DNA from: Pedosphaera sp.
GTDB taxonomy: Bacteria; Verrucomicrobiota; Verrucomicrobiia; Limisphaerales; SIBH01
Direction: 5' to 3'
Assembly (NCBI GenBank): GCA_031414955.1
Contig: JANOQV010000292.1
Coordinates: 1-62,241 of the forward strand
DNA: 62,241 bases
Positions 1-62,241 of this stretch are shown in pieces. Position numbers and translations under genes: made by a program. The notes below the pieces were generated by a model. That model saw only the letters and a program-made list of their open reading frames with translations. It was not told the DNA's origin and ran no database searches. Numbering within the stretch: the first letter of the stretch is position 1; each line of letters begins with the position of its first letter.

Positions 1-282
1 CAAGGTGCGAACCTCAGCGGGTATGGGTTTTCCCGACGCGCTCCACCTCATCACGTTGCTGCGCCCGAAGACGGGCGCACTCCGGGGCCCGTGGCCTGCG
101 CCGCCCAAACGACTTTTCAGACAGGCTCTCAGGCAAAGGCCAGCACGCCTGCGCCGCGGGCGCGAGCCAATGCTTCCCGCCCCCTGCATCCGTCCGGCCA
201 AACCCGCGCAAATTCTGGCGCGCGGACCGCGCTTGACGCAGACTGCGCGGGAGCGCCGCCGGCCGCGGCCGCGGCTCATCGC

Positions 283-681
283 ATGTTAAAAGTCAAAGAC
301 ACGCTGCGCGCGACGGTGAACCTGACCTTTGATGGCCGGGTCATCAAAGTTTATCACGGACCAAACGCGCTGGAGCGGTGGACGCAGGAGACAAAAATCC
401 TCCGCCTGCTCGAAGCGCGCGGCTGCCCGTTCGTGCCGCGGCTGCTGGAGGCGGACGCGGACAAACTGCGCATCGTGACGACGAATTGCGGCACGCGGGT
501 CGAACATCTGGACGAGGCGCGGCGCGAAGAGCTGTTCCATGAACTGGAGAATTTCGGCGTGCGGCACGACGATCCGGACGTGCGCAACGTGACCTACCGC
601 CAGAAGGACGGGCGCTTTTGTTTGATCGACTTCGAGTTCGCCAGCATCCTCCCCGGCTTCGAGTCAACTCCAGCAGCATGA
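283..681 (+). CDS. Small protein-kinase-like (RIO/Bud32/APH-type) protein
   Basis: 132 aa from ATG 283 in ORF 91..681; VIKVY, catalytic-loop-like VRHDDPDVRNV, and LIDFE; stop overlaps the next start (ATGA 678-681). Confidence 0.75.
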   Translation: MLKVKDTLRATVNLTFDGRVIKVYHGPNALERWTQETKILRLLEARGCPFVPRLLEADADKLRIVTTNCGTRVEHLDEARREELFHELENFGVRHDDPDVRNVTYRQKDGRFCLIDFEFASILPGFESTPAA

Positions 682-1520
682 GAAAAAAGCCAGCGGCCCC
701 GGCCGCGATGACATCATCATTGCAGTGGTATGGGTGGACGGACCGGGGCCGGGTCCGCGCCAACAACGAAGATTCCTTCCTGGCCCTGAGTTTCGACGCT
801 CAGGAAATCTACCGGCTGGGCAAGCACGGCGAAGCCCCGCTCGCGCAAACTGATTTTGCCTTCGCCGTGTGCGATGGCATGGGTGGCGCGAAGGCGGGCG
901 AGTACGCCAGCCGCATCGCGGTGGAGAAAATCATGGCCCTGCTGCCGCGCTCATTTCAGCAGAAGGCCAGCGGGCTGGAGTCGGGTTTTGCCGACGTGCT
1001 GACGGAACTCTACACGCAGGTCCACAAGGCGCTGGCTTATCTCGGCGGCAGTTACGACGAGTGCCACGGCATGGAAACGACCATGAGCCTGGGCTGGTTC
1101 ACGCCGGGCTGGATGTATTTTGGCCACGTCGGGGACAGCCGCATTTATTACCTTTCCGCGCGCGATGGCACGCTCAAGCAACTCAGCCAGGACGACACCT
1201 ACGTCGGCTGGCTGTTCCGCAACGGCCAGATCAACGAGCGCGAAGCCCGCACGCACCCGCGCCGCAACGTGCTGCAAAAGTCTTTGGGCGGGAGCAACCA
1301 GTTCGTCGAGCCGCAGCTCGGCGCGGTCGGCTGCGAGCCAGGAGATGTGTTCCTGATTTGCTCGGACGGTTTGACGGACGGGCTGTACGATCACCACATC
1401 GTGGACATCTTGCGAGAGCCAGCCTCGGAGAAATTGAATCCCGCGCAAAAGCTGGTGGAGGATTCCGTGGCCGCCTCGGGCCGGGATAACACGACCGCGC
1501 TGGTGATCCGGGTGGGGTGA
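678..1520 (+). CDS. PP2C-family Ser/Thr protein phosphatase
   Basis: TDRGRVRANNED, AVCDGMGG, GHVGDSRIY, LICSDGLTD and GRDNTT motifs. Confidence 0.95.
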   Translation: MRKKPAAPAAMTSSLQWYGWTDRGRVRANNEDSFLALSFDAQEIYRLGKHGEAPLAQTDFAFAVCDGMGGAKAGEYASRIAVEKIMALLPRSFQQKASGLESGFADVLTELYTQVHKALAYLGGSYDECHGMETTMSLGWFTPGWMYFGHVGDSRIYYLSARDGTLKQLSQDDTYVGWLFRNGQINEREARTHPRRNVLQKSLGGSNQFVEPQLGAVGCEPGDVFLICSDGLTDGLYDHHIVDILREPASEKLNPAQKLVEDSVAASGRDNTTALVIRVG

Positions 1521-1530
1521 GGGAAGCGAG

Positions 1531-1675
1531 GCCTCACGCCAAGTCCGCCAAGGACGCGAAGACTCGTGCCGGAGAACGGATGGGCATGGTTCCGGCAACT
1601 ACTCCGATCCGTTGCGCAGTTTGGAATACGTTCCCATGCTTTGCCTTGGCGTGCTTGGCGGAGTTGGCGTGAGGC
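1531..1675. repeat. REP/MITE-like element with 31-bp imperfect terminal inverted repeats
   Basis: GCCTCACGCCAAGTCCGCCAAGGACGCGAAG (1531-1561) pairs 28/31 with 1645-1675; lies between convergent genes. Confidence 0.8.
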
Positions 1676-1683
1676 ACATCTCC

Positions 1684-1717
1684 AAAAAAAACCGCGCCCG
1701 GTTTGCACCGGGCGCGG
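1684..1717 (-). terminator. Rho-independent terminator of glnK-amtB
   Basis: 11-bp stem CCGCGCCCGGT/ACCGGGCGCGG, 4-nt loop, followed by a T8 run on the minus strand. Confidence 0.9.
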
Positions 1718-1740
1718 CGTGAATTCTAATTAAGCGAATC

Positions 1741-3195
1741 CTAGCCGTGGTAGCCTTCTTCGCCGTGTTCCGCGAGGTCGAGGCCCACGGTCTCGACTTC
1801 TTCGCTGACCCGCAGACCAACCACCGCCTTCACGATGTAAGCGATGACCACCGTGCCCACGACAGCCAGGACAATGGTGATGCCGATGGCCTTCACCTGT
1901 TCCATCCACAACCCATTGCCGATCAGTTTGAAGAGGCCGTTGGCCTTGGCATAGCTGTTGGCGTCGGTGAGGTTGCCATTGACGCTGCTCGTGGCCAGGA
2001 AGCCGGTCATGAGCGCGCCCAAAGTTCCGCCGACCGCATGGACCCCGAAGGTGTCCAGCGCGTCATCGTAGCCAAACCACCGCTTGAGCTTGAGCACGGC
2101 GAAGAAAGGAATCAGACCCGCCGCCACGCCAATGATCATGGCACCGTTCGCATCCACGAAACCGGCCGCCGGGGTGATGACCACCAGGCCAGCCACCGCG
2201 CCGGAGCAGAAACCGAGGATGCTGGGCTTGCCGCGGAAAATGTATTCCGCCATGCCCCACACGAAGGCTGCGACCGCCGCCGCCAGGGTCGTGGTCATGA
2301 AGGCGTTGCCTGCGATGCCGTCGGCCGCCACAGCGCTACCCGCGTTGAAGCCGTACCAGCCCACCCACAGCATGCCCGTGCCGATCATGCACATCACCAT
2401 GCTGTGCGGCTGCATCGGTTCTTTGCCGTGGCCCAGGCGCTTGCCGAGGATCATGCAAAGGATGAGCGCCGACCAGCCGGAGGACATGTGAACCACCGTG
2501 CCGCCGGCGAAATCAATCGCCTTGATCTTCGCATCACCGTTCCACACGCCGTTCATCAGACCGTCCACGCCCCAGACCATGTGGGCCAGAGGGAAATAGA
2601 CGACGAACATCCAGAGCGTGACGAAGAGCAGAATGGCCGAGAACTTCATGCGCTCGGCAATCGCGCCCACGATCAGCGCGGGCGTGATGATGGCAAACAT
2701 CATCTGATACATGGAGAAGATGTTTTGCGACACCCACGCGGCGTAGTCGGTGTTCGGCAGGGCGTCCACCCCCTTGAGGAAGGCGAATTTCAATCCGCCC
2801 AAGTAAGGACTGCCGGCGGAGAAGACCAGGCTGTAGCCCACGAGATACCAGAGGATCGTGACCAGGCCAGCGATGCCGAGGCATTGCGCGAGCACGGAGA
2901 GGATGTTCTTCTTGCGCACCAGGCCGCCGTAAAACAGGGCCAGGCCAGGCAGGGTCATGAACAAGACCAGCGCGGCGCTGGTCATCATCCAGGCATTGTG
3001 GCCCGGACCGGCGCCCGCGATCTTCGAGGGCGCGTTGGTGCTGCCACCGCGTGCGCCGTTGTTCACGTAAGCTTCGAGGTCTTCGAGGCGTTCCGCCATG
3101 GAACGCTCCGGAGCCGGGGCGTCCGCCGCGCGCACGGTGTTCACCAAGGCGAACAGCACGGCCAGCAAACTGAGGGAGAGGAATAGTTTCTTCAT
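1741..3195 (-). CDS. amtB: Ammonium transporter
   Basis: PGLALFYGGLVR, DFAGGTVVHMSSG, GWYGFNAGS, DDALDTFGVH; downstream of a PII gene. Confidence 0.98.
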   Translation of the reverse strand: MKKLFLSLSLLAVLFALVNTVRAADAPAPERSMAERLEDLEAYVNNGARGGSTNAPSKIAGAGPGHNAWMMTSAALVLFMTLPGLALFYGGLVRKKNILSVLAQCLGIAGLVTILWYLVGYSLVFSAGSPYLGGLKFAFLKGVDALPNTDYAAWVSQNIFSMYQMMFAIITPALIVGAIAERMKFSAILLFVTLWMFVVYFPLAHMVWGVDGLMNGVWNGDAKIKAIDFAGGTVVHMSSGWSALILCMILGKRLGHGKEPMQPHSMVMCMIGTGMLWVGWYGFNAGSAVAADGIAGNAFMTTTLAAAVAAFVWGMAEYIFRGKPSILGFCSGAVAGLVVITPAAGFVDANGAMIIGVAAGLIPFFAVLKLKRWFGYDDALDTFGVHAVGGTLGALMTGFLATSSVNGNLTDANSYAKANGLFKLIGNGLWMEQVKAIGITIVLAVVGTVVIAYIVKAVVGLRVSEEVETVGLDLAEHGEEGYHG

Positions 3196-3225
3196 GTGTT
3201 TTAGTAGTTCGAGTTGCGGGGACGG

Positions 3226-3603
<378 letters not shown>

Positions 3604-3761
3604 TCAATCTCTCCGAACAGCGGGGAGATCGAACCTAGGACGAATGCGCCAACCAGCAGGCCATGCTCGACGGATGAGGATCGGCCCCCCCCGCGGCAAG
3701 GCGCGGTTCGGAGCCTGACCGGTCTGTTTCATGGCTTGACGATCCATTCGCTCACAGCCTT

Positions 3762-3777
3762 AGCGCGCTCCGTGCCA
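3762..3777 (-). promoter_or_regulatory. Putative sigma-54 -24/-12 promoter of glnK-amtB
   Basis: Minus strand TGGCACGGAGCGCGCT = GG-N10-GC with TGGCAC, about 200 bp upstream of glnK. Confidence 0.6.
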
Positions 3778-4059
3778 TCCGCTCCCGCCCCGAGGTGACT
3801 ATGGCCCGAGGCCTTGATTTTATTGAGTTATCCGCTGGGATGAATTTTTTTCAACCACTCCATGCGCCTGTTGGAATTTGTCCACCGTAGTTTTTTTTCA
3901 CCACTGGCGGTGTGCGTTACTTGCGCCGCCGCTGGATCTCGACCGGCTTTGGGCGTTCAACCCGCCGGTCAAACTCGCCGATGCAGACTCCGGTGGCCCT
4001 CGGCCTGGAGGGCGATTGACTCCAGCAATCGCCCTCGAAGCCAGGAGCCGGAGTAATTC

Positions 4060-7000
4060 ATGAACATTTCCTTGCTTATGCGAACATTGCGTCGATTGCC
4101 ATTGATGGTCTTGCTGGTGGCCGTCGCGGCCGCCTTGGGGTTGTGGTTGAACCACACAAACAACGTCCCCTCTCGGCTGGCGAAGACATCCGTACCAGCC
4201 AGTCCGTCCGCTCCAATCGCGCCCGCACCCGAGAACGCCCCCGGCCACTCCAACCAGGCCAGCACCGCGTCCCGGCCGGCCACAGTTGCATTCACCGACT
4301 GGACGAAACGCTTTCTCAACACCCCCACGACCGAGCAGGGATCCGTCACCGGCTCGGGGCTTGATCTGGCCAAAGCCCGGCGCGCGTTCCTGGAAAACCT
4401 CATCAAGACCGACCCGCGCGCCGCGCTGGAACAGGCCGTGCCGGACGATATGCGAAGGCAATTGCCCGCGGACATTCAGGCTCAACTCGAACAACGAGTC
4501 AGCGGCAAGGGATTCTTCGGCGTGTTGGTCGCCAACTATCCGGACGAGGGCCGCAGCGAAGTGACGCGCGAGGTCATCCTCGACCACCGCCGCTACGAGG
4601 CCTACGTCTATGGCCGCCGCTTCAGCCAGACGACGCGTGAGCGCGAAAACTTGTGGGGCATCGCCATTGGAAGCTCACTCGCGGTTCACGAAGAACCTAT
4701 TCGCGCGCTCACCGCCGCCGAAGCCGCCGGCTTGGATGCGAAAGCAAACTGTCCCGTCTCGGCGTTGCCCGCCGACACCCACGGCACGCCGGCCTTTGCT
4801 GAAGTGGCTGGGCGCATCGAGAAATTTTGCGGCGCCGGGCATCTCGCCGCCTTGAGCCAGCGGCTCGCGGCGGACGGCGGCCTGGGTGGCGACGGCGGCG
4901 AACCGCCCATCGCCCACGACGGCTGGACGCAAGGCCCGCGCTCGGTGCTCTTCATGCGTGTGACCTATCCCGACGATCCGAGCGAGGCCATTACTGAGTC
5001 CGCGGCCTATTCGCTCATGGATGGCGTGAGCGCGTGGTATGCCGAAACTTCGTACAACACCACCTGGCTAGTGACCGACGTGACGCCGTTGATGGTGCTG
5101 CCGCAAACCAAGGCCTGGTATTGCGAGAATGGCGACGGCTTCCTCCTGAGCGATTCCCGCGAGATTGCGCGCGCCTACGGCTACGACACGGACAACTACA
5201 ACCTCGACATCGTGCGCTTCCCCAGCCCCGGCACCGGTTGCAACAACTACGGCTACGGCGGCAAAGCCTACGTGCGCGGCAAGGGCGTCTGGATGTTGAG
5301 CAACAGCAGCGGAGTGATGATCCACGAACTGGGCCACAACTACGGCGTGTGGCACGCCAACTTCTGGACCGGACTCGGCGACGGCATCATCAGCCACGGC
5401 AGCCACGTCGAGTACGGCAATCCCTACGACGTGATGGGTTCAAGCGGCAGCTCGGGGCAGTTCAACGCCGCGTTCAAGAACCAGCTCGACTGGCTTCAGG
5501 ACTCTTATGTGCAAACGGTGAGCACGAGCGGCACATATCGCATCTTCACCTTCGACGCTGCTTCCCTGACCACCGGCCAGAACTACGCGCTCAAGATTCG
5601 CAAGGACTACGACCGCAATTACTGGGCGGAGTTCCGCCGCAAGTATGCCAACGCCTGGTTCCTCAACGGCGTGATGCTGAACTTCGATCCTTGGAACAAC
5701 GGCGTGACCAACAACGGCAGCGGCACGTCGCTGCTCGACACCACGCCCGGCACGCCCACCGGCAACAGCAGCAAGGACGACAGTGCAGTTGTTATCGGAC
5801 GCACGTATTCCGATGCCGCCTCGGGTATTCACCTCACACCAGTCGCGCGCGGTGATGGCTCGTTGCCAGAAAACTGGATCGATGTCGTCGTGAACCTTGG
5901 AAACTTCCCCACCAACAATGCGCCGACCAACACGCTCATCGCCGATCGCTTCAGTGCAGCCACCAACGTGACGGTCAACTTCTCGGCCCTCGCTGGCGAT
6001 CCGGACGGCGACGCGCTGGCCTACGCGTGGGACTTTGGTGACTACACCTTTGGCCCTAATGCGCCTAACGCTTCCAAGGCTTGGAGTGTCGCCGGTGATT
6101 ACATCGTGCGCTGCACGGTCAGCGACATGAAGGGCGGCATCCACACGCACAAGGTTTTGATCACGGTCGGCAGCCCGACGACGTTTCGCGCCTCGGGCCG
6201 CATCACGGTCAACGGAGCTCCGCTCGAAGGCGTGCGCGTTCACAACGGCCAGAGCGGTGCCAGCTATCGCGGCAGCTCCACGGACAGCGACGGTTATTAC
6301 ACGGTGCCGGGACTGGCGGCGGGCAGCCACACCTTGACCGCAGTGAAATACGGTTACACGGCCGCCGCTTCGGGTTGGGGCAATCCCATCACGGTTGGAC
6401 CCCATGCGACCAACCTGGACTTCACCGCCACGGCGCTGACCACCGTTGGTTTCACTTTGCTCGACACGAACATGAACGAGGCGGGATTGGATACCGGCGT
6501 GGTCCGCATCACCCGCAGCGGCAACACCAACCTGGCGCTGCCCGTGCGCTTGAACCGCACGGGTTCGGCCTTGTTCACCACCGACTACACTATGAATTCC
6601 GCGCCGACGGGGTTGCCGCTCGTGGTCTGGTTTGCCGCCGGCGTGACCAACCTCGACCTCACGCTCACGCCCGTCGCCGACGCCCTGAGCGAAGGCCCGG
6701 AGTCCATCACGCTGACTCTGATCGAGGACGCGAGTTACGTGCTCGTGCCCTCGGCCGAGGTGACGATGGTGTTGAATGATGACGACGTCGCCGTGCGACC
6801 GACGATCGGCGTCGTCGTGAACAACTCGAACGGTCCCCTGGGCGACAACCTCGCCGCAGAAAGCGGCAACGACGCCGGCGTGTTCCTCTTCTCCCGCGCC
6901 GGCAGCGTGGCGAACGAACTGCTCGTGCATTACACCGTCTCCGGCGTGGCGACGCCGGGCGCGGACTACGTGCCCCTGTCCGGCGTGGTCTCGGTTCCCG

Positions 7001-9615
7001 CCGGGCAAGGCTTCGCCACCGTGACTTTGAATGTGCTCGACGATGCCGAAGTGGAGGGCAATGAGACTGTCATCGTCACCCTCGTCACCGACGCCGCTTA
7101 CGCCATCAACGGCAGCGCCTCGAACGCGACCGTCACCATTCTCGACGACGATCCGGTCACTGTGACGGTAGTGGCGACGGACAACGTGGCTTCGGAGTCC
7201 AGCAACAACGGCACCGTGGTCTTCAACCGCATCGGGAGCGTGGCGGCCAACCTCGTGGTCAATTACGCGCTCTCGGGCACGGCCTCGAACGGCGCGGACT
7301 ATTCCGCGCTCTCCGGCACCATCACCATTCCCGCCGGGCGGCCCAACGTCACTCTCACCATCACGCCCATCAACGACACGGCCGTGGAAGGCGATGAGTC
7401 GGTGATGGTCACGGTGCTTTCCAGCGCGGCCTACAACGTGGGCCATCCCGGCTCGGCTGAAATCACCTTGCAGGACAATGAGATTTCCACCGCCACGCTC
7501 ACGGCCAGCGACGCCGCGGCGACGGAGCCGGGCGCGAACACGGGCGCGTTCACCTTTACCCGCACCGCACCGTTCACCAATGACCTGACCGTGCTTTACA
7601 ACGTGACCGGCACGGCGGTGCCCGGCGGGGATTACGCCGCGCTGTCCGGGTCGGTGTTCATCGCCGCAGGCGTCACCTCGGTCGTGGTCACGGTCACGCC
7701 GCTGGACGACACCATTCTCGAAGCGGATGAATCCGTGGCGGTCAGCCTGCTGCCGGATGCAGCTTACGTGGCCGGCACCACGACTCCGTTGACGGTGACG
7801 ATCAAGGACGACGATGGCGGCACGGGAGCGTTGGCGGCGATCGGGTTCACCACCGCAGCCAGCCAGGGGCTGGAATCTGACACGTCGGTTTATGTGTCGC
7901 TGCGGCTTTCGACCAACCTGCCGGGCAACGCCAGCGTGAACTACACCGTGACGGGCGGAGGCGCGACCGGCGGCGGCACGGACTTCACTCTCGCCAGCGG
8001 CACGCTGGTCTTTCCGACCAACGAGTTCAGCCGTTACCTCAGCTTCTCGGTGGTGAATGACACGCTGGCGGAGACCAACGAGACCATCATCATCACCCTC
8101 AGCAATCCCACCAACGCCGTGCTCGATGTGTTGAGCAATCACGCTTACACCATCATCGACGACGACGTGTCCGGCCTGCTCACGCTCTCGACGCCGGACG
8201 CGACCGCCCACGAAACAGGTCTGGGGACGGCGACTTTCCGCATCACCCGCGCCGGATTGACCACGAATGATCAGACGGTGTTTCTGCAAATCCTTGGCTC
8301 GGCCAATGCGCCCGCTGACTACTCGCCTCTGCCCACGGTGGTCGTGATTCCCGCCGGCACCAACTCGGTGGACTTGATCGTGACTCCCGTGGACGACGCG
8401 ACGGATGAGACGAATGAGACGGTGACGATCAAAATGCTTCCTTCGCCCGGCGCGCGGCTGGGCAGCCCGAACCCGGCCAGCATCACCATCGTGGATGACG
8501 ACGACAGCAACCTCCTCCCCGTCGTGAAGGTGGAGGCTGTTGATCCCTGGGCCTCGGAGCCTGGGGTGGACACGGGCACGTTCCGCATCTCGCGGGATCG
8601 CGGCACGAATGCGGCGCTCGTGATCAGCTTCACCGTCGGTGGCGCGGCGGTGAGTGGCACGGATTACACCAACCTTGGCACCAGCGTGACGCTGCCGGCG
8701 GGCGTGTGGGAAACCAACCTCGTCGTTTATCCGCGCAACGATTCGACCTATGAGACGAATGAGACGGTCGTGCTCAACCTGTCGGTGCTCGCGGCCTACC
8801 GCGTTGATCCGCTCGCGGCTGCGGCCACGGTCTTCATCGTCGATGACGAGCAGGGAGTCTCCGTGAGCGGTTCGGGCGTCTCCGCCGAGGATGGTTCGAG
8901 CACGGGCACCTTCGTGCTCAGTCGCACCGGCAGCACGCTCTCCAACCTCACGGTGTTCTTCCGCTGGGCGGGCACGGCGACGACCAACGACTTCACGCCC
9001 TTCTCCACGAACATCGTCATTCCCGCCGGCAGCAACGCCGTGGCTTTGCCCATCGCCGCCATCAGCGACGGCACGAACGAAGGTCTCGAAACTCTCGTGC
9101 TCACGCTGGCCACGAATGCCGCTTACACGGTGCTGACGCAGAACACCGCGGCCATTGTGCTCGTAGAAGGCGGCGCGGTGTCGCCGTGGAATTTCTGGCG
9201 AGCCGTTCAGTTCACGGCGGGCGAGCTGAACAATCCTCAAATCAGCGGCGCGGATGCCGACCCGGATGGCGACGGCGTGCGCAATCTGCTCGAGTACGCC
9301 TTCAACCGGCTGCCCAAGATCGCAGACGCCGGCGGTTCGTTCACCGGCGGCTTTGAAGTGTTGCCCGGCCCGACGAACAGCTACGTGGTGCGCTTCACCC
9401 GCCGCCTGCCGCCGACCGATCTGAGCTACGCCGTGGAAGTGACGAGTGACTTCAATGTGTGGCAGACCGGTGTTAGCGTGGCGCAGGAAATTCTCCCGGC
9501 AGTGGCCGACGGCAACGGGATTACCGAGACCGTGCGCTGCATCATCCCGCCCGGTCCCGGCGTGCCCGGCCAGAAATTCGTGCGCCTGAACGTGACCTTG
9601 CTCCCCGGGCCGTGA
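4060..9615 (+). CDS. Large exported zinc metalloprotease (M11/M6-like) with PKD, carboxypeptidase-regulatory-like and multiple Calx-beta domains
   Basis: N-terminal hydrophobic anchor; HELGHNYGVWH zincin motif, EYGNPYDVMG; PKD-like YAWDFGD; about 7 Calx-beta-like repeats ending in I-x-DDD; C-terminal DADPDGDGVRNLLEYAF...FVRL. Confidence 0.85.
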   Translation: MNISLLMRTLRRLPLMVLLVAVAAALGLWLNHTNNVPSRLAKTSVPASPSAPIAPAPENAPGHSNQASTASRPATVAFTDWTKRFLNTPTTEQGSVTGSGLDLAKARRAFLENLIKTDPRAALEQAVPDDMRRQLPADIQAQLEQRVSGKGFFGVLVANYPDEGRSEVTREVILDHRRYEAYVYGRRFSQTTRERENLWGIAIGSSLAVHEEPIRALTAAEAAGLDAKANCPVSALPADTHGTPAFAEVAGRIEKFCGAGHLAALSQRLAADGGLGGDGGEPPIAHDGWTQGPRSVLFMRVTYPDDPSEAITESAAYSLMDGVSAWYAETSYNTTWLVTDVTPLMVLPQTKAWYCENGDGFLLSDSREIARAYGYDTDNYNLDIVRFPSPGTGCNNYGYGGKAYVRGKGVWMLSNSSGVMIHELGHNYGVWHANFWTGLGDGIISHGSHVEYGNPYDVMGSSGSSGQFNAAFKNQLDWLQDSYVQTVSTSGTYRIFTFDAASLTTGQNYALKIRKDYDRNYWAEFRRKYANAWFLNGVMLNFDPWNNGVTNNGSGTSLLDTTPGTPTGNSSKDDSAVVIGRTYSDAASGIHLTPVARGDGSLPENWIDVVVNLGNFPTNNAPTNTLIADRFSAATNVTVNFSALAGDPDGDALAYAWDFGDYTFGPNAPNASKAWSVAGDYIVRCTVSDMKGGIHTHKVLITVGSPTTFRASGRITVNGAPLEGVRVHNGQSGASYRGSSTDSDGYYTVPGLAAGSHTLTAVKYGYTAAASGWGNPITVGPHATNLDFTATALTTVGFTLLDTNMNEAGLDTGVVRITRSGNTNLALPVRLNRTGSALFTTDYTMNSAPTGLPLVVWFAAGVTNLDLTLTPVADALSEGPESITLTLIEDASYVLVPSAEVTMVLNDDDVAVRPTIGVVVNNSNGPLGDNLAAESGNDAGVFLFSRAGSVANELLVHYTVSGVATPGADYVPLSGVVSVPAGQGFATVTLNVLDDAEVEGNETVIVTLVTDAAYAINGSASNATVTILDDDPVTVTVVATDNVASESSNNGTVVFNRIGSVAANLVVNYALSGTASNGADYSALSGTITIPAGRPNVTLTITPINDTAVEGDESVMVTVLSSAAYNVGHPGSAEITLQDNEISTATLTASDAAATEPGANTGAFTFTRTAPFTNDLTVLYNVTGTAVPGGDYAALSGSVFIAAGVTSVVVTVTPLDDTILEADESVAVSLLPDAAYVAGTTTPLTVTIKDDDGGTGALAAIGFTTAASQGLESDTSVYVSLRLSTNLPGNASVNYTVTGGGATGGGTDFTLASGTLVFPTNEFSRYLSFSVVNDTLAETNETIIITLSNPTNAVLDVLSNHAYTIIDDDVSGLLTLSTPDATAHETGLGTATFRITRAGLTTNDQTVFLQILGSANAPADYSPLPTVVVIPAGTNSVDLIVTPVDDATDETNETVTIKMLPSPGARLGSPNPASITIVDDDDSNLLPVVKVEAVDPWASEPGVDTGTFRISRDRGTNAALVISFTVGGAAVSGTDYTNLGTSVTLPAGVWETNLVVYPRNDSTYETNETVVLNLSVLAAYRVDPLAAAATVFIVDDEQGVSVSGSGVSAEDGSSTGTFVLSRTGSTLSNLTVFFRWAGTATTNDFTPFSTNIVIPAGSNAVALPIAAISDGTNEGLETLVLTLATNAAYTVLTQNTAAIVLVEGGAVSPWNFWRAVQFTAGELNNPQISGADADPDGDGVRNLLEYAFNRLPKIADAGGSFTGGFEVLPGPTNSYVVRFTRRLPPTDLSYAVEVTSDFNVWQTGVSVAQEILPAVADGNGITETVRCIIPPGPGVPGQKFVRLNVTLLPGP

Positions 9616-9851
9616 CGCGTCCTGATGTGCAATCCTGGTTTGTGTCCCGGGGTTTTTCAGATTTCTGCCAAAAAATATTTCTGCCTTGAAATACGGAGCG
9701 GGCACGGGTTGATGGCAAAAAGATTTGTTGGCAGAAAAATGCGCAGGCGGTGAACAACACGGGATGCACCTCGAACTCTCCTCCATCACGCCGGACGGAC
9801 CGCGCTGGACTCAAGCCCGGAGGTTGAAAAGACTCCTGGAAGACAGCCGCT

Positions 9852-12800
9852 CTATCGGAACAGCTCCTGAATCTCGTCCCAGTCCAGCGCGGCGGTGAAC
9901 TGCTCGTCACCCAGCGTGCCCTGGATGACTTCGCGCTTCTTCTGCTGGAGGGTCAGAATCTTTTCCTCCACCGTGCCGCGCGTGATGAGCTTGTAGCTGG
10001 TCACCACGCGCGTCTGGCCAATGCGGTGCGCGCGGTCCGTGGCCTGATCCTCGACGGCCGGATTCCACCACGGGTCGAAATGAACCACGGTGTCCGCGCC
10101 GGTCAGGTTCAAGCCCACGCCGCCCGCCTTGAGGCTGATGAGGAAAACGGGCGCGGAGCCGCGCTGGAATTTCTCCACGACTTCGCCGCGGTTGGTCGTG
10201 GAGCCGTCGAGGTAGCAGAAGTCGATCTGCTGTTCGACCAGCTTCTCCTTGAGCAAGGCCAACATGCTCACGAACTGGCTGAACACGAGCACGCGATGAC
10301 CGCCGTCCACGATTTCCTGGAGCAGTTCGTCGAAGGCTTCGAGCTTCCCTGATGCCTCACGCAAAGGCCGCGAAGGGCGCAAAGGTTCAGTCTGGTTTAT
10401 TTCCACTTCGCGGCCTTTGCGTGAGGCATCCAGCAGCCGCAGGTCGCAGCAAATTTGCCGCAGCCGCAGCAGCGCGGTGAAGACGACCATCCTGCTCTTG
10501 GCCAGTCCCTGCGCGCCGACCGCTTCCAACACTTCCTTGCGGCTGAATTCCATCACCTGCTGATACACGGCACGCTGCTCATCGTTCAGTTCGCAGAAGG
10601 TGACTTGCTCGATCTTCGCGGGAAGATCCTTGGCCACGTCGCGCTTGAGGCGGCGCAGGATGAAGGGCTTCAACCGCCGAGCCAACCGGGCCTGCGCGTC
10701 GGTGTTGCGTTCCTTCGCAATGGGCAGCTCGTAGCGCTCCTTGAAATCCTTGGCACTGCCGAGATAGCCCGGCATGAGAAAATCGAAGATGCTCCACAGA
10801 TCGAGCACGGAGTTTTCCAGCGGCGTGCCCGTGAGCACGAGCCGGTGGCGGGAGCGGATGGCCTTCACGGCCTGCGCGTTCTGGGTCGCGCGATTCTTGA
10901 TGTGCTGCGCCTCGTCGAGAACCACGGTGTCGAACTCCAGCGCCGCATACTTCTCCCAGTCGCGGCGGATGAGCGCGTAGCTCGTCACGATCAAATCGCT
11001 GCCCGGAATTTCCGCGAAGAGTTTGTGCCGGCCCGGCCCGTGAAGCGCGACAACTTTGAGTTGCGGCGTGAACTTTGCGGACTCGGCGGCCCAGTTGTAC
11101 ACCAACGAGGTGGGACAGATGACCAGGTGCGGAGCCGGTTTGCTGTTCCGAGTTTCGCGTTCCGCGTTCCGCGTGGCCGCAATCAAAGCCAGCGCCTGCA
11201 ACGTTTTTCCCAGTCCCATTTCGTCCGCCAGGATTCCGCCGAAGCCATTTTCGCGCAGGAAATGCATCCAGGCCACACCATGCTTCTGGTAGGGCCGCAG
11301 CACTTTCTCCAATTCTCCGAGCGGCGGGCATTCCAGCTTGGCCTCGCCACTCTGTTGCTTCGCGCGCTCGCGCCAGGATTGCGGCGCCTTCGCCTGCCAG
11401 CCTTGGTCTTCGAGTGTCGCTTCCAAGAAACCGGCCTGCGCGTTGCCCAGACGAAACTTGCCCTGCTGCTGCGTAGGCGAAGCATCGAGCAGGAACTGTT
11501 GCAACTCCTCCACCGCACCCGTGTCGATCACCGCAACCTTGCCGTTCTTCAACCGGGTGTGGCTCTGGCCGGAAAGAATCAGCCTCTGGATGTCCGCCTG
11601 GGAAAAAGTTTCACCGCCGCTCGACGCGAACGACACGCCGAAGTCAAACCACTGCACGCCGCTGGGCGTGATCTCGAAACGCGGTTCGATGCGCTCCAGC
11701 TTCTCGCGGGTGCTCCAGTCGAGTCGTTCTTCCAGCGTGACCTCCCACTCCTTCTGCATCCGGGGAAACTCGCGCGCGAAAAAGTTCAGCACTCGTTCCT
11801 GACCGTTGAGTTGATACCGGCCCTGCCCGTCCGGCCCGCTGAAGCCCACCCGCAACAGCCGCCCCAGCGCCTGCTGCTCCGCGCTCGGATCGCGCATGGC
11901 GTAGCGCGTCGCTTTGCTCGCATCGGGCATCCACGGCGAATCGCCCGCCACGGACGCACCCGCCGTGAGGATGCGCGAGGGATACTTGCACTGAAGCTGC
12001 GCGGCAAGTTGCGCCAGTCCGCCGGTGAGATGGAGCAGGAACTTCGGCGGCGTCTGCACCACTTCAAAGTCGTCGAGCGAGAAGTTCGCTTCCAGCGCGC
12101 CGCGCGCCGCCAGTCGCGGAAAGTCGTTGTTCAGGAACGCGGGCACTTGCTGGCGAGTCAACCTCACGGGCGCGCGCAGCACATCCAGGAACTGTTGCGC
12201 CAGCCCGAGCGGTTGGAGCGTGTGGTTGGCGAAGACCCATTTGCCTTCGAGGACCTGCGGAGTTGGTCGCGCCGCTTCCGTGTCCCCTTGCTTCCCGCTC
12301 GCCAGGACAATCTCCCCGTTCGCCTCCAACGTGGCGCGCAGGGCCGGCAGCCACGGCGCACGCAGCACCGAAATGGCTGCGGATTTCCCCAGCGTCACGC
12401 GCGGATGCTCCGTCAGCGCCGGCAGCAACTCCGCAAACTCGCGGGTGGTGATGATCAGCATTCCCGCCGGCTCTCCGGCCAGTTCCTCGACGCGCGACAA
12501 GAGGCGTTCATCTTCCGCGCCGAGTTGGAACGGGCGATCCTTGGGCAACGCGTTCAGCGGGCTGCGGCCTCGTGCCCATTGGCCTTCGAGCACCAGCATC
12601 ACTTTTCCCCGCGCGGCAGCGTCGGCGAAATTCACCGGGAGAATGACGTGCAGTTCGAGCGGTTCCGCGCCGGGTTCACCGGGCACGGCACGGCGTAAAC
12701 GAGCAACATCGTGAGCCGGTGAGCGGGTAAGTGGGTGAGTGGGCTTCGAACCGTTCCCACTCACCGACCCACCCACTTTCTCACTCACGGTCCCCTGCTC

Positions 12801-13079
12801 TGGCTTCAGCCAGTGCAACCCCACCGCCACCGAGTGCGCGCACATCGTGCCCCACTCGCGCGAAGCGCGGCAGCTACACATGTTCTCGATGTCCACGCTG
12901 CCCTTGATGACAAATCCCGCGCGATAGGAAGTCGTGCCCTCCTGCACCACGCCCTTCAGAATGGGCGGCGTCCAGTTCGAGCTGAGCACCTTGCCTGCTG
13001 CGCACAGGGCACGGGCCGACTTCATCGCCTCCCAGCCGGCGATTTTGGCGAAGAACGGTTCGGTCAGTTCCACACTCAA
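9852..13079 (-). CDS. SWIM zinc finger / SNF2-family helicase
   Basis: SWIM CSC...CAH; GILADEMGLGKT, DEAQHIKN, LTGTPLEN, FLISLKAGGVGLNL, QATDRAHRIGQ. Confidence 0.96.
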   Translation of the reverse strand: MSVELTEPFFAKIAGWEAMKSARALCAAGKVLSSNWTPPILKGVVQEGTTSYRAGFVIKGSVDIENMCSCRASREWGTMCAHSVAVGLHWLKPEQGTVSEKVGGSVSGNGSKPTHPLTRSPAHDVARLRRAVPGEPGAEPLELHVILPVNFADAAARGKVMLVLEGQWARGRSPLNALPKDRPFQLGAEDERLLSRVEELAGEPAGMLIITTREFAELLPALTEHPRVTLGKSAAISVLRAPWLPALRATLEANGEIVLASGKQGDTEAARPTPQVLEGKWVFANHTLQPLGLAQQFLDVLRAPVRLTRQQVPAFLNNDFPRLAARGALEANFSLDDFEVVQTPPKFLLHLTGGLAQLAAQLQCKYPSRILTAGASVAGDSPWMPDASKATRYAMRDPSAEQQALGRLLRVGFSGPDGQGRYQLNGQERVLNFFAREFPRMQKEWEVTLEERLDWSTREKLERIEPRFEITPSGVQWFDFGVSFASSGGETFSQADIQRLILSGQSHTRLKNGKVAVIDTGAVEELQQFLLDASPTQQQGKFRLGNAQAGFLEATLEDQGWQAKAPQSWRERAKQQSGEAKLECPPLGELEKVLRPYQKHGVAWMHFLRENGFGGILADEMGLGKTLQALALIAATRNAERETRNSKPAPHLVICPTSLVYNWAAESAKFTPQLKVVALHGPGRHKLFAEIPGSDLIVTSYALIRRDWEKYAALEFDTVVLDEAQHIKNRATQNAQAVKAIRSRHRLVLTGTPLENSVLDLWSIFDFLMPGYLGSAKDFKERYELPIAKERNTDAQARLARRLKPFILRRLKRDVAKDLPAKIEQVTFCELNDEQRAVYQQVMEFSRKEVLEAVGAQGLAKSRMVVFTALLRLRQICCDLRLLDASRKGREVEINQTEPLRPSRPLREASGKLEAFDELLQEIVDGGHRVLVFSQFVSMLALLKEKLVEQQIDFCYLDGSTTNRGEVVEKFQRGSAPVFLISLKAGGVGLNLTGADTVVHFDPWWNPAVEDQATDRAHRIGQTRVVTSYKLITRGTVEEKILTLQQKKREVIQGTLGDEQFTAALDWDEIQELFR
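10351..10430. repeat. Palindromic element in frame within the SNF2 gene
   Basis: Perfect 25-bp inverted repeat GATGCCTCACGCAAAGGCCGCGAAG (10351-10375 / 10406-10430). Confidence 0.85.
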
Positions 13080-13104
13080 GCGGGCGGAGTTTAGGGGGAA
13101 GGAA

Positions 13105-13224
13105 AGTCATCAGAGAAACAGTAATCAGTCGTCAGTGAGGAATTGCCGTCACGCCATCGGCAATGTTCGGAGTCACGCGGCCAACTGATTACTGATTCAC
13201 TGATGACTGTTTCACTGTTTCACT
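13105..13224. repeat. Inverted arrays of 7-8-nt repeats in the divergent intergenic region
   Basis: CAGTAAT/CAGTCGT-type units at 13105-13138 mirrored by ACTGATT/ACTGTTTC units at 13184-13224. Confidence 0.6.
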
Positions 13225-13230
13225 CGGGCC

Positions 13231-14145
13231 ATGCACATTGAGCACATCACGGCCTTCGATCGGTCGGAGTTGGCGCCTTACGCCACGCTGCGCCAGAGCC
13301 GCGAGCATCGGCGCGACGGCTTCTTCGTGGCCGAGGGGGACAAGGTCGTGCGCCGCCTGCTGGCCAGCGACTTTGGCGTCGTCTCCGTGCTGCTGCCGGC
13401 GCGGCGTCTCGCGGAGTTCGAGCCGCTCATCCGCGCGCGGCCCGAGGACGTGCCGGTGTATGTCATGGAAATCGCGGAACTGGAGAAGCTCACCGGCTTT
13501 CCGTTCTTCCAGGGCGTGCTGGCCGTCGGAAAAATTCCCCAGCGGCATACGCTCGATTCAATCCTGGCCGCGACCTCGCCGCCGCGTTTCTTCGTGGCCC
13601 TCGACGGGCTGACCAATGCCGAGAACGTGGGACTTATTGTGCGGAACTGTGCGGCGTTTGGGGCGCAGGCGTTGATTTTAGATGAATCCTCGGCCAGCCC
13701 GTTCTTGCGCCGCTCCGTGCGCAACTCGATGGGCACGATTTTCAAACTGCCCATCGTGGAAATCGATGCCGCCCCGGAGCGCCAAGCATCGCTCGGCCCG
13801 AGCCTGGGCGCAGCCGAACCCAAGCCGAGCCGTGCTCGGCGCTCCGCTCTGGCTGACGCGCTGAACATCCTCCGCGCGCGCGGCGTGCGAGTGATCGCGG
13901 CGCACCCGCAGGCGAATCAGCGGAGCATTCATGCAGCGGATTTCCGCCGCGACTGCTGCGTGGTGCTGGGCAGCGAGGGGCCGGGGCTTTCCCCCGAAGT
14001 GCTGGCCGCCTGCGATGAAACCGTGGCCATCCCGATGGAGGCGGAGGTGGATTCGCTTAACGTGGGCAGCGCGGCGGCGGTGTTTCTTTACGAGGCGGCG
14101 CGGCAACGAAGCCGCTCACTCGATCCTCATCGCGTCTCGCAGTGA
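13231..14145 (+). CDS. TrmH/SpoU-family RNA methyltransferase
   Basis: [34 protein letters not shown]...DSLNVGSAA. Confidence 0.93.
13775..13846. repeat. Palindromic element in frame within the TrmH gene
   Basis: CGGAGCGCCAAGCATCGCTCGGC ... GCCGAGCCGTGCTCGGCGCTCCG; 72 bp. Confidence 0.75.
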
Positions 14146-14687
14146 CCGTCGGCGAACACCGAGTTCTGCATGCCGTTGGTATTGGCCCGGGTGTGGAACG
14201 GTTCGTAATCGTAGAGAAGCCGGACGCGCGACAGATTTGGTGCTGTTGAGAAGCGGTTCCCTCGGAAGGACCGCGGCGGGTTCTCGGTGGGCTGGTTGTT
14301 CAGGTTGTAATTCCAACCGTAGCTGGAGCCTTCACGTTGGAAGTAATCAACCACCCGGTCGTCCAGACACTGAAAGACCTTCATGGCTCCGCCCACCTCG
14401 TTGGAGAGCACCAGGCTGATCGCGGGGAAGATATTGGTCGTATCGACGGGCGAGGAGGGCAATTCCTCGGCCGACGGGAAGCGCTGCTCGTGATCGTCTG
14501 CCCAAACCATGATCGCGATGCCCAGTTGCTTGAGGTTGCTGATGCAAGCGATTTCCTTGGCCTTGCCTTTGGCCTTGGCCAGAGCCGGCATGAGCAAGGA
14601 AGCCAGGATGGCAATAATGGCGATGACGACCAGCAACTCGATAAGAGTGAAGGCCAACCGGTTTTGGGATCGAGGAGTTGATTTCAT
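14127..14687 (-). CDS. Prepilin-type N-terminal cleavage/methylation (pseudopilin-like) protein with C-terminal FADGH motif
   Basis: [25 protein letters not shown]...[22 protein letters not shown] overlap with the upstream gene. Confidence 0.92.
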
Positions 14688-15829
14688 CGCCCACCCTGTT
14701 GCTGCTGCTGTTCGCGGCGCTTGCGCATCTCGACCATGCGGCGCGTGCGTTCCACGCGTTGTTCCGGAGTGCTGTTCTTGAAGGAGTTGTTCATGCGATT
14801 CTCCATGCGCGCCCTTTCCTGGGCAAACTGGGGAGTGTTCTGCATGTCCTGGAAGGACTGCTGGCGCTGCTCGGGCGTCATGTCGCGCATCTTTTCGAAC
14901 TGTTCCTGACGCTCCTTTTCCTTGGCCTGATCCTCTGGCGTCATGGTGGCGACCCGAATTTCCTGTTCGCGCTCGCGCTGGGCATCGCGCTGGGCGTCCC
15001 GCTCCTCGCGCATTTCCGCCCAACGGTTGGTGCTGAAAGAATTGGTGTCGCCCTCGCGGCCAAACCCACGGCGACCGCCGCCTGGACCGCCGCCCGGACC
15101 GCCGAAGCCGCCATCGCCGCCACCGCCACGGTCGGCGAAGGAATCCCGCTCGGCTTGGACGGAGTAGAACAGGTCCCATTTCTTGTGGGCGGCCTTGGCG
15201 ACCTTGGCCACGGCATCGGCGAAGGGAACTTGCTTCAGATTGAGCGTCACCAAGCCGTCAGCCCCGTCTTCGGGCACGACCTGGGCGCTCGAGAAGCGCG
15301 CGAGAGCCAGGGCAGCGAAGCCAAGATCCTTGCCGGTGACGTGGAGAGTGACCGGACTGTTCTGCGAACGCGCCAAGTCCCCGAAGCCGCCACCGCCACC
15401 GAACCCACCGCCACCCCGCCCGCCCCTCCCGCCGCCGTTGTTGTTGCCCTGCATTACAAAATTGGTCCAGCCGGCGGTTTCCCGGTAAATGTCGCCCCGG
15501 GCCAGCTTGCGCAGATTCACGAAGGATTTGCTCTGCGAATAGATCGGATACACGGCGCTGATGCGGGTGGAGGTCTGTTCCGAGATCACGGCCAGCGCTT
15601 CCTCCAGCGGCACCTTGTAGCAGGTGTAGGTGATTTTGCCCTTCACTTCTTTGTGGACGACGATGGTCTCCCAAGTCTGCCACGAGCACTTGCGGAGCAC
15701 GTCGCGGACATCGGCGTCTCGCACGTCGAGGGTCACGAGATTCCGTCGGGCCTGGAAAGCTTTCAAGCCCAGCCAGCCCAATGCCACCACCGCGAGGACG
15801 GTTGACCAGAGGTAGATGCGTCGTTTCAC
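14684..15829 (-). CDS. Membrane-anchored protein with two secretin/TonB N-terminal (STN)-like domains, Gly-rich linkers and a charged helical tail
   Basis: GTG 15829 then a TM segment; [14 protein letters not shown] and [14 protein letters not shown] repeats; [12 protein letters not shown] tail. Confidence 0.65.
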
Positions 15830-16107
15830 AGTCGTAACGACGGGCAGGGTGAAGCTATGGTTACGGGGAAGAAAGGCAGGAGGCCGCACCCTGGGAGGGA
15901 GCCTCGCCCAAGGTAATCTTGGGGGGAAGCCAAGGGGACGAGTTTTCGGTTCATCGGCAGCGCAACAGCGGATGGCCTGTCCTCCGGAGGAGTGAATCAG
16001 CCGGGGAGTGAAGCTGAAACCAGTGCCCAGCCGGGTCTGGAGCACGAATATGCGGCCGGTCCGCGCCGTCCGTAACTCGCTCGGAATTTCAAGGAGCTGA
16101 CGCACCA

Positions 16108-17805
16108 ATGGCCCTCACCACGGGACAACTGTTTGCCGGTTACGAAATCCTCGCCGAACTCGGTCGCGGCGGGATGGGAGCCGTGTACCTGGCGCGGCAG
16201 ATCGCCTTGCAACGCACGGTGGCGCTGAAAATTCTCCCGCCTCATCTGGCCGGTGATGGTGATTTCCTGGCGCGTTTCCAGGCCGAGTCCATCGCGGCGG
16301 CGCACTTGAATCATCCGAACATTGTCCATGTGTACAACGCGGGCGAGGCGGAGGGCATCGAGTACATGGCCATGGAATTCATCGAGGGTGAAACCATCCA
16401 GCAACGGCTGCGGCGATGCGGACGGCTGCCGCTGACGGAGGCGCTGGACATCGCCTATCACGTCGCCACCGCGCTTGATTACGCCTGGCAGACGGCGCAA
16501 CTCATCCATCGCGACGTGAAGCCGGACAACATTTTCCTCGCCCAGAATGGCACGGTGAAGCTGGGCGACTTTGGCCTGGCCAAGTTTCTGCGCGAGGGCG
16601 CGTCGAGCGTGACCTTGACGGGGCAAGTGATGGGTTCGCCGCACTTCATCAGCCCCGAGCAGGCGCGGGGCGCGCGCGATGTGGACTGGCATTCGGACAT
16701 CTACAGCCTGGGTTGCACGCTGCATTACTTGATGACGGGCCGCACGGTCTTCGAGGGACCGGACTTCGTGAGCGTGATGTACAAGCATGTGAACGAGACC
16801 CCGGCACCCATTCAGACGCTGCTGCCAAACTGCCCGATGGCGGTAAACCGGCTGCTGATGAAGATGATCGAGAAGGATCGCGCGCGGCGCCAGCCCAGCT
16901 ATGCGGCGCTGCTGGAAGAAATCCTCCAGGCGCGCGCGGAAGCCGCCTTGTGGGAGCAAAGCGACGAACGCCAGCAACGGCGCATGGCCCGGCCGGCGCG
17001 GACGCGAAGCAGTTGGCGGCGCACGTTCGCCGCGGCGGCGCTGGTAGCGTTGCTGGGGGCGGCCGTTTACGTGCAGCGCGCCAGGCAGCCTGATTCCGCC
17101 GCGAGCGTGACCACGCTCACGGACCCGAGCGACCGGAGGGACTTCATCCAAAGCGTGCAAAGACTGCCGCCGGTGGACGGACTGGAACGGGTCATGGCCC
17201 GGCTGCGGGAGTTGAACCCGCAGTTCGACGGCAAAAAGAATTACGCCGTCGAGGAGGACGTCATCACCGAACTGAGTTTCTCCAGCGTGGGCGTGCGGAA
17301 CCTGTGGCCGCTCTGCGCCTTGAAGCAATTGCGCGTGCTCAATTGCCCGGGCGAGGCCGCGACCCGGCGGCGGGGCGACCTGGCGGACCTGACGCCGCTG
17401 TCGGAGTTGAGCGAGTTGGAGGAACTGGATTGCAGTTGGACGGCGGTGGAGAATTTGCAGCCGCTCTCAAAACTGCCCTTGAACACGCTGCGTTGCGCCC
17501 ACTCGCGAATCGTGAATCTCACGCCGCTCCAAGGTCTGTCCCTGGTGGAACTGGACCTCACGGGCACGCCGGTCTCGGACCTCACACCACTGAAAGGATT
17601 GCCGCTCACCTCGCTGCGCGGTGGAGAGACGAAAGTGCGCGACCTGTCGCCCCTGCGCGGCGCTCCGCTCAAACACATCCAGTTCGAGCCTCGCCTGCTG
17701 CGCGGTGAAGCCGAGTTGGTGCGTTCGTGGCCGCAATTGGAGACGATCAATGGTGCGCCACCGCGGGCGCTGGGCGGAAAGCCGCCGATGCCGGCGAGCA
17801 AGTAA
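16108..17805 (+). CDS. Hanks-type Ser/Thr kinase with TM segment and leucine-rich repeats
   Basis: LGRGGMGAVY, VALKIL, IHRDVKPDNI, DFGLA; C-terminal DLTPLxxLPL repeats. Confidence 0.95.
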   Translation: MALTTGQLFAGYEILAELGRGGMGAVYLARQIALQRTVALKILPPHLAGDGDFLARFQAESIAAAHLNHPNIVHVYNAGEAEGIEYMAMEFIEGETIQQRLRRCGRLPLTEALDIAYHVATALDYAWQTAQLIHRDVKPDNIFLAQNGTVKLGDFGLAKFLREGASSVTLTGQVMGSPHFISPEQARGARDVDWHSDIYSLGCTLHYLMTGRTVFEGPDFVSVMYKHVNETPAPIQTLLPNCPMAVNRLLMKMIEKDRARRQPSYAALLEEILQARAEAALWEQSDERQQRRMARPARTRSSWRRTFAAAALVALLGAAVYVQRARQPDSAASVTTLTDPSDRRDFIQSVQRLPPVDGLERVMARLRELNPQFDGKKNYAVEEDVITELSFSSVGVRNLWPLCALKQLRVLNCPGEAATRRRGDLADLTPLSELSELEELDCSWTAVENLQPLSKLPLNTLRCAHSRIVNLTPLQGLSLVELDLTGTPVSDLTPLKGLPLTSLRGGETKVRDLSPLRGAPLKHIQFEPRLLRGEAELVRSWPQLETINGAPPRALGGKPPMPASK

Positions 17806-17818
17806 CGTCCGGCCTGGC

Positions 17819-18073
17819 TTACTTGGCCGGCTCCACAATGGTGAGCAGTTGATTCGGAGCCAGATTGTTCGTGACGACCTGCATGGTTCCGGACGGCCAG
17901 CGCACTTCCACCCTGCTGAGACGAGTCTCCGCCCCCAGACCGAAGTAAAGCGGCAGAGAGCTTTGCCCGAGATAACCGGACTTTCCATCATGCGACTGGC
18001 TGAGAGTGCGCCGGCCCGCCTGGACCGGGACCCGCGCGGCGAGACCGTCACGGTTGGAGCGCGTACCGATTAT
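17819..18073 (-). pseudogene. C-terminal ASPIC/UnbV fragment of a CRTAC1-family protein
   Basis: GTRSNRDG...GYLGQSSLPLYFGLG...VEVRWPSG; no FG-GAP N-terminal region because the TolC gene starts about 40 bp away. Confidence 0.75.
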
Positions 18074-18111
18074 TTGACGAGGCTGGCAAAATCCCACAAT
18101 GTCCGGCCTTC

Positions 18112-19857
18112 ATGCGACTCTCGAAAACATTTTGCGCGTACCTCGCGTCTTTCGCGCTGGCCGGCTTGCTCCAGTTGCCAGCCCAAACTCCATCCGCCCA
18201 ACCGCCCGGATCCAAGCCGGACGCCGCGCGGGACGATTTGCGCAAAGCCCTTGGGACCGAGGCCACCGCGCCGGCCCGGGCGGAGCAATCGAGCGCCCCC
18301 TCCGCCTCGGCGCGGGCTTCGGCCGCTCCGCAAGGATCGCTGGAGCAAATGTATCCCGGGAGCAACCTCCTCCACACGGCCACGGGCACCGTCGTGCGCC
18401 TCAGCCTGGAGCAGGCCATCCTGCTGGCGCTGGAACACAACCTCGATCTACAGGTCCAGCGCTATAACCCCATCATCGCCGAATTTGACTGGCGCGCGCA
18501 GTATGGCGCCTACGATCCGATCCTCTCCGGGGGTTACGAGGAGCGAATTACCAAGACTGAAGGCGGTGGTTTCAACCAAAACACCGGCAACGCCTTTCCC
18601 TCCAGCAAGTCGGAAGTGGGCGCAGGCGCGGCGGGAATCAGCGGCTACCTGCCTTTCGGCACGACGTATGACTTGAACCACGGGGCCAACAACGTCCGGG
18701 CCACCAGTCCTGTCCAAATCGGAACCAATGCCACCGGCGACCCTATTTTCGGCCAAGCCGTCCGGGACACCTACAGCTCCGGCGTGCAACTCACGCTGAC
18801 CCAGCCCTTGCTCAAGGATTTCTGGATCGACAGCCCGCGCCTCCAGATGAAGTTGAAGAACCACGACCGGCGCATCACGCACTACGATCTGGAACGGCTG
18901 GCCATGGATGTGATCACCCGGGTGGAGAAGGCTTATTACAGTCTGATCGCCAGCCGTGAACTGGTCCGGGTCGGCGAGTCGGACGTGGCGGTGAAAAAGC
19001 AATTCTTCGACGAGCAGCAGCAACGCGTCCGGGTCGGCACGCTCGCCCCGCTGGATGCGAAGCTGGCCCAGGCGGAATTGTCCCTGGCCGAGATCAATCT
19101 GATCACGGTCCGCCAGAATGAAGTGGATGCAGAGATGACTCTGAAAGGGCTGATTCAGGACAATTACATCCGCCAGTTGACTCTCCGGCTGGATCTCACG
19201 GATCGACTGCTCGCCCTGCCCTCCCAACTGGAAACCTTCGATGCGTTCAAGGAGGCCATGGAGAAGCGGCCGGACCTGCAAGTCGAGCGGTTGAACCTGG
19301 AGAAGCAGCAAATCCAGCTCAAGTTCGACTTCAACCAATTGTTCCCCAGCCTGGATCTCTTCGCCACCTGGGGCGCGAACGGACTGGATCGCCACCTGGG
19401 CAACGCGCTCGACGACCTCTCCACTCGCCGCTTCCCACAGGATGTGTATGGATTTCGTTTCAGCATCCCGCTCACGCTGAAAAAGGAGCGGATGAACTAC
19501 GACGCTTCCCAGGCCAGGAAGGCCCAGAAAATCCTCCAACTTCTCAAGCTTCAGGAGAGCATTGTGCAGGATGTGGAATTCCAAATCCGCCTGCTGCGAA
19601 CCACTTGGACAACGATCCCGCTGCTCCGCGAACAGACCACTTACCAGCAGGCCGCGCTCGAAGCGGAGCAGAAGAAACTGGCCGAGGGCAAGAGCACGAG
19701 CTTCGAGGTGCTGAAGATCGCCTCCCAAGTGACCAAGGCCCAGTCCGATGAGATCAGCACGTTGCGCAACTACAACCAGGCCGTCTCCGAATTGAACTTC
19801 CGCAAAGGCACCACCCTGGAACGCTGGCACATCGACTCGCCGGCGCGCGGGAAATAA
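18112..19857 (+). CDS. TolC-family outer membrane protein
   Basis: Signal peptide; LSLEQAILLALEHNLDL, TLTQPLLK, NQLFPSLDL, EGKSTSFEVL. Confidence 0.9.
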   Translation: MRLSKTFCAYLASFALAGLLQLPAQTPSAQPPGSKPDAARDDLRKALGTEATAPARAEQSSAPSASARASAAPQGSLEQMYPGSNLLHTATGTVVRLSLEQAILLALEHNLDLQVQRYNPIIAEFDWRAQYGAYDPILSGGYEERITKTEGGGFNQNTGNAFPSSKSEVGAGAAGISGYLPFGTTYDLNHGANNVRATSPVQIGTNATGDPIFGQAVRDTYSSGVQLTLTQPLLKDFWIDSPRLQMKLKNHDRRITHYDLERLAMDVITRVEKAYYSLIASRELVRVGESDVAVKKQFFDEQQQRVRVGTLAPLDAKLAQAELSLAEINLITVRQNEVDAEMTLKGLIQDNYIRQLTLRLDLTDRLLALPSQLETFDAFKEAMEKRPDLQVERLNLEKQQIQLKFDFNQLFPSLDLFATWGANGLDRHLGNALDDLSTRRFPQDVYGFRFSIPLTLKKERMNYDASQARKAQKILQLLKLQESIVQDVEFQIRLLRTTWTTIPLLREQTTYQQAALEAEQKKLAEGKSTSFEVLKIASQVTKAQSDEISTLRNYNQAVSELNFRKGTTLERWHIDSPARGK

Positions 19858-20040
19858 ACAACACCCGCTCGGCCGGTCAGGAGGCTCGTCGAAAGCATTG
19901 GAGTTTTTATAGGTGAGGAGCCACCGCGAATGGCCGTCCCGCGCTTCGGTCGCGCTTGAGCCGCACGCCTTCAAGCTGCACCCGCCCTAACTCCTGATAA
20001 TTTTTGCAATTCCCCGCCGCGTGCTTCAATCTCACCCGGC

Positions 20041-20409
20041 ATGACGCAACCGCTGGCTCTGCTCCTCTACGAAAAACTGCTGCCCGGCACGCAGTTGGCC
20101 AACCGCCTCCAGGATCTCGGCTGGCGCGTGCAGACGCTCAACGAGGGTGCCGCGCTCACTCGCGTCGCCGAGGAGCACAAGCCCGTCCTCGTCATCGTTG
20201 ATCTTCACTCCACCCGGCAGCCCGTGGCCGAAGGAATCGCCGCCCTGCGCGCCAACAAGAATACGGCCCACCTCCCGGTCATCGCTTGCACGGCGGATGA
20301 TTCCCTCAGCGCCGCCGCGCTGGCCGCCGGGGCGAACCTGATCGCTGGCGACACGGCCATCCTCCAGCACCTCAGCCAGTTCATCGATCAAGCCTTGAGC
20401 GATTTTTGA
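20041..20409 (+). CDS. Stand-alone, atypical receiver-domain protein
   Basis: [19 protein letters not shown]; canonical DD pair and KP lysine are not evident. Confidence 0.75.
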
Positions 20410-20516
20410 CCCCAGGCCGCCGGCCGGAGACCCGCACCCCGTCAGGCAGTCCCCGGTTTGATTCAAGGCTTGTCGCCCGACGCCGCTTTCCGGTTTTGTC
20501 CCCGCACACATTTGCG

Positions 20517-21038
20517 ATGAAACAATTCACGATCCACACAGATGGCGGGTGCGAGGGCAATCCAGGCCCGGGCGGATGGGCGGCCGTCTTGCGCGGCGGC
20601 GATTCAGTATCGGAAGTCAGCGGCGGCACGGCGGCCACCACGAACAACCGCATGGAACTACAGGCCGCCATCGGCGCGCTGACCGCCCTGCCAGAACCGT
20701 GCGCGATTCAGTTCTTCACTGACTCGGAGTACGTGCGCAACGGCATCACGACCTGGCTGCGCGGCTGGAAGGCGCGCGGCTGGCTCACGGCGGACAAAAA
20801 GCCGGTGCGCAACGAAGACCTGTGGCGGCAACTGGACGCCCTGGCCCAGGCGCACACCATTCAATGGCACTGGCTCAAGGGCCATGCCGGTCATGTGGAC
20901 AACGAACGCTGCGACCGCCTGGCGGCCGCCGAAATGGCGAAGATTCGAAAGCAGTTCACGCGCGCCCAACTCGCCACGCTGCGCGAGGACTTTCAGCGGG
21001 AACGCACTCCGCCGCCCGCGCAAGTCCAGTTGCTCTGA
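20517..21038 (+). CDS. rnhA: Ribonuclease HI
   Basis: [43 protein letters not shown]. Confidence 0.97.
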
Positions 21039-21235
21039 GGCGGGTTCGCTTTCCCGGGGGCCATGGAGCAGACGCTCACGAACAGATCCCATCCTGAATC
21101 TGGCTGCGCCTGATTTTCCAAGTGAAAGTCACCCAAGAAAGCTGCCGCCCCCCCCAGGTGAAATGCCCCCAGCACACGCCTCCGTCCAGGATGGGGCAGG
21201 CGAGAACCTAAATTTTTTCGCGACCGTGCCGATGA

Positions 21236-22045
21236 TTGAGCGCAGTGATAAGTATCGTGCAGCCTATTCTAAAAACGGAAAACCTCCGCGTGGAGTTCCG
21301 CTCGAAGGAGCTGAACGGCGGAGTGAAAGTCGCGCTCCAGGGGTTGAACCTCGCGGTTTACCCCGGCGAGACGTTTGGCTTTCTGGGGCCGAACGGCGCG
21401 GGCAAGACGACCACGATGAATGTCCTGCTCGGCTTCGTGAACGCCACCAGCGGCACTGCGGAACTGTTCGGGCAGGACGTGCGCCAGCCCATCGCCCGCC
21501 AGCGCATCGGTTATCTGCCGGAGATGACCTATTACTACAAATTTCTCACCGCCGAGGAGTTGCTGCGTTTCTACGCGCGCATCTTCAACATCCCGAAGGG
21601 CGAGCGCGAGCGGCGCATCGACGCGGTGCTGAAGCTGGTCGAACTGGAACATGCCCGGAAGCGGCAGATCAAAACCTACTCGAAAGGCATGCAGCAGCGC
21701 GTCGGGTTGGCCCAGGCGCTGATCAACAATCCTGATTTGCTCATCCTCGACGAGCCGACCAGCGGGCTGGACCCGATTGGCCGCATGAAGGTGCGCGAGA
21801 TCATCCAGCGGCTGAAGAGCGAGGGCAAAACAGTGTTCTTCTCCTCGCATGAGCTGGGCGAGGTGGAAACGATTTGCGACCGAGTGGCCATTTTGCACCA
21901 GGGCGAACTCAAGCGCGAAGGCCGCGTGGCGGACATCGTGCGCGAATACAACTGCGATCTGGAGCAGGCGTTCCTCCGCATCATCGGTTACGACGCCACA
22001 GGTCACGTCCTCGAAACCACCAAGTCTTCCCAGGCCGCCGCATGA
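21236..22045 (+). CDS. ABC transporter ATP-binding protein (ABC-2 type)
   Basis: GPNGAGKTT, YSKGMQQR, LILDEPTSGLD, FSSH. Confidence 0.96.
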   Translation: MSAVISIVQPILKTENLRVEFRSKELNGGVKVALQGLNLAVYPGETFGFLGPNGAGKTTTMNVLLGFVNATSGTAELFGQDVRQPIARQRIGYLPEMTYYYKFLTAEELLRFYARIFNIPKGERERRIDAVLKLVELEHARKRQIKTYSKGMQQRVGLAQALINNPDLLILDEPTSGLDPIGRMKVREIIQRLKSEGKTVFFSSHELGEVETICDRVAILHQGELKREGRVADIVREYNCDLEQAFLRIIGYDATGHVLETTKSSQAAA

Positions 22046-22824
22046 ACGTCATCCACGCCATCACTCTCGTCGTGCTCAAGGAAATGCTCCGGCGCAAGGA
22101 CTTCTACGTGCTGTTCGTCATCACCGCGCTCATCACAGTCGTGATGGGTTCGATCAGCATCTTCAACGACGCCAGCATTGCCGGCTATCTCAAGGAACTA
22201 GCGCTGTTGCTCATCTGGATCTGCTCGCTGGTCATCGCGGTCACGACCACGGCGCGGCAGCTTTACGCGGAGAAGGAGAACCGCACCATCTTCCCGCTCC
22301 TCGCCAAGCCAGTGTCGCGCGCGCAACTTTTGATTGGAAAATTCCTCGGCTGCTGGATCGCCAGCGGGCTGTCGCTGCTGATGTTTTATCTCTTCCTCGG
22401 AATCGTCGCGGCGTCCCGCGAACACACCCTGGATGTGGGCGGCTATTTCGTGGCGATGCTGCTGCACTGGGGCGCGCTGGCGGTGGTGGTGGCGATGGCA
22501 CTCCTGGGTTCAATCGTCTTCGCGGCTCCGTCCTCCAATGGCACCATCTGCCTGATTGTCTCCATCGGGATTCTGTTCCTGGCCCAGCACCTGAACACGG
22601 TGGCGATCCAGATGGGCGGCGTGCTCGGCAGCATTACTTACGCGATTTATTATCTGACCCCGCGGCTAGACTGGGCCTTCTCGGTGCGGCAATTCCTCAT
22701 TTTCCACGATGCCATGCCCGGCCCGTCCGTGGTCGGGGGCGCTTTGCTCATCTACGCCGGCAACGCGGCGGCGTTGGTCCTCGCCGCGTGGCTGCTCTTC
22801 CGACGTCGGGCCTTAAACACCTAG
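22042..22824 (+). CDS. ABC-2 type permease
   Basis: Multiple TM helices; EKENRTIFPLLAKPVSRAQLLIGKFLG; ATGA overlap with the ATPase. Confidence 0.92.
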   Translation: MNVIHAITLVVLKEMLRRKDFYVLFVITALITVVMGSISIFNDASIAGYLKELALLLIWICSLVIAVTTTARQLYAEKENRTIFPLLAKPVSRAQLLIGKFLGCWIASGLSLLMFYLFLGIVAASREHTLDVGGYFVAMLLHWGALAVVVAMALLGSIVFAAPSSNGTICLIVSIGILFLAQHLNTVAIQMGGVLGSITYAIYYLTPRLDWAFSVRQFLIFHDAMPGPSVVGGALLIYAGNAAALVLAAWLLFRRRALNT

Positions 22825-22825
22825 C

Positions 22826-23785
22826 ATGAGCGCGCCTCACTTGCTGCTGGCCTTGCTCGGCGTGGGCGGTTTCGGGATCGCGACGGCGCTGGGGCCGCGC
22901 TTCGACGAGTTGAACGCCCGCCGCGGGGGCGGATTCATGGGCAGTCTGTTCGGGGAAAGCCGGAAACTCTTCGCCCACCACTTCTTCACCCGCTCGGATG
23001 TTTACTTCCACAGCGGTTACTACCCGAGCATCTTCGACCAAGCCGGTCCGAAAAAGGAAAACCATCTGGCTGAGAAGGCGGGCGCGAAGGAGAAGCAGGC
23101 CAACCCCGCCCACGGCGAAGCCGGCCATGCGCATCACGAAGGCGAGGAGCACGAGGAGCATGAAGAGAAAAGCCCCGAGGCCAAGGGCCATGTTCACGAC
23201 GAGCGGTGCCAGCACGGCGATGAAGAGGACTTTCTCGGAAAGCCCAAGGATCGGATGGATGCCTTCACCCGCCACTTTTTTGTCTCCCAGCACACGCACC
23301 TGACGGAGAAAGGTTCCAACGCACCGAAGGAAATCCTGCCGTGGATTCAGCTCGCGGCGAAACTCGATCCGCAGAAACTGGAGAGTTACACCGTGGGGGC
23401 CTACTGGCTCCGGCAATTGGACAAGAAGGAAGAGGCCGAACAGTTCTTGCGCGAAGGTCTGCGCCAAAATCCGCAGAGCTTCGAGATCATGCTGGAACTC
23501 GGGCGGAGCTATCAGGAGAAACGTGATTTTGACCGGGCGCGCAATGTCCTGGAAATGGGCTTTCGCCGCTGGCGCGAGCAGGAAAATTCCAAACCGGTCG
23601 AACAGCAGGATCGTTTTGCTGCCGCGCAGATTCTAAACAACCTCGCCCTGATCGAGGATCAAACCGGCCACCGCCAGCAGGCCATCAACTGGCTGCAGAT
23701 CGTCAAGAAAATCTCCCCCCATCCCGAAGCCATCGAGCAGCGCATCAGCGAGGTCCGCGCCGGCCAACCGCTCAAGGCGGACTAA
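22826..23785 (+). CDS. Membrane-anchored TPR protein with His/Glu-rich insert
   Basis: N-terminal hydrophobic segment, DVYFHSG, His-rich stretch, TPR-like EAEQFLREGLRQNPQSFEIMLELG. Confidence 0.8.
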   Translation: MSAPHLLLALLGVGGFGIATALGPRFDELNARRGGGFMGSLFGESRKLFAHHFFTRSDVYFHSGYYPSIFDQAGPKKENHLAEKAGAKEKQANPAHGEAGHAHHEGEEHEEHEEKSPEAKGHVHDERCQHGDEEDFLGKPKDRMDAFTRHFFVSQHTHLTEKGSNAPKEILPWIQLAAKLDPQKLESYTVGAYWLRQLDKKEEAEQFLREGLRQNPQSFEIMLELGRSYQEKRDFDRARNVLEMGFRRWREQENSKPVEQQDRFAAAQILNNLALIEDQTGHRQQAINWLQIVKKISPHPEAIEQRISEVRAGQPLKAD

Positions 23786-23810
23786 CGCAGAAGGAGGGAA
23801 GGCACAGGAA

Positions 23811-23833
23811 TTTCACGGATTCAGGCCGTGAAA
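23811..23833. terminator. Hairpin between convergent TPR gene and glgC
   Basis: TTTCACGG...CCGTGAAA stem within a short CACGGAT/ATCCGTG-type repeat. Confidence 0.4.
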
Positions 23834-23865
23834 ACCCGCGAAATCCGTGTCTGCTTTTCAGGTTC

Positions 23866-25158
23866 TCAAATCACCATCCCGTGCGGCACCACGCCGTTCT
23901 TGGGGATGAGGACGATGCCGTCGCGGATGTAATAGGACGGGTGGTCCACGTTCTCCGGCTTGCCGGTGGGAGAGATGGTCACGTTGTTTCCGATGCGCGC
24001 GTTCTTGTCGATGATGGCGTTCTCGATGCGCGTGTTCGAGCCGATGCCGATGCGCGGAATGCCCACCGCCTCGTTCTCCGCGATGGACTCGGCCGACTCG
24101 TAGTAATCGCTGCCCAACATGATGGTCCGGTTGACCTGGCTGCCCGCCGCGATACTGCTCCGAATGCCGATGATGGATTGACGGATGTCCGCGTGGCTGA
24201 TGATGCACCCGTCAGAAATGATGGCGTGGTCAATCTGCGCGCCGTTGATCTTCGAGGCCGGCAACCAGCGCGGCCGGCTGAAGATGGGCGCGGTCATGTC
24301 GAAGAAGTTGAAACGCGGCAGTTCGGAGGTGATGTCGATGTTGGCCTCGAAGAAGGCGCGAATGGTTCCGATGTCCTCCCAGTAACCCTGGAACACATAG
24401 GAGAAGACGCGATGCGTCTCGATGGCCGAAGGAATGATGTGCTTGCCGAAGTCCGTCAGCGAGTTGTCCAGCAGCTTGAGCAGCACGTCGCGATTGAAGA
24501 TGTAGATGCCCATCGAGGCCAGCAGCAGATCCTCGCCGTCCCCCTGGATGTCCAGAAAGTCATACATGTCCGGCGGAATCTTCAAGCTGTCCTGCACCGA
24601 GGCTTCCGTCGGCTTTTCGACGAAGCGCGTGATGCGACGCTCGCGGTCGATTTGCATAATGCCCAGTCCCGCCGCCTCGCGGCGGTGGACCGGGATGGTG
24701 GCGATGGTCAACTGTGCGCCCGATTCCATGTGCTGATTGACCATCTTGCGGAAGTCCATCCGGTAAAGCTGATCGCCGCTCAGGATGAGCACGTACTCGA
24801 AGTCGTGATTGAGCATGTGGGTCAGGTTCTTGCGCACGGCGTCGGCCGTGCCCTGGTACCACGAGGTGTCGGCGAAGGTTTGTTCCGCCGCGAGGATTTC
24901 CACAAAGCCGCCCGAGAAATGATCGAACTTGTACGACTGCGAAATATGCCGGTGCAGCGAGGCCGAGTTGAACTGCGTGAGCAGGTAGATGCGCTTGAGA
25001 TCGGAGTTGATGCAGTTCGAGATCGGGATGTCCACCAGGCGGTATTTGCCGGCCAGCGGCACAGCCGGCTTGGCCCGTTCCTTGGTCAGGGGGAAGAGCC
25101 GGGTGCCCGCCCCGCCGCCCATGATGATGGACAGCACGCTGCTGGTCGCGGGCGCCAT
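23866..25158 (-). CDS. glgC: Glucose-1-phosphate adenylyltransferase
   Basis: GGGAGTRLFPLTKERAKPAVP, WYQGTADAV, ILSGDQLY, FVEKP, DFGKHIIP, YWEDIGT. Confidence 0.98.
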   Translation of the reverse strand: MAPATSSVLSIIMGGGAGTRLFPLTKERAKPAVPLAGKYRLVDIPISNCINSDLKRIYLLTQFNSASLHRHISQSYKFDHFSGGFVEILAAEQTFADTSWYQGTADAVRKNLTHMLNHDFEYVLILSGDQLYRMDFRKMVNQHMESGAQLTIATIPVHRREAAGLGIMQIDRERRITRFVEKPTEASVQDSLKIPPDMYDFLDIQGDGEDLLLASMGIYIFNRDVLLKLLDNSLTDFGKHIIPSAIETHRVFSYVFQGYWEDIGTIRAFFEANIDITSELPRFNFFDMTAPIFSRPRWLPASKINGAQIDHAIISDGCIISHADIRQSIIGIRSSIAAGSQVNRTIMLGSDYYESAESIAENEAVGIPRIGIGSNTRIENAIIDKNARIGNNVTISPTGKPENVDHPSYYIRDGIVLIPKNGVVPHGMVI

Positions 25159-25324
25159 TCTTGCAGTTCCTTGTGTCGGTGGCATAAAGAAATCCCTTTG
25201 TTGCGCCGTGGCGCGTTTGGTTCTGAGGCCGGAGCCTAGCGTCCGAGGAAGGCGCGGCCAAAACAAATCATCTCCGCGATTTTTGGCATGTCAGTTCCCG
25301 CTGTTGGCCCAAGGACACGGGGTT

Positions 25325-26383
25325 TTACCCCAAGGCTCCTTTCCACACCCGCAGATGTTCAGCGCGATTGCACAATTCGTTTTCGGCGTGGCGGCGCGCG
25401 GCGCGTGAAAGTTTCTTTCGCAACGCAACGTCTTGGCGCAGTCGATGAACGTGCTCGCGGTAATCGCCATTGCTGGAGCAGAGGAATCCGGCCTTCCCAT
25501 GCGGCACGAGATTTTCCAAGTGATGACCGCCCCCCTTCGGCACGAGCGGCACGCAGCCGGTGAGCATGGCTTCGACTGTGGAACGTCCCCACGACTCGCG
25601 GAAGGCTGGGCCGAGCGAGTACACGAACAGATCGAGCGAGTGCAGGAAGTCCACTTGCGATTCGGTTTCCTTCTCCAGCAAATCCCAGCGCGCATCGAAG
25701 CGGTGATGTTTGTACACGTCCCGCATTTGATCGCTCCATGCCATGACGCGGAACTGGGTGGATGGCCTCGCGCTGGGAGCGCGTCCACCAACCTTCACGT
25801 CCAGCGAATCGTAGAACTCTGGAAAATCCGGCGGGAACTTTGCGGGATCAGGCCGCGAGAGTCTGCCGATGACGAGCGGGGCATCCGCCGCGCGCGGGCG
25901 TTCTGAGAACGGAAAGAAACCCGGATCGATGTAGTTGCCCGTGATGATCGACGGACATTTCCCATATCCCGGCGCGAGCACTTGCTTTTGCACTTCCGAG
26001 ACGTAGAGCACCTTGTCGATCACGCCGAACATCACGCCCGCGATCTCCGGGCCGTGATGCCACATCATCTCACTGGACCAGATGACGCGCAGTCCCCGCT
26101 GCCTGGCCTGGAGCACGATGCCTTCGCCGAGGAATTTTCCGTTGCACAGCGAGAGCGCCACGCCGTTCAGCTTCTTGGGAAGTTCACTCCACAGGGCCGC
26201 CTTCACGCCCAGCCGCTTGAGGAATTTTCGCCAGCCCAGTTGCAGCAGTTGCTCACGCGTGTTCGGCACCATGGTGATGTCGTAATCGCGGTGCAGCAGA
26301 AGAAGCAGGTGCGTGACCTTGGTGTCCGCCCCGCCCACGTTGGAAGGCCAGTTGAAAATGTAGAGCTGCGGACGGGCTTTCAT
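25325..26383 (-). CDS. GT-B (family 4-like) glycosyltransferase
   Basis: VGGADT, IGRLSRPDPAK, ESWGRSTVEAMLTGCVP. Confidence 0.88.
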   Translation of the reverse strand: MKARPQLYIFNWPSNVGGADTKVTHLLLLLHRDYDITMVPNTREQLLQLGWRKFLKRLGVKAALWSELPKKLNGVALSLCNGKFLGEGIVLQARQRGLRVIWSSEMMWHHGPEIAGVMFGVIDKVLYVSEVQKQVLAPGYGKCPSIITGNYIDPGFFPFSERPRAADAPLVIGRLSRPDPAKFPPDFPEFYDSLDVKVGGRAPSARPSTQFRVMAWSDQMRDVYKHHRFDARWDLLEKETESQVDFLHSLDLFVYSLGPAFRESWGRSTVEAMLTGCVPLVPKGGGHHLENLVPHGKAGFLCSSNGDYREHVHRLRQDVALRKKLSRAARRHAENELCNRAEHLRVWKGALG

Positions 26384-26417
26384 TTCGTAGATGTGGCCTC
26401 AAGCGAGGCGCGTGGTT

Positions 26418-26548
26418 CTCCCTCTCCCCTCAACGGGGAGAGGGCCGGGGTGAGGGGTGGGAACGTGGCACGACTCCCGACATGGATGAACTCGCGAGAC
26501 GCACCACCCCTCACCCTCAATCCCTCTCCCCGTTGAGGGGAGAGGGAG
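26418..26548. repeat. Inverted pair of REP-type palindromes
   Basis: CCCTCTCCCCTCAACGGGGAGAGGGCCGGGGTGAGGGG and its inverted copy at 26504-26548. Confidence 0.88.
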
Positions 26549-26565
26549 GCCTGATCTCCGACCTG

Positions 26566-26833
26566 CCCGGCAAATTCCCGCAGGCGGGAAAACAATTCCC
26601 GCTCCTGCCAGAAGTTTCCCGCGTCTGGCAAACACTTTGCCAGACCCGGCCCGGCCGTTTCCGGGTCTGGGAAAACCGTTCCAAGAGGCGGGAAAAGAGT
26701 TTCCGGGTGCGGGAAACGGTTTCCCGCCTGCGGGAAAGTGTTTTCCGGGGCCGGGAATCGTTTTCCCGCACCCGGCAAATGAATTCCCGCCTCTGGGAAA
26801 ACAATACCCAGAGGCGGGAAAAGAGTTCCCGCA
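26566..26833. repeat. Degenerate ~21-bp tandem array, about 12-13 units
   Basis: Units such as CCCGCAGGCGGGAAAACAATT, CCCGCCTCTGGGAAAACAATA, CCCAGAGGCGGGAAAAGAGTT. Confidence 0.8.
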
Positions 26834-26881
26834 TAGCTTAACCATTTTGGAAACAGCTACTTACGTGAATTCGAGGCCGGA

Positions 26882-27307
26882 CTAGCTGGAGGAGCTGGGC
26901 GGCTCACCGCTGGAACTGCTGGGCGGTGGTTCGGAACTGGAGGAACTGGAGGAACTGCTGCCGCCGCCGCTTTGTTTGGTCGAGGTCAGCTTCTTGCGAA
27001 TGGCTTGAATTTGCTTGGCCAGAGGCGTGCCTTTGCCCGCCGCACCGATGAGCAAATCCACGGTGGAGGTGAAGACGCCGTAAGCAGTGGTGGAGACGCT
27101 GTTGTATTGGATGGTCGCGGTTTTCAGCGCGGTCTTGGCGTTTTCCTGCGTGGTGTCTTTCTGCGTGACGAGGACACCCTGGGCCGTGAGGGCGGTCTTG
27201 ACGTTGGCCGGCGTCAAACCACCGGCGGTAAAGGCGGCGGTGTTTTGCGTGATGAGTTCGTTGAGCGAATCAATCGCTCCCTGGATTTCGTGGGCTGGAT
27301 AACTCAT
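26882..27307 (-). CDS. Hypothetical helical protein with Ser/Pro-rich tail
   Basis: 141 aa; typical codon usage; ends GGGSSSSSSSSSEPPPSSSSGEPPSSSS. Confidence 0.75.
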   Translation of the reverse strand: MSYPAHEIQGAIDSLNELITQNTAAFTAGGLTPANVKTALTAQGVLVTQKDTTQENAKTALKTATIQYNSVSTTAYGVFTSTVDLLIGAAGKGTPLAKQIQAIRKKLTSTKQSGGGSSSSSSSSSEPPPSSSSGEPPSSSS

Positions 27308-27427
27308 AGAGTTGGTTCTTTCGTTGATGTTTCATTTTGCGATTTACCGATTCTGGAAGCTGGCCCTGGCGCAACCGCGCCCGCCCGTTTCCAAATTGAT
27401 TCCGGCAAAGGATTTCCCCTCGCCGAA

Positions 27428-27658
27428 TTATTCGCGCGGGAGCAACTTTTCCGCGCTGCAACCCAAAGCTCTGCGGAGACGAATCAGCGTCGTGGCCAAG
27501 GGATTGATTTCTCCTGCTTCGATGCGTTGCATGTTTCTGAGACTGATGTCGGTTTCTTCTGCAAGCTGCTCTTGAGTGATCCCTTTGGCATTGCGTTCCC
27601 GTCGGACATTGGCACCTAGCTTCTGCAATTGGGCGGCTTTTTCTTTTGGGAACGACAC
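27428..27658 (-). CDS. XRE/Cro-family HTH regulator
   Basis: LGANVRRERNAKGITQEQLAE...IEAGEINPLATTLIRL. Confidence 0.9.
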   Translation of the reverse strand: MSFPKEKAAQLQKLGANVRRERNAKGITQEQLAEETDISLRNMQRIEAGEINPLATTLIRLRRALGCSAEKLLPRE

Positions 27659-27746
27659 GCGCGATTAGGCGCACGTTCCTGATTGACTTGAACGCCGTAC
27701 CGCGTCGTATGCTGGCCCGCCTGCAAGGCCGCAACGGGTTCTCATT

Positions 27747-28628
27747 ATGAAACTGAAATGGAATTGGCTCCCCCTCTGGCCCAGCCTGACCGTGGCTCTG
27801 GCGGTTGTTTTGTTCGCCACGTGGGCCGCTCCAGCCCAGCAACTGGAAATGGCGGAACCGACCATCGAGCGCGCCTGGAATCCCCCGCTGATGGGCACGT
27901 TCTACCTCATCCATCAAAAACATGGGCCGCCGTATCCCTTCGATCCCTACGGCGGCCGGCTGCCGGTGTATGAATGGAAGCCGGGCGTGTTCCTCATCGA
28001 CGATGTGGAATTCGCGGCGGCCGCGCTCCCGTCCAAGTCCGGCCAGTCGGCCCAGGCCGAAGGCGGCGGCGGTGGCCTGAGCATGAGCATGATGTCATCA
28101 ACCGGGCCGGGAGGATTCCCGGTGGGCGGCAGCGGCGGTGGGGAACTGATCTGTGCCGCTTCCACCAATTTCACCCTGGCCTATCGCTATTGGACCAACA
28201 GCCTCGCGCTCGACGTCGCCTTGGGCACGAACAGCACCATCGATCTCACGGTCCTCACCTCCACCACCAACGCCCTCTACGATTTGTTTGGGACCACCAA
28301 CCTCAACTCCCTTGCTCTGCCGCAACTGAGCAGGACGAACTGGCAGTGGCTGTTAAGGGTGACCAACAGCTCCATCAGCTTCACTTGGGGTGATACCAAC
28401 TGGTGTGCAGCCTGGTTCCAATTGGGCACCATGCTCGACACAGATGGTGACTCGCTGACCGACGCCTACGAAAACCTGGTGAGCCACACGAGTGCGAGCA
28501 ATCCCGACTCCGATGGCGACGGCATTCTGGATGGGGTGGAAGTCCAGTATGGACTCAACCCGCGTGTCGCCGATCCGCCCTTCACGATCTCCATCATGCA
28601 GCCTGCCGGCAATTCACTCCTGCCTTAA
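27747..28628 (+). CDS. Exported hypothetical protein with DxDGD (thrombospondin-3-like) repeats
   Basis: Signal peptide; DTDGDSLTDAYE and PDSDGDGILDGVE; 14 bp before the RHS gene. Confidence 0.75.
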   Translation: MKLKWNWLPLWPSLTVALAVVLFATWAAPAQQLEMAEPTIERAWNPPLMGTFYLIHQKHGPPYPFDPYGGRLPVYEWKPGVFLIDDVEFAAAALPSKSGQSAQAEGGGGGLSMSMMSSTGPGGFPVGGSGGGELICAASTNFTLAYRYWTNSLALDVALGTNSTIDLTVLTSTTNALYDLFGTTNLNSLALPQLSRTNWQWLLRVTNSSISFTWGDTNWCAAWFQLGTMLDTDGDSLTDAYENLVSHTSASNPDSDGDGILDGVEVQYGLNPRVADPPFTISIMQPAGNSLLP

Positions 28629-28642
28629 CCGCCCATTCCAAG

Positions 28643-31600
28643 ATGAAAATAATATCCACAGCCGGTTTCTTTGCCATGCGCCATTGGGCCGCAGCGATGG
28701 GCATGTTGCTTTGTTTGGGAGCAGTTCATGCGCAGGCCCATGAAACGCCACGATTGCTGGCCGAGAAAATAACCCAGGCCACGGTGCTCAGGCCGCCGCT
28801 GGAGTTTGTGAGCGCCGCAGTCCCGCCAGAAACGGAGTCGCGCTTGCTGTGGACGATGCTTTCGGAACCATCGGATGACCCCGCTTACGAGCAGTTGCAG
28901 CGTTTCGTGGTGGACTGGCCGCAATCCGGTTGGACGCCTTCGGTGCGGGCGCACCTCGGCCAGGTGCATCGCTCGCAAGGCCGTTACACGCTGGCTTTGC
29001 AGGAATGGGAAAACGCCTGGCTGGCGACGCGAAGTTTGACGAACACCACCGGGCGAAGCGTGGCGGAGTACGCCTTGGCCCACTGGTCGCAACTGCTGGC
29101 AAGTTTGGGGCGCACGGAAAAGCTCGCTTCATTGTTCGAGGCCACGGCAGGCCGGAAATGGAGCGACGCCAATTATGCCGCGATGTTTGCCCAGTCGCAC
29201 GAAGGTTATGAGACGATGCTGAGTTATCCCGGCGTTTCTTATCGCTGCGGCACCTTGGCTTTGAGCCGCGTGGCTCGGGCGCTCGGGAACACGAATGCCG
29301 GGAGCTTTCAGATGGTGGATATTGCTTCGCCATCGAATGGCTTCTGCATGACCAGTCTGGCCGAGTTGTCGGAAGCGAATCACCTCGGACTCGTGGCGGT
29401 GGAGCGTCCGGCGGGCGCCAATATCATCCTGCCTTCGGTCATCCACTGGCGGCAGAATCATTACGCGGCGGTGCTGGCCAAGCAGGGACCATTGTACTGG
29501 GTCATGGACCCGACGTTCGGGCGCGGGCAATGGATTTTCGAGGATTACCTGAACGAGGAGGCCAGTGGGAAATTTCTCGTGCCCGCGACCAATGTTCCGG
29601 CGGGATGGAAACTGCTGGCCAAGGCTGAGACGGACAACGTGTTCGGCAAGGGCCAGCCGAGCACGATTCATTTTTGGGAGGATCCGGGTTGTAACATGGC
29701 CCCAGGCGGAGCCGGCGCGCCGCCAACGGCGACCATCAATTCTGGCGGGAATCAGGCGGTGTGTATTCCATGCGAGTCGGCAAGCGGAATGCCGGTGTGG
29801 TGGGTTTCCGAGCCGTACCTCAACCTCTTCATCGCCGATGCGCCCTTGAGCTACAGGCTTTCAGATGGCAACACCTGGTCGTTCCGCTGGACTTACAAAC
29901 AACGCGACATCTACCCGCTCGACTCCACGTATTATCCGTCCGCGCCGCCCATGACTCGCGGCGTGGGCATGACCAACGCGAGTTGGACGCACAATTTCCT
30001 CTCCTACATTCGCTTTCGCGACACGTATTGGGATGCGCTTACCACGAACAAATGCTCGACGTCCGTCACCTACACCTACTACGAGTCCATGGTGTACCTG
30101 AGCGGCGGAGGGGTTCTTTATTTCTCCAAGACGCCGGCTGGTACGACCTTGACGAATGTGGCCTCTGGTGTGCGCTTGGAACCGATTGCCGGCAGCGCAC
30201 CCACCTTGGGGGGATCGACCTGCGCGGTCGGTTCGGACACGAACGGTTTCAGGCTCGTTTATCCAGACGGCAGTCAGGATATTTACAATCGAGCGACGAG
30301 GGTTGATACCAATTGCACGAATCCCAGCCTCGCCCGATCCGAGGGACGAGCCTACCTGATGATGCGGGTGGACGCACAGGGCCGCACCAATTCCCTCTGC
30401 TATGAAACCACGACGAACAGCCCGGTTGTGACACGGGTGAAGCAGGTGGTGGATTTCGATGGCCGGACCAACTCACTCTTTTACACGAACGACACTTACC
30501 GCGAACTCCCCACCCGCATCACCGACCCCTACGGGCGGAGCGCCTATTTCAACTGCGACGCTTCCGGCCGGCTGAACACACTGGTGGACACGGCCAGCCT
30601 GACCAACACCATCAGCTACCAGAGTGGCCAGGATGGATTCGTGAACGGCATCCTGACTCCGTACGGCACGACTTCGTTCGAGCACTTCGACGCCGCGCCT
30701 TCCCAGAGCAACACGAACCAGGGCAACTCCGGCGGGCATGACCGCATCAACAAGTACATCTCCGTCGTGGATCGGGACGGCTCACGGGAGGTCTTCATGT
30801 ATCGCTACGATTCGAGCTTCCGCCCGGGCAGCTATGCCACCAACGAAGTGCCGGTGGTGGGTCTGCTCGGCCCGGACACCTTTGACAACGGCGCCGCGAC
30901 CAGCACGGGCGCGGTGGTGAGCCTCAAATTCCGCAACAGTTTTTATTGGGGCAAGAAGCAGATGACGCTGGTCTCAACCCCGAATGCGACGAATTTCACC
31001 ACCAGCGATTATCTTTTTGCCCGAACGAAGCATTGGCTCGACCAGGATCCCATCGCGGGCGACGTGGGCACGCTGATCAGCGACCGCCTCTCGCTGGAAG
31101 TCGCGCCCAGCGCCGACGGCACCAACGAGGGTTTCAAGACCTGGTACGATTACACCCGCTCCGGCACGGCCCGATACCGGGTCGGGGCCAACGCCTTGAT
31201 TGGCACCATCGCCACGGTGTTGCCGGATGGAACCACCGCCGCCACGAGCTACGACTACCGGGTGGGCGGGAATTTCACTCCGTACGTGCGCGCCCATGTG
31301 CAACCGGCCACGGTGTTGGGAAGCCCGGCCATTCGGACCAGTTTCTACACCTACGCCGCCAACGGCATTGATCTGCTCTCACACACCTTTCCGGATGGGG
31401 CGGTGGAAAAGTTTGGTTGGAACAGCCGCCACCAATGGATCGCCTACACCAACGCGGTGAACGACTGGGTGACTTTCACCTATGCCGACGCGCGGCTGGC
31501 CGGCAGCGTCCGCGCCAATGGCACGAGCGTCAGTCTCTACTACTACACCGACCTTCTGCCGACGACGAATCCGTTTTACCGCATGTTGTCATACATCCAA

Positions 31601-34600
31601 GAGTGGCCGTCGGGCCGCCTCATCCAGTTCCCGGCGTGGACCAATGGCCTGCCCCAACGAATCGTCGGCGACTACGGCCTGCAAATGACCAACCTCTGGG
31701 ACTCGTTCAATCGGCTGACCAGCCAGCAGTATTCGGATGGTTCCTTCATCTCAAACCGCTATGACCGGCTCGACCTTTTCGCGAGCCGGGACCGGCTGGG
31801 GGCTTGGACCTGGTTTGCGCACGACGCGATGCAGCGGTTGACGGCGGTGACGAACGCGAACACGAACGTGACGCAATACGGGTACTGCGGCTGTGGCGCG
31901 CTGGAGTCGATCACGGATGCGCTCACCAACCTCACTACGCTGAAATATGACGGGCAGTTGCGGCTGACCAACGTGGTGTTCGCGGACAGCAATGCGGTGT
32001 TCTACAGCTATGACAGCGTGGGCCGGCGCACGGCACAAAGCGACGGCAGCCGGACCTGGACCTTCACCCACAACAAGCAGGGCTTGCTTGAGGCGGTCAG
32101 CAACGCGTTCGGCCAGGTGCAGCGCGTCCTCTACGATCTACGGGACAATCCCGCGCAAATCACCGGCGCGGCGGGCGTGACGGTCACGAACACGTTCGAC
32201 GCGGTGAACCGCTTGCTGGTTCGCTTCTGGCCGGACAATGGCAAGGAGATATTCGGCTACAACACCAATGGGCTGATTCGTTACACCAACCAGCTCGGGT
32301 TCGGCACGCGCTACGCCTACAGCAATGGTTTCATCAGCGCCGTGACCAACGCCCTTGGCGACGTCACGCGCTTCACCTACACCACGGCGGGCGACCTGTT
32401 CCAGCTTATTGACGGCAGGAACCAGACGAACCAGTGGGGGCGCGATGTGTTTGGCCGCGTGACGAACAAGGTGAATGCAAGCGGGCAGACCGTGTTCGGA
32501 TTCGGTTACGACGCGAACAACCGGCTGACCAGCCGCTGGACGCCGACCAAGGGCACCACCTGGTTCACCAATGACGCCGTGGGCAACCTGCGCGCGGTCC
32601 ATTACCCGAGCAGCACCAACCTCGCGTTCGATTACGATCCGCTGAATCGCGTCAAGTCCATGACGGACGCGGCGGGCACGAGCGCGTTCACTTACAACAA
32701 GGCTGGGCGGCTGGCGAGCGAGGACGGCCCGTGGAGCAATGACACGCCGTCATTCGTTTACGCCCAAGGTCTGCGCACTAGCGCCACGCTCGGCACGACC
32801 TGGACGAACAGCTACGGCTACGATGCCGCCCGGCGGCTAGACACCGTGACGAGTGGCGCAGGAAATTTTCCTTACCAGTTTGTCGGCGCGTCCGGTCTGA
32901 CTCGTCGCGTGGGCCTGCTCGACAACGTCTTCGTCACCAATTCGTACGACCGAGTGGCCCAGCTTACCAACACCACGCTCTTCTTCCAATCTTGGCAGCC
33001 CTTCTGGACGCACGGCTACGGTTACGACCTTGCCGGGCGGCGGACTTCCAGCACCAGCGTTGAGGGTCTCAGGGCAGATTATACCTACGACGGCCTCGGC
33101 CAGTTGAAGAGCGCCAAGGGAATCATCTATCCCATGACAAACTTCGGCTATGCCTACGATGCGGCGGGCAATCTGACTTTCCGCACGAACGAGACCACGG
33201 TGCGCGCGTTCCGTGCCGACGCTCTGAACCAACTGACCAATCTCAGCTACGCGGGGGATCTCGCCGTGAGCGGCGTCACCACCACCAACGCGACCAACGT
33301 TACGGTCAACGGGGTGGCCGCCACGCTCACCGGCAGCAACTATACGGCAACAGTGCCGCTGGGCGACGGCGCGGACACGCTGGTGGCCATAGGCGAGGAG
33401 AAGTTCGGCCGGCGCGCGACCAACGTGTTGTCCATCGCCACTCACCCGAAATACGACCTGAACGGCAATATGCTTTTCGACGGCAAACGCGGCTTCGCCT
33501 ACGACGACGAGAACCAGTTGACCGTCATCATCCAGACCAACGCCTGGAAAAGCGAGTTCACGTACGACGGCTTGGGGCGGAGGCGCATCCGCAAGGAGTT
33601 TACGTGGAGCAGCAGCGCGTGGTCGCTCACCAATGAGACGCGCTATGTGTTCGATGGGCTGCTCATCCTGCAAGAGCGCGATGGTGCCAACGCGGTCAAG
33701 GTCACTTACACCCGTGGTCTCGACCTGAGCGGGACGCTGGATGGGGCGGGCGGCATTGGCGGATTGCTGGCCCGCACGGACTCCAGTGCGAGCGCCTACT
33801 ACTTTTCCGACGGCAACGGGAACGTGAGCTTCATGAGGAACCCTGCGGGCACGGGGCCTAGCGCGATGTATCTTTACGAGCCCTTCGGCGCTGTCAGCCA
33901 TAGCTTTGGTTTGAATCACGAAGTCAACGAGATGCAGTTCTCCTCCATGCTCCATCACAGTCAGTCCGGCCTGAGCCTCTACCATGCGCGGGCTTACTCG
34001 CCAAGCCTGCAACGGTGGCTGAACGCCGACCCGATTGGCGAGGCGGGTGGAATCAATCTGCATCAGTTCGTGGAGAACGATCCGGTTGATGTAAATGACC
34101 CACTTGGGTTGCTGGGCAACCTCAACAGGCCGCCTGAGACCGTGACCATGAGCTACGAGTACAGTCCAATCTTCAGAACCGTCTTCCCCGGCGGAACGAT
34201 GACTGGCGAATGGAATCCAGGGTCCCGCCTCAACCCAGACCCGGTGGGGGTGATGGTGCTCGACTTGACGGTGAGCCTGTTGACCCCCTGGCCGGGCGAT
34301 GAAGAACTGGCCATCGCGCGGTTTCTTAATCACTGCAAACAACTTAAGGCCGCAAAGACAACAGCGAATATCGCTGACGATGCATTTAGCCATGGTTTCA
34401 AGTATGACTACCGAATTCGTGCTCGTGCAGTGCAAGACCCAAAGAGCCACAACTTCCCCTACAGTTTTGATGATGGGGTTTTGGCTACGAAGCCAATCCC
34501 AAAGAACAACGGCTACAACATGTTCCAAAAGCCAGGTTCAATGAATGGGAAAGAAGGTGTATTTGAGATGGGGGTAACGAGGGACGGCGTAATTGACCAT

Positions 34601-34624
34601 CGTTTCTTCAGGCCAAACAAATGA
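28643..34624 (+). CDS. RHS/YD-repeat polymorphic toxin with N-terminal C39-like peptidase domain
   Basis: Signal peptide; YRCGTLAL...IHWRQNHYAAV...VMDP; YD repeats; core HARAYSPSLQRWLNADPIG; DPVDVNDPLGL cleavage motif; variable C-terminus. Confidence 0.92.
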   Translation: MKIISTAGFFAMRHWAAAMGMLLCLGAVHAQAHETPRLLAEKITQATVLRPPLEFVSAAVPPETESRLLWTMLSEPSDDPAYEQLQRFVVDWPQSGWTPSVRAHLGQVHRSQGRYTLALQEWENAWLATRSLTNTTGRSVAEYALAHWSQLLASLGRTEKLASLFEATAGRKWSDANYAAMFAQSHEGYETMLSYPGVSYRCGTLALSRVARALGNTNAGSFQMVDIASPSNGFCMTSLAELSEANHLGLVAVERPAGANIILPSVIHWRQNHYAAVLAKQGPLYWVMDPTFGRGQWIFEDYLNEEASGKFLVPATNVPAGWKLLAKAETDNVFGKGQPSTIHFWEDPGCNMAPGGAGAPPTATINSGGNQAVCIPCESASGMPVWWVSEPYLNLFIADAPLSYRLSDGNTWSFRWTYKQRDIYPLDSTYYPSAPPMTRGVGMTNASWTHNFLSYIRFRDTYWDALTTNKCSTSVTYTYYESMVYLSGGGVLYFSKTPAGTTLTNVASGVRLEPIAGSAPTLGGSTCAVGSDTNGFRLVYPDGSQDIYNRATRVDTNCTNPSLARSEGRAYLMMRVDAQGRTNSLCYETTTNSPVVTRVKQVVDFDGRTNSLFYTNDTYRELPTRITDPYGRSAYFNCDASGRLNTLVDTASLTNTISYQSGQDGFVNGILTPYGTTSFEHFDAAPSQSNTNQGNSGGHDRINKYISVVDRDGSREVFMYRYDSSFRPGSYATNEVPVVGLLGPDTFDNGAATSTGAVVSLKFRNSFYWGKKQMTLVSTPNATNFTTSDYLFARTKHWLDQDPIAGDVGTLISDRLSLEVAPSADGTNEGFKTWYDYTRSGTARYRVGANALIGTIATVLPDGTTAATSYDYRVGGNFTPYVRAHVQPATVLGSPAIRTSFYTYAANGIDLLSHTFPDGAVEKFGWNSRHQWIAYTNAVNDWVTFTYADARLAGSVRANGTSVSLYYYTDLLPTTNPFYRMLSYIQEWPSGRLIQFPAWTNGLPQRIVGDYGLQMTNLWDSFNRLTSQQYSDGSFISNRYDRLDLFASRDRLGAWTWFAHDAMQRLTAVTNANTNVTQYGYCGCGALESITDALTNLTTLKYDGQLRLTNVVFADSNAVFYSYDSVGRRTAQSDGSRTWTFTHNKQGLLEAVSNAFGQVQRVLYDLRDNPAQITGAAGVTVTNTFDAVNRLLVRFWPDNGKEIFGYNTNGLIRYTNQLGFGTRYAYSNGFISAVTNALGDVTRFTYTTAGDLFQLIDGRNQTNQWGRDVFGRVTNKVNASGQTVFGFGYDANNRLTSRWTPTKGTTWFTNDAVGNLRAVHYPSSTNLAFDYDPLNRVKSMTDAAGTSAFTYNKAGRLASEDGPWSNDTPSFVYAQGLRTSATLGTTWTNSYGYDAARRLDTVTSGAGNFPYQFVGASGLTRRVGLLDNVFVTNSYDRVAQLTNTTLFFQSWQPFWTHGYGYDLAGRRTSSTSVEGLRADYTYDGLGQLKSAKGIIYPMTNFGYAYDAAGNLTFRTNETTVRAFRADALNQLTNLSYAGDLAVSGVTTTNATNVTVNGVAATLTGSNYTATVPLGDGADTLVAIGEEKFGRRATNVLSIATHPKYDLNGNMLFDGKRGFAYDDENQLTVIIQTNAWKSEFTYDGLGRRRIRKEFTWSSSAWSLTNETRYVFDGLLILQERDGANAVKVTYTRGLDLSGTLDGAGGIGGLLARTDSSASAYYFSDGNGNVSFMRNPAGTGPSAMYLYEPFGAVSHSFGLNHEVNEMQFSSMLHHSQSGLSLYHARAYSPSLQRWLNADPIGEAGGINLHQFVENDPVDVNDPLGLLGNLNRPPETVTMSYEYSPIFRTVFPGGTMTGEWNPGSRLNPDPVGVMVLDLTVSLLTPWPGDEELAIARFLNHCKQLKAAKTTANIADDAFSHGFKYDYRIRARAVQDPKSHNFPYSFDDGVLATKPIPKNNGYNMFQKPGSMNGKEGVFEMGVTRDGVIDHRFFRPNK

Positions 34625-34920
34625 CTATGCACTATTTGACCGTTGATGGAATGCTTTCGGGCACTGGCATCAGGGACTCTGTTGCCGGGGGCTACATTGT
34701 GCTTCGTGATCTCGGAATCTCACCGAAGTTGATCGACCAGATCGAGCAGTGGCTGAATCGATACGAACAGGCCCATTATGCTCAGTTCAATAACAAGGGT
34801 GAAAATGAGAACCTGGACCGAGACGGAATCGCAATCTGCAAACTACTTCAGGACGAACTTCCAGAATCGAAGATTGAATACTTCTCAAGCGCCGAGATGC
34901 GCAAAATTGCTTTTACCTGA
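34621..34920 (+). CDS. Putative cognate immunity protein
   Basis: 99 aa acidic ORF overlapping the RHS stop; visibly lower GC, like the toxin tip. Confidence 0.8.
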   Translation: MTMHYLTVDGMLSGTGIRDSVAGGYIVLRDLGISPKLIDQIEQWLNRYEQAHYAQFNNKGENENLDRDGIAICKLLQDELPESKIEYFSSAEMRKIAFT

Positions 34921-35346
34921 TGTGGCTTTGCCTCGATTTGAACTTGTACACGCCAACCAAAGCACGCGTGTTGCCGTGAAATAAACGCTGGCGCAGCTTC
35001 TCGGCTGCGAACATCTGTAAAAGCTCGCCTACGTTTGACGAAACACCCAAACACCTTGCCCGCCTCGGAGTGCTGTCCCGGTCGACCAAGGAAAGGCTTG
35101 GGAGGTTCTTTCACTCTGTCCTTTGGCAGCGCCAGGGTGCGGATGTCTCAGGCGTCACATGCGAAGGAACCTGGAGCAGCTTGCCAGCTTTGCCATCGAT
35201 GGATTCCTTCGGACACCTCGCTCTCCGCCCCGGCGACCGGCATAAAGAAATCCCTTTGTTGCGTCGATGAGCTTGCTTAATCTGTGCGGGGAGTTTAGGC
35301 GACCACCGCTGCGAAGCAAAAGCTAATTACCAACAAGGCATAATTC

Positions 35347-37221
35347 ATGTGCGGCATCATCGGATACGTCGGCAAAAAGGCGGCCAGCCCCATCCTGCTG
35401 GAGGGGCTGCGGCGGCTCGAATACCGCGGCTATGACAGCGCGGGCGTGGCAGCCCTCGACGGAGCGGTGATCGAGGTGCGGAAGAAGATCGGTCGGATTG
35501 ACCAAGGCCTGGCCCATGTGGTCAAGGCCCAGCCCATCCGCGGCGGGACCGGCATCGGCCACACGCGTTGGGCCACGCACGGCGCTCCCTGCGACGAGAA
35601 TTCCCATCCCCACCTTGATGCCAGCGGCAAGATTGCCGTGGTTCACAACGGCGTCATCGAGAACTACGACACGCTCAAGCAACGCCTCATCGCCGCCGGC
35701 CACAAGTTTCATTCCGATACCGACACGGAGGTGCTGGCCCACGTCATCGGCGAGCATTATGAGCGGATCAAGTTGAACGGGGCCGCCCATGGCAACGGCG
35801 CTGCGCAAAACAAACTCGCGCTGGCCGTGACCAGCGCCCTGACCGAGGTCACCGGCGCGTACGGCATCGGCGTAATCTGTTCTGATTTCCCCGATGTCAT
35901 CGTGGGGGCGCGTCGTGGCTCGCCGCTCATCGTCGGCGTGGGTGAGGGAGAAAATTTTCTAGCCAGCGACGTGACCGCCGTGGCCGCGCACACGCGCAAG
36001 GTCGTTTACTTGCAGGACAACGACGTGGTGACCATCACGCCCGAAGCCTTCACGGTCGTGAATCCCGGCGAGCCGACGGCCAATGTTCGTATCAGCCAGA
36101 TCGAGTTCGACGCTTCGGCGGTGGAGCTAGGCGGCTTTGCCCACTACATGCTCAAGGAGATCTTCGAGCAGCCCCGCACCATCGCCAACGCGCTGCGTGG
36201 CCGCCTCGATCGCGACGCCAGCACGGCGAAGTTCGGCGGGCTGAACATGTCGCTGGCCGAGTTGCGCTCGGTCAATCGCATCGTCATCACGGCTTGCGGC
36301 ACGAGCTGGCACGCCGGCTTGGTGGCTGAATATCTTTTCGAGGAACTGGCGCACATTCCCACCGAGGTGGAATACGCCAGCGAGTTCCGCTACCGCAATC
36401 CGCCCCTCGACATGCACACGCTGGTGCTGGCCATCACCCAGTCCGGCGAGACAGCGGACACGCTGGCCAGCCTGCGCGAGACGCGGCGGCGCGGTCACAA
36501 GGTGCTGGCCATCTGCAACGTCGTGGGCAGCACCATTGCGCGCGAAGCCGACGGCGGCATCTACCTGCACGCCGGCCCGGAGATTGGCGTGGCTTCGACC
36601 AAGGCGTTCACATCGCAGGTCACCGTGCTCACGCTGCTCGCGCTCTTCATGGGCCGCATCCGTCAACTCTCCCCCAACCGCGGTCGCGAAATCATCGACG
36701 CGCTGGAAGCCCTGCCCAAGCAGATGGAATCCGTGCTCGCGCAAAGCGCCGCCATCGAAAAGCTGGCGCGCAAGTACTCGACCGTGGAAGACTTCTTTTT
36801 CCTCGGCCGGTTGTGCAATTTCCCGGTCGCCCTCGAAGGCGCGCTCAAGCTCAAGGAGATTTCCTACATCCACGCCGAGGGTTATCCCGCCGCCGAGATG
36901 AAGCACGGCCCCATCGCCATGATCGACGAGCGCACCCCCAGCGTGGTGCTCGTGCCGCACGACGCCATGTACGACAAGACCTTCAGCAACCTCGAAGTGG
37001 TGCGCGCGCGCAAAGGCCCGATCATCGCCGTCACCACCGACGACAACAAATCCATCGCCAAGCAGGTGGACGACGTGATTTACGTCCCCAAGACGCTGGA
37101 GTGTTTGTTCCCCCTGCTCGCCGTCGTGCCCTTGCAGTTGCTCGCCTACCACATCGCTGTGGCGCGCGGCTGCGACGTGGACAAGCCGCGCAACCTGGCC
37201 AAGAGCGTGACGGTGGAATAG
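35347..37221 (+). CDS. glmS: Glutamine-fructose-6-phosphate transaminase
   Basis: MCGIIGY, GHTRWATHG, SQSGETADT-like TQSGETADT, C-terminal DKPRNLAKSVTVE. Confidence 0.99.
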   Translation: MCGIIGYVGKKAASPILLEGLRRLEYRGYDSAGVAALDGAVIEVRKKIGRIDQGLAHVVKAQPIRGGTGIGHTRWATHGAPCDENSHPHLDASGKIAVVHNGVIENYDTLKQRLIAAGHKFHSDTDTEVLAHVIGEHYERIKLNGAAHGNGAAQNKLALAVTSALTEVTGAYGIGVICSDFPDVIVGARRGSPLIVGVGEGENFLASDVTAVAAHTRKVVYLQDNDVVTITPEAFTVVNPGEPTANVRISQIEFDASAVELGGFAHYMLKEIFEQPRTIANALRGRLDRDASTAKFGGLNMSLAELRSVNRIVITACGTSWHAGLVAEYLFEELAHIPTEVEYASEFRYRNPPLDMHTLVLAITQSGETADTLASLRETRRRGHKVLAICNVVGSTIAREADGGIYLHAGPEIGVASTKAFTSQVTVLTLLALFMGRIRQLSPNRGREIIDALEALPKQMESVLAQSAAIEKLARKYSTVEDFFFLGRLCNFPVALEGALKLKEISYIHAEGYPAAEMKHGPIAMIDERTPSVVLVPHDAMYDKTFSNLEVVRARKGPIIAVTTDDNKSIAKQVDDVIYVPKTLECLFPLLAVVPLQLLAYHIAVARGCDVDKPRNLAKSVTVE

Positions 37222-37267
37222 AGCCGCGCAGCCTTTTCAGCCGCGCTTCTTTCCAACCTTTCCTCGC

Positions 37268-37460
37268 ACCGCGCATCGTGCCGAAGAGGCCGATGGAAGC
37301 GGCGGCGACTCCTCCGATGAGCATCCAGACGGCTTGGTCCGCGGGCGATCCGGTGAAGAATCGGGAGACATCGGAGCTGAACGAATCCACGGCGTGCACC
37401 CCGAGCACGATCGACACGATGCCTTCGGCAAGCAGGGCGATGGGACTGTCCTTACCCGCG
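37268..37460 (-). pseudogene. Degenerate copy of the DUF3185-like gene
   Basis: IALLAEGIVSIVLG...SFSSDVSRFFTGSP aligns to 39250-39456; ATG and stop codon are both lost. Confidence 0.75.
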
Positions 37461-37640
37461 AATCCCGTCGATCGGTTTCTGGCGCGACAGTGACTCGTTG
37501 CTCCGGGAGATTCTGACTGTCCCGCCCTTCCGGCCGCTCATCAGTCCCGGCTCACACTTCCCCACACTGACCAAGGGTTTTCCTAGTGGGGCGAGGAACA
37601 CCCTAGTCGCGGCTTTCTTCCTCGGGACGTAACGGTGGTC

Positions 37641-38339
37641 ATGCAAAAATTCACCAAAGAACTGGTTGTTGCAGCCGACGCGAGCGAAACGAATTTTCGA
37701 GCCGCACTCACTCCACCCAGCAGCGGGTCGCACCTGCGGCGCGTGCTCGCGGCCGGCCGGCCGGAGCGGGACGGTGTTCCTTCGAGACGGGTTTCCAGGT
37801 TGATCGTGCTGACACGATTTCTGAGCCTGGCGCTACTCCTAGTGGCTCTCAGCCGACCGTTGAATGTGCTCGGAGTGGTGGGACCCGCCAGCGTCTCTCT
37901 GGCTTGGGATCGCAATCCGGAGGTCGATGTAGTCAACTACCGCATTTACTACGGCACGGTCAGCCGGCAATACACCAAGAGTGTTTACGCGGGCAATTTG
38001 ATCGCGGGCGTGGTGCCCGGTCTTTCCGGCGGCGTCCGCTACTTCTTCGCCGTGACCGCGCTCGACGCCACGGGACTCGAGAGCGATTACTCCGCCGAAG
38101 TCGTGGTGACGCCCGGTGGAGGTTTCAGCCTGAAGGTCCGCATCCCCGCCAACCGCCAGTCGGTGCTGACGGTGACCGGCCCGGCCAGCCAGGCGTACGA
38201 CCTTTTCGCCACCACCAACCTCACCACCTGGAGCACGCTGGGCAGCGCGACCGCGGGGACGAATGGCATCGCGATTTATACGGATACGGCTGCTCCGAAC
38301 TATCGCGTCCGGTATTATCGCGCGCGACAAAAGCCCTGA
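37641..38339 (+). CDS. Fibronectin type III domain protein, copy 1
   Basis: VSLAWDRNPE...YRIYYG...YFFAVTA...GLESDYS; C-terminal YYRAR; paralog at 55161. Confidence 0.85.
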   Translation: MQKFTKELVVAADASETNFRAALTPPSSGSHLRRVLAAGRPERDGVPSRRVSRLIVLTRFLSLALLLVALSRPLNVLGVVGPASVSLAWDRNPEVDVVNYRIYYGTVSRQYTKSVYAGNLIAGVVPGLSGGVRYFFAVTALDATGLESDYSAEVVVTPGGGFSLKVRIPANRQSVLTVTGPASQAYDLFATTNLTTWSTLGSATAGTNGIAIYTDTAAPNYRVRYYRARQKP

Positions 38340-38374
38340 AGGGCGCTGGAAGTTGAAGCCTGGGCGAGGCCAGC

Positions 38375-38920
38375 TCAGCTTTCCGGAGAAATCAAACCCA
38401 CGCGCAGCGCGTAACGCACCAGGCTGGGGATGTCATGCAGGTCGAGGCCCGCCATCAGCTTCATGCGATGGTACTCGACCGTCTTGGGGCTGACTTTGAG
38501 CAGTTCGGCGATGCCCTTGGTGTTCTGGCCTTCGGCAATCAGTCGTAAAATCTCGCGCTGTCGATCCGTCAACTGTTCCAGCGGGTTCTTCTGGTCGGCG
38601 ACGGCATTGCCGGGAAATGGTTTAAGCAGTTGCCTTGAGGTTTTCTGGCCCTGCTCGGCCACATTTTGAATCACTAGTTGCAGCGCCGACTCGGCTTGAT
38701 CGGCCCGCGTCTCCGCCTGTTCGGTCCGGATTTCGGCGTGTTCGGCCCGCGTCTTCGCCTGCTCGGTCCGGGTTTCAGCCTGCTCGGTGCGCGTCTCAGC
38801 CTGTTCCGTCCGGGTCTTGGCCTCTTCCGTGCGCGCTTCCGCCTGTTCGGCACGGGTCTCGGCCTGCTCCACTCGCGCCGTGGTGCCGGTCACGCCCGCC
38901 GTTTGCTCCTCTTTCTTCAT
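38375..38920 (-). CDS. LuxR/NarL-family HTH regulator with an N-terminal heptad-repeat coiled coil instead of a receiver domain
   Basis: LTDRQREILRLIAEG...KTVEYHRMKLM HTH; 9 copies of an xEQAETR-like heptad. Confidence 0.92.
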   Translation of the reverse strand: MKKEEQTAGVTGTTARVEQAETRAEQAEARTEEAKTRTEQAETRTEQAETRTEQAKTRAEHAEIRTEQAETRADQAESALQLVIQNVAEQGQKTSRQLLKPFPGNAVADQKNPLEQLTDRQREILRLIAEGQNTKGIAELLKVSPKTVEYHRMKLMAGLDLHDIPSLVRYALRVGLISPES

Positions 38921-39178
38921 CGCCACCACATTAACCCTGAGCCGGGAGGCTGTGCGACCCCCGACTGCACATTTATAAATCCATCCCTCGGGGGCGAAGC
39001 CCTCGCAGCCTTCGCCGCTTCGTGAGACATCATTCTGCATCCGGATTTCGAGTGGTCTGCTTTGTTCGCGGTGGAGGATGAAGCCGCTTGGAACTCGCCC
39101 CTCCAGCGGCGGCGCGCGCGGCCACGGCTCTTGTCGGGTGAAGGCGCTTGGCTTCAACACCGAACTCCGGGCGAATGC

Positions 39179-39218
<40 letters not shown>

Positions 39219-39249
39219 GGCGGCGCGGCCTATTCAACCGCACACAGCG

Positions 39250-39456
39250 CTAACTCTTGCTTGAACCGCGCATCGTGCCGAAGAGGCCGACGGCGGCGGC
39301 GGTGATTCCTCCAATGAGCATCCAGACGGCTTTGTCCGTCGGGGAGCCGGTGAAGAAGCGGGAAACATCGGAGCTAAACGATTCTGTGGCGTTGACGCCC
39401 AGGACGATGAGCACGATGCCCCCGGCGAGCAGGGCGATGGAAATGGCTTTATTCAT
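39250..39456 (-). CDS. DUF3185-like small membrane protein
   Basis: 68 aa, two TM segments, SFSSDVSRFFTGSPTDKAVWMLIGG. Confidence 0.85.
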   Translation of the reverse strand: MNKAISIALLAGGIVLIVLGVNATESFSSDVSRFFTGSPTDKAVWMLIGGITAAAVGLFGTMRGSSKS

Positions 39457-39487
39457 AATGAACTATCCGTGAGCGGCTGAACGCCGT

Positions 39488-39637
39488 TTACAATGGCTTC
39501 CGTCCCGAGATGACTCGTACCAGCACCACGATGATGGCGACGACGAGCAGAACATGAATGAGGCCGTTCATAGTGGCGCCGGTGACGACGCCAAGCAGCC
39601 AGAGGATGATGAGAATGACGCAAATAGTCCAAAGCAT
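39488..39637 (-). CDS. lmo0937-like small membrane protein (not in the ORF track)
   Basis: Manual translation: MLWTICVILIILWLLGVVTGATMNGLIHVLLVVAIIVVLVRVISGRKPL; AAGGA RBS upstream. Confidence 0.88.
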   Translation of the reverse strand: MLWTICVILIILWLLGVVTGATMNGLIHVLLVVAIIVVLVRVISGRKPL

Positions 39638-39712
39638 ACGATTTTCCTTTTCGTTTTGAGTTATGCCGCCGGGCTGTCCCGCCAGTGCGGGACAGCCGGA
39701 AGCGATGATGAA

Positions 39713-40081
39713 TCAGTTGGCTGATTCCTTAACCGTGATGTTGTTCTGAACCTCCTTGACGCCCTCGACCCTTTTGGCGAGGTCGCCGGCGCGGTTCTTC
39801 TGGTCGCGCGAATTGACGAAGCCGCTCAACTGCACCACGCCCTTGAACGTCTGCACTTTCACGTCCGCGTACTTGTATTGAGTGTCCGCAGACAGCGCGC
39901 TCTTGACGCGCGAGGACTCGCCCTTGTCGTCGATCATTTCACCCGTACTCTGGGTGTAGCGGTCGCCCGCGCAGCCCGTGATGCCGCCGGCGACCATCGC
40001 CAGCGTGCCGACGCAGACGATCAGGGCGGTCAGCTTTTGAAACCGGCCCGTCATTACGGATGTGTTTTTCATAATTTTCAT
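39713..40081 (-). CDS. Single-BON-domain lipoprotein
   Basis: ITGC lipobox; STGEMIDD...VKVQTFKGVVQLSGFV...VEGVKEVQNNI. Confidence 0.9.
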   Translation of the reverse strand: MKIMKNTSVMTGRFQKLTALIVCVGTLAMVAGGITGCAGDRYTQSTGEMIDDKGESSRVKSALSADTQYKYADVKVQTFKGVVQLSGFVNSRDQKNRAGDLAKRVEGVKEVQNNITVKESAN

Positions 40082-40339
40082 TTTCGTTTGGAACTTTTTG
40101 TTTGCCGAATTTACCCGTTGTTTCTCGAAATCATCTCACCGCCTGGCGCGCTCGATTTTTGCGGCACGCCAGACGGATGGATGTTTTCAGGTGCTCATGA
40201 TCTTCTGACCGGCCGGCCGGTTCTTGACCATTCCTTTGCCACCAGAATTCTTGGAGGCCCGTGTTTTTGCAGCGGTCATTCGACTGCCTCTGCTTTTCTT
40301 TGCCATATGTTTTCCTTGGTTTGTTGAGTTCCTCCCTCC

Positions 40340-41830
40340 TTACGGGGCGGGAATGGAAATGGTGTCGGAGTCCATGGTGACCGCGCCAATGCGAGCCAGA
40401 GCCCGGCCATCGAGGGTGGCCCCGGTGTTCAGGGTGATCGATTGATTAGCCATGATGGTCCCCTTGAACGCGGTGGTCGTGCCCAGCGTGGCCGAGGATC
40501 CAACCTGCCAGAAGATGTTGGCGGCCTTGGCCCCACCGATCAGGATCACCTGACGTCCAGCGGTCGTGGTCAAGGTGGAGGCGATCTGGAAGATGAAGAT
40601 TCCGTTGGCATCACCCTGGGCGTCGAGCACGAGATCGCCGGAGGAGACTTCCAGCGAACTGGTTGATTTGTAGAGACCGGGTGCCAGCGTCTGGCCGCCC
40701 AGATTTCCGGCGACGCTCACTGGAGCGAGAGTGCGCCCCTTCGCGTCATTGTAAGCGAGCGTCAACGCCGCTTTGGCCAGGCCCGCGGCGGTGTCAGCAG
40801 CGTGGATGTCGCCGTTGATTATTCCCGGGGGAAAGCCAGTCACGGCAGAACCGGGAGACAGCCCAAGATCGCCGTTTACCGTGGTGGCATTGATGCTGGT
40901 GATGGTGGAACCGGCCAGCACGGCGAAATCAGCCGCCGCACCGAGGACGACGGGCGCCTGACCCGAGGTCGAGAGCGTGCCAGGAATTCCAAGCCCGGTG
41001 GTGATGAGGATGATGTTGGGGACGGTAGTATCCACCAAGGCGACGCTTTGGATGTCCTGCACGAGGGGCAGTCCAACCCTCGGCCCGGCGATGATGAGCT
41101 TGCCGCGACGATCCGACGTTTTCGTCCTGACGCCAACCCCATTGACCATGAGCTGATAGGAGGTGAGCGGGGTCAGGCCCGAGGCCCGCACCAAAGCCCT
41201 GGTGGCGCGTGGAGTGCCGCTGAGCTGAAGCCTGCCGCCGGCGCCCGCCTGAAAACCGGTGTTATCCATGGCGCGCTTGACCAGGTAGGCAAAGGAGCGC
41301 GGGTGGGTGAGACCTGCTTGCAGGACAACGTCCCCATTGCTGTTCACGATCACCAGCTCCCGAATGTTGCTGATGGGATCCAAGACTTCCGGAAGCGGGT
41401 GCATACCCGGATTTTTCACATAGAGAATGAACTTTCCACCCCGGCGACCGGTGGTGAGATCCGCCACCGCCGTGGCCGCAACGTCGTCCCCAAGGTAGGC
41501 CACGAGGTGATAAGTCGTGTTGGTATCCAGTCGGGAGACGGTCACCGTCAGCCGCTGGTTGTCCGTCACGCCCCGGCGGGTCAGATTACCGTGAACCGAG
41601 CCGCGCGCATTCGGGTCCACGCCGCTGTTGGTCATGGCGGCCCGAAAGGTGTAGCTGAAGGCATTGACTGCCGCCGAGGCAGGGGCCGCCCGCGACAGCA
41701 TTAAAACGGTTGCACCGAGGACAAAAAACCCGACGAGGTTCCTGGCCCGCTTGGGGATACTGCTGCTGACTACTGATGCGTTTTTGAATTCAAACATAAT
41801 TTCTACTTTCGTTTTGTGTTTTTTTACCAT
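40340..41830 (-). CDS. Exported protein with C-terminal DUF3494 ice-binding-like domain
   Basis: FAVLAGSTIT, GDLGLSPG, GQTLAPGLY, FIFQIASTLTT, NIFWQVGSSATLG, GRALAR. Confidence 0.9.
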   Translation of the reverse strand: MVKKHKTKVEIMFEFKNASVVSSSIPKRARNLVGFFVLGATVLMLSRAAPASAAVNAFSYTFRAAMTNSGVDPNARGSVHGNLTRRGVTDNQRLTVTVSRLDTNTTYHLVAYLGDDVAATAVADLTTGRRGGKFILYVKNPGMHPLPEVLDPISNIRELVIVNSNGDVVLQAGLTHPRSFAYLVKRAMDNTGFQAGAGGRLQLSGTPRATRALVRASGLTPLTSYQLMVNGVGVRTKTSDRRGKLIIAGPRVGLPLVQDIQSVALVDTTVPNIILITTGLGIPGTLSTSGQAPVVLGAAADFAVLAGSTITSINATTVNGDLGLSPGSAVTGFPPGIINGDIHAADTAAGLAKAALTLAYNDAKGRTLAPVSVAGNLGGQTLAPGLYKSTSSLEVSSGDLVLDAQGDANGIFIFQIASTLTTTAGRQVILIGGAKAANIFWQVGSSATLGTTTAFKGTIMANQSITLNTGATLDGRALARIGAVTMDSDTISIPAP

Positions 41831-41852
41831 GCACCCAGCGATGAACGTTGGG

Positions 41853-43076
41853 TCAATTCTTTGAAGGCGATGGTGGCTCGACCGGCTTTTCCGGCGACGT
41901 AGGTTCGGGTTTCTTCCCCGGATTCTTGTCGTCTGTGCCCTTCGGGCCTTTTTTGACTACATCCTTCTTTTCCTTGCCGGGGCGCTGCGGCTCCGTCGGG
42001 GCTTTTGTCCCCGGTTGCCTGGTGCGTAGTTCCTGTTCCGCCGGAGCTTTCTGCTCTGCGGCTTTCACGTCCCGTTCCAATTCCCGCTGGCCTTTGCCGG
42101 GCAATTCTTTGGCCGGCTTTTGCGCTTCCTTCTGGCGCTGGTCGGATTCCACTTCAGACTTCTTCCGCGGTTCACCGACGGTTTTTCGCGGTTCCTCTTG
42201 AATTTGCGGCTGCGTTTCCCGGGCGCGTTCCGGCTTGGCTGAATTTTTCTTTCCAATCGGTTCCGCGGCGCGACCGGGACCTGGAGCCTGCCTGTCGGAA
42301 TTTCCGGGAGCGGATCGACGGCGGGCGATCACGGGCGCTTCTTCCTTCTCCCGCAGTTCTCGAAGGGCGACGGGCTGGACCTTTCGTCCGCTGGCCTGCT
42401 CGATGACCGTGGTGCGGGGGCCTTCGTTGATCACGATCTTGTTCACCACCCGGACGTTCGTGATGTTCACCGTCTTGTTGATGATGGTCGTGTTGTGGAC
42501 CACCACCGTGGAAGGGCGGACGGGCTGCAGGAAATGACGCGACTCGACGAAGACGTAAGCCCGCGGCGCGATGACCGTGACATTCACCGCGACGGAACCC
42601 CGGGAGGAAACTCTGGCTGACGGGTGCATGGGCGCCCAGCCGACATAGCCACCGCCTTCGTGCCAGGAAACCCAGGCCGGAGCCCATTGGATCATGGGCA
42701 CCCAGTACCAGCCGAATTCCGGATCCCAATTCCAGCGACCATAATGATAGGTGGCCCAGCCCCACGGCTCCTCGCTGGCCCAATACCAGCCGGCCTCCGT
42801 GTGCTGCCAGTGGCCGTTGCAGTAGGGACGCCAACTGGCCTCCATTCGGGCCGGTCTCCAGCAGCGTCCGTAAGTGCCGACCACGACCCATTCCCCGTGC
42901 GCGGCGAGGGGTTCATAGAAGTCGCTCTCGGCGTGAATCTCCAGACCCACCACGACCGTGGCCTGAACTCGCGGAGCCGGAGGTTGCGCGTGAACGCAAC
43001 CCGTCAGCATCCCGAGAAGCGAGGCGCATAAGATGAAGCCAACTTTCCCGGTGTTGAAGGGTCTGGTTGCAATCAT
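41853..43076 (-). CDS. DUF6600-like lipoprotein with Lys/Glu/Pro-rich tail
   Basis: LTGC lipobox; WRPYCNGHW...EPWGWATYHYGRW...WAPAWVSW...YVGWAP. Confidence 0.85.
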   Translation of the reverse strand: MIATRPFNTGKVGFILCASLLGMLTGCVHAQPPAPRVQATVVVGLEIHAESDFYEPLAAHGEWVVVGTYGRCWRPARMEASWRPYCNGHWQHTEAGWYWASEEPWGWATYHYGRWNWDPEFGWYWVPMIQWAPAWVSWHEGGGYVGWAPMHPSARVSSRGSVAVNVTVIAPRAYVFVESRHFLQPVRPSTVVVHNTTIINKTVNITNVRVVNKIVINEGPRTTVIEQASGRKVQPVALRELREKEEAPVIARRRSAPGNSDRQAPGPGRAAEPIGKKNSAKPERARETQPQIQEEPRKTVGEPRKKSEVESDQRQKEAQKPAKELPGKGQRELERDVKAAEQKAPAEQELRTRQPGTKAPTEPQRPGKEKKDVVKKGPKGTDDKNPGKKPEPTSPEKPVEPPSPSKN

Positions 43077-43094
43077 GGAATTCTCCTTGTTGGT

Positions 43095-43580
43095 TCAGGG
43101 CGCGATCTTGTCGCTCACCCACTGGCGTGCGTGGGTGAAGCCGTCCTTCAAATCTTCGTAGGCCTTGCTGGAGCCGGCCTTCACGCTGTCCCAGGTGGAT
43201 TCGGTGGCGGCCTTCGCCTCATCAAGCTGCTGGCCCAGTTTGGCTGCTTGATCCCGCAAGGCCTGGAGTTTGGGTTTGGCTTCAGCTTTCATGGCATCAG
43301 TGGCCGCTTCCACTTTGGCTGTGAGCTTTTCGAGGTCGCGATTGAGTTCGGCCAACTGAGCTTGCTTTTCCGTCACGAACTCAGACTTCTGCGCGTAGGC
43401 GTATTCTTTTTTTGCCGCGGCGAGTTCCTTCGTGGCTTGCGCGGTCTCCTTCGTCTTGACCTCCACCTTGTCGGTAGCGGCATCGAGGTTGACCTGGGCT
43501 GACGATTTTTCCGCGGCGGGTTTGCAGCCCACCGCGAAGGCGGCGACGGCGAGGAACGTGATCACTAATTTGCGTTTCAT
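43095..43580 (-). CDS. Ala/Lys-rich coiled-coil lipoprotein
   Basis: AVGC lipobox; ATESTWDSVKAG motif. Confidence 0.8.
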   Translation of the reverse strand: MKRKLVITFLAVAAFAVGCKPAAEKSSAQVNLDAATDKVEVKTKETAQATKELAAAKKEYAYAQKSEFVTEKQAQLAELNRDLEKLTAKVEAATDAMKAEAKPKLQALRDQAAKLGQQLDEAKAATESTWDSVKAGSSKAYEDLKDGFTHARQWVSDKIAP

Positions 43581-43657
43581 AATTTTTTCCTGGTTCTCTG
43601 TTCTGCCTCCGAAGCGTCCTGGTGAAATCCGGCCCGTCTCGGGAGATGACGAGGCAG

Positions 43658-43716
43658 AGACTAGATGTTCCGCCGGTCTTCGCTATGGGGTGTAAACCTC
43701 TGGGGTGAAACCCTAC
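43658..43716 (-). promoter_or_regulatory. Conserved box (tandem) plus -10-like TAGTCT
   Basis: TATGGGGTGTAAACCTCTGGGGTGAAACCCTAC at 43684-43716. Confidence 0.75.
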
Positions 43717-43799
43717 CCCGACGGTTCAGGCATTTCCGGGTTGAGCGAAGTGCAGGCTCCTCGCGGCCCCGTTCCTTGAGGGACCGCCCTCAACCACAA

Positions 43800-44909
43800 T
43801 CAACTCGTCACCAACTCACTGACGGCCGATAGGGACGGCACGCGATCACAGATGATTTTAACCGCCACCAGAATGGGCACGGACAACAAAGCTCCGGGCA
43901 CGCCCCAAAGCCAGGTCCAGAAAATCAGCGAGACGAAGATCATCACCGGGTTGAGCGTGAAGCGCCGGCCGAGCAGGACCGGCGTGATGAGGTTCGCTTC
44001 CAGCAGATGCAGCAGCAGATACCAGGCGGGCGGCAGAAGCCCTTTCCACAAGGTGTCGAAAGTGAGCAGGCCGACGCCGGCCAGCAGGGTGACTCCGGCC
44101 ACGGGTCCGAAGTAGGGAACAAAATTCAGCAGCGCGACCAGCATTCCCCACATGGCGGCATTGGGCACGCCCATGAAATAGAGGCCGCCGCTCACGACGA
44201 TGCCCAGGCCGAGGTTGATGAGCGACACCGAGAACAGGTAATTGGAAATGTTTTGCTGAATCTCGTGGCTGATTTCGACCGCGCGCTTCTTGTCGCTCAA
44301 GGTCGGCATTACGTGGACGAGCTTCTGCAGGAACATGTCGCCCGAGGCGAGCAACAGATAGAGCAGCACCAGCATCTCGCCCACGCCGATGAGAAAAGTC
44401 CCGGTCCAATTGATGAAGGCGCTGGGGACACGGCTGGCCTTGACCTCGACGGTCGTTGTTTTCGTTTGCTCCTCCTCGGTCGCGCCCAGGTTGTTGACCG
44501 CCGCCGCCGCCTGGCTGAAGCGCGCGACGCGCGGGAAAATTTTCTGAGCGCGCTGCCTCAACTCGGTCATGTGTTGCGGCGCGTCGTTCATCCAGGCCAG
44601 CGCGGGCTGGCCGAGTTGGAAGAAGCCAATGGTGACACCGGCGACCAGCAGCGAAATCACCACCGCCGCAGAGACGGCGGGCCGAATGCGGCAGTAAGAC
44701 AACCAGCGGATGAGCGGTTTCAAGATCATCGCCGCTACGCAAGCCACGAAGATTGGCAGGACCACGGGGCGCGCGAAGTAAAGAAAGGCCATCACGCCCA
44801 AAGCGATCAAGACGCCCTGCACATGGGGCGTGCGATGCGCCGCCAGTGTGATCGCGGGAACGGCCAATGGCTCGGGAATCGGCACCGCATCCTGTTCGTC
44901 ATCCTTCAT
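43800..44909 (-). CDS. AI-2E family transporter
   Basis: Polytopic; LLNFVPYFGP, EANLITPVLLG, WGVPGALLSVP. Confidence 0.93.
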   Translation of the reverse strand: MKDDEQDAVPIPEPLAVPAITLAAHRTPHVQGVLIALGVMAFLYFARPVVLPIFVACVAAMILKPLIRWLSYCRIRPAVSAAVVISLLVAGVTIGFFQLGQPALAWMNDAPQHMTELRQRAQKIFPRVARFSQAAAAVNNLGATEEEQTKTTTVEVKASRVPSAFINWTGTFLIGVGEMLVLLYLLLASGDMFLQKLVHVMPTLSDKKRAVEISHEIQQNISNYLFSVSLINLGLGIVVSGGLYFMGVPNAAMWGMLVALLNFVPYFGPVAGVTLLAGVGLLTFDTLWKGLLPPAWYLLLHLLEANLITPVLLGRRFTLNPVMIFVSLIFWTWLWGVPGALLSVPILVAVKIICDRVPSLSAVSELVTS

Positions 44910-45042
44910 TCCGTCTCTCGTGAATATTGCCTCCGGTTCGGGTTACGGTGGGTGGGATTATGTCGCGAACTGCGCGAATGTTCCGGCTCTGAATGACTGC
45001 GGACGGGTGCGCTTTCGCACCCGCCCACAGCGATTGCTCGGA

Positions 45043-45825
45043 TCAGTTGGCCGCCACCGGGGCGGCGATGGTCATGTCGTTGTTCACGCTGATGACACCT
45101 TCAATGTTCGTGACCAGCTTGGTGACCAGACTTTTTTCGGCGGCGTTCTTGGCGATGCCGCTGACTGTCACGACTCCATCCGCCGTCGAGACCTTCGTCT
45201 TCAGGGCGCTGGTTGAGCGGCGCGACATCAAGGCCGACTTGACGTGGGCCGTGATGGAGGCGTCGTCCATCTTCTCGCCGAGCGTTTCAGTCGCCTTGGC
45301 TGGAGCCTTGTCGATCGTCATTTCATTCTTCACTTCCTTCACACCTTCCACGTCCTTGGCGTATTCGGTGGTCAGATCCTTTTGGGCCAGGCTCGAGGCT
45401 TCACCGGTCAGAGTGACAATCCCGCCCCTCACATTCACGTCCGTCCGCGTGGCTCGCACGTTGCGATGGAACAGCAGCGCGCTCTTCACCTTCGTGCCGA
45501 CCCAGGCGTCCGAATGCTCGGCGGGGCCGTCGCCTTTAATCTTCAACTGGTTGTCCACGCTCTTGACGCCGGGCAGGCTTTCCACCGTGTCCTGGGCCAG
45601 GGATTTGTGGGAGCTGTCCGCGACCGTGCCGGTCAGGGTGACGGCACCATTCTTGGACTCAGCCTTGATGGAATCGTCCTTGAGGTGGGTTTTGAACACG
45701 TAGGACTTTTTGGCGGATGACTCAATGCGGTCGTCCGTGTCGTTGGCGCGAAGCGATGTGCTGCTGACTAACAGGGCGCTCGTGGCCGCGAGCAGCGCGA
45801 GCGAACCGATGGATTTGATTTTCAT
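45043..45825 (-). CDS. OsmY-like triple-BON-domain protein
   Basis: Signal peptide; three G-x-VT-(L/V)-(T/S)-G...GV-x-x-V-x-N repeats. Confidence 0.92.
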   Translation of the reverse strand: MKIKSIGSLALLAATSALLVSSTSLRANDTDDRIESSAKKSYVFKTHLKDDSIKAESKNGAVTLTGTVADSSHKSLAQDTVESLPGVKSVDNQLKIKGDGPAEHSDAWVGTKVKSALLFHRNVRATRTDVNVRGGIVTLTGEASSLAQKDLTTEYAKDVEGVKEVKNEMTIDKAPAKATETLGEKMDDASITAHVKSALMSRRSTSALKTKVSTADGVVTVSGIAKNAAEKSLVTKLVTNIEGVISVNNDMTIAAPVAAN

Positions 45826-45876
45826 TATGCTTTTTTCTTTCGATGGTTGTGTTGTTTGTTTTTCAACACGAGAGCC

Positions 45877-45936
45877 ACGGTAGGTGGCGGAAGGGCGCGG
45901 CGATATGGGGTGTAAGCCTATGGGGTGTAACCCTAC
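45877..45936 (-). promoter_or_regulatory. Conserved box (tandem) plus -10-like TACCGT
   Basis: TATGGGGTGTAAGCCTATGGGGTGTAACCCTAC at 45904-45936. Confidence 0.78.
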
Positions 45937-46060
45937 TGGCTGACCATGCCCTTGCCCTTCAATGACTGCTGCCGCAGGCCGCACCGAATCCCCCCTCCAC
46001 ACGCGGGAAGCAATGGCAGCCCACGGTTCCTCGCGTATGGGTTCGGCTTCCTGCGTTCCA

Positions 46061-46176
46061 TCAAGTCCATCGAATCGTCACACTGCCATCGAGGCGCTTG
46101 GATAAATCGACCGGGGCATTTCGTAACCCAGGCTGCACCCGACGCGCACAGTGAGGTTCAGAGGAGTCCAGTTCAT
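46061..46176 (-). pseudogene. Possible internally deleted transglutaminase-family gene
   Basis: MNWTPLNLTVRVGCSLGYE joined out of frame to APVDLSKRLDGSVTIRWT*; family call is from recall only. Confidence 0.45.
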
Positions 46177-46247
46177 GGTGTTAAATGCTTTTGTTCCGCG
46201 CGGGCGGCGCCAAGACAATATTGTCCCCTCCGTCAGCCGACCCGTGC

Positions 46248-46292
46248 AGAATACGAGGCAAGCCGGCCCGGTAACATGGGGTGTTACCCGAC
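46248..46292 (-). promoter_or_regulatory. Conserved box plus -10-like TATTCT
   Basis: CATGGGGTGTTACCCGAC at 46275-46292. Confidence 0.7.
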
Positions 46293-46311
46293 CGGGCCTG
46301 GCCCCTGCGGG

Positions 46312-49113
46312 CTACGCCGGTATGGCGCGCGGATCGCGACCCCGGCCAAAGCGAATCCACTTTTCCAATTCTACCGCGACAAAAGCCAGGGCCGCGACAC
46401 CCACGATGCGCAGCCAGGACACGGCGTCGATGGGCGCGGTGTGGAAGAGTTTGTTCATCAGCGGCAGGTAGGTGAAGAGGAGTTGCGCGCCCGACATCAC
46501 CAGCGCGCCGATGAGCGTCCAGCGGTTGGTGAACATCCCGATGGAGAAGATGGAATGGTGGAGTGAACGACAATTGAAGAGATAAATCATCTGCACCATG
46601 ACGATGGTGTTGACGGCGACGGTGCGCGCCACCGCCAGGCCAGCCTGCTCAACGCGCAGTTCCCAAAGAAACAATCCCAGCGCGCCGCCGAGCAGGATAA
46701 GCGACACCAGCCCGGTGCGCATGATGAGGGGAAAGGTGAGCAACGGCTGCTTCGGGGCGCGCGGCGGGCGGCTCATCACGTCGCGCTCCTTCGGCTCGAA
46801 GGCCAGTGACAGTCCGAGCAGCGTGTCGGTCAGGTTGATCCAGAGCAGTTGCAGCGGCAGCAGCGGCAGCGGCAGTCCGAGCACGATGGCACTCAAGAGC
46901 GTCAGCTCTTCGCCGAGGTTGGTCGGAATGATCCAGACGATGAACTTGGTCAGGTTGTCGAACACGCCGCGACCTTCCTCCACGGCGGCCTGGATGGAGG
47001 CGAAGTTGTCGTCGGTGAGAATCATCGCCGCCGCGCCCTTGGCCACGTCCGTGCCGCTGATGCCCATGGCCACGCCGATGTCGGCCTGCTTGAGCGCGGG
47101 CGCGTCGTTCACGCCGTCGCCGGTCATCGCGACGACGTGACCGCGAGACTGAAGCGCCTTCACGAGCCGGAGCTTTTGTTCGGGCGCGACCCGGGCGAAG
47201 ACAGCGGTGCGTTCCGCGACTTCGGGAAGTTCTTCGTCCGGGACTTTCTCCAATTCGCGGCCGGAGAGGGCGGGCAACTCACTTGTAGCAGCCGACGTAA
47301 GGAGGCTATGATTTCCTTCGCTCGCAGCACCAGGAGTTTTGAGCCTCCTCACGTCGGCTGCTACCAGCGGAGAATGATCGAGTCCAATCTGCCGCGCGAT
47401 GGCGCGGGCGGTGACGAGGTGGTCGCCGGTGATCATCTTCACGGCGATGCCGGCGCGCTGGCACTGGCGCACGGAGGCGATGGCGGCAGGGCGCGGAGGG
47501 TCCATCATCGCCTGCAAGCCGAGGAAGGTGAGACCGGCGGCGACGTGGGCGTGCTCGAGTTTGGCGTGACCCGCATCCACATGCCGGCGGGCCAGGGCCA
47601 GCACGCGCAGTCCGCGCGCGGCCATCGTTTCAGCGGCGCGATGCACGGCGTCCTTGTCGAGCGCGACCAGCGCATTACTTTCGCCGAGCGCGTCAGTGCA
47701 GCGTTCGAGCAGTCGTTCGAGCGCGCCGACTTTGTAGATGACACGGCCTTTGTTCGACTCGTGCAGCGTGGCGCGGAACATGTGCTCGGACTCGAACGGA
47801 ATCGTGTCCAGCACCGGCGTCTGGCTGTGCGCATCGGCGCGAATGACTCCGCCTTTTTCAGCGGCGACGAGCAGCGCGGCTTCGGTGGGGTCGCCCTGCA
47901 CCTTGAGCCGTCCGTCTTCGCGCACGAGCTGCGACTCGTTGCAGAGCACGCCAGCGAGCAAACACTCGGCGAGCGCGGGATGTTCGGACACCTTCACGGA
48001 CGCGCCATCGAGGCGAAGTTCACCCTTGGGTTCGTAGCCGCCACCCGTGACTTCGTAGAGTTTTCCGCCCGCGAAAATTTCCTGCACGGTCATCTGGTTC
48101 TCGGTCAGCGTGCCGGTCTTGTCCGAACAAATGACGGTGGTGCTGCCGAGCGTTTCAACGGCGGGCAGCTTGCGGATGATGGCCTGCCGCTTCGCCATCC
48201 GGGACACGCCGATGGCAAGGACAATGGTGACAGCGGCGGGCAATCCCTCGGGAATCGCGCCCACCGCCAGCGCCACGGCGGCCATGAACATCTCGACCGG
48301 CTTTTCGCCACGCGCGACGCCGAGCGCGAACGTGGCCGCCGCCAGACCGACGATGACCCAGAGCACCAGCTTGCTAAACTGCGCGATTTTCTTCGTCAAC
48401 GGCGTGGACAATTCGACCGCGCTGGAAATGAGATGCGAGATGCGCCCCGTCTCGGTCTGGTCGCCGATGGCCCACACCACGCCTTCGGCCTGGCCGCTGG
48501 TGATGAGCGTACCGGTGTAGGTGAGATTTTTTCGCTCGGCGAGAATGGTGTCCAGCGCGAGCGCGTCGGCGTGCTTGGCCACCGGCAGCGATTCGCCGGT
48601 CAACGCCGATTCATCCGCGTGCAGATTGCGGACATGGAAGAGCCGCAAGTCGGCCGGCACGCGGTCCCCGGATTGAAGCAGCACCACATCGCCCGGCACG
48701 AGTTGTTCCGAGTGGATGCGCAGTTTGCGACCGTCGCGGCGCACGTTGGTTTCAGTGGCGACCATCTTGGCGAGCGCCTCGATGGCTTTCTCCGCCTTGG
48801 CCTCCTGAAGAAAACCGACAATGGCATTGATGATCACGACGCCGAAGATGACCGACGAATCCACCCACTCACCGAGGAACGCCGTCACGCCGACCGCCAC
48901 GAGCAAGATGTAAACGAGCGGCTGGTTGAACTGCTTGAGAAACTTCAGCCACGCCGGAGTGCCGCGCCGCGCAGTGACGCGGTTCGGGCCGTGTTCCTTC
49001 TGGCGGCGACGCACTTCATCCCCCGACAGTCCGGTGGACAAGTTCACTTCCAGCAACTTCACCAACTCATCGTGGTGGACCTGATGCCAGTGCGTGGCTG
49101 CCGCCGGTTTCAT
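46312..49113 (-). CDS. P2-type cation-transporting ATPase
   Basis: [47 protein letters not shown]. Confidence 0.97.
47285..47364. repeat. REP-like palindrome in frame within the ATPase gene
   Basis: GTAGCAGCCGACGTAAGGAGGCT ... AGCCTCCTCACGTCGGCTGCTAC, 22/23 paired. Confidence 0.88.
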
Positions 49114-49715
49114 GGCTCGGCCAATTCGTCTTCGAGCATCGCCACCTGCTCGCGAACGTAATCGCCATAACCCCAGCCGATGTGGCTGGCCAACTGCGCC
49201 ACGCGCGCCAGCCGGTCACGGCACTGAGGATAACTCTCCCGCCCCTCGACCCGGAGCAGCCCGGCCAGTTCGTTCAACACCGACTCCAGGCTGCTGTAGT
49301 ACGCTTCGTTGATGTCGCCAAACTGCTGCGTGAACTCCGTGCCGTTCTCCACGTAAGTGAGCATCAGGTCCATCGTGCCCGCGACGTGGCCCGTGGCCTT
49401 GCGATAATCGCGGATGGCTTTGCGTGCCTCCGCCAGCTTGAGCTTGCCGAAACCGCGCGCCGGAAAGAACTGCTCCACGATTTTGCGCCGATACCTTTCC
49501 AGCGCATCGCCGCCGGCGCTCTCCGCGTCAAATCGCGCCCGCAAGAAATCCCGGTTCTCCGGCGACGCGTCGTGCAAATCCTTGACCAGCGCGAGGAGCG
49601 CGGGCTTGGGCCAGTCGGCGATCTGTCGGCGGATGCCGGACCAGCCGGTCACGCGTTTCACGGTTAGAGTTTCAGCGTTCACGCGTGACAGATTTGGGGA
49701 AGGCAAGTCCGTCAT
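49110..49715 (-). CDS. Conserved helical hypothetical protein (DUF6155-like)
   Basis: LKLAEARKAIRDYRK, YVENGTEFTQQFGDINEAYY, IGWGYGD; abuts the upstream gene and overlaps the ATPase start. Confidence 0.75.
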   Translation of the reverse strand: MTDLPSPNLSRVNAETLTVKRVTGWSGIRRQIADWPKPALLALVKDLHDASPENRDFLRARFDAESAGGDALERYRRKIVEQFFPARGFGKLKLAEARKAIRDYRKATGHVAGTMDLMLTYVENGTEFTQQFGDINEAYYSSLESVLNELAGLLRVEGRESYPQCRDRLARVAQLASHIGWGYGDYVREQVAMLEDELAEP

Positions 49716-51062
49716 CTAACTCCACTCTGCGAGCAGGCCGTTCAACTTCCCGGAAATCAGCGCCTGTTCCGCCTGTGCGATGTCGAAGACTCCAGCGAGC
49801 AGATGGTCGTTCGTCATCGGCTCGTTGAACGCGAAGACGGCGTTGTAGAGGTAGTGCAGTTGCCGGTCAGCGATGCGCCAATGCGCTCCGTCTTGCACGA
49901 ACGCCGGCCCTTTACCCCACCGGATGTCGGCGAGTTTGTCGAAGTAGTCACCGCGCAGGAACAGCGGGTCGAGATTTGTGGCGAGAGCGCCACGAACCGG
50001 GAGATTGGCACCGTCGTCGGCGTAGTAGGCACCGAATTTCAAAAGCTGGTAAGTGCCCTTCTTGATGTCATCCGTGCGACCCAATCCGGGCTTGGTCTTG
50101 TTGGAATCAATTTCGTCGCCCCAGCCGTTGACCAGATACGCGAGAACTTCGTCGCGTTCGTTTCGCTTCGTCTTGTGGACGGAGTAAGCGTAGAACAATT
50201 CCAGCCAGGCCGAAAAGTACTCGAGCAGGTTGCTGCTTTGCCCGAAACTTTTTGCCGCCGCCGCGAAAGGCCAGTTGACGTCAGTGCCGCGCGGAAGAGC
50301 GAATCGAGTCGGGCGATGCGGGAGAAACAGGAACAGCCTTTCGTAGTCCACCGGAACATCCACGAGACTGTGCTGGCGAAACTCTTTTCGCCCATCGGCT
50401 GCTTCCTTCATCAGCGGTTCGGCCAGTTCCATCCCGATGGGGAACGTGACCATCGGCGACGCTTTGACTTCCAACAGCAGGAGAAGATTGTTGCGAAAGG
50501 CAACGACATCCACGTCATGCGATTGTTTGGTGATGACCGCCAGTGAGAGCGGATTTGCTGCCGCGCTCATCACCAACTTCAAGAGCATCGCCATCGCGGT
50601 CGTAGTGATCTCGCCGATGTGATGGCTGGAAGGTTTGTGCTGCGCGCCGGACAGGCGTTTCTCCAGCCCAAGGTCGAGGCAACAAATCGGGCACTGTTTG
50701 AGGAAGGAGTAATAAACGGTTGGGCGAGGTTCGCCGTGGCGATGGCAGTAAATCCATTTGGAGTTCACCAGCCTGCCGTGGACGTATTCCACGTTGCAGG
50801 CCAGGTCGAACAGCGCCGCGAGAAACAAGTGGAAGCGGCGTCCGCCGTCCGCTGCGCGTTTGAGAAATGCGTCACTGGTCCAAAGCGGGTCGGAGAGCGA
50901 AGCTGAGTAACAACGCAACGAGTTCGACAGAAGGCGGGCCATGCCGCCGCCGCAGATATACTCGTTCTGAGTCAGGTCGGCTTCGGCGAGACGTTCGAGA
51001 TCGGCAATCTTCGCCTTGGTTTGGAGATGCGAGTAGTCCGGGAACAGAAGCTTGTTGGGCAT
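49716..51062 (-). CDS. Putative type II restriction endonuclease
   Basis: DVDVV...LEVKASP PD-(D/E)xK-like motif; CxxH and CxxC; 13 bp downstream of a C5 methyltransferase. Confidence 0.7.
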   Translation of the reverse strand: MPNKLLFPDYSHLQTKAKIADLERLAEADLTQNEYICGGGMARLLSNSLRCYSASLSDPLWTSDAFLKRAADGGRRFHLFLAALFDLACNVEYVHGRLVNSKWIYCHRHGEPRPTVYYSFLKQCPICCLDLGLEKRLSGAQHKPSSHHIGEITTTAMAMLLKLVMSAAANPLSLAVITKQSHDVDVVAFRNNLLLLLEVKASPMVTFPIGMELAEPLMKEAADGRKEFRQHSLVDVPVDYERLFLFLPHRPTRFALPRGTDVNWPFAAAAKSFGQSSNLLEYFSAWLELFYAYSVHKTKRNERDEVLAYLVNGWGDEIDSNKTKPGLGRTDDIKKGTYQLLKFGAYYADDGANLPVRGALATNLDPLFLRGDYFDKLADIRWGKGPAFVQDGAHWRIADRQLHYLYNAVFAFNEPMTNDHLLAGVFDIAQAEQALISGKLNGLLAEWS

Positions 51063-51075
51063 AAGCAGACAAGTC

Positions 51076-52356
51076 TCAGGCCAAGGCCAACTGCTCTTGA
51101 ACTCCCGACGTGTTGCGCTGCTTCGTTCGGTTGGGGATCAACTGCTCAATGCTGTGCTCGACAACCCACCGAATGGCGGGCACGCATACCGCGTCGCCGA
51201 AGGCAAAACGAATGTCTGTCTCTGTGCCGATGAGTTGAAAATTCGGCGCGCTCTCGGGGAGACAGACCCCCTGAAGTCGGGCGGATTCCAAAGCTGTCAG
51301 TCGCCGTCCTCTGAGGACTCCATCTTCGATGGTGATGACATACTGAGTCGAAGAACCGCCGCGTGGCGTGCGCAGGCAACTGGCCAAACCGTCAAACCGG
51401 ACGTTGAAAATCTGCTCACGCTTGCGCCTGCGGCGCAGGCGGCGGACAGCAGTGAACACATGTCTTCTGCCGCCACCGAGCAAGGATTCCAAACGGATTT
51501 TGTGGTCGTGCTCCACCAGTGACCAAAAATAATCAGTCTGCTCCTTGTCCCACCAGACCGTGTTGTCCTCTGGGACACGCTCCATGATGTCGCGCAGTGA
51601 AATCTCGCGCGAAGGCAGAGGAGGAAAATCAAAGAAGAACCAAGGCAGGCCGGGGTTCTTGCGGTACGCTTCCGCGAGCTTGTGCCGACGCAAGTGATCG
51701 TTTGGAAACGCACGCCGAGGCAAAGAGTGGCGTTCCAAGTCCACAGCCACAATGAAGACGCGGTTGCGCGACTGCGGAGTGAAATGCTTGGCGTCGATTT
51801 GCAGGACATCGAATCCGTAACCCAAACCAGCCATCGTTTTCAGAATCTCTTCGAGCGCCGAGCCATTGTGGATCGAAAGCAAATTGGGGACGTTCTCAAC
51901 CAGCAAGAACTCCGGCTTCCTTCCGCCGTCCGCCAATGCCGCCACCTTGTCCAAAAAGATTCTCACGAGACTGCTGTGCTCGCCATTCAGTCCCTGCCGG
52001 TTTCCCGCCTGGCTTAAGTCGATGCAGGGAAACGAAGCGGTCACGAGGCGTGGTGTCGGATAGTCGAGCAAATCCAGGAGCCTCACATCACGCTCATCAA
52101 ACGGCACGTCCGGGAAATTCGCTTTGTAGGCGCGCACCTTGCGAGGGTCGTTGTCGTTGGCGAGCACTGCCTGCCAGCCCAGCGGACTCAGCGCCTCATG
52201 CACCAGACCGATCCCCGCGAACAATTCAATGAACGTCTTCCCGCGCAACGCAGATGACGGCGGTGGTTCACAGGTCAGCGCGCTACCGTAAGGGGGCAAG
52301 TCGCCGTCGTGGAGATGCGCTGGCTTGCTCGCCTTTCGATTTGCTGGGTAACGCAT
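51076..52356 (-). CDS. DNA (cytosine-5)-methyltransferase
   Basis: Motifs ELFAGIG (I), SFPC (IV), ENV (VI), QSRNRVF (VIII), ARLQG (IX), FGDAV (X); start codon uncertain. Confidence 0.95.
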   Translation of the reverse strand: MRYPANRKASKPAHLHDGDLPPYGSALTCEPPPSSALRGKTFIELFAGIGLVHEALSPLGWQAVLANDNDPRKVRAYKANFPDVPFDERDVRLLDLLDYPTPRLVTASFPCIDLSQAGNRQGLNGEHSSLVRIFLDKVAALADGGRKPEFLLVENVPNLLSIHNGSALEEILKTMAGLGYGFDVLQIDAKHFTPQSRNRVFIVAVDLERHSLPRRAFPNDHLRRHKLAEAYRKNPGLPWFFFDFPPLPSREISLRDIMERVPEDNTVWWDKEQTDYFWSLVEHDHKIRLESLLGGGRRHVFTAVRRLRRRRKREQIFNVRFDGLASCLRTPRGGSSTQYVITIEDGVLRGRRLTALESARLQGVCLPESAPNFQLIGTETDIRFAFGDAVCVPAIRWVVEHSIEQLIPNRTKQRNTSGVQEQLALA

Positions 52357-52534
52357 GATTTCGTTCGGTCGCTTGCTAATTGAATTTGCATTACGAAGAA
52401 AAGTGAGGCGAGACATTTGTTCCCAATGCCAACACGCGCGCACGCCAGCTTGATTCTTGAAATCTTGGTTCGCCATGCAGTGTGGCGGGTTCACGCTGGA
52501 AGCCGAGGGTGACATCAGCGGTTCACCTTATGGC

Positions 52535-53098
52535 CTACGGTTTGATCGCCACCTTGAGCACGCCATCCGAGCGGTCGCCGAAGAGCTGGTAGGCTTGGGG
52601 AATTTCATCCAGCGAGAACCGGTGGGTGATGAGCGGCGTGGGATCGAAGCGCCCGGATTGCACCAGAGTCAGCAGCCGCCGCATCCGCTCTTTGCCGCCG
52701 GGACAAAGCGTGGTGACGATGCGGTGATCGCCGAGTCCGGCGGAGAAGGCGTCGTAGGGCATTTGCAGTTTGCCGGAATAAACGCCGAGGCTCGACAGCG
52801 TGCCGCCCGGTCGCAGGCAACGCAGCGCGCTTGCAAAAGTCTGCTGCGTGCCCAGGGCTTCGATGGCAACATCCGCGCCGCCGCCGGTCAGTCGTTTGAT
52901 TTCGGCCAGCACATCCACGGCGCGGTAGTCGAGCACCACGTTTGCACCCATGCGTCGCGCCATCGCGAGCCGGGTGTCGTCGCCATCAATGCCAATGATG
53001 AGCGAGGCGCCCATTAACTTCGCGCCGGTGGTGGCGCACAAACCAATCGGTCCTTGGGCGAAGATCACGACGGAATCACCGAGGCGAACCGGGGCGGC
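52535..53098 (-). pseudogene. N-terminally truncated zinc-dependent alcohol dehydrogenase
   Basis: VRLGDSVVIFAQGPIGL...DVAIEALG...THRFSLDEI...VLKVAI; in-frame stop just upstream; catalytic GHE domain absent. Confidence 0.85.
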
Positions 53099-53274
53099 TT
53101 GCTTCGTGGTCGGCCTAGTTGATTCCCGAAGCGCTGTTGTTCACGAAAGCTCACGGAGTATCGATGAACCGCGAGTTGGGAAATCCTGGGTTCCTTCCGC
53201 TCAACGGTTCCGTCCTCAACGCGGGCCAGCCAATCGCCGAATCTCACCGGTCGCTTCTTATGCCGGACTTTCAC
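53065..53274 (-). CDS. Small basic hypothetical protein, possibly fused to the deletion junction
   Basis: GTGA overlap with the DUF2934-like stop; KVRHKKRPVRFGDW. Confidence 0.4.
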   Translation of the reverse strand: MKVRHKKRPVRFGDWLARVEDGTVERKEPRISQLAVHRYSVSFREQQRFGNQLGRPRSKPPRFASVIPS

Positions 53275-53471
53275 AATGTCTTCCTGTTTGGCGGCAGGCC
53301 AGCCAGCAATTGCGCTTCCGCTTCCAGCCAATGCTCCAGATGGCGGCCAGTAGGCTCGCCTTGATCTAAAAAGATTCGGTAGGCCATCTCAGCCACCTGA
53401 TCTCGCGTGGGTGCGGGTGTCTCCAGGCGGGCAGATTTTTTGCCATGGAGAGAAGGAGGTGTTTTTTGCAT
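53271..53471 (-). CDS. DUF2934-like protein
   Basis: DQVAEMAYRIFLDQGEPTGRHLEHWLEAEAQL. Confidence 0.88.
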   Translation of the reverse strand: MQKTPPSLHGKKSARLETPAPTRDQVAEMAYRIFLDQGEPTGRHLEHWLEAEAQLLAGLPPNRKTL

Positions 53472-53477
53472 GACGAG

Positions 53478-53524
53478 ACGATGCTCCAAGATCGGCTTGC
53501 GAGCTATGGGGGCTTCACCCCATG
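53478..53524 (-). promoter_or_regulatory. Conserved box plus -10-like CATCGT
   Basis: TATGGGGGCTTCACCCCATG at 53505-53524. Confidence 0.65.
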
Positions 53525-53618
53525 AGAGAGTTTGGGAACGCGCGAGCTCGCGGACTTTAGTTTCGGAAGCATCTCATCGTGCTGCTTCAGTGCGCAGCAG
53601 CGGAAAGACGAAGACGCC

Positions 53619-53933
53619 CTACTTGGAGGGATCGTGATCAGACGGGCGGAGAACCGTCCAGAGGGAGACGGCCACCTTGGCCCCCTTCAGGGCCATATCG
53701 AACCAGGAAAATTTAGCGCTCCGGGCGGCGGCCCGTTCGCGCCGGAACGCCGAGACTGCCGTCACAAGCAAGGCCACCGCTGATGCCAGCTCACTGACTG
53801 ACTTCAGACGCGCACGGAAGGTCCGAACGCCCCCTGTCATCGCCTGCCATTCCTCGATCAGTTGCGCGCGATTGATTTCGCTTTCTGCGACCAGCAACTC
53901 CTTCTGCAATTGCAATCGGTTCACGCGAGGCAT
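53619..53933 (-). CDS. YqjK-like protein
   Basis: QKELLVAESEINRAQL; third gene of the DUF883/YqjE cluster. Confidence 0.7.
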   Translation of the reverse strand: MPRVNRLQLQKELLVAESEINRAQLIEEWQAMTGGVRTFRARLKSVSELASAVALLVTAVSAFRRERAAARSAKFSWFDMALKGAKVAVSLWTVLRPSDHDPSK

Positions 53934-54310
53934 TTTTCGAGACATGCGCGGTCCTTTCTCAATTGATCGAACGTGGCGGAAAAAGATTTCCAGTGGCCCT
54001 GGAGAATGGAAAAGCGGCGGTAGAGAAGCACGGAGGCTGCGCCATAGAGCGTGGTCAACGTGAGCAGCACTCCGACCGGCGAGAGCGACCACAGCAACAC
54101 CACCACGGCGGCAGTCAGCATGAGGATGGCGAGAAAGGCAAACATCGCCACGCCCAGCGCCAGCAAAATGGCGTGCAGGAGGCGCTCGCGTTCCTCCTGC
54201 ACTTCCACCATCAACAATTCCAACCGGTTTTCACCAATGGTCAGCAGTCGCCGCGCAAAATCTTTCGACGGCGCGGCCAGGGGCGAGGAGTTGAGGATGG
54301 TTGTCTCCAC
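53921..54310 (-). CDS. YqjE / holin-like membrane protein
   Basis: NRLELLMVEVQEERER, two TM segments, FSATFDQLRKDR. Confidence 0.85.
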   Translation of the reverse strand: METTILNSSPLAAPSKDFARRLLTIGENRLELLMVEVQEERERLLHAILLALGVAMFAFLAILMLTAAVVVLLWSLSPVGVLLTLTTLYGAASVLLYRRFSILQGHWKSFSATFDQLRKDRACLEKCLA

Positions 54311-54315
54311 AAATT

Positions 54316-54618
54316 TCAGTCGTTGCGCGAGCAACGGCGCCCGAGCAGATAACCGACCAGCGCGCCGATCCCGACGCCGATGGCGATGGCTTGATAGGGA
54401 TGCTCATGCACGGCCTCGTCAGCCGCCTTGGCCCCCTGAATCGCTTTGTCGCGGACATCGCCCGCGATTTCCCGGCCGCGTTCCAGCGCGGCGGCGAGGC
54501 GCTTGCGGGCTTCCCCGACTTTTTCCCCGGCCACGTCGGCGGTGGCGGCCATCAAGGCCCGTGCGTCCTCGGCCAGTTGGCCCATGTCATTGCTCAGTGC
54601 TTTTGTTTCTTTGCTCAT
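54316..54618 (-). CDS. DUF883 (ElaB/YqjD) family protein
   Basis: AADEAVHEHPYQAIAIGVGIGALVGYLLGRR C-terminal anchor. Confidence 0.93.
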   Translation of the reverse strand: MSKETKALSNDMGQLAEDARALMAATADVAGEKVGEARKRLAAALERGREIAGDVRDKAIQGAKAADEAVHEHPYQAIAIGVGIGALVGYLLGRRCSRND

Positions 54619-54721
54619 AATCTCTGGTTTCTATTGGTTGGTGTCTTCAGTGGTAAATTTTCCGCGGCGCCGAGGTGGAACTGCTTCGGTCAGGCGGGAC
54701 GGCCAGGCCGGGTCTTGTTAG

Positions 54722-54985
54722 TTACACGGTGCCAGCCGGGGCCATGATTCCGCGCACGACCGCTTCCGCCTCCAGCCAGACCTGCGATTTGATCAGCCAT
54801 ATTTTTGCGTCCTGCAAATTCTTCTCCTTGTCGCTGGACTCGCCGGTCAGCGCTTCCTGGGACGAATCCTGAGCCGCGGTTTCACAAGTCTTCGCATGCT
54901 GTTGCAGCGCCTCAATGATGCTGGTCAGTGGAGAAGCCGTGACTGCGGACTCGGCACCGGTGTTTTGAAATGTTTCCTGCCTCAT
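54722..54985 (-). CDS. Small hypothetical protein
   Basis: 87 aa helical ORF between a conserved box and the DUF883 gene. Confidence 0.6.
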   Translation of the reverse strand: MRQETFQNTGAESAVTASPLTSIIEALQQHAKTCETAAQDSSQEALTGESSDKEKNLQDAKIWLIKSQVWLEAEAVVRGIMAPAGTV

Positions 54986-55057
54986 AATGATTTTTCTTGG
55001 TGGAAAAGCATCGGCTCTCTCACGGTGCAAGGTTCGGCGAAATCGCCGTGTCTGTTC

Positions 55058-55075
55058 TATGGGGTCTTTCCCTAC
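55058..55075 (-). promoter_or_regulatory. Conserved box
   Basis: TATGGGGTCTTTCCCTAC; no clear -10 at the usual spacing. Confidence 0.65.
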
Positions 55076-55160
55076 CGGCGAATCTCATCCAAGGATTTTC
55101 CCAGTGCGGTGAGGATCACCCTAGTCGCGGCCTCCTTCATTGCGACCTATCGGGGGGGGT

Positions 55161-55859
55161 ATGCACAAATCCACCAAAACACTGGTTGTTGCAGCCGCCG
55201 CGAGCGAAACGAATTTTCGGGTCGCAATCACTCAATCCCGCACCGGCACCCGCCTGCTGCGTGAAATAAGCGAGGTTCGGCCGGAGCGGGACGGTGCTCC
55301 CTTGAGGCACGTTTCCAGGCTGATCGTGCTGACGCGATTCCTGAGCCTGGCCTTCCTCCTCATTGCGCTCAGCCACCCGTTGAGCGTCCTCGGCGTGGTG
55401 GGGCCGGTCAGTGTCTCGCTGGCCTGGGATCGCAATCCAGAGGCCGATGTGGTCGGCTACCGCATTTACTACGGCCTGAGCAGCCGGCAATACACCAACA
55501 GCATTTACGTGGGCAACCTGACGGCGGGCACGGTTCCCGGTCTCTCCAACGGCGTTCCCTACTTCTTCGCCATGACCGCGCTCGACGCCACGGGACTTGA
55601 GAGCGATTACTCGAGCGAAGTCGCGGTGACGCCCAACGGTGGCTTCAGCTTGAAGGTCCGCATCCCCGCCAACCGCCAGTCCGTGCTGACCGTGACCGGC
55701 CCCGCCGGTCAGGCGTATGATTTTCTCGCTTCCACGAATTTCACGACCTGGGCCACCTTGGGCAGCGCCACGGCCGGCACGAATGGTCTCGCGACCTACA
55801 CGGATACCGCGGCGCCGGGCTATCGTATCCGGTATTATCGCGCGCGGCAGAAACCATGA
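55161..55859 (+). CDS. Fibronectin type III domain protein, copy 2
   Basis: Colinear, same-length paralog of 37641-38339. Confidence 0.85.
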   Translation: MHKSTKTLVVAAAASETNFRVAITQSRTGTRLLREISEVRPERDGAPLRHVSRLIVLTRFLSLAFLLIALSHPLSVLGVVGPVSVSLAWDRNPEADVVGYRIYYGLSSRQYTNSIYVGNLTAGTVPGLSNGVPYFFAMTALDATGLESDYSSEVAVTPNGGFSLKVRIPANRQSVLTVTGPAGQAYDFLASTNFTTWATLGSATAGTNGLATYTDTAAPGYRIRYYRARQKP

Positions 55860-55930
55860 AGCTGATCACCAAGCGCTGAATCTCCGAAGGTCAAAGCCGT
55901 TGTCACCCGGTGCCGGAATCCACCGGACGC

Positions 55931-55973
55931 CGGGTTAGACCCCATATCGAAGTCTGCGCCGAACGCGTAGCGT
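55931..55973 (+). promoter_or_regulatory. Conserved box in inverted orientation plus -10-like TAGCGT
   Basis: CGGGTTAGACCCCATATC upstream of a plus-strand gene. Confidence 0.7.
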
Positions 55974-56000
55974 CATTTCAGAAATCAAAATAGAATCAAT

Positions 56001-56186
56001 ATGAAAACCATCCTGTTCTGCGCTGCCGTCCTCACTCTCCTCACGACCACGGGATGTCTGGTCACCGAAGGCCGATCCCACCGGGGCCGGGGACATGGAC
56101 ACGGCCATGGACCGGCCGTGCTCGTTCCCGCTCCGGTCGTGGTGGTGCCCGCGCCGGTGATTATCGTGCCGGTCCGCCCTCGCTGA
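56001..56186 (+). CDS. Small His/Gly- and Val/Pro-rich lipoprotein
   Basis: TTGC lipobox; HRGRGHGHGHG, VPAPVVVVPAPV. Confidence 0.75.
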   Translation: MKTILFCAAVLTLLTTTGCLVTEGRSHRGRGHGHGHGPAVLVPAPVVVVPAPVIIVPVRPR

Positions 56187-56235
56187 TGGAATGTTCGTCG
56201 CGATGAATTCATGCCGCGCCTACGGATACAGGTCG

Positions 56236-57660
56236 ATGTTTTCGAGCCGCTTGTTCCAAACTGCCGCGCTGATCGCTTGGCTCGCGCTGCTTCCGCCTGA
56301 TCTTTTCGGGGCCGCACGGCTCAAGCTTCTGCTGGATTCGCCGACGCTGACGGCCTCGGAGAAATTTGTGCTCGCGCAAGTCCTCGCGGGGAAACCGGCC
56401 GACCTCGGCCAGTTTGGGGATGAAACCAATCGCGTCCTGCGCGCCGCCTTTGTCGAGGCACTGTTGACGCAGAGCGGCACCAACGCTCATCGCAACGGCA
56501 TTGTCATCGAACACGCCGTCATTCTCGAGGTGCTCGATCTCCGCAACGCCGAGGTGCCGTGTGAAACCAGCTTCATCGAATGCCGGTTCGACGGAGCGGC
56601 CGACTTTTCCAAGAGCGCCTTGGAAAAGGGTTTCTCGCTGACCGGCTCCAGCTTTGAACGGTCGGTCAATTTCTCCTCCATGAAGATCGGGCGGGCCGCT
56701 GTTTTTGACCGAGCGAGTTTTGGTGCCGAGGTGAATGCCACGCAAATGGAAGTCGGCGGCGTGTTCACTGCCCGCGAAGCGCGCTTCCACAGCCCGACCG
56801 GCCTGGTGGACTTCACCAGCCTGAAGACAGGCGGCGATGCTGCCTTCACCCGCGCCACCTTCGCCGGTCCCGTCACCTTTCAATCCGCGTACATCGCTGA
56901 GAACTGGCGATTGGATGGGAGCCTCTTCACCCACACCAACGCCCTGGTGAAGTTTGAAGAAGTGAAAGTCGGCGCCACCACCACCTTCGTCGGTGCCCGC
57001 TTTGCCGGATACGTCTCGTTCAAGGATGCGCGGTTCGCCGCGCTCGATCTTTCCAAAGTCACCTAGCCCACCAACCACGATGATCACCCATGGCTCTGGC
57101 TCAACGGCATGACCTACGCACGCATCAGCGCCGGATCGGAAAAGGATTCCTGCCAGAACCTCTGCCAACTGGTCGAACGCACCGCGCACGGCTCGGCCTA
57201 TTCCGCCGATGTCTTCACCCGCCTGGAAGATTACTACCGCAAGCTGGGCTACGCGCGTCCGGCGGACAACTTCTTCCGCATCCAGAAGCAGCGCGAACGC
57301 GAGGAAGTCCTGTGCGGCTTCGCCTGGGCCTGGAGTCTCTTTCTCGAACAATTCGTGGGCTACGGTCGCAGCCCTGAACGCGCCATCTTCTGGAGCGTGG
57401 TCATCATCGGGATCGGTTGCGTGATGTTCCGGCCTCATCGCATGGAACCGCAGAAGTCCGAATACACCCAGCGCAAATACAGCCCCTTCTGGTACAGCGT
57501 GGATGTTTACCTGCCCATCATCAAACTGCACGACGCCGAGATCTGGAAGCCCCGGGAAGATTGCGTCCTGACCCATGTCTGGCGCCGCATCCACACCGTC
57601 CTCGGCTGGGCGCTCATCCCCATCGCCATCGCCGCGTGGACCGGCATGCTTTCCCACTAG
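56236..57660 (+). pseudogene. Pentapeptide-repeat membrane protein interrupted by one in-frame TAG (57064-57066)
   Basis: A-x-F repeats; ORFs 56191..57066 and 57109..57660 share a frame; C-terminal GYG...WYSVDVYLPIIKL...LGWAL membrane part. Confidence 0.8.
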
Positions 57661-57756
57661 AAGTCATCTCATCAATGGCGGAGAGCGCAGGCGATCACAA
57701 CGGCGGGTTGTTCATGGGGGCAATGAATCCCTGCCGCTCCTGCCAAGCCTGGTCGA

Positions 57757-59718
57757 TCAGGGTTTGGGTTCCTTGGCTTTCGTCAGCGCGGACATGATGG
57801 CCTTTTGCACCGTCGGATTAGCCAGGTTCCCCAAGTGCCCGCCCTTTTTGAAGACGGTCATTTGATCGGGGTCGAAGGTGGCATCGAGCCAGTCGAGGTC
57901 GGCGGGCGGCAGGAGAAAATCGTTCTGGTTGACGATGATGCGGACGGTGCGGTTGGTGCGCAGCGCGGTTTCGTAAGTCCGCAGATCGCCGGCCTTGGCG
58001 AGCGCTTCCGCCGCGGGCGCGGGCAGGCCCCGGGTCTCGTAATAGGGAGCGGCAAACTTCTCCACGTAGTCCCGATAGGAATACTGCTGGATTTCGTTAT
58101 AGGACGGGTTGCGCCGGAAACTCCGGAGCGGGTGTTGCAGGACGCCCAGGTTGCGTCGCTGCTGACTGCTGAAAATCATGTCGCGCAGGATGAAGCGGAA
58201 AGTCAGGCCGACGAGAAACTTGGACTCGATGGCGTTGAAGGGCAGTGAAGAGTCCGGCGTGACCTTGCTCTTGCTCATGGCCGCTACCTTCAGAAAAGTG
58301 TTGTGGATGTTGTCGGTCCGGTTCGTGACCGGCCAGGAAAGAGGAGCCTGATAATATTCGTCCAGCTTGGTCACGCCCTGGATGAAGCGCACCGGAGTGT
58401 TGATGGCCACGTAACGATCAAATTGAACCAGCGACGCCTGGTTGGTCGGAGTGGTCGCGGCGATGAACAACGAGTGAAGCGCGCCCATGGAATAGCCCAT
58501 CAAGGCCTTGTCGCCCAACTGGTCCGGATACATTTCCCGCAAACGGCGATCCACTTCGGTCAACGCGACATGCACGTCGTGGCCGTCCACCGGCAGATAG
58601 GCGGGCAGCGCCGCGATGGAAGCGTTTTCCATGAACTCGGTGTTGAAGGCGCTGCTGAGGCACACGGCCGAGTAGCCATTGCTGTAAACCAATTCGGCCA
58701 GCGCGATGGATGGCTGGGCCAGGCGATGCGAACCCAAGCCGGGAAGGATGTAAACCACCGGCGCTTTTTGTGGCTGCAACCAGTAGGTGAACTTGAGCTT
58801 TTTATCCGTGGACGGAATCAGGACCGAGCGGGTTTTGCCGACTCCCGGGAAATCGGGATCCTTGTAGGTGAAGAAGACGGAGGCGAGCGTTTCCAACGAG
58901 GCTTCGTCCTGGTTTCCCTTCACCTGGAAATCGGCCACCCGGTTCTCCCGGGCGAAGGTCCAGGCGTACTGGACGAGGGCATACGAATCCATTTCGGCCT
59001 GACTGAAGCGCACATACTCATTCACGTTGTCGCTCAAGTCGTTGTACATCACCGCGTAGTTGAAGTAAGTGTAGGGGCCGAGCCAGGTCAGGGGATTGGA
59101 CGCGACGATTTCATAGGGGGCAATGTAGAGGAGCGGATTGGCCGCGGTGTCGGCGGCAAAGCCGAGCGTGTCCCGTTCATTGCTGGGGCCCAAGATGGGC
59201 AGCATGATGAAACACTGCGGCTTCCAGCCCCACTGGCCGAAGGTCTGGCCGAAGTCCGCGTCTGATTTCGGAATCTTCCATTTGGTCCCCACGTCGAAAA
59301 ACCCGACGACGCCGACGGTGCTGTTGCAAAGGAACCGGTAGGATTCATCGCGCGCGCCGCTCCACTTTCCCTGGAGCAGATTATTGATCGCCCGGCCCGG
59401 GTAGGTGAGGTTCCGGCCAAAATTTCCGATGCCGGTGCGGACCGGTTTCACGACCACGAACCGATAAACTTTGCTGGTCGGCTGGACGACCCCCGCCATA
59501 AGCCCCTTGTTGAAACCCCACACCGCCCGGTTAAAAGGTTCAAGGGGATCGGGGACGGATTCAGGGAGAACGACGACGTTCGTGTCCGGCGGACGGGTGG
59601 CAACAGCGGCCGGTTCCTGACTGTGAGCGAACAACGCGAGGAATACCGTGAGAACCACGATTGACACCCCCGCCATTCTCCGGCGACGGGTTGGGCCGGT
59701 GGCGACAGGCAATTTCAC
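57757..59718 (-). CDS. MlaA/VacJ domain fused to an alpha/beta hydrolase
   Basis: DPLEPFNRAVWGFN, DFGQTFGQWG, LPILGPSNERD; then PGLGS, GYSMGA, NDFL, GGHLG. Confidence 0.9.
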   Translation of the reverse strand: MKLPVATGPTRRRRMAGVSIVVLTVFLALFAHSQEPAAVATRPPDTNVVVLPESVPDPLEPFNRAVWGFNKGLMAGVVQPTSKVYRFVVVKPVRTGIGNFGRNLTYPGRAINNLLQGKWSGARDESYRFLCNSTVGVVGFFDVGTKWKIPKSDADFGQTFGQWGWKPQCFIMLPILGPSNERDTLGFAADTAANPLLYIAPYEIVASNPLTWLGPYTYFNYAVMYNDLSDNVNEYVRFSQAEMDSYALVQYAWTFARENRVADFQVKGNQDEASLETLASVFFTYKDPDFPGVGKTRSVLIPSTDKKLKFTYWLQPQKAPVVYILPGLGSHRLAQPSIALAELVYSNGYSAVCLSSAFNTEFMENASIAALPAYLPVDGHDVHVALTEVDRRLREMYPDQLGDKALMGYSMGALHSLFIAATTPTNQASLVQFDRYVAINTPVRFIQGVTKLDEYYQAPLSWPVTNRTDNIHNTFLKVAAMSKSKVTPDSSLPFNAIESKFLVGLTFRFILRDMIFSSQQRRNLGVLQHPLRSFRRNPSYNEIQQYSYRDYVEKFAAPYYETRGLPAPAAEALAKAGDLRTYETALRTNRTVRIIVNQNDFLLPPADLDWLDATFDPDQMTVFKKGGHLGNLANPTVQKAIMSALTKAKEPKP

Positions 59719-59825
59719 GACAGAGTGGGCTCAGGCAACGGGCCGTGGGCGGCGCAGCACAGCGATAACGTGTGCAACGCAGCCAGGCATATCCAAATGA
59801 GAGCCATGCCTCCCAGAATAGTCAT
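59715..59825 (-). CDS. Small single-TM peptide
   Basis: MTILGGMALIWICLAALHTLSLCCAAHGPLPEPTLS; GTGA overlap with the MlaA fusion. Confidence 0.45.
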   Translation of the reverse strand: MTILGGMALIWICLAALHTLSLCCAAHGPLPEPTLS

Positions 59826-59884
59826 AGATGAACTCCCTGATCTTCCTCTCCATCCTGGAGACTGTGGGTGGCTTTCATGGCTGG

Positions 59885-59930
59885 AGCCTGGGTCCAAAGA
59901 CAACGCAGCGATATGGGGTGTTTCCCCCAA
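59885..59930 (-). promoter_or_regulatory. Conserved box plus -10-like CAGGCT
   Basis: TATGGGGTGTTTCCCCCAA at 59912-59930. Confidence 0.68.
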
Positions 59931-59976
59931 TCCTGAATCGAAGAGGAGCATGGGTGGGAATACGGAGATGCCACCT

Positions 59977-60471
59977 TCAGACCACGGTCCGCGTTTTCCG
60001 GGTTTGAAAATCTTCCAGCACCAGGAAGCCAGGCACGCTGCCGCGAGCCGGGCCGTCGGCCAGTTCCACCTCGGACTCGAAGCGCACGGGGAAGACACGC
60101 TGCGCATCCTTGCCCAGCAACTCGTAGCTCTGGGCCAGACGCTTCGCGTCGGGTGCGGCCGTGCCACACCAAAGGCGAACCTGCCCACGAGCCGTGACGA
60201 TGATGGGCTGCATGGTGCCAAGTCCTTCGTGTCCACGGACGGGTGGTGTGATATAGCCGGGGAGCTTTGTGCCATCGGCGAGGGTAAACGCGGCGCGCAC
60301 CACGAACATGCGCCCGGCCGGATTCAGCAGACCGGATTCCGTGTGCGGGCGGACGGTGGATTCGTCCTGACCACTTTGGCCCTCGGCATCCAGCCTGAAT
60401 TCCCAGATGGGAAACTGGCGGAGATCATCCATGGTCAGCTCGTAAACCTGTTTTCCGATTCGGGCACTCAT
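59977..60471 (-). CDS. Hypothetical protein
   Basis: 164 aa; LRQFPIWEF, QDESTVRP, FTLADGT; follows rpmI. Confidence 0.75.
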   Translation of the reverse strand: MSARIGKQVYELTMDDLRQFPIWEFRLDAEGQSGQDESTVRPHTESGLLNPAGRMFVVRAAFTLADGTKLPGYITPPVRGHEGLGTMQPIIVTARGQVRLWCGTAAPDAKRLAQSYELLGKDAQRVFPVRFESEVELADGPARGSVPGFLVLEDFQTRKTRTVV

Positions 60472-60489
60472 GGGCACGTTACACTGGGC

Positions 60490-60699
60490 TTAATGGCTGA
60501 AGGGCAGGTTCTGGGTGATCCGGTACGCATCGGTGGACGACACCTGGCGGTCCTTGCCCAACGAACGGCGGCGGTTGGAGTTCTTGCCCTGGAGCAAATG
60601 GCGTTTGCCCGCGCCGCGGCGCATGATTTTCCCGGAGCCGGTGATCTTGAAACGCTTGGCCACTGATTTCCTGGTTTTGATTCCCTTGGGTCTTCTCAT
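60490..60699 (-). CDS. rpmI: 50S ribosomal protein L35
   Basis: KTRKSVAKRFKITGSGKIMRRGAGKRHLL. Confidence 0.95.
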   Translation of the reverse strand: MRRPKGIKTRKSVAKRFKITGSGKIMRRGAGKRHLLQGKNSNRRRSLGKDRQVSSTDAYRITQNLPFSH

Positions 60700-60708
60700 A
60701 AAGAAAGG

Positions 60709-60939
60709 TCAGTTTTCTCTGAAAGTAATTTTGACCAGCGCACCATGTTCGGTCAGGCGAATCGCGCACAGCTCGGTGGGGGCGCGCTGAATGAGATTCT
60801 GCCGCTCCAAGGCCTCGATCTCGCCGGGGGAGATGCGCGGCGTGCTCCAATAACGATGCACATCGCGCAGGCAGAAACGAAGTTCGCCCCGTGACATGAC
60901 GGCGGGACGGGGCGTGGCGACAGCCTGGTTGCGCTTCAT
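60709..60939 (-). CDS. Small hypothetical protein, winged-helix-like
   Basis: IEALERQNLIQR...IRLTEHG; 9 bp upstream of rpmI. Confidence 0.55.
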   Translation of the reverse strand: MKRNQAVATPRPAVMSRGELRFCLRDVHRYWSTPRISPGEIEALERQNLIQRAPTELCAIRLTEHGALVKITFREN

Positions 60940-61085
60940 GATGTTGTCTTCCTGCCGCTCCACTTTTCGGCGCTCGTGTCTTGAAACCGCGTGCTGGACC
61001 CGACCAGTTGAGCCGGGTCCGTATCGGACCCGGCCTCAACCCCCACTTCCGAAAACCATCGGGCAAGACATGCTGGCAGGGGACG

Positions 61086-61130
61086 AGCCTGGCTTCTGGG
61101 CCAGACTCGCGCTATGGGGTGTAACCCTAC
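61086..61130 (-). promoter_or_regulatory. Conserved box plus -10-like CAGGCT
   Basis: TATGGGGTGTAACCCTAC at 61113-61130, identical to 45919-45936. Confidence 0.75.
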
Positions 61131-61173
61131 CCAGCCTGGTCTGATCCGCGATCGACCGGCCCAATCGCGCGGT

Positions 61174-61737
61174 TCAGAAAGCGATGCGCAGGCCGAGCCG
61201 GGCGAGTCCGTAGCATTTGGTTTCTTCCGGCACCACCAGACGAGCGTCAAGGAACACGCCCACGTGCGGAGTGAAACGGTATTCCATGCCGGCGCCAAAC
61301 TGGCCGAACCACGCTTCGATCCGGTCGAACTGGCGGCCACCGCCGCCAAAGGCGTAGGGAGCGAACCCGCTTTCGCCCAGGGGGAGGCGCAGAATCAAGT
61401 TGGCTGAAGCGCTGTCGATGAAGGCGCTGGTGGTGTTCTCAGAATAAACGTCGGCCCCGACGCCGAGGTGGCGGTTGAAAAAATAGCTCACCCCAAGCCC
61501 GGCTCCCAGTTCGCCGTCCTGCCGGATTCTCGAAGTGGACGGGTGATTGATGGTGTATTTCCCAATCGAACCCGTCCCGAACACATCCACCGAAAGTTCG
61601 TGGGCCCGATAGTGGTCGCGGGGAGCATTATTCGTCCCTGGATCGTCCCCGACTTTTTCCGCACCCCACGCCGGCCTGGCCACCAGCATCAGGATGGTTC
61701 CTCCGACTAGTATTCCGTGTTTCATTATTTTTTTCAT
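61174..61737 (-). CDS. Small outer-membrane beta-barrel protein
   Basis: Signal peptide; amphipathic strands GAGLGVSYFF, APYAFGGGG, GAGMEYRF; terminal LRIAF. Confidence 0.88.
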   Translation of the reverse strand: MKKIMKHGILVGGTILMLVARPAWGAEKVGDDPGTNNAPRDHYRAHELSVDVFGTGSIGKYTINHPSTSRIRQDGELGAGLGVSYFFNRHLGVGADVYSENTTSAFIDSASANLILRLPLGESGFAPYAFGGGGRQFDRIEAWFGQFGAGMEYRFTPHVGVFLDARLVVPEETKCYGLARLGLRIAF

Positions 61738-61744
61738 GGCGGCC

Positions 61745-61787
61745 ATGTTACCGGCACGCCGTCGCTCGCTATGGGGTGAAACCCTGC
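61745..61787 (-). promoter_or_regulatory. Conserved box plus -10-like TAACAT
   Basis: TATGGGGTGAAACCCTGC at 61770-61787; -10 ends 7 nt before the ATG. Confidence 0.72.
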
Positions 61788-61905
61788 CGCACTGGAGGGC
61801 AGCTCTCCTTGGGCACGGCCCAACCGCCCGCCAGGAGCGGCTGGATTTTGCCGGACGGAACGAGCGGCGCGGGCGCTTCAGCCGCAGCCGGCGGCAATTC
61901 TTCCA

Positions 61906-61951
61906 ATGGAGTGTTCACCCCATAGCCCCGTCCATGAAAGCGCCGGACAGT
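61906..61951 (+). promoter_or_regulatory. Conserved box, inverted (divergent promoter)
   Basis: ATGGAGTGTTCACCCCATAGC, then 19 nt, then GACAGT. Confidence 0.55.
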
Positions 61952-62152
61952 TCGCCGGATTGGTGTCTCGTCTTGGAGGCAATCAGTCGTTGGACATGAA
62001 ATTTGAACGCAACCGCAACAGTTCATTTGAAAATGGCGCGACCGTCCTGGTCGCACCCGCCGGCTGGACGCTCCGCGCGATCCATTTTCCAGGGCGGAAA
62101 CTGCCTCACAGTCTGTCTGAAAAGTCGCTGGGCGGTGAAGTCCGTCGGTCTT

Positions 62153-62241
62153 GGAGTGCGCCCGTCCTCGGGCGCAGCAACGTGATGACTCTGAGCGCGT
62201 CGGAAAAATTCCATGACCACAGACTTTCGGACGTTGCTGCG
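62153..62241. repeat. REP-like palindrome truncated by the window end
   Basis: GGAGTGCGCCCGTCCTCGGGCGCAGCAACGT ... ACGTTGCTGCG. Confidence 0.65.

Follow-up and report, generated by a model that had tools for sequence, protein, structure and literature searches.

Which signal controls the genes that follow a repeated DNA box on a contig of the verrucomicrobium Pedosphaera sp., and which protein reads it? Soils and sediments harbour abundant Verrucomicrobia, and a full-text search found no paper on how they turn on stress protection. In the 62,241-nt stretch analyzed here (the window), the box is present in ten promoter regions between 43.7 and 61.9 kb; elsewhere in the 6.5-Mb genome it occurs in just two places. 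An earlier sequence-only reading had described it as the imperfect palindrome TATGGGG-N5-CCC(T/C)AC. All ten places and both tandem arrangements of 15-bp period were recovered on re-checking, so that the copies are real, but this exact consensus matches only 3 of the 12. Two forms are found in the window, an asymmetric N3 form, GTAGGGT-WWC-ACCCCAT (in full, GTAGGGT-WWC-ACCCCAT-RGC), and a near-palindromic N4 form, TGGGGT-N4-ACCCCAT, the latter at 53505, 59912, and 61906. The box may resemble the NreC site of Staphylococcus.

The copies are strongly concentrated. With matrices built from relatives' sites, 17 strand-hits of at least 18 bits were obtained genome-wide, 14 of them in the window within 0.28% of the genome, as compared with a single hit in the reversed genome (the “reversed” and “complemented” controls being one and the same); since the training sites were chosen with a window-derived matrix, this test is not fully independent. 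The window-trained matrix gave 11 hits of at least 19 bits versus none in the reversed genome, and 0–9 with ten column-shuffled matrices. The motif is not coding-DNA noise, which would have spoken against a regulatory role: all 17 genomic hits fall outside called genes in a genome that is 86% coding according to an ad hoc gene caller, as do 135 of the 136 sites from the collection scan. The impression that the first 37 kb hold no clear copy is also borne out, the top score being 11.3 bits across positions 1–43000.

Most of the boxes face minus-strand genes. A tandem box with the −10 hexamer TAGTCT (43658–43663) occupies 43658–43716 and heads the operon at 43580, whose products (39250–43580) comprise an sll1863-family lipoprotein, DUF6600, an ice-binding-like protein, BON, lmo0937/DUF5670, and DUF3185. 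The second tandem box (45877–45936, TACCGT) heads a triple-BON gene (45043–45825) and an AI-2E transporter gene (43800–44909). The box at 46275 (46248–46292, TATTCT) is followed only by a truncated gene remnant of about 30 codons (from 46173); a 299-aa ORF in the island of a relative matches the start of this remnant. Further along this strand, an N4 box (53478–53522, CATCGT) heads a DUF2934 gene; the 55058 box (55030–55075), for which no hexamer had been given earlier, carries the −10-like GAACCT and heads the 53619–54985 genes (an 87-aa ORF, a DUF883/ElaB-like gene, Phage_holin_3_6, and a 104-aa ORF); another N4 box (59885–59929, CAGGCT) heads an MlaA-domain gene (57757–59718); a box at 61086–61130, again with CAGGCT, precedes a 76-aa ORF, rpmI (L35), and a 164-aa ORF; and that at 61745–61787 (TAACAT) heads an outer-membrane beta-barrel gene (61174–61746). 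On the plus strand, the box at 55929–55973 (TAGCGT) is followed by a 61-aa ORF (56001) whose start looks like that of a lipoprotein and by a pentapeptide-repeat gene, and an N4 box with GACAGT lies at 61907–61951. Stress-type families found behind boxes, in this genome or in relatives, comprise BON, DUF883, sll1863, lmo0937, CsbD, ferritin-like, OsmC, SOD, and dodecin. Other targets are not classic stress genes (MlaA, the outer-membrane protein, L35, and an exopolysaccharide-cluster gene on contig C237). Judged from these gene families, the set may be co-regulated in stress or dormancy.

The distance between box and −10 hexamer is nearly constant. An xAxxxT hexamer begins 21–23 nt past CCCCAT in nine of the ten window promoters, as had been noticed in outline, and one base earlier in the tenth (TAACAT, 61770 box). 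Among the N3 sites of other genomes, xAxxxT is found at offsets 39–41 in 231 of 249 cases, versus a mean of 33.7 and a maximum of 46 in 200 shuffles; N4 sites with an ATRG flank are in phase in 36 of 50. The ACCCCAT half thus lies about 22 nt ahead of the −10 hexamer, from which a box centre near −43/−43.5 can be inferred. Published accounts of NarL at yeaR (PMC10853779) and of DosR at hspX, where the −35 is suboptimal (PMC13486717), describe binding centred at −43.5 and about −43.5, respectively. The proposal of an oriented activator site is supported by this spacing, the candidate inverted repeat appearing to abut the −35 at a fixed position, as expected of a NarL/FixJ activator regulon.

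Could the box itself be a promoter element, or no promoter element at all? Its strict orientation and spacing, and the four primary-type sigma-70 paralogs of the genome, would suit an alternative sigma factor, reading the box either as an extended −35 or as a sigma-32-like −10, CCCCAT being identical to the sigma-32 −10 core. This is nevertheless very improbable: a distinct xAxxxT hexamer is found 22 nt further downstream, palindromic copies between divergent genes work in both directions, and the sigma-32 −35 expected 13–15 nt upstream of CCCCAT is absent, conservation being at most 0.22 bits at −9 to −1 where it would lie. Neither RpoH nor RpoS or SigB/F/G scored above cut-off in the genome. 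That the box could be a dispersed repeat, a mobile-element scar, or an RNA hairpin or terminator foreign to promoter function is hardly credible. It is able to form a 6-bp stem, some copies closely follow a stop codon, and the genome holds other hairpin repeats; against this, the flanks of the copies are unrelated except for the phased −10, no U-tract follows the box, Rfam gave no match in 37000–62241, and the same gene families lie downstream across phyla.

The candidate reader is encoded on another contig of the same genome, C71. It is a NarL/FixJ response regulator of 225 aa, ending in IESSVQLTIV, with a receiver (PF00072) and a GerE/LuxR helix-turn-helix (PF00196). The phospho-Asp motif is kept in 120 of 120 homologs and the recognition helix KT(V/I)EKHR(Q/E) in at least 118 of the 119 matched. 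The protein falls below every NCBIfam cut-off for the named orthologs NarL, NarP, UhpA, UvrY/GacA, RcsB, FixJ, EvgA, and MctR (best MctR, 200.7 of 300; NarL, 138 of 250). Its gene closes an operon of the order kaiC-kaiB-kaiB-PAS kinase-regulator (C71 6258–1724, minus strand), so that a probable cognate kinase is adjacent, as expected of a NarL/FixJ two-component regulon. This kinase has a PAS domain and resembles MctS/UhpB/NarX, below cut-off; HisKA_3 and HATPase_c are found in a related kinase behind kaiB and in other neighbours. KaiC scores 720 bits against a cut-off of 408, and the two KaiB-like proteins fall below the equivalog cut-off. The kaiC/kaiB-kinase-regulator synteny recurs in seven relatives, and many other regulator loci have no kai genes in the stretch examined.

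This operon probably lies just beyond the end of the window, behind the 61906 box. The plus-strand ORF first proposed as its target can be dismissed, its start lying inside the box and no Pfam family matching it; the real target is probably beyond the contig end. The last 30 nt of the window (62212–62241, plus strand) overlap exactly with the end of C71, inside a dispersed hairpin repeat, and this overlap occurs nowhere else in the genome. The box would therefore probably drive the kaiC-kaiB-kaiB-kinase-regulator operon, about 380 nt downstream, in a positive feedback. Read depth is equal on either side of the join (12.6 and 12.0, one run); the sequencing-run contigs on both sides neither bridge nor contradict this join, which is located within a repeat.

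What had been seen as a purely local island proved to carry a phylum-wide regulon signal: the box heads BON, CsbD, Dps, OsmC, DUF883, and KaiC genes across Verrucomicrobiota, and also in some Planctomycetota and Acidobacteriota. It tends to co-occur with the C71-type regulator. In the order sample, the strict pattern is present in 16 of 19 regulator-positive and 6 of 41 regulator-negative relatives, and two of the three positive misses have N4 boxes beside the regulator. In a phylum sample of 200 genomes, each at least 90% complete, two or more sites were found in 9, one in 5, and none in 6 of the 20 regulator-positive genomes, the corresponding figures being 1, 9, and 170 for the 180 regulator-negative ones; the bit-score cut-offs (282 and 85) were set after seeing the data, and related genomes are not independent. 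Two of the six positive genomes lacking a site have sites of at least 20 bits nearby, and three show degenerate in-phase copies, as judged by eye. Of the 10 motif-rich genomes, 9 encode the regulator, mostly adjoining a box; in 12 of 14 double-positive genomes, a site can be found no more than 14 kb from the regulator. Because regulator and boxes share one island, linkage alone could produce this co-occurrence. There are exceptions on both sides. The regulator was not found in G050 (95% complete, 6 strict sites), G203 (93%, 4), G027 (98%, 2), G025 (85%, 1), G007 (96%, 2 sites, with a contig ending inside kaiC), or G022 (five 1-mismatch hits), and when five genomes with the motif but without the regulator were searched for the cognate kinase, the only kinases retrieved belonged to other systems. 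Conversely, the regulator has no clear box in G040 (stop inside the match) and G105 (sister clade).

The earlier suggestion of a NarL/LuxR-type reader is thus supported, with a different protein as candidate. It had pointed to the product of 38375–38920 (minus strand), a receiver-less LuxR/GerE protein with an N-terminal heptad-repeat rod. It seems quite unlikely that the reader is this protein or its receiver-bearing kin, acting either on its own or paired with the C71 regulator in a heterodimer, even though the protein sits at the island's end, its helix KTVEYHRMK is similar to that of the C71 regulator, and its family is conserved (the best 120 of 2145 hits are 58–77% identical, none with a receiver annotation). 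Boxes are present in all six relatives having close kin of it. Just 5 of the 22 motif-bearing relatives carry such kin, however, and the 10 motif-rich genomes of the phylum sample, which are in many cases N3-rich, have none. A heterodimer would have accounted for the asymmetric N3 form; since the second LuxR clade is missing from N3-rich genomes, it was discarded as the source of the N3/N4 asymmetry. In G004, G005, and G008 the kin gene lies directly behind a box, as expected of a target, and a second, different box before the neighbouring fn3 gene tracks the protein better. It is likely a target or modulator rather than the main reader. It is also unlikely that some different regulator reads the box, the C71 regulator being merely one target travelling on the same island. 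Its operon indeed stands behind a box, and it was not found in the motif-rich G050 and G203; however, the motif-bearing genomes without it are draft assemblies of 110–370 contigs, and no other recurring DNA-binding protein was seen in the islands examined (read by eye, ad hoc gene caller).

Taken on sequence grounds, the box is likely bound by a dimer of the C71 regulator, predicted to activate a general-stress gene set. The adjacent PAS/HisKA_3 kinase would phosphorylate Asp56 of the regulator, whose dimer would sit centred near −43/−43.5, abutting a weak −35 (TRGC..), and recruit polymerase of the sigma-70 type, on the model of NarL at yeaR and DosR at hspX. Tandem boxes would take two dimers, and symmetric N4 boxes could serve two divergent genes. 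The system would amplify itself, since the 61906 box probably heads the operon of its own regulator. The input may vary by genome, with KaiBC, CheB/CheR-PAS, weakly RsbU_N-like kinases, or, in the sister clade, a stressosome-like operon. A fold likeness described in PMC11372060 suggests a KaiA-like kinase input, a weak lead here: only one scanned protein hits RsbU_N, below cut-off (22.3 of 25.5), some ORFs being called N-terminally short. In a broader and rather doubtful scheme, PVC bacteria, lacking RpoS and SigB, would rely for their general stress response on a single NarL-type switch that amplifies itself. Its kinase would be gated in this lineage by a KaiA-less KaiC/KaiB timer encoded in the same operon, and in other lineages by CheB/CheR, RsbU_N-like, or stressosome inputs, the receiver-less LuxR protein being induced by the switch as a brake or second-wave regulator. 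If this were true, the box would directly report, at the DNA level, the output of a Kai system outside cyanobacteria.

Activation by a NarL-type protein sited at about −43.5 is a conventional mechanism; the regulon itself is undescribed in the literature searched. A full-text search found no published account of it (subscription journals and bioRxiv supplements lying outside its coverage), and four motif strings used as queries returned nothing relevant. The finding provides a motif, a named candidate regulator with its kinase, and a target list; it places many small DUF proteins in a functional setting, and through the operon link to KaiC/KaiB one can begin to ask what Kai proteins govern beyond cyanobacteria. 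If the candidate reader is right, a testable general stress switch becomes available for a little-studied group.

Among known systems, the DosR regulon of Mycobacterium tuberculosis also associates a G/C-tract palindrome with clustered stress targets; its box holds GGG and CCC about 8 nt apart, and its kinase is of the GAF-heme type. The two systems share a NarL-family regulator (C71 regulator vs DevR, E 4e-27) and, at hspX, the box position and the suboptimal −35 (PMC13486717). They differ in the box sequence, with its GGG–CCC gap (5–6 nt here), in the kinase (PAS here), in their targets, and by low identity; USP/HspX-type Pfam families, characteristic of a DosR regulon, are absent among the 39 window ORFs scanned. 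E. coli NarL at yeaR is described as a dimer just upstream of the −35, with 7-2-7 geometry and alphaCTD contact (PMC10853779). The position near −43.5 and a kinase of the NarX/UhpB kind are shared. In contrast, NarL reads DNA with Lys188/Val189/Lys192, whereas the C71 regulator has Glu/Lys/Gln at the aligned residues and scores 138 bits against the NarL cut-off of 250, and the targets include no nitrate genes. General stress regulons of the RpoS/SigB type include ElaB/YqjD, OsmY/BON, CsbD, Dps, and OsmC. Target families are thus shared with RpoS, SigB, and related regulons, but control appears to rest here on a response regulator, those sigma factors not exceeding cut-off. Finally, in Pseudomonas a KaiC-histidine kinase-response regulator module has been linked with osmotic and oxidative stress (10.1101/2022.01.26.477890). 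KaiC is likewise found together with a kinase and a regulator in both cases; the present system is distinguished by a pair of KaiB genes, by a kinase of the HisKA_3 type, by a NarL-type regulator that binds DNA, and by a defined operator.

The box is real, and the regulon that it marks appears to be undescribed: searches of full-text papers outside subscription journals returned no account of either motif or regulon. All ten places proposed from the sequence alone are present (43684 and 45904, both tandem, then 46275, 53505, 55058, 55931, 59912, 61113, 61770 and 61906). The single consensus proposed with them did not hold, since only 3 of 12 copies match it exactly, and two forms with a common right half, ACCCCAT-RGC, account for the copies better. 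The N3 form has the left half GTAGGGT and a 3-base gap; the near-palindromic N4 form has the left half TGGGGT and a 4-base gap. Throughout the genome (6.55 Mb, 313 contigs including the window, C292), matrices built from relatives' sites gave 17 strand-hits of at least 18 bits, versus 1 in the reversed genome. Fourteen lie in the window at 43.7–61.9 kb and three at two other places, on contigs C237 and C102. The motif is not equally frequent in coding DNA: all 17 hits, and 135 of 136 sites listed from a genome collection, fall outside called genes. Positions 1–43000 score at best 11.3 bits, in keeping with the earlier remark that the first 37 kb hold no clear copy. The regulon is, in this genome, almost entirely confined to one island. 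The only two boxes outside it stand at C237:19615, upstream of a polysaccharide-cluster gene encoding a secreted protein of 995 aa, and at C102:20242, upstream of a few clustered genes that may handle metals.

Because the training sites of these matrices were picked with a window-derived matrix, phasing to the downstream xAxxxT hexamer is the cleanest independent test. A gapless stack of 44 N3 sites from relatives has A at position 41 in 35 and T at position 45 in 35. The exact-pattern scan of the collection gave, among the matches listed, 136 sites, with the hexamer at offset 40 in 100, 41 in 21 and 39 in 12, and no upstream conservation (at most 0.22 bits at positions −9 to −1). In all loci retrieved from other genomes, 231 of 249 N3 sites carry the hexamer at 39–41 (shuffled control: mean 33.7, maximum 46), which bears out the oriented box at a near-fixed distance. 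Among N4 sites, the proportion is 36 of 50 where an ATRG flank is present and 15 of 33 where it is absent. N4 boxes that sit between divergently transcribed genes give hits on either strand, which fits a dimeric factor and not a sigma; of the two initial proposals, activator or alternative sigma factor, the former is favoured.

The targets in the window encode three-BON and one-BON proteins, an AI-2E transporter, DUF6600, ice-binding-like, DUF3185, lmo0937, sll1863-family and DUF2934 proteins, a DUF883–holin_3_6 cluster, MlaA, an OMP and, behind the 61113 box, ribosomal protein L35 (60490–60699). The relative G007 likewise has an L35 gene close to a box. The island is interrupted at 46312–53068 by a P-type ATPase, a methylase with neighbours and an alcohol dehydrogenase fragment, with no box of their own; the methylase is a C5 cytosine methylase, its 448-aa unknown neighbour is possibly a restriction enzyme, and the dehydrogenase gene is 5′-truncated. 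Elsewhere in the window (28643–34920), an RHS-repeat protein of 1993 aa and the 99-aa ORF behind it are possibly a polymorphic toxin–immunity pair. Further gene families behind the box in relatives are CsbD, ferritin-like, OsmC, SOD, PRC-barrel, dodecin, CheB/CheR and KaiC. The strict pattern occurs, often clustered, in 22 of 60 relatives from the order and 24 of 200 phylum genomes. At least 135 stretches of the collection carry it; among the matches listed, most of the 80 titled stretches are from Verrucomicrobiota; Planctomycetota account for four loci and Acidobacteriota for six, and a few carry other labels (as given).

The genome encodes at least 8 LuxR-type HTH proteins. One NarL/FixJ-type clade, ending in IESSVQLTIV, recurs in box islands; it lies below every curated NCBIfam cut-off listed, its closest solved relatives being VraR, NarL, DesR and DevR. 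Called at 282 bits or more, with cut-offs chosen after seeing the data, this regulator is found in 19 of the 60 relatives; 16 of these carry the strict pattern versus 6 of 41 regulator-negative ones, counts that include kin and linked genes and are not independent. In the phylum sample, 20 of 200 genomes have it, 9 with at least two strict sites, 5 with one and 6 with none, compared with 1, 9 and 170 of the 180 negative genomes. Of 14 phylum genomes positive for both, 12 have a site no more than 14 kb from the regulator gene. Several positives lacking the strict pattern have other copies: N4 boxes beside the regulator in G017 and G030, sites of at least 20 bits nearby in G126 and G104 and, by eye, degenerate in-phase copies in G120, G159 and G231. 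On the other side, no regulator of this clade was found in five genomes with pattern hits (G050, G203, G027, G025, G022), and G007, whose contig ends inside kaiC, was counted against this reading. G105, also without a strict site, has by eye a sister-clade regulator, preceded immediately (L285:3599–8189) by two STAS-like genes, Rsb-like genes and a kinase, a stressosome-like input.

The sequence-only reading had favoured instead the protein encoded at 38375–38920, a conserved LuxR protein that lacks a receiver and carries a heptad rod. The data do not support this candidate: 6 of 60 relatives and 0 of 10 motif-rich phylum genomes have close kin, and in G004, G005 and G008 an N4 box stands immediately ahead of the gene. 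Given this scarcity and placement, the protein is better read as a putative target or modulator of the regulon. A second conserved box (AGGRTTTTCCYAG..AGGAWCACCCTAG), that is AGGAWCACCCTAG with an upstream partner, precedes both fn3-domain genes of the window (37571–38341 and 55089–55861, promoters included, 81% identical, no third copy in the genome), as well as the fn3 gene beside the protein's kin in 5 of 6 relatives; two further one-mismatch hits are at control level. This box is a candidate site for the receiver-less protein, although the gene travels together with the box as one cassette. A 273-bp direct duplication (37182–37454 and 39179–39451, 81%; glmS 3′ end and DUF3185) flanks the fn3 gene and the gene for the receiver-less LuxR protein, forming a scar at the left end of the island.

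The IESSVQLTIV regulator is encoded on contig C71, in the order kaiC–kaiB–kaiB–PAS kinase–regulator, and probably lies just beyond the window end. The two contig ends overlap by 30 nt of sequence absent elsewhere in the genome, and once joined they complete a copy of a dispersed hairpin repeat; depths on the two sides are 12.6 and 12.0 in one sequencing run, possibly the source, and no contig assembled from sequencing runs bridges the join. This repeat (about 185 bp, 31-bp arms; window 1–135 and 62102–62241, and many contigs) breaks the assembly, and the kaiC leader would contain one of its copies. If the join is correct, the 61906 box stands about 380 nt upstream of kaiC. The kaiC/kaiB–kinase–regulator order recurs in G001, G003, G004, G005, G009, G031 and G098. 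A box heads the co-oriented run ending in these genes in G009, precedes kaiC in G059 and, at L138 and L093, stands in front of the regulator or a HisKA_3 gene. Such boxes before kaiC, kinase or regulator genes, here (if joined) and in relatives, point to positive feedback.

Most likely, a HisKA_3 kinase would phosphorylate the regulator, whose dimer is predicted to bind the box and switch on a general-stress set from sigma-70-type promoters that are weak by themselves. Four primary-type sigma-70 paralogs are encoded in the genome, and no RpoS, SigB/F/G or RpoH scores above cut-off. A Pseudomonas KaiC–kinase–regulator module is reported to aid osmotic and oxidative resistance (10.1101/2022.01.26.477890). 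With the hexamer taken as −12 to −7, the box would be centred at −43 (N3) or −43.5 (N4), and its TRGC would occupy the start of a weak −35. This resembles the binding centred at −43.5 described for NarL at yeaR (PMC10853779) and DosR at hspX (PMC13486717). In contrast, NarL Lys188, Val189 and Lys192 align with Glu, Lys and Gln in the regulator.
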